Origin: a virus
Lineage: Duplodnaviria; Heunggongvirae; Uroviricota; Caudoviricetes
Virus record (IMG/VR): IMGVR_UViG_3300017691_000005
Span: 94,052-132,461 of that record
Length of the DNA stretch: 38,410 bases
Strand: one strand, 5' to 3'
In this document: piece by piece, positions 1 through 38,410 of the stretch
How the letters are laid out: each line of letters begins with the position of its first letter
Position numbering within the stretch: the first letter of the stretch is position 1
Program-made: the position numbers and the translations under genes
The notes under the pieces: generated by a model
The model's database searches: none
What the model was told of the DNA's origin: nothing
The model's input: only the letters and a program-made list of their open reading frames with translations

Positions 1-1
1 C

Positions 2-154
2 TATGCCAAACCAGCCAAAATTGTCATTAATATTAAAAAGGATGAAAAGGCTTGGAACCCGGCGGGCGAAGATACATTAGGACCGGCTACTATCACATAT
101 ATTCAAAAGAAGAAGGACATTACTTGTTCTATTGAGAGAAAGGTGAAGAAGTGA
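2..154 (+). CDS. 5'-truncated hypothetical protein
   Basis: Open frame from the window edge (YAKPAKIV...KVKK) to TGA overlapping the next GTG start. Confidence 0.5.
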   Translation, partial: YAKPAKIVINIKKDEKAWNPAGEDTLGPATITYIQKKKDITCSIERKVKK

Positions 155-336
155 TTCTTATTCCCGGCCTACTGCTTATTTTTGCTTTGTATTCTGGGGC
201 AATCCAATTTTATATGTTTTGCCTGGGTGTAGCAATGATGAGTCGCACCAATATTACATCTGTTAAGACGAATTTTACTTATGGTATTATTTCACTCGTC
301 TTTGCTCTTGCAGCCATGATCACTTGGACGCTCTAA
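151..336 (+). CDS. small membrane protein
   Basis: 61-aa ORF with two hydrophobic segments and a GTGA overlap with the upstream stop. Confidence 0.55.
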   Translation: MILIPGLLLIFALYSGAIQFYMFCLGVAMMSRTNITSVKTNFTYGIISLVFALAAMITWTL

Positions 337-365
337 AAGATCTTGAAATCTTTTGAGATTTGGGC

Positions 366-394
366 TTGACGCTCCCGCCTGGGGCCTGTAAGTT
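366..394 (+). promoter_or_regulatory. housekeeping sigma70-type promoter
   Basis: TTGACG-17 bp-TAAGTT, upstream of a CAGGAGG RBS and ATG 429. Confidence 0.7.
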
Positions 395-428
395 TTACTC
401 ATACCAACCAGCACAACAGGAGGATCTA

Positions 429-896
429 ATGGTTACGATGCGTGACTACCTTGTTGGCCTCAACCTTGCAAAGCCGGGTCGGGGTAAGTTCAGCGCTGCT
501 GCTCATGAGGCTCTTGCAAAGGCACGGGCTGAGGGTATGATCTTTGATGAGCCGGTCAAGCCGGTCAAGGTTGACAAGCCCAAGACTGTTTCAACTGACG
601 TTGCGGTTGAGGATGTTAAGACTGTTCCTACTCAGACAGTTGCCCTTAAGAATGTTGAGCGTCCTGCTGCTCGCAATTTTGGTGGGATGATGGTTGAGGC
701 GCCGCCTCGCTACATGCACAGTGACTACATTGCTACCGACACTGATGGCTCCAAGATCAAGAAGACGTTTAGGGACATTTGCTGTGGTTGCCAGTACTCG
801 ATTCGCTGGTGCCGTTGCTCCGGTGGGCCGACGATCTTTTCTGTTGCAGACACTGTGACCGTTCTTCGTCTTTCTACGGTCGGCAAGGCTGCTTGA
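429..896 (+). CDS. protein with N-terminal Lsr2-like AT-hook segment and C-terminal Cys cluster
   Basis: MRDYL..LNLAKPGRGKFSAAAHEAL resembles the Lsr2 DNA-binding domain (RGR to RGK). C-terminal CCGC..WCRC. Start reassigned to ATG 429 from the RBS. Confidence 0.55.
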   Translation: MVTMRDYLVGLNLAKPGRGKFSAAAHEALAKARAEGMIFDEPVKPVKVDKPKTVSTDVAVEDVKTVPTQTVALKNVERPAARNFGGMMVEAPPRYMHSDYIATDTDGSKIKKTFRDICCGCQYSIRWCRCSGGPTIFSVADTVTVLRLSTVGKAA

Positions 897-1048
897 TACT
901 CATTCTTTTTGCAATGATTATGATCATAGCAGCCATCATCACTATAGTTGGTTTGATTAGTACGACAATGGGTGATGGCTTCTTCATCAAAATGTGATGT
1001 TTGGACCCTACAGTTCTGGGGTAGTATTAGAGTGCAACCAACCTAGGA

Positions 1049-1321
1049 GTGACTATGGCTGTCATGATGCCCGAGCAGATCGCAGCGCGTGCTATTACCA
1101 AGGCTGTTAATAGTCTCGATTTCAATGTAGACCAGTTTGCTGTTTTCTTTAGTCGTTCAGGTTCTGGTATGCAGGCGCGTATGTTCAACATGTTCCTCGG
1201 TATGTGTCGTTATTGGGGTAGTCTTGTTGACACGGGTGCTGTTGATGAGCGTGACGGTTCCTTCTATAGCCTTTGTGTATATGCAAAGCGCGTTCTTGAT
1301 ATCACTCCCCACGAGGTGTAG
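1049..1321 (+). CDS. hypothetical phage protein
   Basis: AGGAG RBS; 90-aa ORF. Confidence 0.7.
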   Translation: MTMAVMMPEQIAARAITKAVNSLDFNVDQFAVFFSRSGSGMQARMFNMFLGMCRYWGSLVDTGAVDERDGSFYSLCVYAKRVLDITPHEV

Positions 1322-1324
1322 GTA

Positions 1325-1612
1325 ATGCGTATTTCTCTACCTTGTTATGATAAACCGCATCGTTGTCCCGGTTGGGCCGGTGCTGGTTGGAAGTCTGCTA
1401 AAACTCAGACATGTAATAATGGCGCTATTGTTCTATGGAAAATTAATGACCCAATACGTGAGTGGTTTAACCCTTATGATTGGCGTATTGGACATTGCTC
1501 TGCTTGCGGTATTTACACTATTCCCTTTGCTTTGCGTAGGCTAGACCCGCGCTGGTGGTGGGGATCTTATGCTTGGCGCGTTAAGTATTGGATTGCTGAT
1601 CTTAAGCATTAG
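1325..1612 (+). CDS. hypothetical Cys/His/Trp-rich protein
   Basis: 95-aa ORF directly after the previous stop; C..H.C and HCSAC motifs. Confidence 0.6.
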   Translation: MRISLPCYDKPHRCPGWAGAGWKSAKTQTCNNGAIVLWKINDPIREWFNPYDWRIGHCSACGIYTIPFALRRLDPRWWWGSYAWRVKYWIADLKH

Positions 1613-1778
1613 GCCCTTGCGATAGCCCCTGTATTTTGATAAAATATTAGAACAACAAAAACGGGGGCACAAAGATGCAGCACTCCGGGGGATAGATAGG
1701 CTAATCAGCCGGGTCAGGCGAGTCTTATAAACAGCGTAATATTGCGGTCTATCCCCAAACCCCATCTATTCAGGAGTC

Positions 1779-2393
1779 TTGATGATAGAGATAGCCATTG
1801 CGGTTGTCATTATGCTTTTTGGTGCCGGTGGGTATCAAGCGTTGGCATCAGTGGATTTTAAACCTATCAGAATCAATATCGATAGGCGCCCTAAAATAAT
1901 CGAGAATGTTTATAATGATAATCCAGATACAGTTTTGGCTTATAGTCATTTGACTGATGATTACAAGACATTACTTGATAAATATGCTAATAAAGAAACT
2001 GCTTACAATCAGTTAGAAAAGCAAAATAAGAAGATGCTATCTGAAGGAGTAAGTCTCGAAAAGAAATATAACGCTCTTGTTTCAGGAGTCTCTTTTGATC
2101 AATTTGAGACTGGCAGTGGTCAGATTTTTTTCCGTCCAACTCTGAGTGGTAACAACGGAATACAGCATGTTGATATTTATCAATCGAGTTATTTAGATCG
2201 CCTTGAGAAGAAAATTGAGTCTAAGCCTCTTAAATGTATTTGGTGTAGGGGTAATCATGGTACTTCATCATGTCCTAAGATGTGGGATATGATGGCGTCC
2301 TATACAAATGCGGAGGGTCAGCCAGGATGTAAGTGGTGCACCAAGAATTACACCTGTTCTGATTGTAAATGGTATGTAAGTGGAAATTTCTGA
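1779..2393 (+). CDS. membrane-anchored coiled-coil protein with C-terminal Zn-binding motifs
   Basis: CAGGAG RBS; N-terminal hydrophobic helix; CxxC..H..C and CxxC..CxxC motifs. Confidence 0.7.
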   Translation: MMIEIAIAVVIMLFGAGGYQALASVDFKPIRINIDRRPKIIENVYNDNPDTVLAYSHLTDDYKTLLDKYANKETAYNQLEKQNKKMLSEGVSLEKKYNALVSGVSFDQFETGSGQIFFRPTLSGNNGIQHVDIYQSSYLDRLEKKIESKPLKCIWCRGNHGTSSCPKMWDMMASYTNAEGQPGCKWCTKNYTCSDCKWYVSGNF

Positions 2394-2424
2394 CTAAACC
2401 CCCGCTAATCGGCGGGGGTTTAGT
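2394..2424 (+). terminator. intrinsic terminator-like hairpin
   Basis: CTAAACCCCCGC/GGCGGGGGTTTAG inverted repeat followed by TTGT. Confidence 0.55.
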
Positions 2425-2443
2425 TGTATATGAAAGGAAAACT

Positions 2444-3055
2444 ATGAATAGATTTTTTACAAGTGACCATCATTTCTCTCACACTAATATCATCAAACTT
2501 GCTAATAGAATGTTTGTTGACGCTGAAGAGATGAATGAGTTTATGATTGGCTATTGGAATGCCATAGTTAAACCAGAGGATATTGTTTATCATCTAGGAG
2601 ACTTTGCATTAGGACCAATTGCTGACTCTCTGCCAATGGCATCCAAACTCAATGGATATAAGGTTTTGATTCCAGGTAATCATGACCGAATCTTCAAGGG
2701 CAATAAGAAGAAAGAAATTAATAAGTTTCGAAGAAAATACGAGCAGCAATTTAATTCCATTTGGGTCAATGGCGGGGCTTTGACTATCGGTGGTATCAAT
2801 GTTCTTTTATCTCATTTTCCTTATGATTCTGATTCACATGGTGAAGATAGATATAAAGAGTATAGATTTAAAGATAATGGCATTCCGATCATCCACGGTC
2901 ATATCCATTCTAATAAAATGATTAGCAGAAGTGAAAATGGAACTTTGCAAATTCATGTCGGTGTAGATGCTCACAACTACCTACCGGTTCCTGAGAAGGA
3001 GATCTATAGTTTGATCAGACAAGAGCGTGTACAAAAGATCATGAAAACTTCTTAA
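2444..3055 (+). CDS. calcineurin-like metallophosphoesterase
   Basis: SDHH, HLGDF, GNHD, SH and HGHIH motifs in the canonical order; GAAAGGA RBS. Confidence 0.9.
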   Translation: MNRFFTSDHHFSHTNIIKLANRMFVDAEEMNEFMIGYWNAIVKPEDIVYHLGDFALGPIADSLPMASKLNGYKVLIPGNHDRIFKGNKKKEINKFRRKYEQQFNSIWVNGGALTIGGINVLLSHFPYDSDSHGEDRYKEYRFKDNGIPIIHGHIHSNKMISRSENGTLQIHVGVDAHNYLPVPEKEIYSLIRQERVQKIMKTS

Positions 3056-3114
3056 AAGATCTTGGTAGGAATCTCAAGTTAGGGGTTGTGGGGCCGATAG
3101 ATAGGGAGTAGAGT
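3053..3114 (+). promoter_or_regulatory. phage four-box promoter module
   Basis: AAAAGATCTTG, CTCAAG at 3073, CCGATA at 3094, TAGAGT at 3109; same spacing as the copies at 22.8-24.7 kb. Confidence 0.7.
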
Positions 3115-3173
3115 TCTCTACATCAAGGCAGACGGGAACGGCCCGGAAGCCACGACAAATAGGAGATATCATC

Positions 3174-3701
3174 ATGGGTGCTAAGGCTGCTGTCATCGTT
3201 ACTCCGACCGACGTTCGCGAGTGGGCCACTAAGAATGGTCACACCGTTTCCAACAGGGGTCGCCTCCACTCCACGATCATTGAGGCTTACAACAAGAGCA
3301 ACAAGGTCAAGTACGACTCCAACATCAAGCCCGACGCTGGTAGCATGGTTGCTCTGAAGGGTAAGCGTAAGACCGAGAGCGGGCGTACCGTCCCGTGGCA
3401 GAAGACGGTTTCTACTACGGAGATTCGTAGGGCTGCTCTTGAGGCCGGTATCCCGCTGGGTTCGCGTGGTCGTATTCACGCTGACGTGCTTCAGGCTTAC
3501 GCGGACAACACTCTGGCTGACCTCGCTGCTAATTGGTCTGACCGTCAGGCTAAGGCTGCTGCTGCCTCTTCTACCAGTTTTCAGATTGTCGCTATGGACT
3601 CTCTGAAGGATGATGAGCAGAGCGTTGAGGTTGAGGATGAGGGCGGGGCCGCTGTTCTTGAGGCTCCGGTCGACGGGGAGCAGACTGAGATCACGGTTTG
3701 A
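3174..3701 (+). CDS. tandem double Lsr2 DNA-binding-domain protein with acidic tail
   Basis: DVREWA..NG..VSNRGRLH..IIEAY and EIR.AA..AGIPLGSRGRIH.DVLQAY; C-terminus DDEQSVEVEDE..VDGEQTEITV. Confidence 0.85.
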   Translation: MGAKAAVIVTPTDVREWATKNGHTVSNRGRLHSTIIEAYNKSNKVKYDSNIKPDAGSMVALKGKRKTESGRTVPWQKTVSTTEIRRAALEAGIPLGSRGRIHADVLQAYADNTLADLAANWSDRQAKAAAASSTSFQIVAMDSLKDDEQSVEVEDEGGAAVLEAPVDGEQTEITV

Positions 3702-3714
3702 TTCATCAACGATG

Positions 3715-3749
3715 AGGCCACTTGACGAAAGTTGAGTGGCCTTTTCGTT
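3715..3749 (+). terminator. intrinsic terminator
   Basis: AGGCCACTTGAC-GAAA-GTTGAGTGGCCT followed by TTTCGTTT. Confidence 0.75.
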
Positions 3750-3764
3750 TACCTAAGGAGATTC

Positions 3765-4022
3765 ATGGATAAGATTGAGATTACTTCAGTAAGAGTTGGC
3801 GATACTATTATTGATTCAAACAATGAGTCAAGAACTGTAGTCGATTTTCTCGGTGACACTCATAAGTTCATTCCTAACAGTGTCGCTCTCCTTATTAAGA
3901 AGCCTGGCTATGATCCTGTAGTTGAAATTTATTGTGTACATGAAAGAGTTAACATCCACCGTTCTATTGAGGCTAGACCGTCTGGTCTACATGCACTTGA
4001 CGTAGTTGGAACGGGGGAGTAA
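3765..4022 (+). CDS. hypothetical protein
   Basis: AAGGAG RBS then ATG 3765. Confidence 0.65.
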   Translation: MDKIEITSVRVGDTIIDSNNESRTVVDFLGDTHKFIPNSVALLIKKPGYDPVVEIYCVHERVNIHRSIEARPSGLHALDVVGTGE

Positions 4023-4069
4023 GTTCTCTTACATGGACCTAGCAAGGTGTTAGGCCATAGAAAGGGATC

Positions 4070-4324
4070 ATGTCTACTCTCTCTGACGTTAGGGAATGGG
4101 CCGAAACTAAGGGGATGGATGTTGGTAAGCGTGGACGGTTAGGTAAGAATGTGATTGAAGCCTATAACAAGGCCAATCCTCGCAAGAAGTATGGCACTGA
4201 CTCTGAGCCTGTAGAGGATAAGCCTGCGCGTCCCGTTCATGATGCTATGCCGATCCACGTCACCCGCCGTCGAGAGGGGAATCGGGAGATCGTTACTCTG
4301 ATCTTTGAAGTCGATGCAGCCTAG
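4070..4324 (+). CDS. Lsr2 DNA-binding-domain-only protein
   Basis: TLSDVREWAETKGMDVGKRGRLGKNVIEAYNKAN matches the Lsr2 C-terminal domain but lies at the N-terminus. Confidence 0.85.
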   Translation: MSTLSDVREWAETKGMDVGKRGRLGKNVIEAYNKANPRKKYGTDSEPVEDKPARPVHDAMPIHVTRRREGNREIVTLIFEVDAA

Positions 4325-4335
4325 TTCAATTCGTT

Positions 4336-4379
4336 AGTAGGCCCCCACCTGTAGGCTCCGGTGGGGGCCTACTTATTTG
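4336..4379 (+). terminator. intrinsic terminator
   Basis: 14-bp stem AGTAGGCCCCCACC/GGTGGGGGCCTACT followed by TATTTGT. Confidence 0.75.
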
Positions 4380-4497
4380 TTTAGTTCTATATTTCAGATG
4401 CTTCCAATATTGATTAATCTATATTGTTGATTCTTACACATGAGTGTCAGGCAACTGTTAGTCTGAGACTACATCGAAAGCCAAACGTTCAAGGAGC

Positions 4498-4728
4498 ATG
4501 ATGTATTCCGTTCAGTCTGCTACCCAAAGAGATGTGAGCGAATGGGATGTTATCGCATCTCTTGATCCCAATAATGAAGTGTGTTCTATCTGTAGAAGCA
4601 ATGCTTTTGAGTTAAAAGACGACGTGTGTCCCTGCTGCCTTGACGACATGCTGATGCTCGCCACCGGCTGCCGGTTCGGTGAACCCGATACATGTACGCC
4701 CTACAGTCACGTTGACTGCCCTATGTGA
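4498..4728 (+). CDS. Cys-rich hypothetical protein
   Basis: AAGGAG RBS; CxxC motifs. Confidence 0.6.
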   Translation: MMYSVQSATQRDVSEWDVIASLDPNNEVCSICRSNAFELKDDVCPCCLDDMLMLATGCRFGEPDTCTPYSHVDCPM

Positions 4729-4889
4729 TGGCTAAACACCGGGCGCACAAGACGTATGGCAAGGAAGCCTCTTTAGCGGGAGCCTTTGTGTTCATTCTAA
4801 GTGGATTAGTTACGTACACATGGCTTGAATGGAATGATGTTAAGTCGTCTTTGATGATCTTGTTTGAAGTGTTGACCCGAACGGCCTAA
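4728..4889 (+). CDS. small membrane protein (MAKHRAHK...)
   Basis: 53 aa read manually; start and stop overlap both neighbours; one hydrophobic helix. Confidence 0.55.
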   Translation: MAKHRAHKTYGKEASLAGAFVFILSGLVTYTWLEWNDVKSSLMILFEVLTRTA

Positions 4890-5080
4890 TGCCCTATGTT
4901 TATCTCATACCCGCCGGAGCGGTGGGTGGACTGAAAAGAGGAATGATGTACCCCTATATCCCTAACGGTGCAACCTATCGCAATGAGAGCGACGGATTCT
5001 CCAATCCTCGTTATGATCGGAACACATTTCGTAACATGTCGCAGCGTGGACATTGGGATGATGAGGAGACAAATAACTGA
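4889..5080 (+). CDS. hypothetical protein
   Basis: TAATG translational coupling. Confidence 0.55.
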   Translation: MPYVYLIPAGAVGGLKRGMMYPYIPNGATYRNESDGFSNPRYDRNTFRNMSQRGHWDDEETNN

Positions 5081-5271
5081 TGGAGTCTGAAAATCTTCTT
5101 AAGGTTGCTGTTGGAGCACTAATCTTTTTTTCACTATGTGTGTTTGGCCTTTGGTTAGGTGCTATTTGGTCTGACACAAATGGTGAACAACTTTTTTGGA
5201 CTGGCCTTCTTTTTATTATTCCCGCTTTTATCAGTTTTCTTGTTGCTATTTTTGCGGTGGATGAAGTGTGA
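5080..5271 (+). CDS. two-helix membrane protein
   Basis: Two hydrophobic segments; GAGGAG RBS. Confidence 0.65.
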   Translation: MESENLLKVAVGALIFFSLCVFGLWLGAIWSDTNGEQLFWTGLLFIIPAFISFLVAIFAVDEV

Positions 5272-5459
5272 TGAGACCACTTCGCACTATCCATGATGCA
5301 GTTATCGGAAATAAGATGAGGATGGGTATCAGTCCTGGCGGTGTATTAGAGGGCCGGGATCTAATAAGAATTGAACTTAAAGGTTTTGGAATGCTGATGG
5401 AGATTCATGTTCCGGCTGAAGAACTCAAGGCAATTATTACTTACATTGAGGAGGGGTAA
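5268..5459 (+). CDS. small beta-beta-alpha-type hypothetical protein
   Basis: Coupled ORF; ..MEIHVPAEELKAIITYI pattern. Confidence 0.6.
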   Translation: MMRPLRTIHDAVIGNKMRMGISPGGVLEGRDLIRIELKGFGMLMEIHVPAEELKAIITYIEEG

Positions 5460-5614
5460 TGGAGAAGTTTGGTGATAACTGGATGCCAATGATTGAAATG
5501 AAAGTTTATAAAGAATATGATGGTGACAGCATTATTTTCGAAACCACAGAATCTAAATTCTATCTCTCTGGCCGTGACCGAATGCGTCTGATTGGACTAC
5601 TCTCTAATGGTTGA
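5459..5614 (+). CDS. small protein, paralogue of 6141..6341
   Basis: 51 aa read manually; FYLSGRDRMRLIGLL versus FVLSAHDRVRLIELL. Confidence 0.65.
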   Translation: MEKFGDNWMPMIEMKVYKEYDGDSIIFETTESKFYLSGRDRMRLIGLLSNG

Positions 5615-5804
5615 ACTACAAGCAACTATTAATCTTTATGGTAATGATGGAACCATCGTACAAATTTCTAAATATAGCGATTGTCCCGATTTTTATCTCA
5701 CCGTCGAAACCGCAGAGGGTACTACTTCAGAATTTCTATCGACTCAAACACTAAACACCTTTGCTTTCAAGTTGAACAATATTATGAAAGATTATGATGC
5801 TTGA
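5592..5804 (+). CDS. small beta-beta-alpha-type hypothetical protein
   Basis: ORF track; the true start may be ATG 5604-5610. Confidence 0.6.
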   Translation: MDYSLMVELQATINLYGNDGTIVQISKYSDCPDFYLTVETAEGTTSEFLSTQTLNTFAFKLNNIMKDYDA

Positions 5805-6114
5805 TGAATTCGGCCTAACTCCCGAGCAACGGGCACAGCATCTTGCAGATGCTCGTAAACAATTGGCTCTCAATGCCAAGCGCAATAGGGGATATGCAAG
5901 TATTCCTATTGATACTGACGACGAAGAGTTAGTGCTGCGATGGAAGATGCTTAAGGACAAATTAGATAGAGAAATGGAGCGGATTCGTGAAGATGCGATT
6001 GCTAGAAATAACCGACAGCCTACTACACCGCATATATGTAGCCCTGTATCAGATTCTCCCCGAGAGAGTAATAGAGGGCTTGTGGCAAAGATCCGGCGCT
6101 TCCTGGGTCTGTGA
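5794..6114 (+). CDS. hypothetical protein
   Basis: 106-aa helical ORF in a coupled operon. Confidence 0.65.
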   Translation: MMLDEFGLTPEQRAQHLADARKQLALNAKRNRGYASIPIDTDDEELVLRWKMLKDKLDREMERIREDAIARNNRQPTTPHICSPVSDSPRESNRGLVAKIRRFLGL

Positions 6115-6140
6115 CAAATACGACGCTACGATGACGGAGG

Positions 6141-6341
6141 ATGATGATGTTTGATTTTACTGACGCGCATTTCATTGATGCGGAACTGCCAGAAGTAAAT
6201 CTTTATCTTGCTCTTGATGATGACGTAAATGGTTCATATAAAATTCTTATTAGAGGCCCCATCCATGCCGCCGCTTTTGTTCTCTCTGCACACGACAGGG
6301 TGCGTCTTATTGAATTGCTGGGAGGAACTGATGCAACTTGA
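6141..6341 (+). CDS. small protein, paralogue of 5459..5614
   Basis: GGAGG RBS; shared F.LS..DR.RLI.LL. Confidence 0.65.
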   Translation: MMMFDFTDAHFIDAELPEVNLYLALDDDVNGSYKILIRGPIHAAAFVLSAHDRVRLIELLGGTDAT

Positions 6342-6488
6342 TAAGGATACGGTGAGGCATCTAGCGGCTATTGCAAGAGTCTGGCCTTTTGGTGTAGACG
6401 ATCATTATTGGCAGCGACATGAAAAGACGGACTTTAGTAATTGGCTCCTTGAGCAAATTGGAGAGACAAATGCTGATGAATATTACAA

Positions 6489-6692
6489 GTGGCCTACAAA
6501 ATGATTGAAATGTGGAGTGACCCCAACTTTCCCGGTGAGCCCAATGTTAGTATCGATCTAGAGCCTGACGGCTCTATTGATCTCACGGGGTTTGCAGATC
6601 CGGGTGATGTTTTTGCAGTCGATGAGCAAAGTGATGGCAGTATTCTTCTTACTCCCGTTCTAGGACCAAAGACTAAGGAGTGGCATGCCTGA
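6489..6692 (+). CDS. acidic hypothetical protein, possibly AbrB-like beta-rich
   Basis: PGDVFAVDEQSDGSILLTPV resembles a swapped-hairpin motif (weak). Confidence 0.45.
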   Translation: MAYKMIEMWSDPNFPGEPNVSIDLEPDGSIDLTGFADPGDVFAVDEQSDGSILLTPVLGPKTKEWHA

Positions 6693-6867
6693 GGAAAAGG
6701 TTCTCAAAATTGAAGATCAGTTTTTCAACAGCACTAGTGTAGTATTTATTCAAACTATTACTGATATGCTTTTTATTTCTGTGAATGAGGGCGATAGCAA
6801 ATTAACTGTAATTCTTAATGAAAATGATGTTGAGCGTATTCGTGACTTTTTGAAGAATTGGGATTAA
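6685..6867 (+). CDS. small beta-beta-alpha-type hypothetical protein
   Basis: AAGGAG RBS; LTVILNENDVERIRDFL. Confidence 0.65.
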   Translation: MPEEKVLKIEDQFFNSTSVVFIQTITDMLFISVNEGDSKLTVILNENDVERIRDFLKNWD

Positions 6868-7040
6868 TGATAATCAGCCTAGAACTTAGACGACGGATAG
6901 AAAATCTTGCAGAAAACCTTGAAGGTCACGCCGGGCATCTGCTACAGTCTCCATTCAACATCAACAAGCAACTTGATGCAGCCGCTCCATATAATGCTAT
7001 TGCATGGGAATTGAGGCAACTCTTGATTAATGATGAGTAA
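6858..7040 (+). CDS. hypothetical protein
   Basis: Coupled ORF. Confidence 0.55.
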   Translation: MGLMIISLELRRRIENLAENLEGHAGHLLQSPFNINKQLDAAAPYNAIAWELRQLLINDE

Positions 7041-7195
7041 TATACCTATTGCATACCACAGCGCATATCCAAGTGAAGAAGACAATACAGTTTGTTGTTT
7101 CTGTCATGAAGATATTTACAGGACAAAATATGGTCCGGGGTTCAGTTTTACTTACTATTGTCATATCTCTGAGATACAGGAATTGGAGAGTTTCA

Positions 7196-7453
7196 TTGTC
7201 TAATTACCCACCAGGGAGTATGCGTGGTTCTGGTATTTATCAAACTGAAATGATGATTGATGTCAAATGCGATGCCGAGTTTGAACTCGGTAATAGTAGA
7301 CACTACGCAGCATGTGTTTATGAGGGTACAGTAGAGGGTATTGTCAATGATTATGGAACATCAGGTTATTGGGAATGCCCGGTGTGCGGCTCCACCTATG
7401 ATTTTGATGTAAGTGACTATAAAGACGAATATTATTATGAGGAAAAGGATTAA
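7196..7453 (+). CDS. hypothetical Zn-ribbon protein
   Basis: GGAG RBS then TTG 7196 (MSNYPPGSM...); WECPVCG. Confidence 0.65.
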   Translation: MSNYPPGSMRGSGIYQTEMMIDVKCDAEFELGNSRHYAACVYEGTVEGIVNDYGTSGYWECPVCGSTYDFDVSDYKDEYYYEEKD

Positions 7454-7594
7454 TGCCTGATGATAAGTACCGTAAAGCCGTTAGTGCTGTTCTAGATCTT
7501 TGTCAAAGCGCAGACACTTATGGTGAAAATGAATGGGCTAATACTGTTCTTACCGGTGAAGTACGTCATGCAATTTTGCTAGCATTGGAGAATA

Positions 7595-7807
7595 ATGCTT
7601 GAAGAACTTTTAGATAAAAGACCTAGTATTAGAAAGATTCAAGAAGATCTCAAAGAGTTAGAGCCTGCTCTTGATATTCTTATCATTGCTTTGTCTGATT
7701 ATAGAGATGAACATCTACAATTTTTTATTGATCGACTTGACGACACACAGCATGAAGAGTTGTTAGAAGCAATTGCTGACATTTATGTAAGGATGACTCG
7801 TGACTGA
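7595..7807 (+). CDS. acidic helical hypothetical protein
   Basis: GGAG RBS. Confidence 0.65.
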   Translation: MLEELLDKRPSIRKIQEDLKELEPALDILIIALSDYRDEHLQFFIDRLDDTQHEELLEAIADIYVRMTRD

Positions 7808-8033
7808 TTTTAGTGAATATTTTGTTCACAAAATGAACATGAGAACTGAGATTAATACTTATTGGCCTAGGGGTTGGCAAATCTTTCGTAAGAGATGCAC
7901 TGCTCGATTAGAAAGAAACGAAACAGGGTTTTATGGACGTTGTGATTTTATGGTCCACCCCCGGGATGTTGACCATTATATAGAGCGAGGTCTTATGGAA
8001 ATTCGATTTAAAACAGAGATTACGGGTGTTTAA
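7800..8033 (+). CDS. hypothetical protein
   Basis: Coupled ORF. Confidence 0.55.
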   Translation: MTDFSEYFVHKMNMRTEINTYWPRGWQIFRKRCTARLERNETGFYGRCDFMVHPRDVDHYIERGLMEIRFKTEITGV

Positions 8034-8270
8034 ATGAATAAATGTTTAGGTATCTTTGGTTTTATCTTTGGTCATAAGTATGTAAAGATTGTTGGTTTTG
8101 AATATATATATCGAAGCGATAATTGTTTTCGATGTGGAAAACAGGCGGGATCGTGATCATTCACACACTGCCCGTTAATGATCTTATTGAACATGTTGAA
8201 GATAATTGTTTATGTGGACCTAACATAGAACCGGCGGGGTCTGGTTTTGTTGTTATTCATCACAGTCTAG

Positions 8271-8549
8271 ATGGAAGAGAAAGATATGAATGATAAATAT
8301 GAAAAACTATCTGACTATTTCGCAGAAGGATTTACACCTATGAATCCACAGGATCAGGCTCGTCATAATTTTTTGGACGCTAATGGTATTTATTTTGATT
8401 CTCCTAACTACGATCTTTTTACAGAAGCATTTGATAGTGGTTATACAAAAGGTAGACTAGACGGTAGCGTTCATGGTGCTGATGAAGGATACAAGAAAGG
8501 TTATGAGAATGGATTTAATGCAGGTGCTCACTGGGCAAAGGAATATTAA
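8271..8549 (+). CDS. GxxxG-repeat (Yae1/FliH-like) protein
   Basis: AFDSGYTKGRLDG..GADEGYKKGYENGFNAG. Confidence 0.65.
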   Translation: MEEKDMNDKYEKLSDYFAEGFTPMNPQDQARHNFLDANGIYFDSPNYDLFTEAFDSGYTKGRLDGSVHGADEGYKKGYENGFNAGAHWAKEY

Positions 8550-8749
8550 TGGGTGACAAGATTAAGAAATTATTCAATGAGTATTTTGACACATCAATTT
8601 GGACTAACCATACAAAAGAGTTTCAAATTTCAGATTTAGAGCATGCATACCGAGCGGGATTTAATAAGGGTCGAGAATATGGTTATAGTGACGGTTACGA
8701 TGAGGGTTTGGATCATGGTATGGAACAATCTCTAGGTCTAGATGCTTAA
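8549..8749 (+). CDS. GxxxG-repeat (Yae1/FliH-like) protein
   Basis: AYRAGFNKGREYGYSDGYDEGLDHG. Confidence 0.65.
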   Translation: MGDKIKKLFNEYFDTSIWTNHTKEFQISDLEHAYRAGFNKGREYGYSDGYDEGLDHGMEQSLGLDA

Positions 8750-8800
8750 GGTCTGGCTTCACCCATCCGATAGATAGGTAACAACCTACTAGGAGGAAAC

Positions 8801-9100
8801 ATGCGAGTCGTTCTGTACATTGTTGGCCTGTTCGTTGCTGGTGTCATGATGATTGCTACTGCTGTCCCGGCAAATGCTATTGGCCTTGAGAATCAGATCA
8901 AGATCAATACCGCCGCTGTTAAGGTGGCTGATAAGTCTTGTGGGAAGTGGCAGTCTAAGATGAGTAATGCAAAGAAGGATTGCCGTTTTAAGACGCTTAA
9001 GAAGAATGGTTATATTGCGCTGTATGATCTTTCTGATCTTCCTGTTGTCTCTCGCCTGGCTCCCTACGCCCCGCCCGTGTCTGACTCCCGAGCCGTCTGA
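8801..9100 (+). CDS. putative secreted protein
   Basis: AGGAGG RBS; signal peptide ending in PANA; preceded by a partial promoter module (CTTAAG 8745, CCGATA 8767). Confidence 0.7.
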   Translation: MRVVLYIVGLFVAGVMMIATAVPANAIGLENQIKINTAAVKVADKSCGKWQSKMSNAKKDCRFKTLKKNGYIALYDLSDLPVVSRLAPYAPPVSDSRAV

Positions 9101-9106
9101 AAATTA

Positions 9107-9149
9107 GCCCCCGTGTCCTCTTGACCAGGACACGGGGGCGCTTTAGTAT
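9107..9149 (+). promoter_or_regulatory. 13-bp hairpin overlapping a sigma70-type promoter
   Basis: GCCCCCGTGTCCT-CTTGACC-AGGACACGGGGGC; TTGACC (9121)-17 bp-TAGTAT (9144). Confidence 0.65.
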
Positions 9150-9176
9150 TGACCTACAGCAGCCGATACAGGAGGC

Positions 9177-9419
9177 ATGACGATGTGTAGAGACCACGGC
9201 AAGCGCCGTAAGCACAATTGCTCCGCCTGGCATCGTGCGCTGATGGAGGCTTACTACGATGCGAGGAACCGCCAGGAAATGCGGGCGGAAGAGTACAGCA
9301 TTGGGTATGCTACTGAACTGAAGCAGTTTTACACAGAAGTTGAGTCTAAGATCACTTTTAAGTTCTTCCTTTCTAATTGGCGGTTCTACATGTCTTATGA
9401 GCAGGAGATGGCAGCATGA
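9177..9419 (+). CDS. hypothetical phage protein
   Basis: CAGGAGG RBS; H.C..WHRAL..AY..AR..QE motif. Confidence 0.75.
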   Translation: MTMCRDHGKRRKHNCSAWHRALMEAYYDARNRQEMRAEEYSIGYATELKQFYTEVESKITFKFFLSNWRFYMSYEQEMAA

Positions 9420-9914
9420 AGGAAAGTTGGAAATTTGTTGGTAGTTACAAAAATATTTTTGGTACAGTAATGTATGAGTGGCAGATTGTCAATAGTAATA
9501 ATGAAACACAAAATTATTACTTTGTACCCGTTTACGCATTTTGGAAGACAGACTATGGGTTTGGGAGCGAGTGAGACGTAAATACAAGTTTATTGGTCGA
9601 TATACAAACGTTAAAAACATTGAAGTTTACGAACGGATGGAGCCGATGAGTCAATTTAAATATAACCTAGCAAGCCTTGTTATGTTTGGAATTTTTCTGG
9701 CGGCAGTGAACTGGCGGCTTGCAGGATTATTTGTTTGCTGGATTATCCTTTGGGAAGGATGGAGATTGCTCAATGAAACCTAAATACAAATTTGAAGGCA
9801 AGTATATGCTTTCTGATGGCTCTTTTATTTATGAATGGATGCAGCGTTATGAAGTTGACGGACTAAGCCGCACTTCTCTTTGTTGGATTCCTGTAGATAA
9901 ATTTTGGAGGAATA

Positions 9915-10145
9915 ATGTCTGATTACTCAATCTATACTGCACTAGCGACTGAGATTGATAGGCTTACTGCCGAATCTAAGAACCCATTTGCTGATGTTGC
10001 CGCCAATGCTCTTCATCAGCGAGAGGGTATTGCTATCGCTATGGCTATTATTTATTCCCAAAGGTCTAAATTTCAGCATATTGAACAGTCAGAGCGCCGC
10101 TGGCGTACTCAAAAGTCTTACTTTATGGGAGACAATAATGATTGA
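9915..10145 (+). CDS. hypothetical protein
   Basis: GGAGG RBS. Confidence 0.65.
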   Translation: MSDYSIYTALATEIDRLTAESKNPFADVAANALHQREGIAIAMAIIYSQRSKFQHIEQSERRWRTQKSYFMGDNND

Positions 10146-10479
10146 AGATTTTGAGTATCCTTTCCCTATTGTTACTAAGCCCGCAACTATCTGGAATCGT
10201 TTTCAGATGATGCGGCTAATGTGGAATGTTTTAAATAATAAGAAGTTGGGCGATCGTGCTCCGTGGAAGAGGCAGATTAAGGCTTTTGCTTTGACTTTCA
10301 AGTTTTACTTTCTTACCCGGCGTCCTGAGGTGGCTTATCGTGCGGACTAAATATAAATTCCTCAAGCGTTCTTCTATTCAAGGTTTTGAGTTCTATGAGT
10401 GGTATTCAATTCAACCAGAATATTTAGCCGCGCCAACCAATATGTGCTATAGATATGTCGATACGTTTTGGAGTAGATC

Positions 10480-10740
10480 ATGAGCCTGCTCTTTTCAATT
10501 ATTTATGTATATTGTGCTACCGGATTTTTAATGGGAGCCTTTGTGTCTCTTGGCGTACTGTATCCCGATGCAATGACTGATGAATCCAAGGCGAATGTCA
10601 AAAGGAATATGGATAGGAAGGGTATCACTAACAAGTACGTCTTTATTCTTTGGATCATGTTTAACTTTACTTTCGGCTGGTTATATGCAGTAGTTATGCG
10701 CTATGTATATTTGCGAAAGAATAACAATGGAACCTCGTAA
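10480..10740 (+). CDS. membrane protein
   Basis: GGAG RBS; two hydrophobic segments. Confidence 0.65.
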   Translation: MSLLFSIIYVYCATGFLMGAFVSLGVLYPDAMTDESKANVKRNMDRKGITNKYVFILWIMFNFTFGWLYAVVMRYVYLRKNNNGTS

Positions 10741-11044
10741 CTTGATTTGCACTAGATGCTTGAAGCCCTTTATTTTTGTGCCTAATCATGAAAGTGATAC
10801 ATCTCCTCGATATCATAGTAAATCTTGTAGAACACGGGCCCAAGAACAACGAAGTAAACAATTTAAAAAATCATTAAAGAGTAATGGTGCAGTCTGTCCT
10901 ACTCCCTACAAGAAGTGGTATCGTACATGGGAGGAAGCAGACCGGGCGGTTATTGAGATTAATTCAGTTCAGCCCGGTTTACGTCCTTACAAATGCCCGT
11001 GCGGGGTAATTCATGTCGGTCATGGAAAGAAGGTCAAGAAATGA
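10703..11044 (+). CDS. basic Zn-binding hypothetical protein
   Basis: CxxC..YHSKSC and KK.Y.T.EEA..RPYKCPCG.IH motifs; probable start ATG 10727. Confidence 0.65.
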   Translation: MYICERITMEPRNLICTRCLKPFIFVPNHESDTSPRYHSKSCRTRAQEQRSKQFKKSLKSNGAVCPTPYKKWYRTWEEADRAVIEINSVQPGLRPYKCPCGVIHVGHGKKVKK

Positions 11045-11237
11045 GCGTTAGGTACCGAGGTTATGCTGTTGATTTCAAGGCTCGTCGGGTCCGGCGGGAG
11101 CGTGACCATATTACTTTCACTTTCCATTACACACCCGATGGTATTAGACTTGAGCCCTGTGGAGAGTCTATGCTTCCTACATATTTGAAGAATTGGATGA
11201 ATAAGAACTGTATGGACTATGTTTTTAGTGACTGATA

Positions 11238-11720
11238 ATGACTGACACTTGGCTTGTTGAGACTCAAGAGTTTTTATTTATGCGCCTTGCAGACGCGGGG
11301 GAATATGCTGAATCTATTGTTTGTACCGAATGTTGTGAAGGTTTCACAGATGAAATTGAATACATCGGTGACGGTAGATATTTAGCGTTTTGTTCTTGTT
11401 GCGATAATTATGAGCCGTTTTCTAACGCTGAGGTGTTCCAGTTCAAAAGACAAGACGATCATTATTGGATGGTAGAAGAACTCGTAAGGTATTACGATCA
11501 AAACAAACTTGAATTAGTTATTGCTAGTGTATGTGGTCAATGGGTTTGTGACGGTCACCATAGAATTGCAGCGGCATTAGATTTAGGTATCAATATAGTG
11601 ATGGTGGATAATAGAGACATACCCATATATGATAACCCTAGTGAATGGGCAATAAAGAGTCCAGCATTTCACTACATCAATGAGGAGATTGTGCCAGCGA
11701 GATATTATGCAGCGAATTAA
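11238..11720 (+). CDS. ParB/Srx-like domain protein with N-terminal Cys clusters
   Basis: DGHHRIAAA..LG signature. Confidence 0.7.
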   Translation: MTDTWLVETQEFLFMRLADAGEYAESIVCTECCEGFTDEIEYIGDGRYLAFCSCCDNYEPFSNAEVFQFKRQDDHYWMVEELVRYYDQNKLELVIASVCGQWVCDGHHRIAAALDLGINIVMVDNRDIPIYDNPSEWAIKSPAFHYINEEIVPARYYAAN

Positions 11721-11803
11721 AGTGAACAATGTTAACGACATAAGCGAAAATGATCAGTTTGTTATCGACATGGAGCGGGTTTTCCATGATGTAATGGTGT
11801 TGG

Positions 11804-12073
11804 ATGACACAGGCAATCAGATATTTTTATCTCAACTTGAAACAGCGGATAAAGATGTTCACTGAAAGTCTGAGGGCATATCTATACGCCGCCCGTGCCA
11901 CTCCATTTACAGCGCCATTGCCTGAAGATAATGAGGTGTTTGAAAAGAGCAATCTTACGAGTCATGTCGGCGCGTATTTTCATGGCTATAATGATGGTAA
12001 TCTAGCGGGTCAAGATCTTATTATTTCTAAGATTCTTGATTATTTAGATTCAGAAGACGCATTTAACTCCTAA
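11804..12073 (+). CDS. hypothetical protein
   Basis: ORF track; probable start near 11856. Confidence 0.5.
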   Translation: MTQAIRYFYLNLKQRIKMFTESLRAYLYAARATPFTAPLPEDNEVFEKSNLTSHVGAYFHGYNDGNLAGQDLIISKILDYLDSEDAFNS

Positions 12074-12087
12074 GGCTAGGTTTAATA

Positions 12088-12351
12088 ATGTATGAAATAG
12101 AAGTTGAGGCTCCTTTTATTGGAGCAAAAGAAATAAAAAGTGCTTATGAACTTCTTGGCATTGCTCCTGACAATCTTTGGCTGACCATTCCGCACATTTC
12201 TAGGATGGAACAGGCTTGGAACTATATGTATTGGGAGGCCACAGCAGCCCTTGAAGACAATCATTTTGTAGAAAGGATTGTTGATATTGCTTTAGATAGA
12301 AATAAGAATAGATGGTTTGGGACGGCCATTATGAAATCAATATACGAATGA
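12088..12351 (+). CDS. hypothetical protein
   Basis: 87-aa ORF. Confidence 0.6.
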   Translation: MYEIEVEAPFIGAKEIKSAYELLGIAPDNLWLTIPHISRMEQAWNYMYWEATAALEDNHFVERIVDIALDRNKNRWFGTAIMKSIYE

Positions 12352-12593
12352 TGATTTTAGGCATAATTTATGCGACAGGTTGCTATATTTATATAATTAA
12401 AACAATTTATCGTATGAATAGGACTTAACATATACCTTTTGACTACTCTTGACGATTTTTGGAGGTATCGTGAAGTACTTGACGTGGCCTAAGTCATATG
12501 CTTGGATGACTACGCAGGAACGTTGGCAGACCATTGCACTCCTTTTTGTCAGTTATTTTGGTCTTTTAATTGCCGTTACGCTTCTAATTATTT

Positions 12594-12830
12594 ATGGAGG
12601 ATGACGTGAAGAATCTTGGTGCCGTTACTATTGTCAATACTCGTTACGGTGGAGCATATGAAGGGGGACTATGGCTGGCATTTAAATCTTATCCCGCCGG
12701 TATTCCATTCGATATTTATTCCGATGACGGTGCATGTGCAGCATGGTTCAACGGAATTAACGATAAGAATGTAGGCAAGGGTAACACTCCTACAGAAGCA
12801 TTTAATGATCTTTATCATAATAAGAGTTGA
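12594..12830 (+). CDS. hypothetical phage protein
   Basis: TRYGGAYEGG.WLAF Gly-rich motif. Confidence 0.7.
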   Translation: MEDDVKNLGAVTIVNTRYGGAYEGGLWLAFKSYPAGIPFDIYSDDGACAAWFNGINDKNVGKGNTPTEAFNDLYHNKS

Positions 12831-13045
12831 CAATACAAGGAGAAATAATGTCTAACATTGATCATTACAACAAAGCAGAAGAACTACTTACTCGATTCGA
12901 CAACATGACTCTTATCGATAAAGGTAGGTATGGATATGTTTTAACACAGGCTCAAATTCATGCAACACTAGCAACCGCCCGACAGGGCAGGCTAGAATAT
13001 GTCATTGATATTGATGATCTGAAGAAGGAAGCATCTAAAATTTGA
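12827..13045 (+). CDS. hypothetical protein
   Basis: AAGGAG RBS before ATG near 12848; QAQIHATLA. Confidence 0.65.
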   Translation: MTIQGEIMSNIDHYNKAEELLTRFDNMTLIDKGRYGYVLTQAQIHATLATARQGRLEYVIDIDDLKKEASKI

Positions 13046-13070
13046 CACTACCATTTTATCTGCTTACAAT
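13042..13070 (+). promoter_or_regulatory. near-consensus sigma70-type promoter
   Basis: TTGACA-17 bp-TACAAT. Confidence 0.85.
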
Positions 13071-13075
13071 ACTCA

Positions 13076-13181
13076 TGAAGGACAAAGGTCGCGCGGAGGT
13101 CCTAGAGTTGTATTGAATTCAATACAGTAATATTGAGACCCTAGAGGGAAGCGCGACCCCCTCTAGGGTCTCTTTGTTTTT
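13076..13181 (+). ncRNA. candidate small structured RNA
   Basis: Lies between the strong promoter and a 14-bp terminator with no RBS-led ORF. Contains an 18-nt palindrome and an 8-nt segment complementary to the terminator loop. Confidence 0.5.
13135..13181 (+). terminator. intrinsic terminator
   Basis: GAGACCCTAGAGGG/CCCTCTAGGGTCTC followed by TTTGTTTTT. Confidence 0.85.
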
Positions 13182-13690
13182 CTAGAACCATCCTTGGTGG
13201 GCAAGGGGATACACATGCATTGCCCGAGGCTTTACAGGCCGAACCTGTACCGGGAAAAAGAAGTGACCTATGAATATCCGAGTCACATGAATCTATTATC
13301 AATAGGGCAACACGGGTCGCCTGTCCTATATTATGCGATGAGTAATAGATATATGCCGCGATACGGAACGTAATTCCTCCGTCTTGGAAACCTCACTATA
13401 CAGATGTTTCTAAAGTCTTTGTTAGGCTTTAGTTTGCCTTCAACCAGATTAAGTCAAAAAATTAAATCTATTATTTTAAAGTTGATATTTCAGTAAAGAC
13501 ATTGACTCTAATAAAACATACTTATAAGGCTATAAATGAATTTTATTGTAGTTCTCAAATAGTTTCTAAAAATCTCATTGATTTCAAAAATCTCACTAGA
13601 AAACTAAACAGTGTAAAAATCTCACTCCATCGTAACCTGTTCGTTACATACAGGGCTAAAGGTCTCTCTCCTAGGGACGATAAGTAATGC

Positions 13691-14104
13691 ATGAACAACA
13701 CTACTGAGCCAGTCACCGCAACGATGATGAAGGAGATGATGAACGGCACTAATGAGACTGCTCTTGTGCGCTATCCTGACGGTTCTCTGGGTGTTATTCG
13801 TCATCTTTCTCTTGAACTTCCTGATATCCCCGATGATGTAGAGGTGCTTCGTTACCCTGCAAAGCCGTGGGCGGGTGATCTCATTAAGGCCGCTCGTGAG
13901 GTGGCTCGTAAGGACGGAAAGTCTGAGCATCTTGCAACGCTTAAGAAGAAGGCTATTGAGTGGGCTAATGATGAGATTAAGGAGGATGAGAAGCGCATGG
14001 GTTTTCGGATTCCTCCGGATATGATGGGGGCTCGCTCTCTCAGCCGGACGGAAATGCGAATCTGGATGGAGATTATCGAGCGCCTAATTCCTCTGATGCC
14101 GTAA
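13691..14104 (+). CDS. hypothetical protein with candidate -1 frameshift extension to 14451
   Basis: 137-aa ORF; slippery G GGT TTT at 13999-14005. Confidence 0.75.
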   Translation: MNNTTEPVTATMMKEMMNGTNETALVRYPDGSLGVIRHLSLELPDIPDDVEVLRYPAKPWAGDLIKAAREVARKDGKSEHLATLKKKAIEWANDEIKEDEKRMGFRIPPDMMGARSLSRTEMRIWMEIIERLIPLMP

Positions 14105-14280
14105 AGCCTAAGGTCACTTACCGCCGGTCTCCTAATGGAAGATATGACGGTAGTGAATCAGATAGAGATGTCAAGCCTACTCAGGTAATCAATAAGCCTG
14201 CACGAACTAAGGTTTTACCACCACCACAATCCCCCACTATTTCTGAGTCCATCGTAAATAACAACCCTAGGAGACCTACT

Positions 14281-14451
14281 GTGGCTACTTCCGCTACTGC
14301 CCTTGACAAGTCCGCTATGCTGAATGTTTTCAAGGTGCTTGCGTCTTACACTGTTCCCGGTTACGCGCTTTACCTTATCGCTCGATTCTTTGTTTACTTC
14401 CCGCCGAGTTGGTCGGCTGCTGCTGATTTTCTTGGTTTCAATGTTCGATGA
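14281..14451 (+). CDS. small membrane protein, also the C-terminus of the putative frameshift product
   Basis: AGGAG RBS, 7 nt, then GTG; 56 aa with a hydrophobic segment. Confidence 0.65.
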   Translation: MATSATALDKSAMLNVFKVLASYTVPGYALYLIARFFVYFPPSWSAAADFLGFNVR

Positions 14452-14498
14452 TTGATGATCGTAAGGTATGAGACACAATCTCTGACTTACACACATTC

Positions 14499-14531
14499 AC
14501 CCTCACTGACACAATCGGTGGGGGTTTTTTG
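14499..14531 (+). terminator. intrinsic terminator
   Basis: 11-bp stem with GU pairs followed by TTTTTT. Confidence 0.7.
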
Positions 14532-14714
14532 TGTTTTCAAAATTGAAATAAAAAATATTTTGAGAAAAAATCCATGTGGTTTTTGCTTCTATCGTAAAGG
14601 CCGGGGGCCCTGTGCATTTTGGCCGCCATCGTAAAGGGGTGTTTCCCCATGATCAACAACTCGGTTGCCCGAGGCAACCATTTCCATGATCGTTGATCTT
14701 GAAAAGATGATCAT

Positions 14715-14788
14715 GGACAAAACGGTCAAATCGGACAAAATATGCCAAAATAGGACAGACCACTCAAAACGGACATAGCGGACATGCA
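14715..14788. repeat. eight degenerate 9-10-bp tandem repeats (GGACAAAAY-like)
   Basis: Units start at 14715, 14724, 14733, 14743, 14753, 14762, 14771 and 14780. Confidence 0.7.
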
Positions 14789-15497
14789 TACAAATTCATG
14801 ATCTTGCATAGTCAAATGTCCTGACAAAGTGCCATTGGATCATGAAAACTGTAGTTTGATCTAAGTATTGACCAGCGGAAATGCACGCTGAGACACGAAC
14901 GCACCCTAGATGGCATCCCGATGCCAAACCGGGCCCCTAGGGGCTCCCAGGGCCCCTACAGGGCCTCATATGGGCCGCATAGCCATGCATGGCGGGTGGG
15001 AGCGGGTGCAGCATAGAAACGATCTTGAAAATGGTTGAGCGTTCAATGGTTGTATGTTCAATAGTTGCAATACACAACTACCTAGAGATCAATCTAGATA
15101 GAAGGAATGCGCGTGCGCGCGAGTACCACAGACTCAAGATCAATTGTGGCAGACACGTCGTCCCCCTGTGTCCCCCAAAGTAGGGACACGACACGTTGCT
15201 CAAGATGGTTCCAACTAGACCCGATACCGGTAATGTTCTTCTCATCACCCCGGGGAGCGGCTGAGAGGCAGGGCTCCGGAGAGTGACCGATACGCACCAG
15301 ACCTCAACTACATAGATTCGCCCCGAGTGTACGGGTGCCCGACCATTGCGCCTAGCAATGCGGAAAGCACCTACACTATCCGATCCGCAAAAACGGACGG
15401 GTAAGGCAGAGTAGGGAGCGGATATGCGATATGCGAAAAGCTTCATTTGATCTTGATTGAATGGCTTTTTACATATCGGGAGAGATTGGAAAGTGAA

Positions 15498-15782
15498 ATG
15501 GGTACTTACACAATTACTTCCGAAAAGACCGGTATTACTAAGACTTATCAGGAAATCATTACCGCCGATGATGTTACCGATGAAATTCTCGCCGATTGCG
15601 TGAGCATTGAAGAGGGTTTCTACGGTAATGATGCTCGCATTGATTGGCAGGATTTTTTCGATAGGCGCCTGGACGGTATGTCGCTGAACAATGGCAATTA
15701 CATTTGTCTGGGAAATGAGTACAACACTCCGGCAATGCGAAAGATTAAGAATTACATTAACAAGATCCGCCGCGAATCCTGA
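15498..15782 (+). CDS. hypothetical early protein
   Basis: GGAAAG RBS then ATG 15498; acidic N-terminal half. Confidence 0.7.
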   Translation: MGTYTITSEKTGITKTYQEIITADDVTDEILADCVSIEEGFYGNDARIDWQDFFDRRLDGMSLNNGNYICLGNEYNTPAMRKIKNYINKIRRES

Positions 15783-15844
15783 ATAACTAACCTCTAACTA
15801 CTCCCGATATGTAAATGGTTATTCAATCACCGAGAGGAATTGAA

Positions 15845-16006
15845 ATGCTCACTTATCAGGTGGTCGCATACGGTTTCGGATACGGCGTCAAGGCATGGCG
15901 CACGGTCACGCTCCCGAACGGAAAGGTAATTCATCCCTACAAGGGAATTGTGTTCACGACTCCCTGCCTCGCTCGCGCAAAAGGTTGGGTGCGCGACGGC
16001 AAGTGA
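15845..16006 (+). CDS. small hypothetical protein
   Basis: GAGAGG RBS. Confidence 0.6.
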   Translation: MLTYQVVAYGFGYGVKAWRTVTLPNGKVIHPYKGIVFTTPCLARAKGWVRDGK

Positions 16007-16094
16007 ATAACGGAATTGCATTAGCCATAAACTATGCGACAGTTTATGGCTTTTGTTGTTCACTTATTCATTCCCATTTCACAGAGAGGTGACA

Positions 16095-16214
16095 ATGATG
16101 ATGATTCTCAAGAATGAGGACAACGGCCGGACGATGATGGTGGAGTTTTCCCGCGCGGCGTGGGACAGACTCTCCCGCCAGGGCTGGCGGCTGGTCGGTA
16201 CCCGTCCTCTGTGA
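16095..16214 (+). CDS. 39-aa hypothetical protein
   Basis: GAGAGG RBS; read manually. Confidence 0.55.
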   Translation: MMMILKNEDNGRTMMVEFSRAAWDRLSRQGWRLVGTRPL

Positions 16215-16306
16215 CCTAGGTCACGCTGACAACTTCCGGCGTGTCGCTCACGTTCGCGTGGCAAATGCCGATAGATTGGTGTCACCAGCACAGAGGAGAG
16301 GGAAAA

Positions 16307-16393
16307 ATGACTGACGGACAGTTTTTCCGGGCCATTGCGGTTATGCTCGCGCTTTACGCGATTGCATACTCTTTCGTTTCCGCCTCTTTCTGA
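16307..16393 (+). CDS. 28-aa hydrophobic peptide
   Basis: GAGGAGAGGG RBS; MTDGQFFRAIAVMLALYAIAYSFVSASF. Confidence 0.55.
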   Translation: MTDGQFFRAIAVMLALYAIAYSFVSASF

Positions 16394-16411
16394 GAACTAG
16401 GAGATATCATC

Positions 16412-16645
16412 ATGGGCAAGCACGCACGGGACGCCGTTTCTGCTATCAAGTGGAATGAGCGTCTTATCCGCAATCTCCGCACTAACCCCGACCCCTCTTG
16501 GTCTTCCCAGGACCGAGTTACTGAGATCTTTCTTGCTGAGAAGGAAATTCACGACTTTGCCCGCAAGATTGATTCTGAGGTGGTCGCTATCTTTCACCTT
16601 TCAAACGACCGGTTCACGACGACTAACTCTATGACGGCGGTGTGA
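16412..16645 (+). CDS. hypothetical protein
   Basis: AGGAG RBS. Confidence 0.7.
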   Translation: MGKHARDAVSAIKWNERLIRNLRTNPDPSWSSQDRVTEIFLAEKEIHDFARKIDSEVVAIFHLSNDRFTTTNSMTAV

Positions 16646-16713
16646 CATGATTGAGACTACTTACTCTGACATTGTGAATGACTATCTTGATTCGATGATT
16701 TGGGGTGACGGCA

Positions 16714-16851
16714 ATGTGGAAGATAGTATGTGACTGGTGCGACGGTATGCTCGCTAGCGACACCAGTTTTTACGCGATTGTCAGACTTGCTAATCGAATT
16801 GACAAGTGTGCCGATTGCAAGGATTCCACCTCCACCATTGTGCAGGCTTAG
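16714..16851 (+). CDS. 45-aa CxxC..CxxC protein
   Basis: MWKIVCDWCDG..KCADCK; read manually. Confidence 0.5.
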   Translation: MWKIVCDWCDGMLASDTSFYAIVRLANRIDKCADCKDSTSTIVQA

Positions 16852-16946
16852 TGGCATTGCGTTAGTCACAAATTAGAAATAGTTTGTGACTTTCGTTGCG
16901 TCTCTAAACTGAGATAGCAAATCGACTCACAGAATAGGAATTCAAA

Positions 16947-17984
16947 ATGTCTCGCGAATCCCTTGAGTGGCTGAACCAGAACACGCTCATTGGCTTTACT
17001 GACAAGCGTGGCAAGGCATGGCATTACTCGGAGCGTAGCCAGGGTGATAAGACGAATCACTATGCTGGTGCAATTCCGGTTGAGGATGTTCGCTCGCGTA
17101 TTCTTTCCTGGGAGCCGATTAGCCTGCCGCTTTCTGTGACGATTCCGGGTGTTATGAATGCCGATGGTGTTTCTCCCGACCGCACGGTTACTGACCCTAA
17201 CCGTCAGGTGATTGTGCGTCCCGATAATGGGACCATTATGGGAGTCTTTAAGTCTGGGTATCGAATTCACGGATATACTGAGTGGCTTATCAATAACATT
17301 TCCACGCTTATTGACGATTCAAACCTCCAAATTGCTAGTGCCGGTCTTCTCAAGGGTGGCGCCCAGGCATGGGTGCAAATTGAAATGCCCGAGAATGTCG
17401 ATACTCCGGAGGGAATTACTTTCCGCCCCTACCTTTGTGGTTCTACTTCTCTTGACGGTTCTCTTTCCACCGGTTACACGCGCGGTTCTACTTTTGTTGT
17501 GTGCGATAACACCCTCGCAATTGCGCGTAGCGCGGGAACGACTATTAAGGTCAAGCACACTAAGAATTCTCTTTCTAAGATTTCTGATGTTCGGGCCGCG
17601 CTTGATATTGTCCACAATGATGCTGACGATATTGCCGCTGAGATTGCTACTCTTTGCTCCACTGCCGTTAGTGATGCGGTTTGGGCTGAGTTTCTTTCTC
17701 TTGAGACTGCACCCGCTAGTGATTCTAAGCGCGCCGTCACTATGTCGGAGAATTACCGTGACAATCTTTCTGCTCTTTGGAATAACGATGCCCGAGTTAG
17801 CCCGTGGAAGGGAACCGCTATGGGGGTCGTGCAGGCCGTGAATACTTATGCACACCACGGGAGCATCGTCCGGGGCGCGAGCCGTTCGGAGCGGAACGCG
17901 GAGCGCATGGTGAGCGGCAAGATCAATGATCTTGACTCGTCTACCCTCGCAACTCTTGACCGTGCGCTGACGATGGTTGGCTGA
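16947..17984 (+). CDS. DUF932 family (phage/plasmid-like) protein
   Basis: IGFTDKRG.AWH, SAGLLKGGAQAWVQIE, SLDGSLST, FVVCDNTLA and WKGTAMGVVQAVNTY motifs. Confidence 0.85.
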   Translation: MSRESLEWLNQNTLIGFTDKRGKAWHYSERSQGDKTNHYAGAIPVEDVRSRILSWEPISLPLSVTIPGVMNADGVSPDRTVTDPNRQVIVRPDNGTIMGVFKSGYRIHGYTEWLINNISTLIDDSNLQIASAGLLKGGAQAWVQIEMPENVDTPEGITFRPYLCGSTSLDGSLSTGYTRGSTFVVCDNTLAIARSAGTTIKVKHTKNSLSKISDVRAALDIVHNDADDIAAEIATLCSTAVSDAVWAEFLSLETAPASDSKRAVTMSENYRDNLSALWNNDARVSPWKGTAMGVVQAVNTYAHHGSIVRGASRSERNAERMVSGKINDLDSSTLATLDRALTMVG

Positions 17985-18020
17985 TACAGGCCCTGTAAGG
18001 GGTCTAGGACGCTCTAGAGG

Positions 18021-18051
18021 GGTGGGGCCGGTACTCACTACCGGCCCCACC
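18021..18051. repeat. GC-rich 13-bp hairpin preceding a promoter module
   Basis: GGTGGGGCCGGTA-CTCAC-TACCGGCCCCACC. Confidence 0.75.
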
Positions 18052-18073
18052 GGCCCAGGCCCTTAGGCTCAAG

Positions 18074-18136
18074 AAAAAAACTTTTCAAGATTGTTTAAGG
18101 TTTTGAGGGTTAGGGCCGATGGGATGGGGGTAACCT
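18074..18136 (+). promoter_or_regulatory. phage four-box promoter module (degenerate)
   Basis: A-tract/ACTTTT 18080, TTTAAG 18094, CCGAT 18116, TAACCT 18131. Confidence 0.55.
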
Positions 18137-18280
18137 ACTCGACAGAGAGGCCGGAACGATGGCAACCAAGATCCGCCGTTGTGAGTTCGGATGGAATTGC
18201 AACCGAATTGCATTCCGGATGATTAACGGAATTTTCACTTGCAAGACTTGTCACGCTCACTCAACTAAGGGAGTCAAGCG

Positions 18281-18577
18281 ATGATTTCCACGAATAACGT
18301 CCCCCGCCCCGTTATTGACGCATACGAATTGACTGCAAGTGAGCGCGCCAAATTTGATTATCTTGATTGGAACCGAATTGAAATCGGTGAGGATTCCGCT
18401 AGTTTCTTTCGGTACCGTGACAGCCTTTATGATTTGGGCGACGCGCAACGCATTACTGAGACAATGACTAGCCTTTCCGGTTGGCATGGTTTTTATGGTG
18501 AGAGTTATTTTAGCGCCGTTGTGTTCCGTTATTCTGACGATTTTGAGCATGTCACTGTCGGACACTGGACGGAGTGA
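18281..18577 (+). CDS. acidic hypothetical early protein
   Basis: AAGGGAG RBS; TN..PR..YELT..E..FDYLD..FFRY..YDL motif. Confidence 0.75.
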   Translation: MISTNNVPRPVIDAYELTASERAKFDYLDWNRIEIGEDSASFFRYRDSLYDLGDAQRITETMTSLSGWHGFYGESYFSAVVFRYSDDFEHVTVGHWTE

Positions 18578-18933
18578 ACAAAATGAATACCGACACGGTT
18601 TGCTTTACATGCGGATTCTGGCCGAATACCGATAACCTCACAATTGCGGAGCAGGAGCATCGTGCATTTGATGGGGCGCATTACCCTAATTGGGTTGAGG
18701 ATTCTCTCTGAGTAGTTAGTGGCTTTCGGTTTAGTCGGGTCGACTCATACTCCCCGACTACTCCGTGAATTACTAAACACAACCGAGAGGAATTGACATG
18801 TTCAAGGTCGTTAACGAATTCGGCGAGGATGCATCCGATTTCCTTGTGAACGCTCTTAGTGATGCTGACCTCAAGTGTCCTAGCCCGTGGTACTTCCCGC
18901 TTTACACCCTTGAGATTGTAGAGGAGAACTGAA

Positions 18934-19290
18934 ATGACTATCTCTTACATTCCCGGCGGGAAGTACGATTCGGCCCGGGACGTATTTCTTGATTACATGG
19001 TCAGCCAGGGATGGGCAAATGAGTCTGGCGGTGACGTGGAGTCTAATGCTGGACATTTTGCCATTATCAAGAATCCCCCGGCGGAAGTCACTGAGATTGC
19101 CAATGCTTTTGATGATGAAATGCGGTCCCTTAACGTTTTCCGATCCGACATTATCGGATACTTTGTTCTCCACACTGACTCACAGGGTTTTGTCAGCGTG
19201 CATGCTTTTGAGACTGAGACAGCCGCTGAGATTGTTTATGCCGAGTATGAGCGTGAGTACTCCGATTGGCTGATGGCTACGGGAGCCTAA
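18934..19290 (+). CDS. acidic hypothetical early protein
   Basis: GAGGAG RBS. Confidence 0.75.
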   Translation: MTISYIPGGKYDSARDVFLDYMVSQGWANESGGDVESNAGHFAIIKNPPAEVTEIANAFDDEMRSLNVFRSDIIGYFVLHTDSQGFVSVHAFETETAAEIVYAEYEREYSDWLMATGA

Positions 19291-19348
19291 AGGTTCTAGC
19301 GTTTCTTGCCGATAGATAGTTATCACCCACTAGCGATTGGATAGAATC

Positions 19349-19654
19349 ATGGCTGGCACCGCGAATATCCCCCTTACCTACATCCACAAGGGTATTAAGC
19401 GCCGTACCCACATTACTGCCACCCATAAGGGAGGTTCTTACATCGATCTTTCTTTCGGCGGGGCTCACCCGTCAGAGGTAATTAACGTCTGGGACCACCA
19501 GGCCGGTAAGTCTAGGCTTACAGGTAAGCGCGGGGAAGTTAAGGCCATCCTTACTGAGTGGATTAAGGATGAGGACGATTACGAGCGGTCTTATCAGGAT
19601 GAAGGGGATAAGTTTAACCGCAATTGGCTTCGTCTTTACGTTGAGAATTCCTGA
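19349..19654 (+). CDS. hypothetical early protein
   Basis: Downstream of a partial promoter module (CTAAAG 19287, CCGATA 19309). Confidence 0.7.
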   Translation: MAGTANIPLTYIHKGIKRRTHITATHKGGSYIDLSFGGAHPSEVINVWDHQAGKSRLTGKRGEVKAILTEWIKDEDDYERSYQDEGDKFNRNWLRLYVENS

Positions 19655-19730
19655 CTTAGTGTGATTGGGTTAGCAATAGACATAGCGCTATTGCTTTCCT
19701 TGCTTCACTAATTCATCCACTACTCACAGA

Positions 19731-20093
19731 ATGGATATCATCATGATTGCTACCGTCGATAACCTGGACGCAATTACCATTTTTGATATTGCTTTTGAGG
19801 TTAGTGAGAATCATGATGTGAGCACGCGCATGGACGTTTATACTCCCGCCATTCTTGATGGTGAGATTGACTCTGACAATTGGGAGTTTTTCTCTGACGG
19901 TTATACGGGCCAGTACGGTTACAGTGGCCCGATTATGCATGACAGCGAGTACATCGGCGGAATGCTTGCGGAGGACATTCTGAATGAGCCTGGCATTTAT
20001 GTTGTCGTCGCCGCTATGTATTCCCCCAAGAATGACAATGATGAGTTTGTCTGGGAGGGTTGGGCTGTCCTCCGTTACGTCGGAAAGGATTGA
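19731..20093 (+). CDS. strongly acidic hypothetical early protein
   Basis: 120 aa, D/E-rich; GYTGQYGYSGPIMH.SEYIGG motif. Confidence 0.75.
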   Translation: MDIIMIATVDNLDAITIFDIAFEVSENHDVSTRMDVYTPAILDGEIDSDNWEFFSDGYTGQYGYSGPIMHDSEYIGGMLAEDILNEPGIYVVVAAMYSPKNDNDEFVWEGWAVLRYVGKD

Positions 20094-20281
20094 TTATCAT
20101 GGATGCTCCCCGTACTCGCGCAATGATTCTGAAGTCTCTTACTGAGAATATCGAATACATCTTTATGGGTAATGCTTCCATCGGTAAGGATGATTATGCT
20201 CGACTTGACGCCCTTACTCACGAGTTTGAGACATTGACGCGAGATATTCAGACTGCCCGTCAGCGGCGGGGCCGGTAAGGT

Positions 20282-20392
20282 ATGCGTATTCTTTTCGGTC
20301 CAGCCATCATCTACGGTTTCTTTATCTTTTGTGTCATCATTCTTCCTATTATTCTCGGTGCTATTTTCATTCACACGCTGATGACAGGATGA
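20282..20392 (+). CDS. 36-aa membrane peptide
   Basis: Almost entirely hydrophobic; TAAGG RBS. Confidence 0.5.
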   Translation: MRILFGPAIIYGFFIFCVIILPIILGAIFIHTLMTG

Positions 20393-20890
20393 GCAATGCC
20401 TACTGAAGTTAAGGAAATTCTTATGGCTGCTCTTGATTATGCGTTCGCCACTCATTCGATTACCGATAGCGAGCACCTGACCGCATATGTTTATCTTGAG
20501 GAGAACTGAAATGATTGAGGCTTTCAATTCTGCTATTGATGCTGACCATTCTCTTGCTTTTGTTATGAATCACATTATCAATGGACAGAATAGGAGAAAG
20601 GATAGGGAATTCACTAAGTCTCTTGACAGCCTGGCCGACCGGCTGGGCCTCTAGGATCGACGCAGAGCCTCTAAGGGGGGCCGCCAGGCCCCACGGGTCC
20701 AGCGGCCCCCTTGCTCGCGTTACAGAGCCCTACAGAGCCTCACAAAAAATCTTGAAAAAGTTTGTGTGTTTGGCTTGAGTTTGACCACTGCGTGCCCGAA
20801 GATACATACATGAACCCCCGGCGTGTCGCAGGACGCGCCGGGGCCCGATCGGCTAGGTTCTACTCATTCAATCTCGTGGAGGTTATTGAA

Positions 20891-21133
20891 ATGGCTAGCG
20901 CTCGACCTGACATGCGTGACTATTTCCGTGCTCGCATTGACTTTCATGTCAATGGTATTTTTTCTAGGAACACGCGACTTCCCTCTGGTGTTCGCAAGAT
21001 CATCGGTGACGTTACTAGTCGAGAAATTGTCGTCATTATGGATGATGGCACGACGCACAATTATTCTGGCGGTCGATACGCGGAGCGGAAGCGAAATGGT
21101 TGTTACGCTCCGCTTATGCCTCGCCCCGCTTGA
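20891..21133 (+). CDS. hypothetical protein
   Basis: GGAGG RBS then ATG 20891. Confidence 0.6.
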   Translation: MASARPDMRDYFRARIDFHVNGIFSRNTRLPSGVRKIIGDVTSREIVVIMDDGTTHNYSGGRYAERKRNGCYAPLMPRPA

Positions 21134-21355
21134 TTTAGTGTCATTGCCTTTCCCAATAACCGGCGGTTATTGGGATTGGTTGTGATCCTAACTCTGGGAT
21201 TCCCGAATGAGAGGATATTAAAATGTCTTTCGCTTCCTACCTCGCTGAAAACAAGACTCGCCTTGCCAGTGAGGCTAAAAATCCTCGCGCAATTGTGAGC
21301 AAGCCTGTTCACGTCATTTCGGCTCACGGCGTTTCTACCATTAAGGGGAAGTGAA

Positions 21356-21574
21356 ATGAAGCGACTCAACTTCAAGACTGACGGTAGGTCAGGACAGCAT
21401 GTCGCAAGCAATAGTGATTACTACGTTGTGATTACTTGGGTCGGAAATGCTTTTGAAGTTGAGCACACCATGCGCCTCCCGGGTCGTTCAATTTTTTATG
21501 GGTGGACGACTGTTGTTTATCGCAATTCTTACCGCGCCGCCGTTAGTGCAGCCGTCCGAATGTCTAGGGGGTAA
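21356..21574 (+). CDS. hypothetical protein
   Basis: AAGGGG RBS. Confidence 0.65.
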   Translation: MKRLNFKTDGRSGQHVASNSDYYVVITWVGNAFEVEHTMRLPGRSIFYGWTTVVYRNSYRAAVSAAVRMSRG

Positions 21575-21576
21575 TT

Positions 21577-21756
21577 GTGGCTAATTATCGAATTGATAAG
21601 GATAGTACCGGTAAGGCTTATGCGCGGATCGGTACTCACGAGAATGGTGAGAGGTTTTACATTAGTATTGTTGACGGCGGTAAGTCTGCAAGTATTGTCA
21701 TTGACCGTCACGATTTTCTTGAGACTATCCGCACGATTCTTGAGGAGAACGACTAA
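21577..21756 (+). CDS. small beta-rich protein, paralogue 1 of 3
   Basis: Read manually: ..ASIVIDRHDFLETIRTIL. Confidence 0.65.
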   Translation: MANYRIDKDSTGKAYARIGTHENGERFYISIVDGGKSASIVIDRHDFLETIRTILEEND

Positions 21757-21947
21757 TGGCTACGGCATATCGACTCAACAGTGAAAGCCCTCACGGATTT
21801 GTTATGGCCTCTCAATCTAATAATGGGAAGACTGTTACTGTTTTTCTGCAAGAGGCTGATGAGGCGGAGCATCACGCTACTGTGACTTTTGACACCGCCG
21901 ATTTCCTCAAGTACATGACTACTCTGCTCAAGAATTGGGGGAAGTAA
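21756..21947 (+). CDS. small beta-rich protein, paralogue 2 of 3
   Basis: ..ATVTFDTADFLKYMTTLL. Confidence 0.7.
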   Translation: MATAYRLNSESPHGFVMASQSNNGKTVTVFLQEADEAEHHATVTFDTADFLKYMTTLLKNWGK

Positions 21948-22154
21948 ATGTACAACGATATTATTGGTATTTTTGAGGACATTCACAGCAATAAAATGAC
22001 CGTGACGGTTTTTGAAGACGATCAGTATGTTTACCTTGATATTGAGACTGCAAGCGGAGTTGTTGGGGACTCAATTGCATTTGACGCCGACACCTTTCTT
22101 AAGTTTGCCGATACTGTTGCTGAGATTGCTAAGACGATTAGGGAGAACGGCTGA
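21948..22154 (+). CDS. small beta-rich protein, paralogue 3 of 3
   Basis: ..DSIAFDADTFLKFADTVA. Confidence 0.7.
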   Translation: MYNDIIGIFEDIHSNKMTVTVFEDDQYVYLDIETASGVVGDSIAFDADTFLKFADTVAEIAKTIRENG

Positions 22155-22432
22155 TGACTACTCGCGTTTATGTCGAGTTTGACAATGATGATTACGCAGC
22201 CCGCTTTCTTTATGACCTTTCGGTGGGTTTGCTTAAGCATGTTACCGACAGCGGTTATCTTGAGGAGGACTAATGCGATACGTGGTCGTTAATGTCGTTG
22301 ACGATATTGTGTATTCAAAGACCTGGAAGGGTGAAAACTTTACAGAATATCAGGCGCAGAATTTTTGCACGATTAACAATTCACGTTACCCGGCTGACTC
22401 CCCGCGCCTTTTCGTTTTTGAGCGGGTGTCTA

Positions 22433-22528
22433 ATGCTTGACTTCACTGATGACATTACTGATGACGACATGATTAATTATGACCGGGATTCTTTTGTGGA
22501 GGACTATTGGGATGAACTGGCTTTTTGA
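22433..22528 (+). CDS. 31-aa very acidic peptide
   Basis: TAATG coupling; 12 D/E residues and 1 R. Confidence 0.5.
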   Translation: MLDFTDDITDDDMINYDRDSFVEDYWDELAF

Positions 22529-22707
22529 ACTACTCGGTATTGATAGGGAATGCGACTGTGAAGACGACGACAACGATTGGGGATGGTTCTAATGGACGAT
22601 TTCACTACAGTTACTGTCTACTTTGATAGTGCAGAGAGTGCGAGCAACTTTTACGACAACGTTCTACCGAATATGAAGGGATTTATTGAGGCGCATATCT
22701 CCTGACC

Positions 22708-22742
22708 AGTAACCGGCCCTAATTGGGCCGGTTACTTTTTTT
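22708..22742 (+). terminator. intrinsic terminator
   Basis: AGTAACCGGCCC-TAATT-GGGCCGGTTACT followed by a T-run. Confidence 0.85.
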
Positions 22743-22819
22743 GGACAAAAATGGTTGCTTGCGGCAAACAATCACACATGTCATGACATACGGATAACTT
22801 CATGATCCACAATCAATCT

Positions 22820-22879
22820 AAAAAATCTTGGAACACACCTCAAGAAACGGGGTTAGGAAGCCGATACTTAGGGCATACT
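22820..22879 (+). promoter_or_regulatory. phage four-box promoter module
   Basis: ATCTTG 22825, CTCAAG 22839, CCGATA 22861, CATACT 22874. Confidence 0.7.
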
Positions 22880-22917
22880 AGAGACACAAGGGCAGGGACT
22901 CACAAGGGAGAGAGATC

Positions 22918-23253
22918 ATGGCAAAGTGTGAGCGTTGCGGCTCCACCGATGTGAGGTGGGCAGAGTCAAAGACGACCGGTAAGCCCTATCTTCAGGACAC
23001 CGTTAACTGGACCGGTGAGCGCTACGCTGTTTCTCGGACCTACGGGCGTGGTCCTCACTTCAAGACGTGTGAGTCCCGCCAGCGGATGAATGCCGAGTAC
23101 ATGAAGACACTTCGGGCCAGTACTGCTGATCGAATTGCCGCCCGGTACACATTGACCGTCGTTATTCCTCTGAGCATGGCGGGTGACGTCGACACGGCAA
23201 TTCGATGCATGGAAAAGGTTCCGGCGTGGCGAGAGGGTTTCATTAACCGATGA
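22918..23253 (+). CDS. hypothetical protein with N-terminal CxxC
   Basis: GGGAG RBS; CERCG..V.WA.SK..GK.YL. Confidence 0.7.
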   Translation: MAKCERCGSTDVRWAESKTTGKPYLQDTVNWTGERYAVSRTYGRGPHFKTCESRQRMNAEYMKTLRASTADRIAARYTLTVVIPLSMAGDVDTAIRCMEKVPAWREGFINR

Positions 23254-23258
23254 TCTTG

Positions 23259-23286
23259 GGTAGGGCCGCCTACGGGCGGCCCTACC
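23259..23286. repeat. 12-bp GC hairpin with TACG loop
   Basis: GGTAGGGCCGCC-TACG-GGCGGCCCTACC. Confidence 0.8.
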
Positions 23287-23294
23287 GGGAGGCT

Positions 23295-23354
23295 AAAAAA
23301 TCTTGGAAAACGCTTACAGGAAATCCACAATCTTGCCGATACCTAGAGTAGAGT
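23295..23354 (+). promoter_or_regulatory. phage four-box promoter module
   Basis: ATCTTG 23300, TTACAG 23314, CCGATA 23336, TAGAGT 23349. Confidence 0.7.
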
Positions 23355-23377
23355 GAAGCCATCACCTAGAGAGAGGG

Positions 23378-23584
23378 ATGATCGTGTACAAGATCAAGAC
23401 CGTTGAGGCCGGATATGCTCGCGTTGAGGTTGACGGTGTTGTAATTGGCACAATGACGCGAGACGATTTCACGGGATTTTGGCGGTGTAAGATGACTAAT
23501 GGTTATGCTGTTGGTAGTGGCGACACTCGAAAGTTGGCTGCTGAAAAGATGTTTGCAATGCACGAGCGTTTTCAGCGCGGTTGA
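23378..23584 (+). CDS. hypothetical protein
   Basis: GAGGG RBS. Confidence 0.7.
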   Translation: MIVYKIKTVEAGYARVEVDGVVIGTMTRDDFTGFWRCKMTNGYAVGSGDTRKLAAEKMFAMHERFQRG

Positions 23585-24140
23585 TATCCATATCTATTAG
23601 AGAGGAATGACCATGAACGGATACATTTACTGCGATTTTACAGAACGGTTTGAGCGTATCGGTGCAGACGAGATTGATAAGCCGTTCTGTACCGGATGCC
23701 GTGTTGATATTGACGCATATGGTGAGCACCCCTGATATTAGCAATTGGCCCCCGGTAATTCGGCCGGGGGCCGGTGGATGAGAAAGGATATCGATATGTC
23801 TAATGATGTGTGGCGTACAGACGCTAAATGTCATTGCGGAGATAATGTCGTTGTTCGTTTTCAGTGGAATGGATTTACGCGCGGTTTATGTGAACATTGT
23901 GACGATGTTAGGTGTGATGCATATCCGGGGGAGTGCGGACGATAATGGCACAAACAATGGAATGCCCTAAGTGTGAAGGGGAGGGAAAGATCAAACGATT
24001 TACACAATGGGATAACGGCCGGTGTTTTAACTGTAGAGGAACAGGCAGTGTAGTCATTACCAAGATCAAGAAGAAACTACCTGTTAGTTAGTCGATTAGA
24101 TTTACTAACTACGATCATGAACCAAGATCAACAACAATCT

Positions 24141-24200
24141 AAAAAATCATGAACAGAAACCTCAAAGATGGGGCTCTAACGACGATTGATCCTGTAGAGT
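24141..24200 (+). promoter_or_regulatory. phage four-box promoter module
   Basis: ATCATG 24146, CTCAAA 24161, ACGATT 24182, TAGAGT 24195. Confidence 0.65.
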
Positions 24201-24237
24201 CGTCCTAAGACGAAACCACAACGGAGGAGAAGGAACC

Positions 24238-24618
24238 ATGACCAGCACCGACTACATGATCAAGCCCGCTACTGTGGGTTTCACCGTGACGCACGTTCCT
24301 ACCGGGATCATGGACGTTTTCGATCTTCGTTCGCTTTGTGAGCGTTGGATCTCCCGTCACGCTGAAATGGTCACCACCCCCGTTGTGGCACCTGTGCAGG
24401 CGCCTAAGGGGCTCACCATTGGTAAGGCTGCTGAGATGGGTCTAGACGGTACTGATGGTGCGTGGGTGGTGGTGTGTGAGGACCACAACACGATCGTTAA
24501 TGTCCGTACTCGCAAGGATGCGCGGACTGTGACTGGTGTTGACTTCTGTGATGGGTGCCGGGGTGACGATGAGATCATGCCGTGTGGGTGCGTTGAGGGT
24601 TTCTGCTACTGCGATTGA
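24238..24618 (+). CDS. hypothetical protein with C-terminal Cys cluster
   Basis: AAGGA RBS; CEDH..FCDGC..CGC..C.C. Confidence 0.7.
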   Translation: MTSTDYMIKPATVGFTVTHVPTGIMDVFDLRSLCERWISRHAEMVTTPVVAPVQAPKGLTIGKAAEMGLDGTDGAWVVVCEDHNTIVNVRTRKDARTVTGVDFCDGCRGDDEIMPCGCVEGFCYCD

Positions 24619-24627
24619 TTATCCTTA

Positions 24628-24653
24628 GGCCCCGCCCCTACGGGGGCGGGGCC
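24628..24653. repeat. 11-bp GC hairpin with TACG loop
   Basis: GGCCCCGCCCC-TACG-GGGGCGGGGCC. Confidence 0.8.
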
Positions 24654-24661
24654 GGTGGGGT

Positions 24662-24721
24662 AAAAGATCATGCAACACACCTCAAGGAATCACCATTAGA
24701 GGTCGATACATAGGGTAGAGT
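24662..24721 (+). promoter_or_regulatory. phage four-box promoter module
   Basis: ATCATG 24667, CTCAAG 24681, TCGATA 24703, TAGAGT 24716. Confidence 0.7.
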
Positions 24722-24761
24722 GTGAAGCACAAGGAGAGAACAACCACCAGGGAGAACGATC

Positions 24762-24956
24762 ATGGCTAAGACGATCACTTGGAAGAAGATCGCGAACAAC
24801 GACATTGAGGCTAAGACAGAGTTCGGTACTTACACCATTGCAAAGGTCGCCGGTAGTGCGTATGTGACTATGCCTAATGGAAATGTTATCAAGGTTAGGA
24901 CAATCATTGAGGCTAAGGAGATTGCATTGGTGTCATGGCTTAACGGTGGTAACTGA
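24762..24956 (+). CDS. hypothetical protein, last rightward gene
   Basis: GGGAG RBS. Confidence 0.7.
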   Translation: MAKTITWKKIANNDIEAKTEFGTYTIAKVAGSAYVTMPNGNVIKVRTIIEAKEIALVSWLNGGN

Positions 24957-25449
24957 GACAAAAGAAGAAGGATGAAGGAGGGAGTAAGACTACAAATTAA
25001 AAATTAAGAATAGAAAAAATAAAAGACAGAGATATAAATGAGTAATCGCGCTAATATTGATTGTTTCATTAAAACGAACAATTGTACCGGTAAAACGAAC
25101 GATTATGCCCTAAAATGCCTATTTTTTGCCCTATTTCCCTAATATTTGATTAAAAATACCCCCTAAATTCAATTGTTGGGTGTATTTGTCCCTTATATAA
25201 GGTATAGCCCTTGTCTTTATATGAATTCTTACATGGATTCTTATTTGTTTATGAATTTAAATGTGCGCTCTATTGTTTTTGATTTTTTGTTAGGAAATAC
25301 CACATCGTATTCATATATCGCTGACTTAAATTTCAGTATTTCAAAGTTTGGTGACTGTGTGTGATTGAAAATGGACGCATAATAGCATGTCAATAAAAAA
25401 TGATGCTAAATTTGGTGACTGTTTGTAGTATTTTGTTAATTTTGGGCAT

Positions 25450-25486
25450 AAAAAAGCCCGGTCGGCGCTTTCGCGCCGCCGGGTTT
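25450..25486 (-). terminator. intrinsic terminator of the leftward operon
   Basis: On the minus strand: ACCCGGCGGCGC-GAAA-GCGCCGACCGGGC followed by TTTTTT. Confidence 0.85.
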
Positions 25487-25489
25487 GTG

Positions 25490-25645
25490 TTATTTGTTGT
25501 AATATTGGACGATTCTGTTCAAGATTTTTTGACTGTTTGTGCTGATAATACGATTTGATTCTAACTGTGCTAGATCTTGTATGAAACTGTCTAGTTCTTC
25601 TTGGGTGAATGTTAGTGTGTATATGGTTTCTTTGGTAATTTCCAT
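25490..25645 (-). CDS. tandem-array paralogue 1 (51 aa)
   Basis: IYTLTFTQEELDSFIQDL. Confidence 0.7.
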   Translation of the reverse strand: MEITKETIYTLTFTQEELDSFIQDLAQLESNRIISTNSQKILNRIVQYYNK

Positions 25646-25809
25646 TAGACACAAGCCTCTGTGAGTAATGGGATGAACCATTCACAAAAATAGTCAATGT
25701 TGGCAGGTACGTTGTCGTGTTCATAAGCATATGTTAGGGATTCACGAAGAATATTTAGTTCTTCATTGTCTAATTCAAGAGTATGAGTTGTCATTGAGTT
25801 TATTTTCAT
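25645..25809 (-). CDS. tandem-array paralogue 2 (54 aa)
   Basis: THTLELDNEELNILRESL; read manually. Confidence 0.7.
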   Translation of the reverse strand: MKINSMTTHTLELDNEELNILRESLTYAYEHDNVPANIDYFCEWFIPLLTEACV

Positions 25810-25811
25810 CG

Positions 25812-26066
25812 TTACTCCATATAGTCTTCTGCATCATTATAACCGGCGCACTCAACTAAAGCGTTGTTAATGCTATCGGCTTTCTTTGCAACATGTGACT
25901 TAAAAGCATGGTAGACACGACCGTTGGCATGGGACTGATAAGTCACTTTTGCTGACTGGTGTGTAAAGTCTAGAAGAAAGATGAGTAGCGAAATTTCACT
26001 CTCAGCCAGCCTAATGTCATAAGACTTTTCTGTAGGTTCTACCACTTGAAGTAGTTCAGCCATCAA
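25812..26066 (-). CDS. tandem-array paralogue 3 (84 aa)
   Basis: SYDIRLAESEISLLIFLL. Confidence 0.7.
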   Translation of the reverse strand: MMAELLQVVEPTEKSYDIRLAESEISLLIFLLDFTHQSAKVTYQSHANGRVYHAFKSHVAKKADSINNALVECAGYNDAEDYME

Positions 26067-26211
26067 TCTTCCTTAGGTTGGTGAGTTCAAAATATACATT
26101 GCGGGCATGATCGTCTAACACACTACTTTTGTTAAGATAGGAAAATTTTTCTAGAATCATTTCTAGATATACATGAGTTTCTTCTGTCATCTCCCATATA
26201 TATTTACCCAT
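26056..26211 (-). CDS. tandem-array paralogue 4 (51 aa)
   Basis: KYIWEMTEETHVYLEMIL; read manually. Confidence 0.6.
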   Translation of the reverse strand: MGKYIWEMTEETHVYLEMILEKFSYLNKSSVLDDHARNVYFELTNLRKIDG

Positions 26212-26390
26212 TAGAGATCCGAGTCATCAAAAGAATTAAGAATAGCGGCAGCCAAATCTTTCTCCGCCGGGATAAAAGCATTTGCACCATTCAGTGATCT
26301 AACCGCGTTCATGATATCGGAAAGAGTTGTTGCTTCTTCGCTGTTGAATTCAAACCTGTAAATGGGGTTGCTTACTTTTTCGTAATTCAT
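26211..26390 (-). CDS. tandem-array paralogue 5 (59 aa)
   Basis: IYRFEFNSEEATTLSDIMNA; read manually. Confidence 0.7.
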   Translation of the reverse strand: MNYEKVSNPIYRFEFNSEEATTLSDIMNAVRSLNGANAFIPAEKDLAAAILNSFDDSDL

Positions 26391-26397
26391 ACCCGCC

Positions 26398-26553
26398 TCA
26401 CACCGCCCCTAATTTTTCGTACATGTCGCTAAGAATTTGCTCGTAATAGTAAAATTCCGGGTCGGTACTGGCACGGTAAAGAAAACTGCGGAAATCGTCT
26501 GCTTCATTAGCATCTAGTTCAATGACTATTTCACTACGTCGTTTAATCTTCAT
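26398..26553 (-). CDS. tandem-array paralogue 6 (51 aa)
   Basis: EIVIELDANEADDFRSFL; read manually. Confidence 0.7.
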   Translation of the reverse strand: MKIKRRSEIVIELDANEADDFRSFLYRASTDPEFYYYEQILSDMYEKLGAV

Positions 26554-26717
26554 GATACCCCCGAAAATTTGGCTAGAGTGTCGTAGAGTTCTTGGACAAA
26601 ATCGGCATGGTCATAGGTCCGCCGGTCCAACTTAGAGGCTGTAATAAAATCTTGAAGCATCACAGCCTCATCTTTGGTGAGAGTGACTGTCATACGTTCG
26701 TAAGTTTTAGTTTTCAT
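26550..26717 (-). CDS. tandem-array paralogue 7 (55 aa)
   Basis: RMTVTLTKDEAVMLQDFI. Confidence 0.7.
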   Translation of the reverse strand: MKTKTYERMTVTLTKDEAVMLQDFITASKLDRRTYDHADFVQELYDTLAKFSGVS

Positions 26718-26871
26718 TTTCCATCTCCTCAAGAATTTCTGCCGCTAGATATTTTGAACCCCCAAAACCCTCTAAACCCAAAAAAGCATTCATGATGGTA
26801 TATAGGTGTTCGGCCTCTTCTGGATCAAAAGTAAATTCGTAAGTTATGTGCTTAATCTTGTTGGTCTTCAT
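26707..26871 (-). CDS. tandem-array paralogue 8 (54 aa)
   Basis: TYEFTFDPEEAEHLYTIMNA; read manually. Confidence 0.7.
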   Translation of the reverse strand: MKTNKIKHITYEFTFDPEEAEHLYTIMNAFLGLEGFGGSKYLAAEILEEMENEN

Positions 26872-26873
26872 AA

Positions 26874-27026
26874 CTACCTCACAAAGAATACTTGTCGAAG
26901 TTCGGCCATAAGTTCTTTATCTTCAGCGTCTTGATCTGGGTGGATAAGATTCAACAGGCTGTTGATCTTATACATTTCATCTAATGTAAACTCGATGATA
27001 TAAGTTGTTCGGTCTGCTCTTTTCAT
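26874..27026 (-). CDS. tandem-array paralogue 9 (50 aa)
   Basis: TYIIEFTLDEMYKINSLL; read manually. Confidence 0.7.
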   Translation of the reverse strand: MKRADRTTYIIEFTLDEMYKINSLLNLIHPDQDAEDKELMAELRQVFFVR

Positions 27027-27033
27027 AATACCC

Positions 27034-27225
27034 TCACGGCTGATGGTTGATGGTGTACTCAGGTGTTGGCATGGTCACAAGAAAAGTGTATCCCTTTTCA
27101 GACCCGCTCAACACCATGTCCGGTATCAGATGCTCGATAGTAAAAAATCCGTCCGGAGTGCGAATCACAGCGTAGTCATCGGGGTTGCACTGATTAAGCA
27201 GTGCTCTAAGTTCTTTTACTCTCAA
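27034..27225 (-). CDS. hypothetical protein
   Basis: TTG start (MRVKELRALL..PDDYAVI). The upstream part of the track ORF overlaps a separate membrane gene. Confidence 0.55.
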   Translation of the reverse strand: MRVKELRALLNQCNPDDYAVIRTPDGFFTIEHLIPDMVLSGSEKGYTFLVTMPTPEYTINHQP

Positions 27226-27479
27226 TGTGAATCCATAAAGAAAGTTACCCAGGAGACCGCCGCCATAATCCCACAGAAAACAACACAGGCTAGGGTGAAG
27301 GGTGTGAATCCTACTGCAAGGTTGAGTCCGAGCAGTCCAACAAAAATAAAGGTACAGATAAAAGGCCAAACTACCATTATTCCTCTTTCATAGCATTATC
27401 GTAAATAAACTGTTCTCCCGCGCGGGCGGTTGATTTGTCACTGCTATTGGCATAAGCAGCGACCATCTCCCAATTGATC

Positions 27480-27758
27480 TCAGTCAATTTGAACCCTTTC
27501 GGAGTTGGCGAGATGGGCATCACGCCTTCTACTTTCAGCATAGCGCCGCCAGTTCTCTTTTTCCTCGATCAAATGCTGCAAAAGGATATAGGACCCTCCT
27601 TTAATATTTGTGACATTGAACTGAGTAGCAGGATAATCCTTCTGTGCTAGATCCCAAGCCTCAATAATCCAGTCATAAGAAGTCTGCAAGTTTTGCTGTG
27701 CCTTGTTCAAGTAATTTTCTATCTGAGCGGCACGATAAGATCCCTGTTCGTCAATCAT
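27480..27758 (-). CDS. hypothetical protein
   Basis: GGAGG RBS. Confidence 0.65.
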   Translation of the reverse strand: MIDEQGSYRAAQIENYLNKAQQNLQTSYDWIIEAWDLAQKDYPATQFNVTNIKGGSYILLQHLIEEKENWRRYAESRRRDAHLANSERVQID

Positions 27759-28030
27759 AGTTCCTCCCAATGTTTTGTCCACTCGGGACTACCATAGCGA
27801 TTTTGTTCAATATTAAACCAGCCAGAAATTAGTCGAACGTAGGTAACACCACCCTGCCGAACAACTGAAGAAATTTTATCTGGCTTGGTCGAACTGATGT
27901 ACTCAAGAAAAGCCTGGTTGATTTCAGGATAGTTATTTCTTAGTGACGTTACTAGTGACACCGGTATATGATGAATATCAAAATCACCGCTCAAATCTTT
28001 ACTCACAAAAATGGGATCATTCTTCATCAA
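27755..28030 (-). CDS. hypothetical protein
   Basis: Coupled ORF. Confidence 0.65.
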   Translation of the reverse strand: MMKNDPIFVSKDLSGDFDIHHIPVSLVTSLRNNYPEINQAFLEYISSTKPDKISSVVRQGGVTYVRLISGWFNIEQNRYGSPEWTKHWEEL

Positions 28031-28283
28031 TCAAACCTCCAACTTTATAAGCAGCAAGAATAATAAGTGGTACAACAACGATGGTGGGAATCCACCAGTA
28101 AGAAGTTGCAAAAAGAGTAAGCAGATAAATGACACCAAAAATAGCCCCAGCAACTACTACTGCTGGAATAATCACAGAAAGAAAAAATAGCATTCCACCA
28201 GCAACACGCCTCAGTGGTTTTGGCAGATTTTGAATTTTCTTAGTCTGATAGATATCACCGGCATAATCAAGAGGGTGTTTCAT
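28017..28283 (-). CDS. two-helix membrane protein
   Basis: AAAGGA RBS; hydrophobic segments. Confidence 0.7.
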   Translation of the reverse strand: MKHPLDYAGDIYQTKKIQNLPKPLRRVAGGMLFFLSVIIPAVVVAGAIFGVIYLLTLFATSYWWIPTIVVVPLIILAAYKVGGLIDEE

Positions 28284-28547
28284 CAAAGTCCTTTCCAATC
28301 CAATAGAGAACGAAGATGATAACTGATAGACCTAGAACAATAATGATAGGCCAAAAATTAAGACTGATGAGGAGGAGTATAGATGTGATAGAAATAATCA
28401 GAGAGCAAAATATGAGTGTGGGGACAAGAATAAAGGTCATAACAATAAGACCGCTCAGTACATTACGTACCGGCGCTGGTAGTCGTTGAATAAAATTAGT
28501 ACCAATTAGATCTTCAGCGACTGCTAGAGGATCTTTTATAAACTTAA

Positions 28548-28769
28548 TTACCAGTTGACTTCAATCCTTGCCTGGTCGCTTTCCCAAGGACGGTCGCCCT
28601 TAGTGATTTTAACATCAAAATTAGCATCGTCGGGTGCTTCAATATCACTGAGAAAATCTTGGACATCTTTAACACTCGTAAGAAGGTCTAGATACATAGT
28701 AAATCTACGATCAATGTGTTTCACCAATGATTCTTCCTCCATTGTTTTGCGTACTGGCGTCGTTCCCAA
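28548..28769 (-). CDS. hypothetical protein
   Basis: ORF track. Confidence 0.6.
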   Translation of the reverse strand: MGTTPVRKTMEEESLVKHIDRRFTMYLDLLTSVKDVQDFLSDIEAPDDANFDVKITKGDRPWESDQARIEVNW

Positions 28770-28869
28770 TATGTCAGACCATCATTGCCTGTCATCCAAA
28801 AGAGAATGGCACCTAATCGTCCATTAACCTCATGCTTGAAGTCTTGTTTATGTATACGCATCTTCCCCC

Positions 28870-28912
28870 TTATAGAAAGACACTCCTATACGCATAAACG
28901 TATAGGAGTGTC
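28870..28912 (-). terminator. terminator-like 14-bp hairpin
   Basis: GACACTCCTATACG-CATAAA-CGTATAGGAGTGTC; TTTCT follows on the minus strand. Confidence 0.7.
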
Positions 28913-28922
28913 GTATCCAATA

Positions 28923-29336
28923 CTAAAATACCCAGTTTTTATCAGCGTGAAGTGTGCGAATGGTTGAAATCCATTTGCGTGAGACATAATCCGCTTCAGT
29001 AATTGGCTCATCAAAACTTTTACCATCACGGCGCCAACCGTCAGGGTCCATAATGACAATACCCTCTTCAGCAGCCCACTCTACAGGCTTCTTTTTAATC
29101 TTAGTAGGTGTCTTGTCTACCTCTTCATCCAACCACACTACACGAGTCGCGCCGTTGTGTCCATGAATTGCAACAACGTCTTTTATACCGCCCTCATAAA
29201 CTACGGTAGACCTAAACGAACTAAGCCAGCGAAGACTAACCGTTCCATCAGTAAACTCAATACCTTCAACAACAGCGCCGGTACCTGAAATACCGGACAC
29301 ATCAGTATCTCTATGAAGTTCAAACCTCCGTGACAT
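28923..29336 (-). CDS. two-domain hypothetical phage protein
   Basis: RRFELHRDTDVSGISGTG.V.EGIEF.DG.V.LRW..IHGH.G.T.VVW plus a second domain (IMDPDGWRR..DEPITE). Confidence 0.75.
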   Translation of the reverse strand: MSRRFELHRDTDVSGISGTGAVVEGIEFTDGTVSLRWLSSFRSTVVYEGGIKDVVAIHGHNGATRVVWLDEEVDKTPTKIKKKPVEWAAEEGIVIMDPDGWRRDGKSFDEPITEADYVSRKWISTIRTLHADKNWVF

Positions 29337-29634
29337 CATGATCACCCCACTGCTTTACCTCATCATAAGTTTCCTCGAAAATGTCCATATCGCAGGGATA
29401 AAACTCGCCTCTGACACCTTTGATAATATAATCTCCGGGCTTGGCAAGGTGGTCGCCTTCAAGAGTGTGAATAACTAAATAAGAACGAATTTCATAGTAT
29501 TTCAAGTGGTCATTTTTTTTGACTTCTCCGCCGCACCATTCAGCAATATCATAAGCATTATCGCCGTAAGGGTAACTGAGTTGATAAGCCTCAATGACTA
29601 CTGGCTTTTTGCGGTACTTCTTAATTTCGCTCAC
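29320..29634 (-). CDS. widespread phage protein (KYRKKPVVIEA family)
   Basis: KKYRKKPVVIEA..IHTLEGDH.A.PGDYIIKGV.GEFYPC..IFE.TY. Confidence 0.8.
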   Translation of the reverse strand: MSEIKKYRKKPVVIEAYQLSYPYGDNAYDIAEWCGGEVKKNDHLKYYEIRSYLVIHTLEGDHLAKPGDYIIKGVRGEFYPCDMDIFEETYDEVKQWGDHDVTEV

Positions 29635-29927
29635 TCAGCGTCCTCTTCTTCAAGACTTGCTAGATAATCATCCACAACTTGTTCAATATACTGACCATCT
29701 GGGTCATTAAAAGTTGCAAAAGCAATAAGTTCCTCACGCAGCGGAATAACTTCACGCCCCGCTGCTGCATAAAGAGCATCAACAATCTGATAAATTTCTT
29801 CAATATTGACAATCACTCGTACTGAATCTCTAAAATTGACTTTAAGATAAATACTTGCTTCGTCTTCGTTACAAAGACTATTATCAACTTTGAGAATTGA
29901 CTCATCTTCACCTATTAGTTCCAGCAT
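29631..29927 (-). CDS. acidic hypothetical protein
   Basis: AAGGAG RBS. Confidence 0.65.
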   Translation of the reverse strand: MLELIGEDESILKVDNSLCNEDEASIYLKVNFRDSVRVIVNIEEIYQIVDALYAAAGREVIPLREELIAFATFNDPDGQYIEQVVDDYLASLEEEDAE

Positions 29928-29936
29928 TTTATCTCC

Positions 29937-30665
29937 TTAGATATGAACGACTGACTTTGTGTCTGCTAAGAGTGCATCAAACGTAGGCTTTACAGAGTGG
30001 TAGCCAAAGGCGTACGAGCCTTGAGCGGGGTTCCAGGCTCTAAAAGCCCTTCCAGCCCTTTCTACAACTACTTTTTGAGCAGCGGTAGGACGGTTGATCA
30101 TAGGGTTCTTTGCTTTGACATCTGATCTGTTTTGATCTTCGTATTTAACATAGTAGCGAACATCACTGATCAAACCGGCCTGCTTAAGTTCAAGAGCCGC
30201 CTGTCCCATGTTTCGATGATCTGAATGAGAATCCAGATAAGTCATGACCTTATGTGAAGCGGCAGGATACTGACGTTCGTAATCTCTAATAATATCCTTA
30301 GAAGTGTCTACACTAATACCTTCAGGAAATCCAATAACACCCCAACTAACATTTACTCTACCATTGGCATAGAGGCGGTAGGCTCCAATTTCTGAAATGA
30401 ATTCAGATTCACGAGCAAGTGTAATATCAGTAGGGGTTAGAGGGTTAACTTCATAATTCTCTAGTGCAGGGTTATGACGATGACCTTCATAGGTATCCGC
30501 CGATCCATTGAGAACGTTTTGCATATATTGACTTGAGCCTAGAGTTGCTAGAACCACAATAATGTCTCTACCGGCGTCAATATGTTGAATAATATCTGTA
30601 CTCATCGACAGATAAGAATCATCAGCATGTGGTGCATAAAAAATTGCGGGGGAACGAGTTACCAT
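29937..30665 (-). CDS. PIG-L/LmbE-family zinc N-deacetylase
   Basis: FYAPHADD, ARESEF and DSHSDH motifs. Confidence 0.8.
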   Translation of the reverse strand: MVTRSPAIFYAPHADDSYLSMSTDIIQHIDAGRDIIVVLATLGSSQYMQNVLNGSADTYEGHRHNPALENYEVNPLTPTDITLARESEFISEIGAYRLYANGRVNVSWGVIGFPEGISVDTSKDIIRDYERQYPAASHKVMTYLDSHSDHRNMGQAALELKQAGLISDVRYYVKYEDQNRSDVKAKNPMINRPTAAQKVVVERAGRAFRAWNPAQGSYAFGYHSVKPTFDALLADTKSVVHI

Positions 30666-30680
30666 ATTTCTCCTATAAGT

Positions 30681-30896
30681 TTATTCTTCAATTCCATCCC
30701 AACCAACTTGGTTGAGACCATAACTGTGATGCGGCATTGAATTAAGTCTAGTTTGTTGCTGATTGCCAAGTGCTTTAATTATTTCTCTGGCAAGCAAGCC
30801 GTTATGCGGGGTCTTAACTCCAAATGAATCAAGAACTTTTACCACAGCATTTACGGCAGAATCGCTAACATCTTCTAGACCTCCATGAATTCCCAT
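30681..30896 (-). CDS. hypothetical protein
   Basis: Coupled ORF. Confidence 0.55.
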   Translation of the reverse strand: MGIHGGLEDVSDSAVNAVVKVLDSFGVKTPHNGLLAREIIKALGNQQQTRLNSMPHHSYGLNQVGWDGIEE

Positions 30897-31057
30897 GAAG
30901 CCACCTCATCATCTTGGACCCATATATCTGAGTCTCCATCAGGAAATTTTACCACCCAAAGTGGTCGTCCATCTACTCTTTTGTCTTCACGAACAATTTC
31001 AGCCCACTCACCACGGCGGTAGTGAGCCCAATGATTAGATTTAACTAGTTTAGGCAT
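30875..31057 (-). CDS. small SH3-like beta protein (tentative)
   Basis: AAGGA RBS; beta-strand pattern (WAEIV..LWVVKFPDG..IWV). Confidence 0.55.
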   Translation of the reverse strand: MPKLVKSNHWAHYRRGEWAEIVREDKRVDGRPLWVVKFPDGDSDIWVQDDEVASWEFMEV

Positions 31058-31292
31058 TCTTCATCCTTAGTCCGATAGTGTAAAACGTTCCAGCAAGTCC
31101 ATAAATTGCGCCTAGTGCGATAAGAGAATCAATCAAGTGGTACGCTCCTTAATAGAAATAAAATTAGACACAATGGCTTTCTTACGGCCACGCTCATCAC
31201 AGAAATAAACAAAATAATGACTTATTTCTACACCATGAGCATTATACGTTTCGTATTCCTCTCGACCTGTAGAGGGATTGATGAATCTAACT

Positions 31293-31577
31293 TCATAGCG
31301 TTTCATTTCGGCTCCCGTTTTCCCTATTGCGTCGTTTGATTCTCACAGCGGTTTTAATATTGTCAGTTTGCTCTTTAACAAAGATATAAAGCCAGTAAAA
31401 AATAACGCCCACAACAAACAAGCAAACAGATATTAGAAATATATAAGAAACGATCATATTTAATGATATGAGGTAAAAGAATAGCCATATAGAACCAAAC
31501 GCAAGTGCAATAAGTAAAATAATGGCGGCCACACCGAGTAGCCGCCATCCAATCTCAACAAGATAGTCCTTCACCAT
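31293..31577 (-). CDS. membrane protein
   Basis: AGGAG RBS; two hydrophobic helices. Confidence 0.7.
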   Translation of the reverse strand: MVKDYLVEIGWRLLGVAAIILLIALAFGSIWLFFYLISLNMIVSYIFLISVCLFVVGVIFYWLYIFVKEQTDNIKTAVRIKRRNRENGSRNETL

Positions 31578-31695
31578 AAACTCCTAGAAGCAAGTATCGC
31601 AAGTGCAGTGATTATATTTTCCTGATTCGCAGTTGGAACCTGCATCATGCGGAGGAAACATACCTCTACCCCATTTTTCACAATAGTTGCAGCCT

Positions 31696-31911
31696 TCAAC
31701 TTTCATCCGTCTTTGATTCGACATTTTGGTCCTCAAGGTAGGCGGGCGGGGGTGCGAGGATATGACCTGCTGCGTGCAACTTGTTAATAAATAAAGCGTC
31801 TTCCGGATTGATGTTCTTCAATATAAGATGCATCACGTCATAGATACGCGACAAAACTATATGGTTTGCGGCATCTAGGTTTTCAAACAGGTCGTGCTTC
31901 ACATCTTCCAT
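31696..31911 (-). CDS. hypothetical phage protein
   Basis: LSRIYDVM..LHAAG..LAPPP. Confidence 0.7.
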   Translation of the reverse strand: MEDVKHDLFENLDAANHIVLSRIYDVMHLILKNINPEDALFINKLHAAGHILAPPPAYLEDQNVESKTDES

Positions 31912-31936
31912 AAGACCTACAATCTTTACGCTTTAG

Positions 31937-32584
31937 TCATAGTTTAGGGTTTTCTTCATGCAACATCTTAGCCATTACAATCATTGCAGAGAAGGTCCAT
32001 CCTGAATGCCCTTCGTCAACACCCGGTACAAGTTCAATTTGTTTCTTATAATCAAGGCCGTTGAACTCATCAATCTTTTCAACTGGATTGTCAAACTGGA
32101 GGGACCATTCGTATAGCATCTGGGCTTGGGATACACAGAAAAGTTCATAGGCTCCATCGTTGAGCCAGAACTCTACTGTACCAGACTCAGACTCGAAACG
32201 CTCTAGGCGCTGACGAAGTGGCGGTAGCAGTTTATTCTTCTGCTCTAGCCATTTTTCGATATTTTCATCATATTCTTTTTGTTTACGATCTTTAATATCC
32301 TGAAGATAATCAGCATGTTCTTGATCTACTTCAGCGCGGGTTTTATACATATACTGGTATTCTCCGACTCTAACACCGGTAAACCTACCTCCCCATCCAG
32401 TATGGTTATACCAATGAACAGTGGCGATATCGCCGGGCTTAGGTAGAGGATAATCATTTTCATTAGGGACGTAGATGGAACCACCCTGAATAAAAGTAAT
32501 AGCAAAATGCTTATCGTAAGGGTCAACTTTTTCAATTTCTTGCGTTGTAACAGTCCATCCATCGGATGCATCAACAGTTGCCAT
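31937..32584 (-). CDS. hypothetical protein
   Basis: AAGGAG RBS; 215 aa. Confidence 0.75.
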   Translation of the reverse strand: MATVDASDGWTVTTQEIEKVDPYDKHFAITFIQGGSIYVPNENDYPLPKPGDIATVHWYNHTGWGGRFTGVRVGEYQYMYKTRAEVDQEHADYLQDIKDRKQKEYDENIEKWLEQKNKLLPPLRQRLERFESESGTVEFWLNDGAYELFCVSQAQMLYEWSLQFDNPVEKIDEFNGLDYKKQIELVPGVDEGHSGWTFSAMIVMAKMLHEENPKL

Positions 32585-32806
32585 TTTTACTCCTTATTGA
32601 AGGGTCAGTCTTGATAGACATAATTTTCATCGTAATCATAAGATTTTTTATAAAAGTCGAACGCTTCTAGCGGCGGGTTGTGTCGAAGAAGAACGTAACA
32701 GTCTTGATGCAATTCAGTTTTAAAACTTACCCACCCATTATGGGTAAAATAACTTATATCTTCTAAATCAAGTTCTGGTCTTGGGATAACTCTTAGTTCA
32801 ATAACA

Positions 32807-33361
32807 TTATCGATCTTTAAACTTGATGTAGTCTGTGATGAAGTCATATCTCACCTTATTCCACTTAGCATCCTCAAGAGCATTGTGTAGCCCTTCGGGC
32901 TGACGAGGCATTTGCGGGTTACCTGCAAGTTTCACTAGAGTCTTAATATCATTTGTGAACATAGGTACGTTTTTTGGGAGGTCCATCATGGTCCCGAACG
33001 TTAGAGCCAAGCATACATGATCGTAACTACCATACCAAGCCCACAGGTCAGCGTCTTTTCCAATAAAATCGGAAAGTTCTTCGGCAATCTGTTTTCTAGG
33101 TTTTGCATTTGCTTCTGGCAGTAGATCGACAAAAGGCCGGGGCATATCATCAGCCCTAACGTAACCTGCCGCTATTGCATGGGGAATATTACACATAACA
33201 TTTTCCATAATCCACTGATGTTTTGCTACTGCATACCTATCAAAGTCATCGTAAACAGCGTAATACTCATCACCTAGATCATTAACGATCCCAATAGAAA
33301 TTGGCTCAATTGGATAGCCAAATCCTCGCTCGATGAATTCAAAATCATAATAATATCTCAT
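32807..33361 (-). CDS. Rv2179c-like DEDDh 3'-5' exoribonuclease
   Basis: YYDFEF, AWYGSYDHV, FGTMMDLP and LHNALEDAKW motifs. Confidence 0.88.
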   Translation of the reverse strand: MRYYYDFEFIERGFGYPIEPISIGIVNDLGDEYYAVYDDFDRYAVAKHQWIMENVMCNIPHAIAAGYVRADDMPRPFVDLLPEANAKPRKQIAEELSDFIGKDADLWAWYGSYDHVCLALTFGTMMDLPKNVPMFTNDIKTLVKLAGNPQMPRQPEGLHNALEDAKWNKVRYDFITDYIKFKDR

Positions 33362-33384
33362 TACTTCCCCTTAATTTAAGGTAA

Positions 33385-33594
33385 CTATTTGTTTTTGTCT
33401 TTATGCTTTTGGATTTCAATAATAATTTCAGCAACAAGGGGGTGTAGATCTTCTATGTGAACCCATTCAGCATTTCGATCTTGTGGACCTGCCAACCCGT
33501 ATCCATTAACGGCTTGATCCCACACTGCCCATACTGAATATTCAGAATCTTTAGGATCTTGCTTTACCGTTCTCCAGCGCCAAGGCGCACTCAT
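33385..33594 (-). CDS. hypothetical protein
   Basis: AAAAGG RBS. Confidence 0.6.
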   Translation of the reverse strand: MSAPWRWRTVKQDPKDSEYSVWAVWDQAVNGYGLAGPQDRNAEWVHIEDLHPLVAEIIIEIQKHKDKNK

Positions 33595-33788
33595 CCGTAC
33601 ATCCTTTTATCCCATTCACCTCTTGTCTCAAGAGGTTTTATCTTATGCCACCAATCATGATGGACCTGAGCAACTTTAAATCCTTGTTGATGACTTTCGA
33701 CAGCCTCGTGGGTTTCGCATTTGTAACAAATAAGCGTCCAAGTTTTACTAAAACGCCCCTTTTTAATTTTGAAAATACTCATATTCAC
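33591..33788 (-). CDS. hypothetical Zn-binding protein
   Basis: CYKC..H..H..H. Confidence 0.55.
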   Translation of the reverse strand: MNMSIFKIKKGRFSKTWTLICYKCETHEAVESHQQGFKVAQVHHDWWHKIKPLETRGEWDKRMYG

Positions 33789-34315
33789 CCAATCAGAAAT
33801 ATACAGATAACAGCGATTAAGATGTGGAGGGTATTATCTGTAATAATCATTAGCCAAGTTGACAGCCAATCCGGCGTACCCGGCGGGTATCCATTTTGGG
33901 GTTTATAATCTTTCCAATATCTTCTATGCTTAACTTTTTTAGCCGACGGTGGAGCCGTTGACATATTAGGGTGTATGGGGCGTGACATTGCAGTATCTAA
34001 ACTATCCCATCCCGTTTCATACTGTTTGGTTTCTCCTGTTTCTAGCCACTTGTATTCATAATGGAACGACCTAGGTCCAAGTAGATTCTTTAGGTATGAA
34101 AAATGTTTAGCCAATCTATATCTATCAATCACGGCATGAGTGCCAGCAATGATAATAAGAGAAATAGGATTGAGGGTGATGAACAGGAACGGCAAAGTGT
34201 AGGTAATACCGTGAACAATCGCCGGGAACCAGCGTTTTACCTTCTCATTAGCCATCCAATGTGACTGTAATAGATAATCACCGATCAAATGAGCGAGAAT
34301 GATAGCGCCTATCAT
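33785..34315 (-). CDS. DUF3307-family membrane protein
   Basis: LAHLIGDYLLQS.WMA.EK, HG..Y, THAVIDRYRLA and DNTLH motifs. Confidence 0.85.
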   Translation of the reverse strand: MIGAIILAHLIGDYLLQSHWMANEKVKRWFPAIVHGITYTLPFLFITLNPISLIIIAGTHAVIDRYRLAKHFSYLKNLLGPRSFHYEYKWLETGETKQYETGWDSLDTAMSRPIHPNMSTAPPSAKKVKHRRYWKDYKPQNGYPPGTPDWLSTWLMIITDNTLHILIAVICIFLIG

Positions 34316-34548
34316 TTAATATAGCCTTTTCGTATGGCAGCAGTAACTTGTCCTGGTGTCATCTTAGTAAAGATGGGATTACTCTGTCCACCAGCGTCAT
34401 AGTTATTTCGTACTGAATAATAAGTCCCATTATATAGAACGATCGAACCGTGATGCAGGTCGCCAAATTCTTGTTTCATCTGCATGTTAAATTGTTGTTG
34501 CGCTTGAACTTCTGCGATTCCACCGTCATAAACCACTCGGTTAGTCAA
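34312..34548 (-). CDS. paralogue 1 of a 4-gene array
   Basis: TTG start after GAGG; GSIVLYNGTYY..AAIRKGYIK. Confidence 0.65.
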   Translation of the reverse strand: MTNRVVYDGGIAEVQAQQQFNMQMKQEFGDLHHGSIVLYNGTYYSVRNNYDAGGQSNPIFTKMTPGQVTAAIRKGYIK

Positions 34549-34765
34549 TTTTTCCTCGCTTTCGAGCCCACCAAACACTCACACTATTCATCTCAATGAA
34601 TGTTGGTTCAGCCCAATAGGTGTAGTCAATGATGAACTTATAGTAGACACCTTTGTGATGAATGATCGTACCTTCAATAAGGTTTTCACCGTAGTACTCT
34701 TTAAGTTCTTTTTGAATCTTAATATAGCGAAGGTTATCTTCTGGTTCATAAATGATGGGACTCAT
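34541..34765 (-). CDS. paralogue 2 of a 4-gene array
   Basis: GTIIHHKGVYY..VWWARKRGKID. Confidence 0.65.
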   Translation of the reverse strand: MSPIIYEPEDNLRYIKIQKELKEYYGENLIEGTIIHHKGVYYKFIIDYTYWAEPTFIEMNSVSVWWARKRGKID

Positions 34766-35016
34766 TTGATTCTGCCTACCAGTTTGAGGAACCATACATG
34801 AAATTGTCCAAGACGTTGCCAATACCCATTGCCAAATTCAGAGGGTCCAAAAAATCCGTGATAAGCCCAATAGTTGCCCTCATCTGAAAGAACTATCGCT
34901 CCATCAAAAGCATTGTCTTTGAACTGCTGAGTAACCTTGCGGCGTTCGTCATTATATTCATCATGGTAGCGCTTGCCACCATCGTCAATCAGTTCAGCCA
35001 ATTTTGATCTTTCCAA
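34762..35016 (-). CDS. paralogue 3 of a 4-gene array
   Basis: GAIVLSDEGNYW..VWFLKLVGRIK. Confidence 0.65.
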   Translation of the reverse strand: MERSKLAELIDDGGKRYHDEYNDERRKVTQQFKDNAFDGAIVLSDEGNYWAYHGFFGPSEFGNGYWQRLGQFHVWFLKLVGRIK

Positions 35017-35257
35017 TCAGTGTGTACCAGAATACTTTCCAATAATTAAGCGGAGCCCATCGGTTACCCCAATAATTATTGGTATAGCGCCAATATCGTC
35101 CCCCCTCTGTCTTGGCGATCATTCCAACCTTAGGAGGAATACCAGACTTACGAATCATCGACTCAATTTCTTTATACTCTTTGTCAATAAGTAAATACTT
35201 ATTGTTTTTTCGATCTAAATCGGAAATCCATTTATCTTCATTAATCAACTTTGCCAT
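34994..35257 (-). CDS. paralogue 4 of a 4-gene array
   Basis: GGAG RBS; GMIAKTEGGRYW..VFWYTLIGKIK. Confidence 0.65.
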   Translation of the reverse strand: MAKLINEDKWISDLDRKNNKYLLIDKEYKEIESMIRKSGIPPKVGMIAKTEGGRYWRYTNNYWGNRWAPLNYWKVFWYTLIGKIKIG

Positions 35258-35489
35258 AGTCAATCTCCATTCCCGGACAATCCCGAGCATAGTGCCAATA
35301 AGGCATCGGATTATTGTTTCTAGAGCCATGAATATTACAGGTGGTATGGATAGCCTCGTAAAATACGAGGCCACACAGAGCCAACTCACAGCCGCAATCG
35401 TACTCCAACTCAAGGCCGGTGCCTAGATGGATGTCATTCTTTTTTTGAACAACTAACGGCTGTTTAAACTGTTCGCTTCTTACAACCAT
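35241..35489 (-). CDS. Cys/His-rich hypothetical protein
   Basis: CGC..C..H..C..H..H..C. Confidence 0.55.
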   Translation of the reverse strand: MVVRSEQFKQPLVVQKKNDIHLGTGLELEYDCGCELALCGLVFYEAIHTTCNIHGSRNNNPMPYWHYARDCPGMEIDYGKVD

Positions 35490-35803
35490 TAAATCGCCGT
35501 CTGCTGTCTTTCAAAGATTACTTCAGCAGCCAACCAATCATCGAAATTATATTGGTCTCTACCGTCTAATTTAGCAATGTAAAGAGCAATAACTTCAATA
35601 CGATCAGATTCTTCAATCATGTTCATTAATTGTTACTCGATTCTTCCAATACCACTTATGAACTATATAAGCCTCGGTTACACGTTGGTTGTTAACTATG
35701 TCGTATTGATAATGTTCTATCAAATATCTGAACCTAGATTCTTTGATGACGGGACAGCCAGACATGATTTTTCCACCAAAAAGTCTTACAGTAGCCGTTC
35801 TTA

Positions 35804-36520
35804 TCATGGCGCGACCCTACCATTATCATTCCATGTCTGCCAGGTTATAGGCATAACCTCTTTGAAAATTGATTCCATCTTGTCTGCAACCATCTGGATT
35901 TCTTTTTGAGGTCGTGATACATAAGTTGACTCTTCATTCTCAGTCCTTAAAGAAAGAAAACTCATAAGCGACCTAGCATTACAAGTAGCCCAAAAATTGG
36001 TAAATATGTTAAGGGGCAATACCATGCGAGCAACTTCTTTTGCTACTCCAAGATTAAGTAGAGTTTGGTACTCGTTCCAGCATTCTTGAGACGACCTACG
36101 CAAAGTTCCTTGAGTATGATAAATCATTTCATAAGTGCCTGGCTCAAATGTGTAATGCCCAGGTTTACCTTTTTGTTGAAGATTTCTATCTTCATTAGTT
36201 ACATAGAAAACCGGCTTGAGTTGAGTGTATCGTCCACTTTCCTCATTATATGACCATCCCGCTCGATGGCGGTGGAACTCTCTAACAACAAAAATCGGAC
36301 AACTGATAACGAAAGTGAATGAATTATGTTCAAATGGACTCCCGTGACGATCTTTCATTAAATAGTTAATGAGGCCGGGGACTCGATTACTGTCCATATC
36401 CACTGCCTCTTCGCCTTTAGTGCTCACCCATGCAGCACGAGCAACATCTAGATCTGAGGCATTAGTTTTGTAAAGACTAACATCTACATCGTTTTTAAAT
36501 TCAATATCTTGGAACGTCAT
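35804..36520 (-). CDS. thyX: FAD-dependent thymidylate synthase
   Basis: HGSPFEH, REFHRHR..SYNEESGRY, EVARMVLP and LMSFLSLR motifs. Confidence 0.95.
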   Translation of the reverse strand: MTFQDIEFKNDVDVSLYKTNASDLDVARAAWVSTKGEEAVDMDSNRVPGLINYLMKDRHGSPFEHNSFTFVISCPIFVVREFHRHRAGWSYNEESGRYTQLKPVFYVTNEDRNLQQKGKPGHYTFEPGTYEMIYHTQGTLRRSSQECWNEYQTLLNLGVAKEVARMVLPLNIFTNFWATCNARSLMSFLSLRTENEESTYVSRPQKEIQMVADKMESIFKEVMPITWQTWNDNGRVAP

Positions 36521-36624
36521 CTAAATTTTCCTCTTCTTCTTTGGCAATAGGGCAATATATCTGATAGTTAACTAATTGAGGGCATTGCGACCAGTAGCAC
36601 TCTCCGTCACGGTCGGCATGACAC

Positions 36625-36870
36625 CTATTCTTTTCCAAGGAGAACCTTGTCCACATACTCAGCCATGCTTGAGACTCCTGCGTCTTCTAAGATGTGTTTA
36701 GTTGCTTCGTGATTTATCCCGGACTGGATAGCATTAGCGAACCATCCGATCATAGTTTCTTCATCATAAGGTATGTTGTGGTTGTCGTTGATAGTTTGAA
36801 GCCAGAACTTAGTCCAAAGTTCCGCGTCGACACTACCGACCACTTCTATCATACTTATTCTTTTGTCAGT
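36625..36870 (-). CDS. hypothetical protein
   Basis: AAAGGA RBS before MTDKR..; DEETMIGWFANAIQSG. Confidence 0.65.
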   Translation of the reverse strand, partial: TDKRISMIEVVGSVDAELWTKFWLQTINDNHNIPYDEETMIGWFANAIQSGINHEATKHILEDAGVSSMAEYVDKVLLGKE

Positions 36871-37111
36871 CATCTTCGTACATCCTTTCATATTCTTCAA
36901 ACGAGGTGTATTCGACTTTGATGTGCTCGCAATTTCTAGCATATTTAGCAATCGTATTAATTTTGTCTACCAAATCTTCATGCACTTCAGGATTTGAATA
37001 TGATTGAAAAATTGAAGTAATCACTTCTCCCTCGAACTCAACAATAACATTTTCGCAAGTTTGTTTTTCATCAGTTAGATGGTAGATATTCATATAATTA
37101 CTCATCTTCAT
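36866..37111 (-). CDS. acidic protein, paralogue of 37098..37343
   Basis: NIYHLTD..VIVEFE..SFEEYERMYEDD. Confidence 0.65.
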   Translation of the reverse strand: MKMSNYMNIYHLTDEKQTCENVIVEFEGEVITSIFQSYSNPEVHEDLVDKINTIAKYARNCEHIKVEYTSFEEYERMYEDD

Positions 37112-37343
37112 ATCTCTTTTCGTATTGTTCGTATGTCATATGATGAAGTCTAACAAAATCGGCCCCGCCGAGTTCTGCAACTTCTTTAAACGCTTCAGCC
37201 AATTTAAGGCGGGAGGCCGTGTTATCTTCTGGAATCCCGTAATCGGTATAGATTTCAGCGACTTTGAAGTCTTCATATTCAACAATAACTCCTTCTCCAT
37301 CAGCACCATCTGTAAGAGAATAGATATTAATTGTCTTACTCAT
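37098..37343 (-). CDS. acidic protein, paralogue of 36866..37111
   Basis: NIYSLTD..VIVEYE..TYEQYEKRYEDE. Confidence 0.65.
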   Translation of the reverse strand: MSKTINIYSLTDGADGEGVIVEYEDFKVAEIYTDYGIPEDNTASRLKLAEAFKEVAELGGADFVRLHHMTYEQYEKRYEDE

Positions 37344-37413
37344 CGTGGTCCTAACTTGTTAAGAAACAGGAACCATCGGTACACAAGATACCAGTATGCG
37401 TCTTTGATTTTTT

Positions 37414-37809
37414 TCATACTCTTTGTACGTCCTTAAAGTTGCCATCGGGTCTAACAATTCGCACCGGCAATCTTGCGTCTAATGCTAGATTAATGCAGCC
37501 GGTGGTACCTCTAGAATTGTCTTTGAGGAATGCTATAACTCTGTCTGTTTTAGGGTTAAGGAGACTGACCATGTACTTGTTTCTCAAAGGTCCGGCAGCC
37601 TTCCCTTTTGACCAATCAGCCGGATAGGACTCAATGCTAGTTTCATAACATGTATTAATGTAATCGTCAGCCATAGCATCGGCGCCAGTAGGACATTGAC
37701 CATGAACAAGAATGAACGGTCCTCTTTCATCCCATTCGTCATCTAGTTGGTCTTCAAGAAGTTCTTTTTCTTCCCAATTTCTTGAGCCCGTAACAAGAAT
37801 GCGTCTCAT
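37414..37809 (-). CDS. SLOG superfamily protein (DUF2493/YspA-like)
   Basis: ILVTGSRNW, LVHG.CPTGAD, YPADW..GKAAGPLRN.YMV and SRGT motifs. Confidence 0.88.
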   Translation of the reverse strand: MRRILVTGSRNWEEKELLEDQLDDEWDERGPFILVHGQCPTGADAMADDYINTCYETSIESYPADWSKGKAAGPLRNKYMVSLLNPKTDRVIAFLKDNSRGTTGCINLALDARLPVRIVRPDGNFKDVQRV

Positions 37810-38027
37810 TTAACTAGATCGTCTTTGGTGATCGGAGGCAGTTCAACATCATCGTCTGTTGTGAGGTCTTTACCATTAATATTAGCAATTAGAGAACGCT
37901 TGAAGTTATCACGTAGAAAAGCAACATCACTGTCAGCGCTTTTGTCAGCAAATATCTCATCAACTATTCTTTCGATAGTTTCAATGAGCATCTTTTTTAC
38001 CGGGTCTTGTTTAACTGTTCTTGCCAT
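37806..38027 (-). CDS. hypothetical protein
   Basis: AAGGAG RBS. Confidence 0.6.
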   Translation of the reverse strand: MARTVKQDPVKKMLIETIERIVDEIFADKSADSDVAFLRDNFKRSLIANINGKDLTTDDDVELPPITKDDLVK

Positions 38028-38236
38028 CAGTTATCTCCTTCGTAGAAATTAGAACCAAGTTGAACCTTAGTGTTACAACTTAAACATCTTAACATTGGGT
38101 CATCGTCCTTGTTGATGCCGGGATATAAAGGAAGTTCATCATTAGGACAAAGAGGAATCTCAACTTCTTCATTCTTAACTTTATCCCAATATCTATGAAA
38201 GTAACTCCATTTTTTTACATCTATATTTTCATTCAT
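38027..38236 (-). CDS. hypothetical Zn-ribbon protein
   Basis: AAGGAG RBS; CPND..RCLSC. Confidence 0.65.
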   Translation of the reverse strand: MNENIDVKKWSYFHRYWDKVKNEEVEIPLCPNDELPLYPGINKDDDPMLRCLSCNTKVQLGSNFYEGDN

Positions 38237-38410
38237 ACAATTATCTTACTCCTTAATCTTAAATATTAAGATATTAAGTAATAGTAGATACTTTATAAGT
38301 AAGTATTCTTATCTTAACTCTTAATTTTAGACATAGACGTACCCTAAGGGTATAAGCCCTAGAGGTCGCTCACAACAATGTTGCTTAGGGGCTGGATTAG
38401 TCATTATGAA

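Follow-up and report, generated by a model that had tools for sequence, protein, structure and literature searches.

Across the window (the whole 38,410-nt stretch of Caudoviricetes DNA that was analysed), many intergenic regions carry the same arrangement of four short boxes, raising the question of what kind of promoter this is and what reads it. A sequence-only reading had taken it for a new promoter class requiring a dimeric activator at -50 and a separate contact at -23. The elements can still be read as promoters, as the basis of a regulon and as distinct from the phage's own TTGAC-N17-TANNNT promoters, but not as a new activator-dependent class. We consider it probable, given the sequence match, the enrichment, the conserved sites of relatives and the spacing seen at leaderless genes, that the four-box module is a sigma-28-family (FliA/SigD/actinobacterial WhiG) promoter; the lack of a recognisable sigma gene in the phage and its relatives suggests that a host sigma-28-family factor reads it.

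The six full copies first described were all present at their positions, and TTGAC is indeed absent 16-18 bp before their -10-like hexamers, in contrast to the canonical promoters at 366, 9121 and 13042, which match their earlier description. Of the four proposed partial copies, those at 8745, 16247 and 19287 are genuine, whereas that at 1668 is weak. Further copies were found at 13656/13676, at 15199/15220 and before the window, which makes 12 credible copies: 11 within the window and another 608 nt ahead of it, every one on the + strand of a single 25-kb block. Predicted starts were placed 7 nt after the GCCGATAN 8-mer.

3053-3108, + strand: full module; box 1 TAAAAGATCTTG 3053-3064, -35 CTCAAG 3073-3078, -10 GCCGATAG 3093-3100, N15; box 1 overlaps the stop codon of a phosphoesterase gene; predicted start about 3108, serving the double-Lsr2 gene 3174-3701.
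8745-8781, + strand: -35 CTTAAG 8745-8750, -10 TCCGATAG 8766-8773, N16; predicted start about 8781, giving gene 8801-9100 a 20-nt leader that contains AGGAGG.
13656-13691, + strand: -35 CTAAAG 13656-13661, -10 GACGATAA 13676-13683, N15; ORF 13691-14104.
15199-15235, + strand: -35 CTCAAG 15199-15204, -10 CCCGATAC 15220-15227, N16; no obvious ORF in the roughly 210 nt that follow.
16247-16282, + strand: -35 CTCACG 16247-16252, -10 GCCGATAG 16267-16274, N15; followed by a 28-codon ORF (16307-16393) and genes through DUF932 (16947-17984).
18072-18130, + strand: inverted box-1-like element 18072-18093, -35 TTTAAG 18094-18099, -10 GCCGATGG 18115-18122, N16; gene 18159-18284, encoding a 41-aa Cys-rich protein.
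19287-19323, + strand: -35 CTAAAG 19287-19292, -10 GCCGATAG 19308-19315, N16; gene start about 19349.
22819-22875, + strand: full module; box 1 22819-22830, -35 CTCAAG 22839-22844, -10 GCCGATAC 22860-22867, N16; predicted start A22875, gene 22918-23253.
23294-23350, + strand: full module; box 1 23294-23305, -35 TACA 23315-23318, -10 GCCGATAC 23335-23342, N16; predicted start A23350, gene 23378-23584.
24140-24196, + strand: full module; box 1 24140-24151, -35 CTCAAA 24161-24166, -10 GACGATTG 24181-24188, N15; predicted start A24196, gene 24238-24618.
24661-24717, + strand: full module; box 1 24661-24672, -35 CTCAAG 24681-24686, -10 GTCGATAC 24702-24709, N16; predicted start A24717, gene 24762-24956.
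G000 93,402-93,466, + strand: full four-box copy outside the window, 608-649 nt before it.
1668-1703, + strand: doubtful copy, CACAAA-N15-GGGGATAG, 4 mismatches, CGA core absent.

When each full copy was left out in turn, nhmmer recovered those at 3059, 22825, 23300 and 24667 with E <= 1e-4 and that at 24146 at E = 0.07 only; the copy at 18080, whose box 1 is poor and is an inverted version of the element, was not recovered. The longer stretch common to 22803 and 24125 is present; the copies have only short boxes in common, with no long repeats. The + strand has 12 occurrences of CTCAAG (<=1 mismatch) at a set distance from CGAT[AGT], and the - strand has none; 10 of these 12 pairs lie within a single 25-kb block. 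Nine of the 12 credible copies fall in the G+C-richer 13.6-24.8 kb stretch, which is devoid of canonical TTGAC promoters.

The rigidly spaced pair formed by boxes 2 and 3, CT(C/A/T)AAG-N15/16-(G)CCGATA, fits the published T(A/C)AA-N16-GCCGATAA. Box 2, (C)T(C/A/T)AAG, would be the -35 element and box 3, (G)CCGATA(G/C), the extended -10, rather than a separate contact at -23, with a gap of 15-16 nt counted from T(A/C)AA to GCCGATAA; transcription would start 7 nt past the 8-mer, that is, inside the earlier box 4. The general sigma-28 consensus combines a TAAA -35 with a GCCGATAA -10 (PMC8325347), and in P. aeruginosa fliC the -35 TCTAAAG lies at -36 to -30 and the -10 GCCGATAA at -15 to -8 (PMC12784957). 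The WhiG2 and WhiG1 consensuses are T(A/C)AA-N16-GCCGATAA and CTCA-N16/17-GCCGAACT, respectively, with an invariant CGA core (PMC12871210), and Streptomyces WhiG promoters have N16 spacers as opposed to the N15 of flagellar sigmas (PMC7005675). Among 13 phage sites, the -35 positions T, A and A are each present in 12 and the following G in 11; the extended -10 GCCGATA shows G in 10, C in 9, C in 12, G, A and T in all 13, and the final A in 10. The spacer is N16 in eight sites, as in Streptomyces, and N15 in five. Counting against this assignment, the commonest phage -35 is TCAA rather than TAAA, and several sites (8766, 18115 and 24181) have 3 mismatches. The phage sites also differ from those of E. 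coli and Pseudomonas FliA, B. subtilis SigD and Streptomyces WhiG in having G or C, and not A, as the final -10 base, and in the long conserved A-tract box upstream.

A pattern fixed beforehand from the literature (T[AC]AA-N15/16-GCCGATA, <=1 mismatch outside CGA) has 8 matches on the + strand versus 1.73 +/- 1.32 in random genomes, and 6 in the 25.5-kb block versus 0.33 expected (Poisson 1.4e-6). With a looser published query the enrichment is modest genome-wide (22 vs 14.9 +/- 3.6); in upstream regions it gives 6 matches versus 1.67, a number reached by 0.6% of shuffles.

The same two boxes are conserved in relatives. Over nine orthologous pairs from four related metagenome contigs (L097, L098, L114 and L115), the -35 is 81% identical and the -10 90%, compared with 49% for the spacer and 56% for the 7 nt that come next. 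GCCGATAG of module 3053-3108 is retained in L114 and L115, and the L097 orthologue of site 15199-15235 has GCCGATAC. At site 16247-16282, aligned with L097 and L098 (trio alignment A3), both boxes are retained and the spacer is replaced; likewise, the L098 orthologue of 19287-19323 keeps both boxes with a spacer different at 10 of 12 positions. An orthologue of 18072-18130 was found in L097. Two orthologues match the consensus perfectly, L098 7619 and L114 211; the perfect L098 site, TAAA-N16-GCCGATAA with box 1 present, is the counterpart of 23294-23350. Twenty more distant relatives and the Streptomyces phage Mildred21 have the pattern at chance level only, which restricts the trait to a narrow lineage.

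The position of the start is indicated by three genes whose ATG comes precisely 7 nt past the 8-mer: window 13691, L115 4112 and the L098 orthologue of the 24238 gene, where the ATG follows ACCGATAC. The mRNA of ORF 13691-14104 is therefore predicted to be leaderless, and the 7-nt spacing equals, in sequence terms, the known sigma-28 start distance. Elsewhere, a start at this point would leave leaders of 20-66 nt with their ribosome-binding sites retained.

The original proposal placed the start further downstream, box 4 (TAGAGT, TAACCT or CATACT) being a principal-sigma -10 without a -35, dependent on a dimeric activator on a box 1/box 2 inverted repeat near -50 and a CCGATA contact near -23; in a weaker form, full copies would be dual promoters with an extra HrdB-type -10-only start 11-13 nt after the sigma-28-type one. 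We regard this as improbable. TAGAGT matches the actinobacterial -10 rule, TANNNT, is exact in four full copies, and lies as far from box 1 as the -10 does in the canonical promoter at 366; since it is also the -10 paired with TTGACA in Mildred21, full copies could fire as -10-only principal-sigma promoters as well. However, unlike the rigid spacing of boxes 2 and 3, the offset of TAGAGT from box 3 varies (+8, +10, +13 or +15), and the hexamer falls at the predicted start. Moreover, no -10-like hexamer is conserved there in the orthologues of 16267 and 19308, the latter having in L098 a 25-nt insertion directly after the -10, and a start after box 4 would truncate the Shine-Dalgarno sequence at 8766 and 16267. 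The inverted repeat, CTTG-N10-CAAG, is limited to 3059 and 22825, plus an N12 version in the pre-window copy; only 2-3 of the 7 full copies therefore have it, and the L098 orthologues have lost it. The spacing between boxes 1 and 2, 14-16 nt in the window, reaches 27 nt in L098, and box 1 stands 25-32 nt before canonical promoters.

Box 1, an A-tract element with the consensus TAAAA(A/G)ATC(T/A)TG(G/A)AA, lies in six copies at about -57 to -40 relative to the predicted start. Two canonical promoters are preceded by it as well:

335-393, + strand: box 1 AAAAGATCTTGAAA 335-348, 25 nt before a canonical TTGACG-N17-TAAGTT.
20744-20786, + strand: second box 1, AAAAAATCTTGAAAAAG, before TTGAG/TTGACC hexamers, with the CCGATA box absent.

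The first of these shows that box 1 is not tied to a sigma-28-type core. It resembles in sequence the UP elements, A-rich alpha-CTD sites at about -60 to -40, and would most likely act like one or as a bend; nevertheless, its conserved stretch is longer and more specific, its spacing in other copies differs by roughly one helical turn, and at 18080 it is inverted.

As proposed, the regulon would consist mostly of single-gene, hairpin-bounded cassettes plus the double-Lsr2 gene; several of the 12 copies sit after a strong terminator-like hairpin and mostly serve one small gene each:

18021-18051, + strand: 13-bp G+C hairpin without T-tract (-33.9 kcal/mol, z -3.6), directly before module 18080; a putative terminator-like cassette boundary.
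22708-22736, + strand: canonical intrinsic terminator with a 12-bp stem and T7, some 85 nt ahead of module 22825.
23259-23286, + strand: 12-bp G+C hairpin without T-tract (-30.1 kcal/mol), directly before module 23300.
24628-24653, + strand: 11-bp G+C hairpin without T-tract (-31 kcal/mol), directly before module 24667.

The suggested analogy with the PeSL cassettes of T4-type phages is reasonable for the joint, as in both a hairpin and a promoter bound single small genes, but not for the promoters: those of PeSL are sigma-70 early promoters, whereas the phage core is sigma-28-type. In L098 the 24238-like and 23378-like cassettes stand in a different order with the joint inside the module, a single rearrangement from which we infer possible recombination at the module; box 1 may double as the cassette joint. 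Mildred21 (cluster BE, Stanwilliamsviridae; same phage family, portal 53% identity) has similar terminal-repeat cassettes: single small genes follow one another, an Lsr2-like gene among them, and each is provided with a G+C hairpin and a separate promoter some 120 nt upstream. Its promoters differ, being TGnTAGACT or TTGACA-N17-TAGAGT with a GTCCGG..CCGGAC palindrome, and its sigma-28-type sites do not exceed chance.

As for the reader, the Sigma70_r2, r4, r4_2 and FliA_WhiG models had no match in the six-frame translation of the phage, whereas a WhiB control was detected; no sigma match emerged from 39 mid-size ORFs, and no sigma gene was found in Mildred21 or five large IMG/VR relatives. Because the phage and its relatives thus have no recognisable sigma gene, the promoters are most likely read by a sigma-28-family factor of the host. 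Many phage ORFs belong to no known family, and a sigma or sigma-remodelling protein of the phage, diverged beyond the reach of the models, could define a phage-timed (middle) class independent of host WhiG/FliA; this seems unlikely, given that a protein recognising canonical sigma-28 boxes would be expected to retain regions 2 and 4 and that neither the four models in six frames nor PHROGs on the unassigned mid-size ORFs revealed a sigma. That the CCGATAGATAGG-type boxes are instead one-orientation operators to which a phage DNA-binding protein would bind, comparable to the stoperators of L5-type mycobacteriophages, or else ECF-type sigma -10 boxes is very improbable: the asymmetric box of about 12 nt is multi-copy, intergenic and in a single orientation, and some ECF -10s contain CGAT, but a T(A/C)AAG box is always present at rigid -35 spacing, both boxes covary with the sigma-28 consensus (including G after TAAA and GC before CGATA), the AAC-type ECF -35 is absent, three leaderless starts fit a -10 function, and the bases past CCGATA are poorly conserved between orthologues (56%).

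Returning to a host sigma-28-family factor, the kinship to Streptomyces phages (portal 53% identity), together with the WhiB and Lsr2 genes, on which the assignment is based, points to a host in Actinomycetota. In Streptomyces the reader would be WhiG, present throughout growth and held by RsiG with c-di-GMP. The promoter class itself is known; what is unusual is that about a dozen such promoters serve the small genes of a large Streptomyces-type phage. Whereas the WhiG targets of Streptomyces are whiH, whiI and vnz15005, the only three found in S. venezuelae (PMC7005675), about a dozen sites in 25 kb of the phage precede functionally uncharacterised small genes, together with an Lsr2-like gene and a DUF932 operon, with no cognate sigma or anti-sigma gene nearby. 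Were the block an early or first-injected module, reliance on a normally sequestered sigma would be puzzling; if a host factor does read these promoters, expression of these phage genes would be tied to the activity of that factor.

The four boxes proposed by the sequence-only reading, an A-tract followed by ATCWTG (box 1), a CTCAAG-like sequence (box 2), a CCGATA-like sequence (box 3) and a -10-like TAGAGT, TAACCT or CATACT (box 4), were found at all six of the places assigned to full copies (3059, 18080, 22825, 23300, 24146 and 24667). Leave-one-out nhmmer searches recovered the copies at 3059, 22825, 23300 and 24667 at E <= 1e-4 and that at 24146 at E = 0.07, and did not recover the copy at 18080. 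The sequence common to the copies consists of boxes of 12-26 nt, without long repeats; the likeness is therefore at the motif level, and recent duplication, an explanation based on long repeats, was rejected as its cause. A census anchored on CGAT[AGT] plus CTCAAG (at most one mismatch), at the spacing originally proposed, returned 12 matches, all on the + strand, with 10 of the 12 falling between 608 nt before the window and position 24,703. Three sites were added to those already listed: 13676, 15220 (sites being named by the first position of their -10 8-mer) and a full four-box copy at positions 93,402-93,466 of the virus record, here called the pre-window copy. The partial copy listed at 1668 (site 1688) reads GGGGATAG, without CGA, and is considered doubtful. 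The canonical promoters at 366, 9121 and 13042 were as described, and so was the lack of any TTGAC 16-18 bp ahead of the -10-like hexamers.

The distance between boxes 2 and 3, start to start, is rigid (21-22 nt in 13 of 13 sites), and that between box 3 and the TANNNT hexamer varies (+8, +10, +13 or +15). The Shine-Dalgarno sequence of sites 8766 and 16267 starts 24 nt past CCGATA, and a transcription start 5-8 nt past a hexamer at +13 to +18 would cut it. The rigid mutual spacing, the variable hexamer offset and these Shine-Dalgarno positions argue for boxes 2 and 3 as the unit. As judged from its sequence, this unit, T(C/A/T)AA-N15/16-(G)CCGATA(G/C), is a predicted sigma-28-family promoter. 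The established sigma-28 consensus has TAAA at -35 and GCCGATAA at -10 (PMC8325347), and in the open complex on Pseudomonas aeruginosa fliC, TCTAAAG occupies -36 to -30 and GCCGATAA -15 to -8 (PMC12784957). Among actinobacterial promoters, the WhiG2 consensus is T(A/C)AA-N16-GCCGATAA and the WhiG1 consensus CTCA-N16/17-GCCGAACT, the CGA of the WhiG -10 being invariant and its last three bases variable (PMC12871210); the spacer is N16 in Streptomyces WhiG promoters versus N15 for true flagellar sigmas (PMC7005675). The phage sites fit the -35 T(A/C)AA(G), the -10 GCCGATAA with CGA and the N15/16 spacer. The T and both A residues of the -35 are each present in 12 of 13 sites, followed by G in 11 and preceded by C in 10, so that the extended -35 form CT-AAG is matched too. 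The counts along the -10 are G10, C9, C12, G13, A13, T13 and A10; CGAT is found in all sites except the doubtful 1688 (12/13), it is preceded by GC in most of them, and the last -10 base is G or C, variability at this position having been reported before. Eight sites have an N16 spacer and five an N15 spacer, with no other length, and a MAFFT alignment of 12 sites placed no internal gap for the N15 sites. An ECF-sigma reading, with CTCAAG as an AAC-type -35 and CGAT as the -10, was considered first and then abandoned, since the match over the full 12 positions is to sigma-28. As this class of promoter is known, even textbook, the four boxes can no longer be claimed as a new promoter class.

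A test pattern taken from the literature, independently of the phage sites (T[AC]AA-N15/16-GCCGATA, one mismatch allowed outside CGA), gave 8 matches on the + strand versus 1.73 +/- 1.32 in 300 first-order random genomes, and 6 matches in a 25.5-kb block versus 0.33 expected (Poisson 1.4e-6). With a looser published query, 6 matches were found in 123 upstream regions versus 1.67 +/- 1.27, and only 0.6% of shuffles reached 6; genome-wide, the enrichment with the loose query was modest (22 vs 14.9). The exact sigma-28 pattern was at chance level in 20 more distant IMG/VR relatives and in the Streptomyces cluster-BE phage Mildred21, and the trait is lineage-specific. The stretch from 13.6 to 24.8 kb, where the window is richer in G+C (48-50% in 13500-24800 vs about 41%), holds nine of the sigma-28-type sites, and no canonical TTGAC-N16-18-TANNNT promoter was found on the + strand past 13,042. 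The 13500-24800 stretch appears to rely on sigma-28-type sites alone.

Related contigs were obtained by a metagenome scan with the DUF932 protein (gene at 16947-17984) and by looking up Lsr2 homologues (the double-Lsr2 gene of the window is at 3174-3701). Identity to the window was 90% and 81% for DUF932 (contigs L097 and L098, respectively) and 80% and 65% for Lsr2 (L114 and L115, respectively), and orthologous promoters were present in all four contigs. Nine orthologous pairs were compared: the -35 tetramer is 81% identical and the first seven -10 bases are 90% identical, against 49% for the spacer and 56% for the 7 nt that follow the -10. In the trio formed by site 16267 and its orthologues, both boxes are kept and the spacer is replaced, changing from N15 to N16. 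The orthologue of 19308 differs at 10 of 12 spacer positions and carries a 25-nt insertion just past the -10, in the place that a principal-sigma -10 would need to occupy. A perfect TAAA-N16-GCCGATAA is found in L098 as the orthologue of 23335 and in L114 as that of the pre-window copy.

The other two boxes fared differently from what had been proposed, namely that boxes 1 and 2 form a conserved CTTG-N10-CAAG activator site at a fixed distance and that box 4 is a principal-sigma -10. The inverted repeat is confined to 3059 and 22825, plus an N12 form in the pre-window copy, and four full copies and the L098 orthologues lack it; the spacing between boxes 1 and 2 ranges from 14 to 27 nt, and the box 4 hexamer, besides its four different offsets, is not conserved in the orthologues. 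Neither a conserved inverted repeat at a fixed distance nor a principal-sigma -10 at a fixed distance from the other boxes was sustained. Box 1, TAAAA(A/G)ATC(T/A)TG, favours the + strand (11 copies, versus 3 on the - strand). Six of its copies are placed at about -57 to -40 relative to the predicted start, a location that fits an UP element (A+T-rich, about -60 to -40, stimulating via alpha-CTD), but the spacing differs in others. Box 1 lies 27 nt from the -35 in L098, is inverted at 18080, and is also found 5' of two canonical promoters (336 and 20745), 25-32 nt from their -35. Because of this variable spacing, the copies at canonical promoters, the inversion and the loss of symmetry in orthologues, box 1 is better read as a putative A-tract/UP-like element and possible cassette joint than as half of an activator site. 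A box-1-like AAAAAATCTTGAAC was also seen at 25430-25530 on the - strand, with a strong T-tract-bearing terminator hairpin after it; both lie inside an ORF called at 25341-25730, a call that may be wrong.

Start sites were predicted with the geometry of a published open complex (PMC12784957): with the 8-mer (GCCGATAN) at -15 to -8, the start would be the eighth base past the 8-mer, with 7 nt between. The ATG of the window ORF 13691-14104 lies exactly 7 nt past the 8-mer, and the same leaderless match is found for the gene at L115 4112 and for the L098 orthologue of the small gene starting at 24238, whose N-terminus aligns with the window protein. Three such ATG coincidences among about 22 sites are unlikely to arise by chance. 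Leaderless mRNAs are common in Actinomycetota. At the other sites the predicted leaders measure 20-66 nt and include a ribosome-binding site, and the predicted start is a purine in 10 of 12 cases. Box 4 would fall at -2 to +4 of the predicted transcript. Two stretches downstream of these promoters deserve mention. About 210 nt past site 15220 (15235-15446) contain no convincing ORF, are 80% identical in L097 and have no Rfam match (nor did any family match elsewhere in the window), and may form a long leader or specify a small RNA. The ORF of 28 codons directly past the 16267 promoter (16307-16393) is hydrophobic and has a strong ribosome-binding site; the ORF caller had merged it into a longer GTG frame.

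Four modules are adjoined on their 5' side by hairpins:

18021-18051, strong G+C hairpin without T-tract, directly 5' of module 18080
22708-22736, canonical terminator, 5' of module 22825
23259-23286, strong G+C hairpin without T-tract, directly 5' of module 23300
24628-24653, strong G+C hairpin without T-tract, directly 5' of module 24667

The proposed analogy with the mobile PeSL promoter cassettes of T4-type phages holds in part. As in PeSLs, a stem-loop plus a promoter flank single ORFs in the phage. A rearrangement in L098 also fits: in its stretch 6840-7818, compared with window 23250-24760, the 24238-like gene precedes the 23378-like cassette, an order that differs from that of the window, and the gene starting at 22918 is absent. 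The joint lies inside a module and the breakpoints are at hairpin/promoter modules, although this is a single rearrangement among few relatives. The analogy fails at the promoter, which in PeSLs is a sigma-70-type early promoter whereas the phage core is sigma-28-type and lacks TTGAC at 16-18 bp. Searches of IMG/VR with the 24238 and 22918 proteins gave no useful relatives.

The window makes up the final 38.4 kb of an IMG/VR virus record (132,461 bp; complete according to CheckV), and no nucleotide relatives of it were found in the cultured-phage collection. In its portal protein the phage shares 52-53% identity with Streptomyces cluster-BE phages such as Mildred21; Lsr2-like, DUF932 and WhiB genes are present, and the rIIA/phosphoesterase and ThyX synteny is common to the phage and Mildred21. 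On the basis of portal identity, gene content and synteny, the phage is classed as an uncultured, distant relative of large lytic Streptomyces phages. A search of bacterial genomes with its GH6 gene, for a hint of the host, returned no close relative. The + strand carries the genes of the window up to 24,956 and the - strand those past about 25,300, and a 216-nt A+T-rich gap (24957-25172) lies where the two blocks converge. Unlike the phage with its sigma-28-type sites, Mildred21 uses TTGACA-N17-TAGAGT promoters, as well as TGnTAGACT promoters with GTCCGG..CCGGAC palindromes. In positions 1-10000 of Mildred21 (- strand), nearly every terminal-repeat cassette consists of a hairpin, a GTCCGG(N2-4)CCGGAC palindrome and a TGnTAGACT extended -10, a layout that looks like an operator-controlled early promoter family.

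As to the factor that reads these promoters, Sigma70_r2, r4, r4_2 and FliA_WhiG models run in six frames found no sigma gene in the phage, while the same method found its WhiB gene; Pfam or PHROGs searches of 39 mid-size ORFs gave no sigma match, and no sigma gene was found in Mildred21 and five near-complete IMG/VR relatives. A phage-encoded sigma was set aside as unlikely, since these searches gave only a weak r4_2-like helix-turn-helix in a 62-aa frame. This sigma-70 region-4-like frame (positions 50327-50401 of the record, E 0.006) and the WhiB-family gene (87691-87861, E 1e-10), both outside the window, are possible transcription modulators. Because no sigma gene was found in the phage or its relatives, the likeliest reader of the promoters would be a sigma-28-family factor of the host. 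In Streptomyces, WhiG is the c-di-GMP/RsiG-controlled sporulation sigma. No c-di-GMP enzymes (EAL, GGDEF) were found in the phage. WhiG homologues are widespread in Actinomycetota (PMC12871210), and S. venezuelae contains WhiG protein at every stage, kept sequestered by RsiG together with c-di-GMP (PMC7005675). Since WhiG is present yet sequestered, the phage could conceivably either be coupled to development or release the sigma itself.

We put forward, as a tentative and rather doubtful proposal, that a large lytic Streptomyces-type phage lacking its own sigma has placed about a dozen genes (Lsr2-like, DUF932 and many small orphans) under a host sigma-28-family factor. These genes would be expressed only when the factor is free, and the phage would either read the developmental or motility state of the host or free the sigma via an anti-anti-sigma, using it as a second-stage sigma. 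No paper on sigma-28/WhiG-type promoters in an actinophage was found in the literature searched. If a host sigma-28-family factor does read them, the sites would provide a dozen compact natural WhiG/FliA-type promoters with conserved and free positions mapped, and a phage regulon would be tied to a host alternative sigma, which in Streptomyces controls sporulation and is switched by c-di-GMP, and this would constitute a directly testable link of phage gene expression to host development or motility.

Follow-up and report, generated by a model that had tools for sequence, protein, structure and literature searches.

A candidate conserved -1 ribosomal frameshift linking two small genes in a family of tailed-phage genomes

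The window analyzed here is a stretch of 38,410 nucleotides (nt) covering positions 94,052 to 132,461 of IMGVR_UViG_3300017691_000005 (Caudoviricetes), a metagenome-derived virus contig. All coordinates refer to the plus strand of this window unless another contig is named. Gene A (13691 to 14104) occupies the 0 frame and encodes a protein of 137 amino acids (aa) that ends at a TAA codon (14102 to 14104). It is followed in the -1 frame by gene B (14281 to 14451), a separately initiated gene of 56 aa with a GTG start at 14281, whose Shine-Dalgarno (SD) sequence, AGGAG, is found at 14269 to 14273, 7 nt 5′ of the GTG. An intrinsic terminator at 14499 to 14535, consisting of an 11-bp stem and a T run, closes this two-gene unit, which sits among small genes. 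Repeated cassette boundaries were sought with 12-mers from the flanks of the locus, and these showed no meaningful recurrence elsewhere in the genome.

Residues 1 to 103 of the gene A product are predicted to form a soluble alpha/beta domain, followed by a disordered stretch (residues 105 to 113) and a C-terminal helix (residues 119 to 135) in an AF2 model with a pLDDT of 81.8. Homologs of 138 to 153 aa align with this protein end to end, including the tail DMMGxRSLSRTEMRxW..LIPLMP. The gene B product is hydrophobic and carries a conserved PG motif. Its best 19-residue Kyte-Doolittle mean is 1.34 in the window, with values of 1.27 to 2.19 across the family, and we infer that this tail inserts into the membrane and serves as a "membrane anchor."

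Near the 3′ end of gene A, the codons ATG GGT TTT contain the heptamer G_GGT_TTT (13999 to 14005), which lies in the 0 frame at Gly104-Phe105 and is the proposed site of a -1 slip. An in-frame slippery motif may be an X_XXY_YYZ heptamer or a shift-prone Z_ZZN tetramer, and G_GGT_TTT is of the first kind. In the AF2 model the site falls exactly on the border between the folded domain and the disordered stretch. An internal SD-like AAGGAGG (13979 to 13985) is located 13 nt 5′ of the heptamer, and a predicted hairpin (14010 to 14053) is located 3′ of it, with an outer stem (UUCC/GGAA), a core stem (UCCGG/CCGGA), and an inner stem-loop. Counted from the heptamer, the outer stem begins after a spacer of 4 nt and the core stem after one of 8 nt. 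The initial annotation read a programmed -1 frameshift from these elements, and its placement of the 137-aa open reading frame (ORF), the heptamer, and the AAGGAGG was accurate. The pairing that it drew between TCCGG (14014 to 14018) and CCGGA (14044 to 14048), together with the inner stem, matches the fold of lowest predicted energy, with the outer stem extending it to the full 14010 to 14053.

The -1 frame is open from 13990 to the TGA at 14449 to 14451, and its first ATG, GTG, or TTG is the SD-led GTG of gene B at 14281, again as first described. This frame contains 19 stops in the 104 codons 5′ of the slip site and none after it. The -1-frame part of the proposed 253-aa transframe protein (14005 to 14451) consists of 148 codons plus the TGA, and its C terminus is identical in sequence to gene B; the product lengths of 137, 253, and 56 aa that had been given are correct. 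Its composition is that of a linker rich in Ser, Asp, Pro, and Asn, followed by a C-terminal hydrophobic helix. A low-confidence AF2 model has residues 1 to 100 disordered and helices at residues 102 to 130 and 134 to 142.

Between the two genes lies a gap of 176 nt (14105 to 14280) that codes only in the -1 frame, lacks a start codon, and encodes the conserved linker motif VTYRRSPNGRYDGS. Codon usage of the gap in the -1 frame scores 0.40 bit per codon (log-odds), which falls inside the range spanned by real genes and is matched by only 2% of stop-free off-frame windows. The ratio pN/pS is 0.27 to 0.45 in the -1 frame versus 0.75 to 4.8 in the other two frames. All indels in the gap among three low-GC lineages are multiples of 3, and by our own count the first 22 codons of the gap differ from those of the relative L007 by nine synonymous changes and no replacements. 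The motif G[RL][YF]xGS of the gap is also found in high-GC relatives in an alignment with seven relatives. These observations support translation of the gap in the -1 frame and purifying selection acting there.

The part of the -1 frame that overlaps gene A behaves differently from the gap in that it shows no amino acid conservation (pN > pS). The synonymous divergence of the 0 frame is not reduced in the overlap (0.57 versus 0.63), and stop avoidance is the sole constraint visible there. Given the A protein and phage codon usage, a stop-free overlap would arise by chance with a P of 0.04 to 0.10 per lineage; for the high-GC relatives, chance alone would usually leave the -1 frame open (P of 0.79 to 0.90).

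Gene B lies in the -1 frame in eight lineages (the window, L007, L018, L006, L003, L019, L020, and L021), which span 30 to 47% identity and 49 to 76% GC; they fall into about three clades and so are not fully independent. The same layout is kept in all of them, that is, a gene for a small hydrophobic protein in the -1 frame, an open link to gene A, and a start of its own, in each case of the form AGGAG-N7-GTG/ATG. The gaps between A and B measure 176, 161, 164, 125, 128, 41, 95, and 92 nt, and every one of these lengths is 2 modulo 3. The initial annotation looked to relatives for conservation of the heptamer and for stops that would speak against its reading. A slip motif is present at the same aligned codon in all eight lineages, as G_GGT_TTT in the window, C_CCT_TTC in L007, T_TTC_CCT in L018, and C_CCT in the other five, and no relative having gene B contains a stop in the -1 frame between the slip site and gene B. 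The CCT at the slip site is the only CCT proline codon of the gene in L002, L003, L019, L020, and L021. The form represented by L002, L007, and L008 recurs in three independent datasets. A ninth homolog, L005, lacks a homolog of gene B (hhalign probability of 0.1), the motif, and an outstanding hairpin and serves as a natural control.

Slippery heptamers are common enough that the pattern must be weighed against chance. We estimate that some in-frame X_XXY_YYZ would occur within 38 codons about 15% of the time, and the whole genome contains 108 in-frame heptamers, five of them with a -1 extension of at least 90 codons, mostly running through adjacent genes. The bare pattern is therefore not rare, and it is because of the coding signal in the gap and the comparison with relatives that the finding rises above chance. 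In Escherichia coli reporters, GGGUUUU shifted at 0.065%, 0.33%, and 3.8% in three set-ups (PMC4066793 supplement), which, on our reading of the table columns, correspond to the site without a stimulator, with IS911 stimulators, and with the IS3 pseudoknot, respectively. With a top value of 3.8%, G_GGU_UUU is only a moderate site in E. coli (PMC4066793), and the host here is likely an actinobacterium rather than E. coli. The sequence C_CCU_UUC is a high-efficiency motif, and C_CC.U is among six shift-prone tetramers in E. coli, where tetramer sites gave 0.26 to 5.6% shifting even with a strong pseudoknot (PMC4066793).

Stimulators of the kind seen in dnaX and insertion sequences had been proposed on both sides of the heptamer. 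On the 3′ side, the hairpin of the window has a predicted stability of -19 to -21 kcal/mol with a z-score of -1.2 to -1.6 against shuffled sequences, which is not significant taken alone, and it is within the top 2% of the most stable 50-nt windows of gene A. The hairpin of L007 reaches z-scores of -3.3 to -4.3 against shuffles. In all eight lineages a 50-nt stretch beginning 1 to 9 nt past the motif is in the top 0 to 7% for stability within its own gene, whereas the same position is unremarkable in the control homolog L005. Strict base-pair covariation between the window and L007 could not be used because their core helices are in registers shifted by one. A search of Rfam gave no match. A longer 141-nt fold in which AAGGAGG pairs with CCUCC (14012 to 14016) was considered and set aside, being no better than shuffles (z-score of -0.3). 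On the 5′ side, conservation of the SD-like sequence is lacking; a GGGAGG in L007 sits just 4 nt before the motif, and L006 has none. Within the coding sequence of this genome both AAGGAGG (8 observed versus 15 expected) and AGGAGG (15 observed versus 37 expected) are depleted. The upstream AAGGAGG may be at most a lineage-specific enhancer of shifting. Selection acts on both frames and on the linker, and across the family conservation extends to the motif, the hairpin, and the placement of B in the -1 frame relative to A.

The main competing explanation dispenses with the frameshift and takes the -1 ORF as an independent overlapping gene of about 129 aa, initiated at an NTG that overlaps a conserved Trp codon of gene A and lying beside A and the 56-aa B. 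It accounts equally well for the coding signal in the gap and for the kept frame, and the lack of amino acid conservation in the -1 frame of the overlap is in its favor. A GTG or TTG is present in the -1 frame within the overlap in four relatives. At the position in question there is a GTG in L007 and a TTG in L006, which gene callers chose as starts (P0013, 128 aa, and P0012, 125 aa, respectively), and L003 and L019 have a GTG at the equivalent Trp. Such an NTG is forced by the conserved 0-frame Trp codon TGG, however, and its presence is therefore no evidence of selection for a start. The window has a CTG here (14062 to 14064), which is the only near-cognate candidate in the -1 frame before 14281 and is a poor start. 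No SD-like sequence is found at the usual distance in the three low-GC lineages, in contrast to gene B with its AGGAG-N7 in eight of eight. L020 and L021 lack the Trp, and in L021 the -1 ORF has no ATG, GTG, or TTG before the start of gene B. An independent start would also leave unexplained the C_CCT or heptamer with its choice of a single CCT, the hairpin, and the stop-free stretch from the motif to the NTG, for which the chance expectation is a P of 0.11 to 0.17 per lineage. On balance we regard this explanation as improbable, at roughly one chance in eight.

It is a good deal less likely that A and B are simply two ordinary genes separated by an untranslated 176-nt spacer that is open by chance, with the heptamer, the SD-like sequence, and the hairpin all coincidental. 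Gene B does have a good start of its own, the five genomic cases of a heptamer with a long -1 ORF mostly reflect adjacent genes, and the hairpin of the window does not stand out from shuffles. Against this are the coding-type codon usage of the spacer, its low pN/pS in the -1 frame only, the nine-to-zero excess of synonymous over replacement differences from L007 with indels in multiples of 3, and the constant remainder of the gap lengths in eight lineages.

That a single 253-aa gene was split by a recent frameshift mutation, or by an indel from assembly or sequencing, is the least credible of the three alternatives. The sequence does come from a metagenome contig, and the switch region contains short homopolymers (GGG, TTTT, and GGGGG), but the two-frame layout is present in seven other lineages, one of them in three independent datasets, and no single-frame fused form was found among proteins of 84 to 268 aa. 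A search of representatives with A, at any length, returned only the 138- to 153-aa relatives and two long local matches; the latter, P0004 (with TIL repeats) and P0011, look spurious. An assembly indel or a pseudogene was rejected because the 0-frame tail past the switch is strongly conserved and the homologs end at the same place. We also rejected transcriptional slippage, the longest runs being T4 and G5, and termination-reinitiation at the TAA at 14102, near which there is no start codon in the -1 frame.

Searches of databases did not assign the locus to a described family. When a phage collection was searched at the DNA and protein levels, there was no hit to the locus, to A, to the -1 product, or to two distant homologs, and scans of viral contigs with A, the -1 product, and their alignment revealed no relative. 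A 16-nt DNA pattern hit six loci in viral contigs, all of which proved to be chance matches by tblastn. There was no family for A or the -1 product in Pfam and PHROGs, no Foldseek match at E ≤ 1e-3 against PDB and BFVD, and no usable match in a protein atlas.

The arrangement nonetheless resembles several systems that use frameshifting. The IS3 family (IS911 and IS3) uses tetramer as well as heptamer motifs (PMC4066793). As in the OrfA/OrfB/OrfAB organization of that family, the locus has two consecutive ORFs, of which the first carries a slippery motif close to its end with a stem-loop 3′ of it and the second lies in the -1 frame; IS911 also has an upstream SD-like stimulator, and the three possible products are likewise A alone, an A-B fusion, and B from its own start. 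IS3-family OrfA has a helix-turn-helix, OrfB is a DDE transposase, and the motif is A_AAA_AAG, whereas the locus here has no transposase or DNA-binding domains by Pfam and PHROGs and no inverted repeats, its motifs are G_GGU_UUU or C_CCU(_UUC), and its downstream part is a disordered linker with a hydrophobic tail in a phage cassette with its own terminator. In E. coli dnaX (tau/gamma), the signal combines a heptamer with an SD inside the gene about 10 nt before it and a stem-loop on its 3′ side, and the same three parts are present in the window. The dnaX shift truncates its product by leading to a stop soon afterward, while the shift proposed here would extend it; moreover, the SD here is not conserved and the protein is unrelated.

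Among phages, lambda gpG/gpGT consists of an abundant short protein and a less common one extended at its C terminus, which have the N-terminal domain in common, and a fixed ratio of the two matters (PMC5009743). What the two cases would share is a conserved -1 slip, probably at a low level, close to the 3′ end of a small phage gene. The A-B pair differs in not being directly upstream of the tape measure gene; a separate candidate slip site for a tail chaperone, C_CCA_AAA, is located just before a 2,044-aa ORF (G000:C1, 20538 to 20891). There is also no sequence or fold similarity to gpG/gpGT, the extension here ends in a hydrophobic segment, and the downstream part would also be expressed alone. 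In T7 and T3, a -1 shift on a site of the G_GU.U_UU.C type converts gene 10A into the C-terminally extended minor form 10B (PMC5009743). The proposed product would likewise be an extended minor form made by bacterial ribosomes through a -1 shift on a similar site, but T7 gene 10 encodes a capsid protein and has a distant stimulator and no separately expressed downstream gene. To our knowledge, nearly every conserved frameshift described in tailed phages affects a structural or assembly gene, the examples being the tail chaperones, capsid decoration proteins, and T7 gene 10.

The reading of the initial annotation, that the locus yields three products, is the one best supported by the comparative data, with both frames conserved, purifying selection in the gap, and the motif and hairpin in eight lineages. 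We therefore consider it likely, from sequence comparison, that a conserved -1 slip gives rise to a 137-aa A protein and a rarer 253-aa A-linker-B fusion, alongside a 56-aa B. In this model A and B would form one small transcription unit giving three proteins. Most ribosomes would stay in the 0 frame as far as the TAA at 14102 to 14104 and make the 137-aa soluble protein, the last 33 residues of which would include the conserved helix. A minority would stall on G_GGU_UUU, delayed by the hairpin at 14010 to 14053 and possibly also by pairing of the 3′ end of the 16S rRNA with the AAGGAGG 13 nt upstream. The tRNAs for Gly and Phe would then re-pair one base back, and translation would continue in the -1 frame through a disordered linker of about 100 residues into the frame of B. 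The resulting 253-aa product (105 plus 148 residues) would have the A domain without its C-terminal helix, tethered to the hydrophobic C terminus of B. Its predicted transframe junction is ..KRMGF|SDSSGY.., with the junction peptide MGFSDSSGYDGG. B would also be made alone from the AGGAG-N7-GTG start.

These patterns of conservation suggest that slipping occurs at some rate, and its purpose may be to keep tethered A at a fixed, low proportion relative to free A and free B. A broader proposal, to which we give about an even chance, is that this recoding module of actinobacteriophage-like viruses is ancient and common to the whole family, and that it is the first conserved tailed-phage -1 frameshift to lie in genes other than those for tail chaperones and capsid proteins. 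The hairpin, together with a minimal C_CCU that some lineages have upgraded to a full heptamer, would set the ratio of soluble, small membrane, and membrane-tethered products, with the only CCU proline codon marking the site in high-GC members.

If the frameshift is real, this would be a new gene family that uses recoding, and its logic would differ in that a long tether and a hydrophobic tail take the place of a C-terminal helix when the ribosome slips. Gene prediction shows the 176 nt as an "intergenic" gap in the window and gives arbitrary starts in relatives (products of 125 to 128 aa), and the family is therefore systematically misannotated. At a single homologous position, and over 49 to 76% GC, it would also offer a natural series of slip sites (G_GGU_UUU, C_CCU_UUC, U_UUC_CCU, and C_CCU alone), among them a candidate for tetramer-type shifting in high-GC hosts, where the CCU codon is rare.

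Gene A (P0001, 137 aa; ORF 13691-14104, forward strand) contains the slippery heptamer G_GGT_TTT, formed by the codons ATG GGT TTT, at 13999-14005. An SD-like AAGGAGG lies at 13979-13985 and a hairpin predicted by folding at 14010-14053, with a core stem (14014-18 pairing with 14044-48) and an outer UUCC/GGAA stem, all on the same strand. In the −1 frame, an ORF extends across 13990-14451, and the earliest ATG, GTG or TTG in it is the GTG at 14281 that starts the small gene B (56 aa). Apart from the outer stem, these elements, including the lack of an earlier start codon, were described in the initial annotation, and all are present in the window. It was proposed there that slippage at the heptamer yields a 253-aa fusion of A, a linker and B beside free A and free B. 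The conservation of the slip motif, the hairpin and the open −1 frame in relatives supports this interpretation, and a conserved −1 frameshift making the A-B fusion is, in our judgment, the probable arrangement.

The window hairpin (−19 to −21 kcal/mol) is unremarkable against dinucleotide shuffles, with a z of only −1.2 to −1.6. A bare heptamer with a −1 extension is likewise not rare in this virus genome, where 108 in-frame heptamers occur in 211 candidate genes and 5 heptamers have an extension of at least 90 codons, mostly due to overlap with the next gene. SD-like hexamers and heptamers are depleted within the coding sequence of the genome (AGGAGG, 15 observed versus 37 expected), which makes the AAGGAGG inside gene A somewhat unusual. 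This upstream motif is not conserved: in the relative L007, GGGAGG stands only 4 nt before the slip motif, and L006 lacks such an element. The GGAGG at 13981-13985 could pair instead with the complementary CCUCC at 14012-14016, part of the hairpin's 5′ arm; such a fold would sequester the SD-like motif and the heptamer, but it is no better than shuffles (z of −0.3).

Homologs of A, found by an exhaustive HMMER search, are 138-153 aa long and align along their entire length. Genomic context was compared in eight more lineages, namely, L002/L007/L008 (one sequence recurring in three datasets), L006, L018, L019, L003/L004, L020, L021/L022, and L005. In all but L005, the next gene is a small one that lies in the −1 frame relative to A, with no −1 stop in the DNA between the two, which answers a check suggested in the initial annotation. 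The product of this small gene is hydrophobic and a homolog of the 56-aa protein of the window (alignment A4 of the −1 products; conserved PG motif). The gap between the genes measures 176, 161, 164, 125, 128, 41, 95, and 92 nt in eight lineages, which represent about three clades, and every length is 2 mod 3. L005 serves as a control: the small gene that comes after its A homolog is in the 0 frame and unrelated to B (hhalign probability of 0.1), and the locus has neither C_CCT at the slip site nor an outstanding hairpin.

Wherever a −1 partner exists, a slip-prone motif occurs at one aligned codon, ~33 to 45 codons before the stop of A. The form of the motif varies from G_GGT_TTT in the window to C_CCT_TTC in L007, T_TTC_CCT in L018, and only C_CCT in L006, L003, L019, L020, and L021. 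The slip-site CCT is the sole CCT proline codon of the entire gene in L002, L003, L019, L020, and L021, and because this rare codon recurs at the same place in proteins that are <50% identical, it points to selection on the nucleotides. In E. coli reporters, H_HH.U_UU.Y heptamers rank among the best shifters and C_CC.U is one of six shift-prone tetramers; the values were 0.19%, 1.4%, and 23% for CCCUUUC and 0.065%, 0.33%, and 3.8% for GGGUUUU (PMC4066793). In our reading, the three values refer to constructs with no stimulator, with the IS911 stimulators, and with the IS3 pseudoknot, respectively; these rates may not fit the present host. The 50 nt starting 1 to 9 nt past the motif fall among the most stable 0 to 7% of windows of their own gene in 8/8 lineages. 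The L007 hairpin (z of −3.3 to −4.3) spans the same 47 nt as that of the window, with 11 of those bases differing. Stops in the −1 frame number 19 in the 104 codons before the slip site and 0 after it. When synonymous codons were resampled for the same A protein, the probability of a stop-free overlap was 0.04, 0.09, and 0.10 in three low-GC lineages; in the high-GC relatives, the −1 frame would be expected to stay open in any case. In an AF2 model of A (pLDDT of 81.8), the folded part ends with helix 81-103, followed by a disordered stretch (105-113) and a C-terminal helix (119-135), which places the slip position precisely at the boundary between fold and disorder.

A codon usage log-odds model trained on the long ORFs of the phage gave the −1 frame +0.40 bit/codon in the gap (14105-14280), +0.41 in the overlap past the heptamer, and +0.58 in the small ORF, with the 0 frame falling to about −0.19 past the heptamer. 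A score of 0.40 is reached by just 2% of stop-free off-frame windows, and one-quarter of real in-frame windows score below it. The optimal switch point lies anywhere from 13991 to ~14045, a range that includes the heptamer without pinpointing it. In three low-GC lineages, the pN/pS of the gap is 0.27 to 0.45 in the −1 frame versus 0.75 to 4.8 in the other frames, at near-saturated synonymous divergence (pS of ~0.6), and all indels are multiples of three. Because of these patterns, and because a G[RL][YF]xGS motif in the gap is recognizable even among high-GC relatives, we infer that the gap is translated in the −1 frame. Within the overlap, no amino acid conservation of the −1 frame was found, and 0-frame synonymous divergence is not reduced.

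A coding gap would be explained equally well by translation starting at an NTG that overlaps the conserved Trp codon of A (CTG at 14062 in the window, GTG in L007, TTG in L006). We consider this route unlikely, since the codon is CTG in the window, has no SD nearby, and can only be NTG given the overlapping Trp codon. The Trp is absent from L020 and L021. In L021, as in the window, no ATG, GTG or TTG occurs in the −1 ORF ahead of the start of the small gene itself. This route would also leave the slip motif and the hairpin unexplained, as well as the lack of −1 stops between the motif and the NTG (probability of 0.11 to 0.17 for that part alone by the same resampling). Two plain genes with an untranslated spacer are contradicted by the substitution pattern. 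An assembly indel, the artifact that the initial annotation had raised, is excluded because the 0-frame tail of A is common to its homologs and so is real (P0003, 47% identical to A, has the same DMMGxRSLSRTEMRxW..LIPLMP).

Besides its part in the frameshift product, the small gene is apparently also made on its own, because its start has AGGAG, a 7-nt spacer, and GTG or ATG in 8/8 lineages; this agrees with the separately initiated 56-aa peptide proposed earlier. Of the suggested membrane anchor, the hydrophobic segment stands (Kyte-Doolittle mean over the best 19 residues, 1.34 in the window and 1.27 to 2.19 across the family), and a low-confidence AF2 model of the −1 product shows the linker as disordered, with a helix of 29 residues; membrane insertion is plausible. 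The window, L007, and L006 share a conserved mini-ORF of five codons (ATG AGA CAC AAT CTC TGA; 14468-14485) just past B. The 9-mer GACACAATC occurs at 14472-14480 and again at 14507-14515, in the terminator loop, and is repeated in L006 as well.

Gene A is closer to that of L007 (47% identity) than to that of L006 (36%), whereas B is nearly identical to that of L006 (pN of 0.056) and very unlike that of L007 (pN of 0.52), which suggests that the module is a mosaic arising by recombination within the linker. The ~95-nt noncoding leader of A (13600-13690; L008 2255-2357) is, by eye, conserved between the window and L008/L002 far above the 47% identity of the protein, and within it lies an inverted repeat, GTAAC-N5-GTTAC; the leader may serve the cassette as a promoter, operator or 5′-UTR element. 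In L003, L004, L020, and L021, contigs of very similar sizes (16.4 to 17.0 kb; 72 to 76% GC) that may be complete small phage genomes, the module adjoins portal and probable terminase genes.

The virus record is 132,461 bp long, and the window covers its final 38 kb; the genome encodes a ribonucleotide reductase, a DnaE-like polymerase, an rIIA-like protein and a head protease. Because the polymerase is 45% identical to counterparts in Streptomyces phages of ~131 to 134 kb (e.g., Bmoc and Peebs), the host is probably an actinobacterium, despite the ~43% GC of the genome.

The signal conforms to the standard bacterial type of −1 frameshifting. The ratio-setting logic resembles that of lambda G/GT, but the A/B locus is not beside the tape measure gene, and the genome has a separate slip candidate: a 117-aa gene outside the window (20538-20891 of the whole record, G000:C1; L023 139-492) carries C_CCA_AAA 15 codons before its stop and is followed by a 122-codon −1 ORF (L023 447-815) that directly precedes a 2044-aa ORF. 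Its position makes it probable that this is the common frameshift of tail assembly chaperones; PHROGs returned only families of unknown function. Another gene outside the window (G000:C1 48726-49496) has an in-frame C_CCA_AAG 9 codons before its stop and a 90-codon −1 extension, which may simply reflect overlap with the following gene. The gene layout (A, B and an A-B fusion, B also having a start of its own) is like that of IS3-family insertion sequences, but the locus has no transposase and so is not a member of that family. Family, fold and cultured-phage searches with A and the −1 product found no relative giving a function. A and B probably form a new phage gene family that uses frameshifting, a known mechanism.

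Follow-up and report, generated by a model that had tools for sequence, protein, structure and literature searches.

A tandem family of small acidic proteins in AT-rich actinophages with a possible role in host takeover or counter-defence

In large actinophages the majority of genes are tiny ORFs without known function. One row of such ORFs closes a leftward operon in the stretch of DNA analysed here (the window, 38,410 nucleotides, positions 94,052 to 132,461 of IMG/VR virus record IMGVR_UViG_3300017691_000005), where nine of them, p1 to p9, are tightly packed on the minus strand at 25490-27026. Are they genes, do they form one family, and what could such a family do? The phage that carries them is a low-GC actinophage of roughly 132 kb, and the array lies at the distal end of its leftward accessory gene block. 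The original prediction, made from the letters of the window, had described nine abutting or coupled minus-strand paralogues, the outcome of an old and diversified expansion, which would be either ribbon-helix-helix (RHH) proteins or diversified inhibitors of host proteins. All nine ORFs are present at the predicted coordinates and they are indeed closely coupled, with overlaps of 1-11 nt or gaps of 2-7 nt:

p1, 26874..27026, minus strand: first gene of the array, 50 aa, pI 4.9; Shine-Dalgarno-like site GTGAGGG upstream
p2, 26707..26871, minus strand: 54 aa, pI 4.5; gap of 2 nt after p1
p3, 26550..26717, minus strand: 55 aa, pI 5.6; shares 11 nt with the end of p2; start refined to ATG 26717 and not TTG 26732, the public gene call giving the same 55-aa product
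p4, 26398..26553, minus strand: 51 aa, pI 4.5; overlaps p3 in ATGA
p5, 26211..26390, minus strand: 59 aa, pI 4.1; gap of 7 nt after p4
p6, 26056..26211, minus strand: weakest member, 51 aa, pI 5.1; overlaps p5 in TAATG
p7, 25812..26063, minus strand: long form whose helices are separated by an insertion, 83 aa, pI 5.0; overlaps p6 by 8 nt; start refined to ATG 26063
p8, 25645..25809, minus strand: 54 aa, pI 4.2; gap of 2 nt after p7
p9, 25490..25645, minus strand: last gene of the array, pI 4.8; its start and the p8 stop share 1 nt; start refined to ATG 25645, which gives a 51-aa product
25450..25483, minus strand: intrinsic terminator of the leftward operon, 7 nt past the p9 stop

The terminator consists of a GC-rich hairpin of 11 bp followed by U6 (-24.6 kcal/mol, z-score -4.1), and none of 200 shuffled sequences folded equally well. 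An Rfam search of the array region returned nothing. Public gene calls cover all nine products: the first eight are listed in the ENA (133.8 kb) and Logan assemblies of the same phage, and p9 is called solely in the 132,461-bp record. Orthologous pairs shared with a related metagenomic contig, L004, gave pN values of 0.19-0.32 against pS values of 0.66-0.95. These orthologues are thus under purifying selection, which indicates that the ORFs of the array are real genes. The orthologue of p2 is 47% identical (pN 0.32 vs pS 0.95), that of p4 64% identical (dN/dS 0.14) and that of p5 about 50% identical (pN 0.30 vs pS 0.78); p7 has the orthologues P0010 (83% identity) and, in L004, P0011 (61% identity), with dN/dS 0.12, and an orthologue of p8 is partly present where the L004 contig ends. 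We rejected an alternative genetic code as the origin of the short ORFs, since reading through any one stop codon lengthened the frames only at chance level and since the small genes have conserved orthologues.

We then asked whether the nine products are related to each other. A leave-one-orthogroup-out HMM test placed 9 of 11 groups first against a background of about 1,085 ORFs from the phage and its relative (E-values from 2.6e-9 to 8e-3). These groups include p1 (E 0.0034), p2 (E 2.4e-5), p3 (E 0.0013), p4, p5 (E 8.9e-4), p8 (E 1.6e-4) and p9 (E 0.0022); p2 and p5 are 36% identical across 58 aa. An HMM built solely from members of the window retrieved family ORFs as its top seven matches in L004, non-orthologous ones among them. 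The two groups that the test missed are p7 (ranks 6 to 92) and p6 (rank 10 only). Only its match to distant, single-copy relatives links the former to the family (hhalign 83%, E 9e-6, 49 columns). With these relatives p6 has a weak link (hhalign 54%); the pattern YIWEMTEETHVYLEMIL fits, with a threonine at the glutamate column. The claim of nine paralogues is consequently firm for seven only: by their sequences p1-p5, p8 and p9 can firmly be taken as statistically supported paralogues and p7 is a probable member, while p6, which fits by pattern and position only, is unproven. It may be that p6, and to a lesser degree p7, is not homologous to the rest. Each motif segment quoted in the original prediction was found again. 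No DNA-level repeats occur inside the array, so the low nucleotide identity that it reported holds, and an old, diversified tandem expansion is supported for one small-protein family.

The members share a common build. A short and often basic N-terminus (MK...) leads into an alternating hydrophobic, strand-like segment, which is followed by an N-capping box and two amphipathic helices separated by a variable loop. Columns counted on a 36-sequence alignment of the family define the core motif as a strand-like Phi-x-Phi-x-Phi, a capping residue, a near-invariant glutamate (32 of 36), a leucine four residues on (32 of 36) and a hydrophobic pair; the last strand position is leucine, phenylalanine or methionine in all 36 sequences. 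The outward columns of the strand are T14/V4/I4 and T15/E13/D3/R2/K1. Core members are acidic and 50-62 aa long, p7 (83 aa) being the long form of the window; the pI of the nine window proteins ranges from 4.1 to 5.6 and the median pI of each lineage from 4.3 to 5.1. In the AlphaFold2 model of p4 (pLDDT 83) residues 1-14 are extended and residues 15-30 and 32-50 form helices. The model of p7 (pLDDT 70) has an extended segment at 1-20 and helices at 21-44, 46-72 and 78-82. Models and alignment agree with the predicted beta-alpha-alpha order of elements, the glutamate capping box included. The monomer model does not form the N-terminal strand, whose presence is deduced from the alternating residue pattern. 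Fold searches with the p4 model (PDB by Foldseek, 48,161 PDB representatives by VIA-align, and the ESM Atlas) had only generic helical hairpins among the matches listed, the best PDB matches having Z about 5 (at most 5.3) and Foldseek E-values above 3. The predicted fold of the p4 monomer is therefore generic and gives no hint of function. When p4 was modelled as a homodimer on the family alignment, the prediction scored 0.23 against a mark of 0.42, a result that carries no weight either way.

Comparison with L004 also shows how the array changes. Orthologous array proteins of the window and L004 are 40-64% identical, compared with 87-89% for the gene just upstream:

27034..27225, minus strand: conserved 63-aa gene directly upstream of the array

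This neighbour has dN/dS 0.06 relative to its L004 orthologue and no match among cultured phages. Three members, p1, p3 and p6, are without an L004 orthologue (the contig stops before the position of p9), L004 has two family members that are absent from the window, and the slot of p6 is occupied there by a different, clearly supported member of the family. This difference in member sets indicates that copies have been gained and lost. Equivalent arrays are present in cultured phages as well.

These phages belong to Rhodococcus Cluster CB (genus Weaselvirus), where arrays of about 7-9 members, all annotated as 'hypothetical protein', occur in Peregrin (genes 9-16, with gene 18 nearby) and in Weasels2 (gp008-gp017); Grayson, of the same cluster, has at least one orthologue. 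The profile of the window family matches the Weaselvirus profile over its full length (hhalign 95.6%, E 1.2e-8, 50 columns). As in the window, the Cluster CB proteins are small (53-62 aa) and acidic, and their genes follow one another with overlaps on the minus strand and take up the distal end of a leftward block. The phages, of about 133 kb and 41% GC (PMC13313380), are of a type related to the window phage. Judged by these profiles, the Peregrin, Weasels2 and window arrays belong to the same protein family. The recognition of the Cluster CB arrays as equivalents of the window array is a new result; the paper that describes these phages (PMC13313380) mentions neither paralogues nor tandem arrays. 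There is however no one-to-one orthology between Cluster CB and window members, and identity across the lineages is at most about 33%. Even between Peregrin and Weasels2 the array proteins are only 22-42% identical. Taken together, these sequence comparisons indicate that the family evolves fast, under purifying selection and with changing copy number. Rhodococcus phage records also appear among the portal-protein matches. In a BFVD fold search three named Weasels2 proteins stood within the top 41 matches, with weak E-values.

Beyond these two lineages, a search of 1.84 billion proteins identified five small single-copy relatives (E 2e-6 to 6e-4). Single-copy relatives have replication genes as neighbours in Streptomyces phage Success and in a T7-like element; a T7-like element that carries a family member lies on a contig from an Alphaproteobacteria MAG. 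A word-indexed search of 5.8 billion proteins found only the phage itself, L004, two homologues of p7 and the relatives already found. Beyond noise, tblastn of family members against cultured phages retrieved Cluster CB phages only. The family profile did not match four Streptomyces Stanwilliamsviridae phages or Streptomyces phage Success, the p7 alignment scanned over viral contigs found none, and the DNA of the array region had no match among 50,697 phage records. Nothing significant was obtained for any window member against PHROGs, Pfam or NCBIfam, no PHROGs family was assigned to ten Weaselvirus members, and the family profile gave chance-level matches only against PDB sequences. DUF7706 and DUF3417, suggested by language-model searches of the Atlas (scores 0.79-0.84), were left unsupported. 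A PF24806 scan of the window phage, Peregrin and Weasels2 was empty.

What could such an array do? We tentatively propose, at a confidence that stays somewhat short of even, that it encodes a tandem family of small (50-83 aa) acidic protein-binding modules for host takeover or counter-defence, a role that we infer from the features described above. One polycistronic message would encode all members, which would bind proteins and not DNA; the copies would differ in the host or host-defence target, or target variant, to which they are tuned, and the array would thereby contribute to host takeover or counter-defence. The acidity seen in every lineage and the outward threonine, glutamate and aspartate residues of the strand point to protein binding over DNA binding. 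From the sequences, diversified inhibitors of host proteins, the second option of the original prediction, would be the most plausible reading. Lytic phages have clusters of small early host-takeover or counter-defence genes, among them the SPO1 host-takeover module and the T7 class I genes. Like these clusters, the array block holds many very small, tightly packed and fast-evolving genes, together with a counter-defence gene; unlike them, since those modules are mostly made of unrelated genes, it contains about 7-9 consecutive paralogues of one family.

The counter-defence gene lies in the same leftward block:

28923..29345, minus strand: Acb5-family gene (anti-CBASS cGAMP nuclease), 1.9 kb upstream of the array

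Its presence is in line with a counter-defence role. The Acb5 assignment is one precomputed Pfam match (PF26761), made for the identical gene of L002 and L003, and the argument from neighbourhood would depend on this single annotation. A terminator-like hairpin at 28879-28912, between this gene and the array, may separate the two transcripts. The Acb5 family, including its anti-defence gene neighbourhoods, has been described (bioRxiv 10.1101/2025.07.12.664507).

Acidic helical hairpins could equally bind phage proteins. The array products would then be phage-internal adaptors or chaperones, which bind proteins or nucleic-acid-binding factors of the phage itself and regulate or escort them. We consider this explanation rather unlikely, yet the strongest of the alternatives. 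The evidence from structure and charge is the same as for host targets, and the single-copy relatives found amid replication genes, in the T7-like element and in phage Success, fit it. However, fast divergence, gain and loss of members and about 7-9 diverged copies would be more characteristic of genes with variable targets outside the phage than of partners of conserved proteins within it.

The other option of the original prediction was that the members are RHH-type regulators, in which the strands of two subunits pair into a DNA-reading ribbon, so that different homo- and heterodimers would read different operators. Proteins of this class such as Arc and CopG consist of a short strand, a helix, a turn and a helix, and the order and approximate lengths of the elements in the window family (strand of about 7 residues, helix of about 15, short turn, helix of about 18) resemble those of RHH proteins (Arc, Mnt, CopG, MetJ). 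The [TSDN]-x-x-E capping box that follows the strand is shared, and several members have a basic N-terminal tail. None of the nine matched an RHH family of Pfam at E<=1, the whole phage gave no match at E<=10 in HMM scans with PF01402 (RHH_1) and PF03869 (Arc), for which the controls were positive, and no RHH protein was returned by the profile search of PDB sequences. Among the 35 Foldseek-PDB and 50 VIA-align matches listed for the p4 model there was no RHH chain, though an obligate dimer modelled as a monomer may not lend itself to such a comparison. Moreover, every window member is acidic, the outward positions of the strand, which would have to read DNA, carry threonine, glutamate or aspartate and not basic or amide residues (glutamate in 13 of 36 at one position), and the conserved G-x-S/T turn that precedes helix 2 in RHH proteins is missing, a loop of variable length taking its place. 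A DNA-binding RHH fold is thus unsupported, and we regard it as improbable.

An equally improbable proposal is that the strand and helix 1 of the family mimic the third strand and the helix of the Lsr2 N-terminal domain and so cap or poison oligomers of this host xenogeneic silencer, which should target such unusually AT-rich phages in GC-rich hosts. The arrays do occur in the lowest-GC actinophages (41% GC compared with 62% for the host; PMC13313380). The Lsr2-like proteins of the window that were examined match or contain solely the DNA-binding part of Lsr2, and other actinophages encode small stand-alone proteins of the Lsr2 dimerisation domain (PF11774), similar in their small size to family members. 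The likeness to this domain is local, a strand and a helix of 25-28 residues (T-Y-E-I-D-L-x-x-x-N/E-A-x-x-L-R-x-x-L): the N-domain of a verified phage Lsr2 aligns, through KTYEIDLSTANADKLRDLL, over 25-28 columns with the strand and helix 1 of the window-lineage profile (single-sequence hhalign 46-48%, score about 21), while none of 240 background segments exceeded 14.8. With a profile of eight Lsr2 sequences, however, the probability drops to about 20% over 23-28 columns. A distant relative, P0024, has a sub-threshold Pfam match to the dimerisation domain (E 0.026), but at 14.6 bits against a curated cut-off of 29.6, and none of the nine window proteins matches; PF11774 scans of the window phage and Peregrin were empty. 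The N-terminal beta-hairpin of Lsr2 is missing in the family, in which about 5-12 residues precede the strand in most members (13 in p7), and the second helix of the family is lacking in the Lsr2 N-domain. In addition, one family member comes from a MAG contig of Alphaproteobacteria, a group in which Lsr2 is not known to occur, and the lead was picked after the fact out of many weak matches. Still less probable is the extension of this proposal to the very AT-rich large actinophages, that is the window phage and Rhodococcus Cluster CB, in which the arrays would be batteries of decoys for the Lsr2 oligomerisation interface that dismantle host silencing together with the DNA-binding-only Lsr2-like proteins, the copies tracking paralogues or variants of host Lsr2.

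The combination of purifying selection, fast divergence and change in copy number is a hallmark of genes that engage variable partners. About 25 'orphan' genes of two phage lineages, together with five single-copy relatives, are brought into one undescribed family with a clear signature. Equivalent arrays are carried by lytic Rhodococcus phages that are in culture and have a tractable host, which makes the function directly testable. If the members do inhibit host factors or defences, new small protein inhibitors for Actinobacteria could be drawn from the family.

The viral record that contains the window spans 132,461 bp, of which the window is the final 38.4 kb, and the same phage is also present in two further public assemblies. 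All nine minus-strand ORFs that the original prediction had described at 25490-27026 were found there (p1 first, p9 last), and a public protein collection holds gene calls for nine of nine products. Three starts were refined and a terminator was located:

26717, minus strand: refined ATG start of p3
26063, minus strand: refined ATG start of p7
25645, minus strand: refined ATG start of p9 (51 aa), sharing one base with the p8 stop
7 nt past the p9 stop, minus strand: intrinsic terminator, 11-bp GC-rich hairpin followed by U6 (-24.6 kcal/mol, z -4.1)

According to coordinates and upstream sequences, the junctions are either 1-11-nt overlaps or 2-7-nt gaps, and Shine-Dalgarno-like GAGG or GGAG motifs lie within the codons preceding the genes, a layout typical of a translationally coupled operon. 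The strong terminator right after p9 indicates that the array truly ends the leftward transcription unit, as had been claimed. This terminator faces a rightward block (14.5-25.4 kb). No DNA-level repeats were found within the array and an Rfam search of the region gave no match.

The sole obvious pairwise similarity was that of p2 and p5 (36% over 58 aa), that of p3 and p4 being suggestive. An HMM built from an alignment of the nine window proteins alone returned as its top seven matches seven ORFs of L004, a related metagenomic contig (Ga0182212_1000183), two of which have no window orthologue. In a leave-one-out test, each orthologous group was withheld, alignment and HMM were remade from the rest, and the withheld proteins were ranked within a background of about 1,085 ORFs. 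First rank went to nine of 11 groups (E 2.6e-9 to 8e-3), including p1, p2, p3, p4, p5, p8 and p9, while p6 and p7 were not recovered first. Significant profile similarity thus holds the predicted set of nine paralogues together firmly for seven members. p7 is a probable eighth: an hhalign match of 83% (E 9e-6, 49 columns) to distant single-copy relatives is its sole tie to the family, and its AlphaFold model has the family's element order (pLDDT 70). p6 (hhalign only 54%, Thr at a near-invariant Glu column) would belong by pattern and position, without statistical support, and is considered unproven. A 96-98-aa protein (window 29631-29927, minus strand; L004 4551-4841) was repeatedly the top background match of the family HMM (E 0.02-0.8) and may carry the module in a strongly diverged form.

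The family signature, drawn from 36 sequences, begins with M-K and a short stretch in which polar or basic residues prevail. This leads into the strand-like segment T-Y-x-[ILFV]-x-[LFM], a capping position occupied by [TDSN] and two variable, mostly acidic residues. Then come a near-invariant Glu (32/36 sequences), a Leu four residues further (likewise 32/36), a hydrophobic pair, a variable-length loop often containing D, P or G, and a second amphipathic helix. The AlphaFold2 model of p4, computed with the family alignment as input, has an extended segment (1-14) followed by two helices (15-30 and 32-50; pLDDT 83), in line with the predicted order of elements. Each of the nine window proteins is acidic, with a pI of 4.1-5.6, and the median pI is 4.3-5.1 in each lineage of the family.

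No member matched Pfam, PHROGs or NCBIfam. When 1.84 billion representative proteins were searched with the profile, five more small proteins with the same signature emerged (E 2e-6 to 6e-4) besides those of L004 and of the phage itself; the five were single-copy wherever their context was readable. One of these, flanked by the primase-helicase and DNA polymerase genes, belongs to a T7-like element in a 1.08-Mb Alphaproteobacteria MAG contig (JAWSVM010000001.1 226004-236180, loci L008 and L020); the element also has RNA polymerase and head-tail connector genes. It may be integrated or pseudolysogenic; otherwise it is a binning or assembly chimera. Weak tblastn matches led to equivalent tandem arrays near the left genome end of Rhodococcus Cluster CB phages (genus Weaselvirus):

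Peregrin, minus strand: array of genes 9-16, with gene 18 nearby
Weasels2, minus strand: array gp008-gp017

Grayson has at least one orthologue. Aligning the window-lineage profile with the Weaselvirus profile by hhalign gave 95.6% (E 1.2e-8) over the full length, and a structure search of viral models placed three named Weasels2 proteins among the best 41 matches, with weak E-values. The portal protein of the window phage is 53% identical to those of ~130-kb Streptomyces phages (Stanwilliamsviridae), its matches including Rhodococcus phage records; no family member was detectable in four Stanwilliamsviridae genomes. Cluster CB phages have the lowest GC among known actinophages (41% vs 62% for the host), and their 55 left-end genes are transcribed leftward, with abundant small ORFs without known function; their description makes no mention of paralogues or tandem arrays (PMC13313380). 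The left terminal repeat of Peregrin (2,937 bp) holds genes 1-8 (PMC13313380), and the array starts immediately inside it (Peregrin locus L011, 3001-3162 and left end); a position beside the repeat boundary may be conserved between Peregrin and the window. Longer relatives of 91-102 aa were also seen: Peregrin gp15 (L011 1872-2147), Weasels2 gp013 (L019 4272-4565) and gp254 (L012 2941-3243), and Streptomyces phage Success gp32 (L013 1932-2240). In these the module is extended either at the N-terminus, by a segment containing Cys, or at the C-terminus, by one with a G-x-P-x-x-S-R-R-H motif; gp254 and gp32 lie outside arrays and adjoin RtcB or replication genes.

L004 is syntenic with the window over the entire leftward block and stops inside the p8 orthologue, so that the array was compared up to p8. 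For p2, p4, p5 and p7, non-synonymous differences from the L004 orthologues were 0.19-0.32 per site and synonymous ones 0.66-0.95, near saturation, with dN/dS = 0.12-0.14 for the pairs with computable dS. Purifying selection clearly acts on these protein sequences. Array orthologues are 40-64% identical, compared to 87-89% for the gene directly upstream of the array; p1, p3 and p6 have no orthologue in L004, where a different member occupies the p6 slot and an extra one lies 0.5 kb upstream. Peregrin and Weasels2 array proteins share 22-42% identity, and between Peregrin and its close relative Grayson, one orthologous pair that was compared has only 63% identity. Together, these comparisons show a family under purifying selection yet fast-diverging, with copy-number turnover; the old, diversified expansion originally proposed is supported. 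Between two conserved genes (window 27541-27782, L004 6302-7187) the small genes differ, L004 carrying the extra member and the window an unrelated ORF of at most 100 aa; the site looks like a local gene-replacement hot spot.

The array proteins are most plausibly protein-binding modulators that would act on host factors or defences, with the paralogues perhaps adjusted to separate targets or to variants of a target; diversified inhibitors, as previously suggested, would be plausible. This reading draws on their being small, acidic, helical, fast-evolving and copy-variable, and on an Acb5-family anti-CBASS nuclease gene in the same gene block. Just downstream of that gene, a terminator-like 15-bp perfect hairpin followed by TTTCT (28879-28912, minus strand) may split the leftward block into two transcripts, either by terminating transcription internally or as a processing site; the Acb5 argument therefore holds for the gene block and not for one proven transcript. 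Possibly, the proteins instead serve the phage's own proteins as adaptors. The originally proposed DNA binding by a ribbon-helix-helix (RHH) mechanism is unlikely: the order of secondary-structure elements fits and nothing else does, since no RHH profile matches, no RHH chain was among the matches listed in PDB sequence and fold searches, the proteins are acidic, the alternate strand positions that face DNA in an RHH ribbon are Thr, Glu or Asp, and helix 2 is not preceded by a conserved turn.

A weak and speculative lead is a resemblance to the Lsr2 dimerisation domain; the reading built on it is unlikely. The idea is attractive because these phages exceed other actinophages in AT content and have GC-rich hosts, because the checked Lsr2-like proteins of the window (360-896 and 3174-3701; RGR and GRGK motifs) match or contain no part of Lsr2 other than the DNA-binding one, and because there are other actinophages whose Lsr2 proteins are made up of just the dimerisation domain. 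One distant relative matches the Pfam domain below threshold, and the verified Lsr2 N-domain of Success gp71 aligned with the family strand and first helix at 46-48% probability, scoring above all 240 background segments. However, the probability dropped to about 20% with an eight-sequence Lsr2 profile, direct HMM scans were empty and the family has one member from outside Actinobacteria. A PF11774 scan of the whole window phage found no Lsr2 dimerisation domain. Microbacterium phage PoRanda gp20 (L025 61-270), Efeko gp21 (L029 61-267) and Streptomyces phage Legacy gp47 (L024 37-255), of 68-72 aa and annotated 'Lsr2-like DNA bridging protein', consist of this domain and a short basic tail without the DNA-binding domain, and may be dominant-negative or capping forms.

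The small-protein family encoded by the array is previously undescribed, and the arrays present in cultured phages make it open to experiment.
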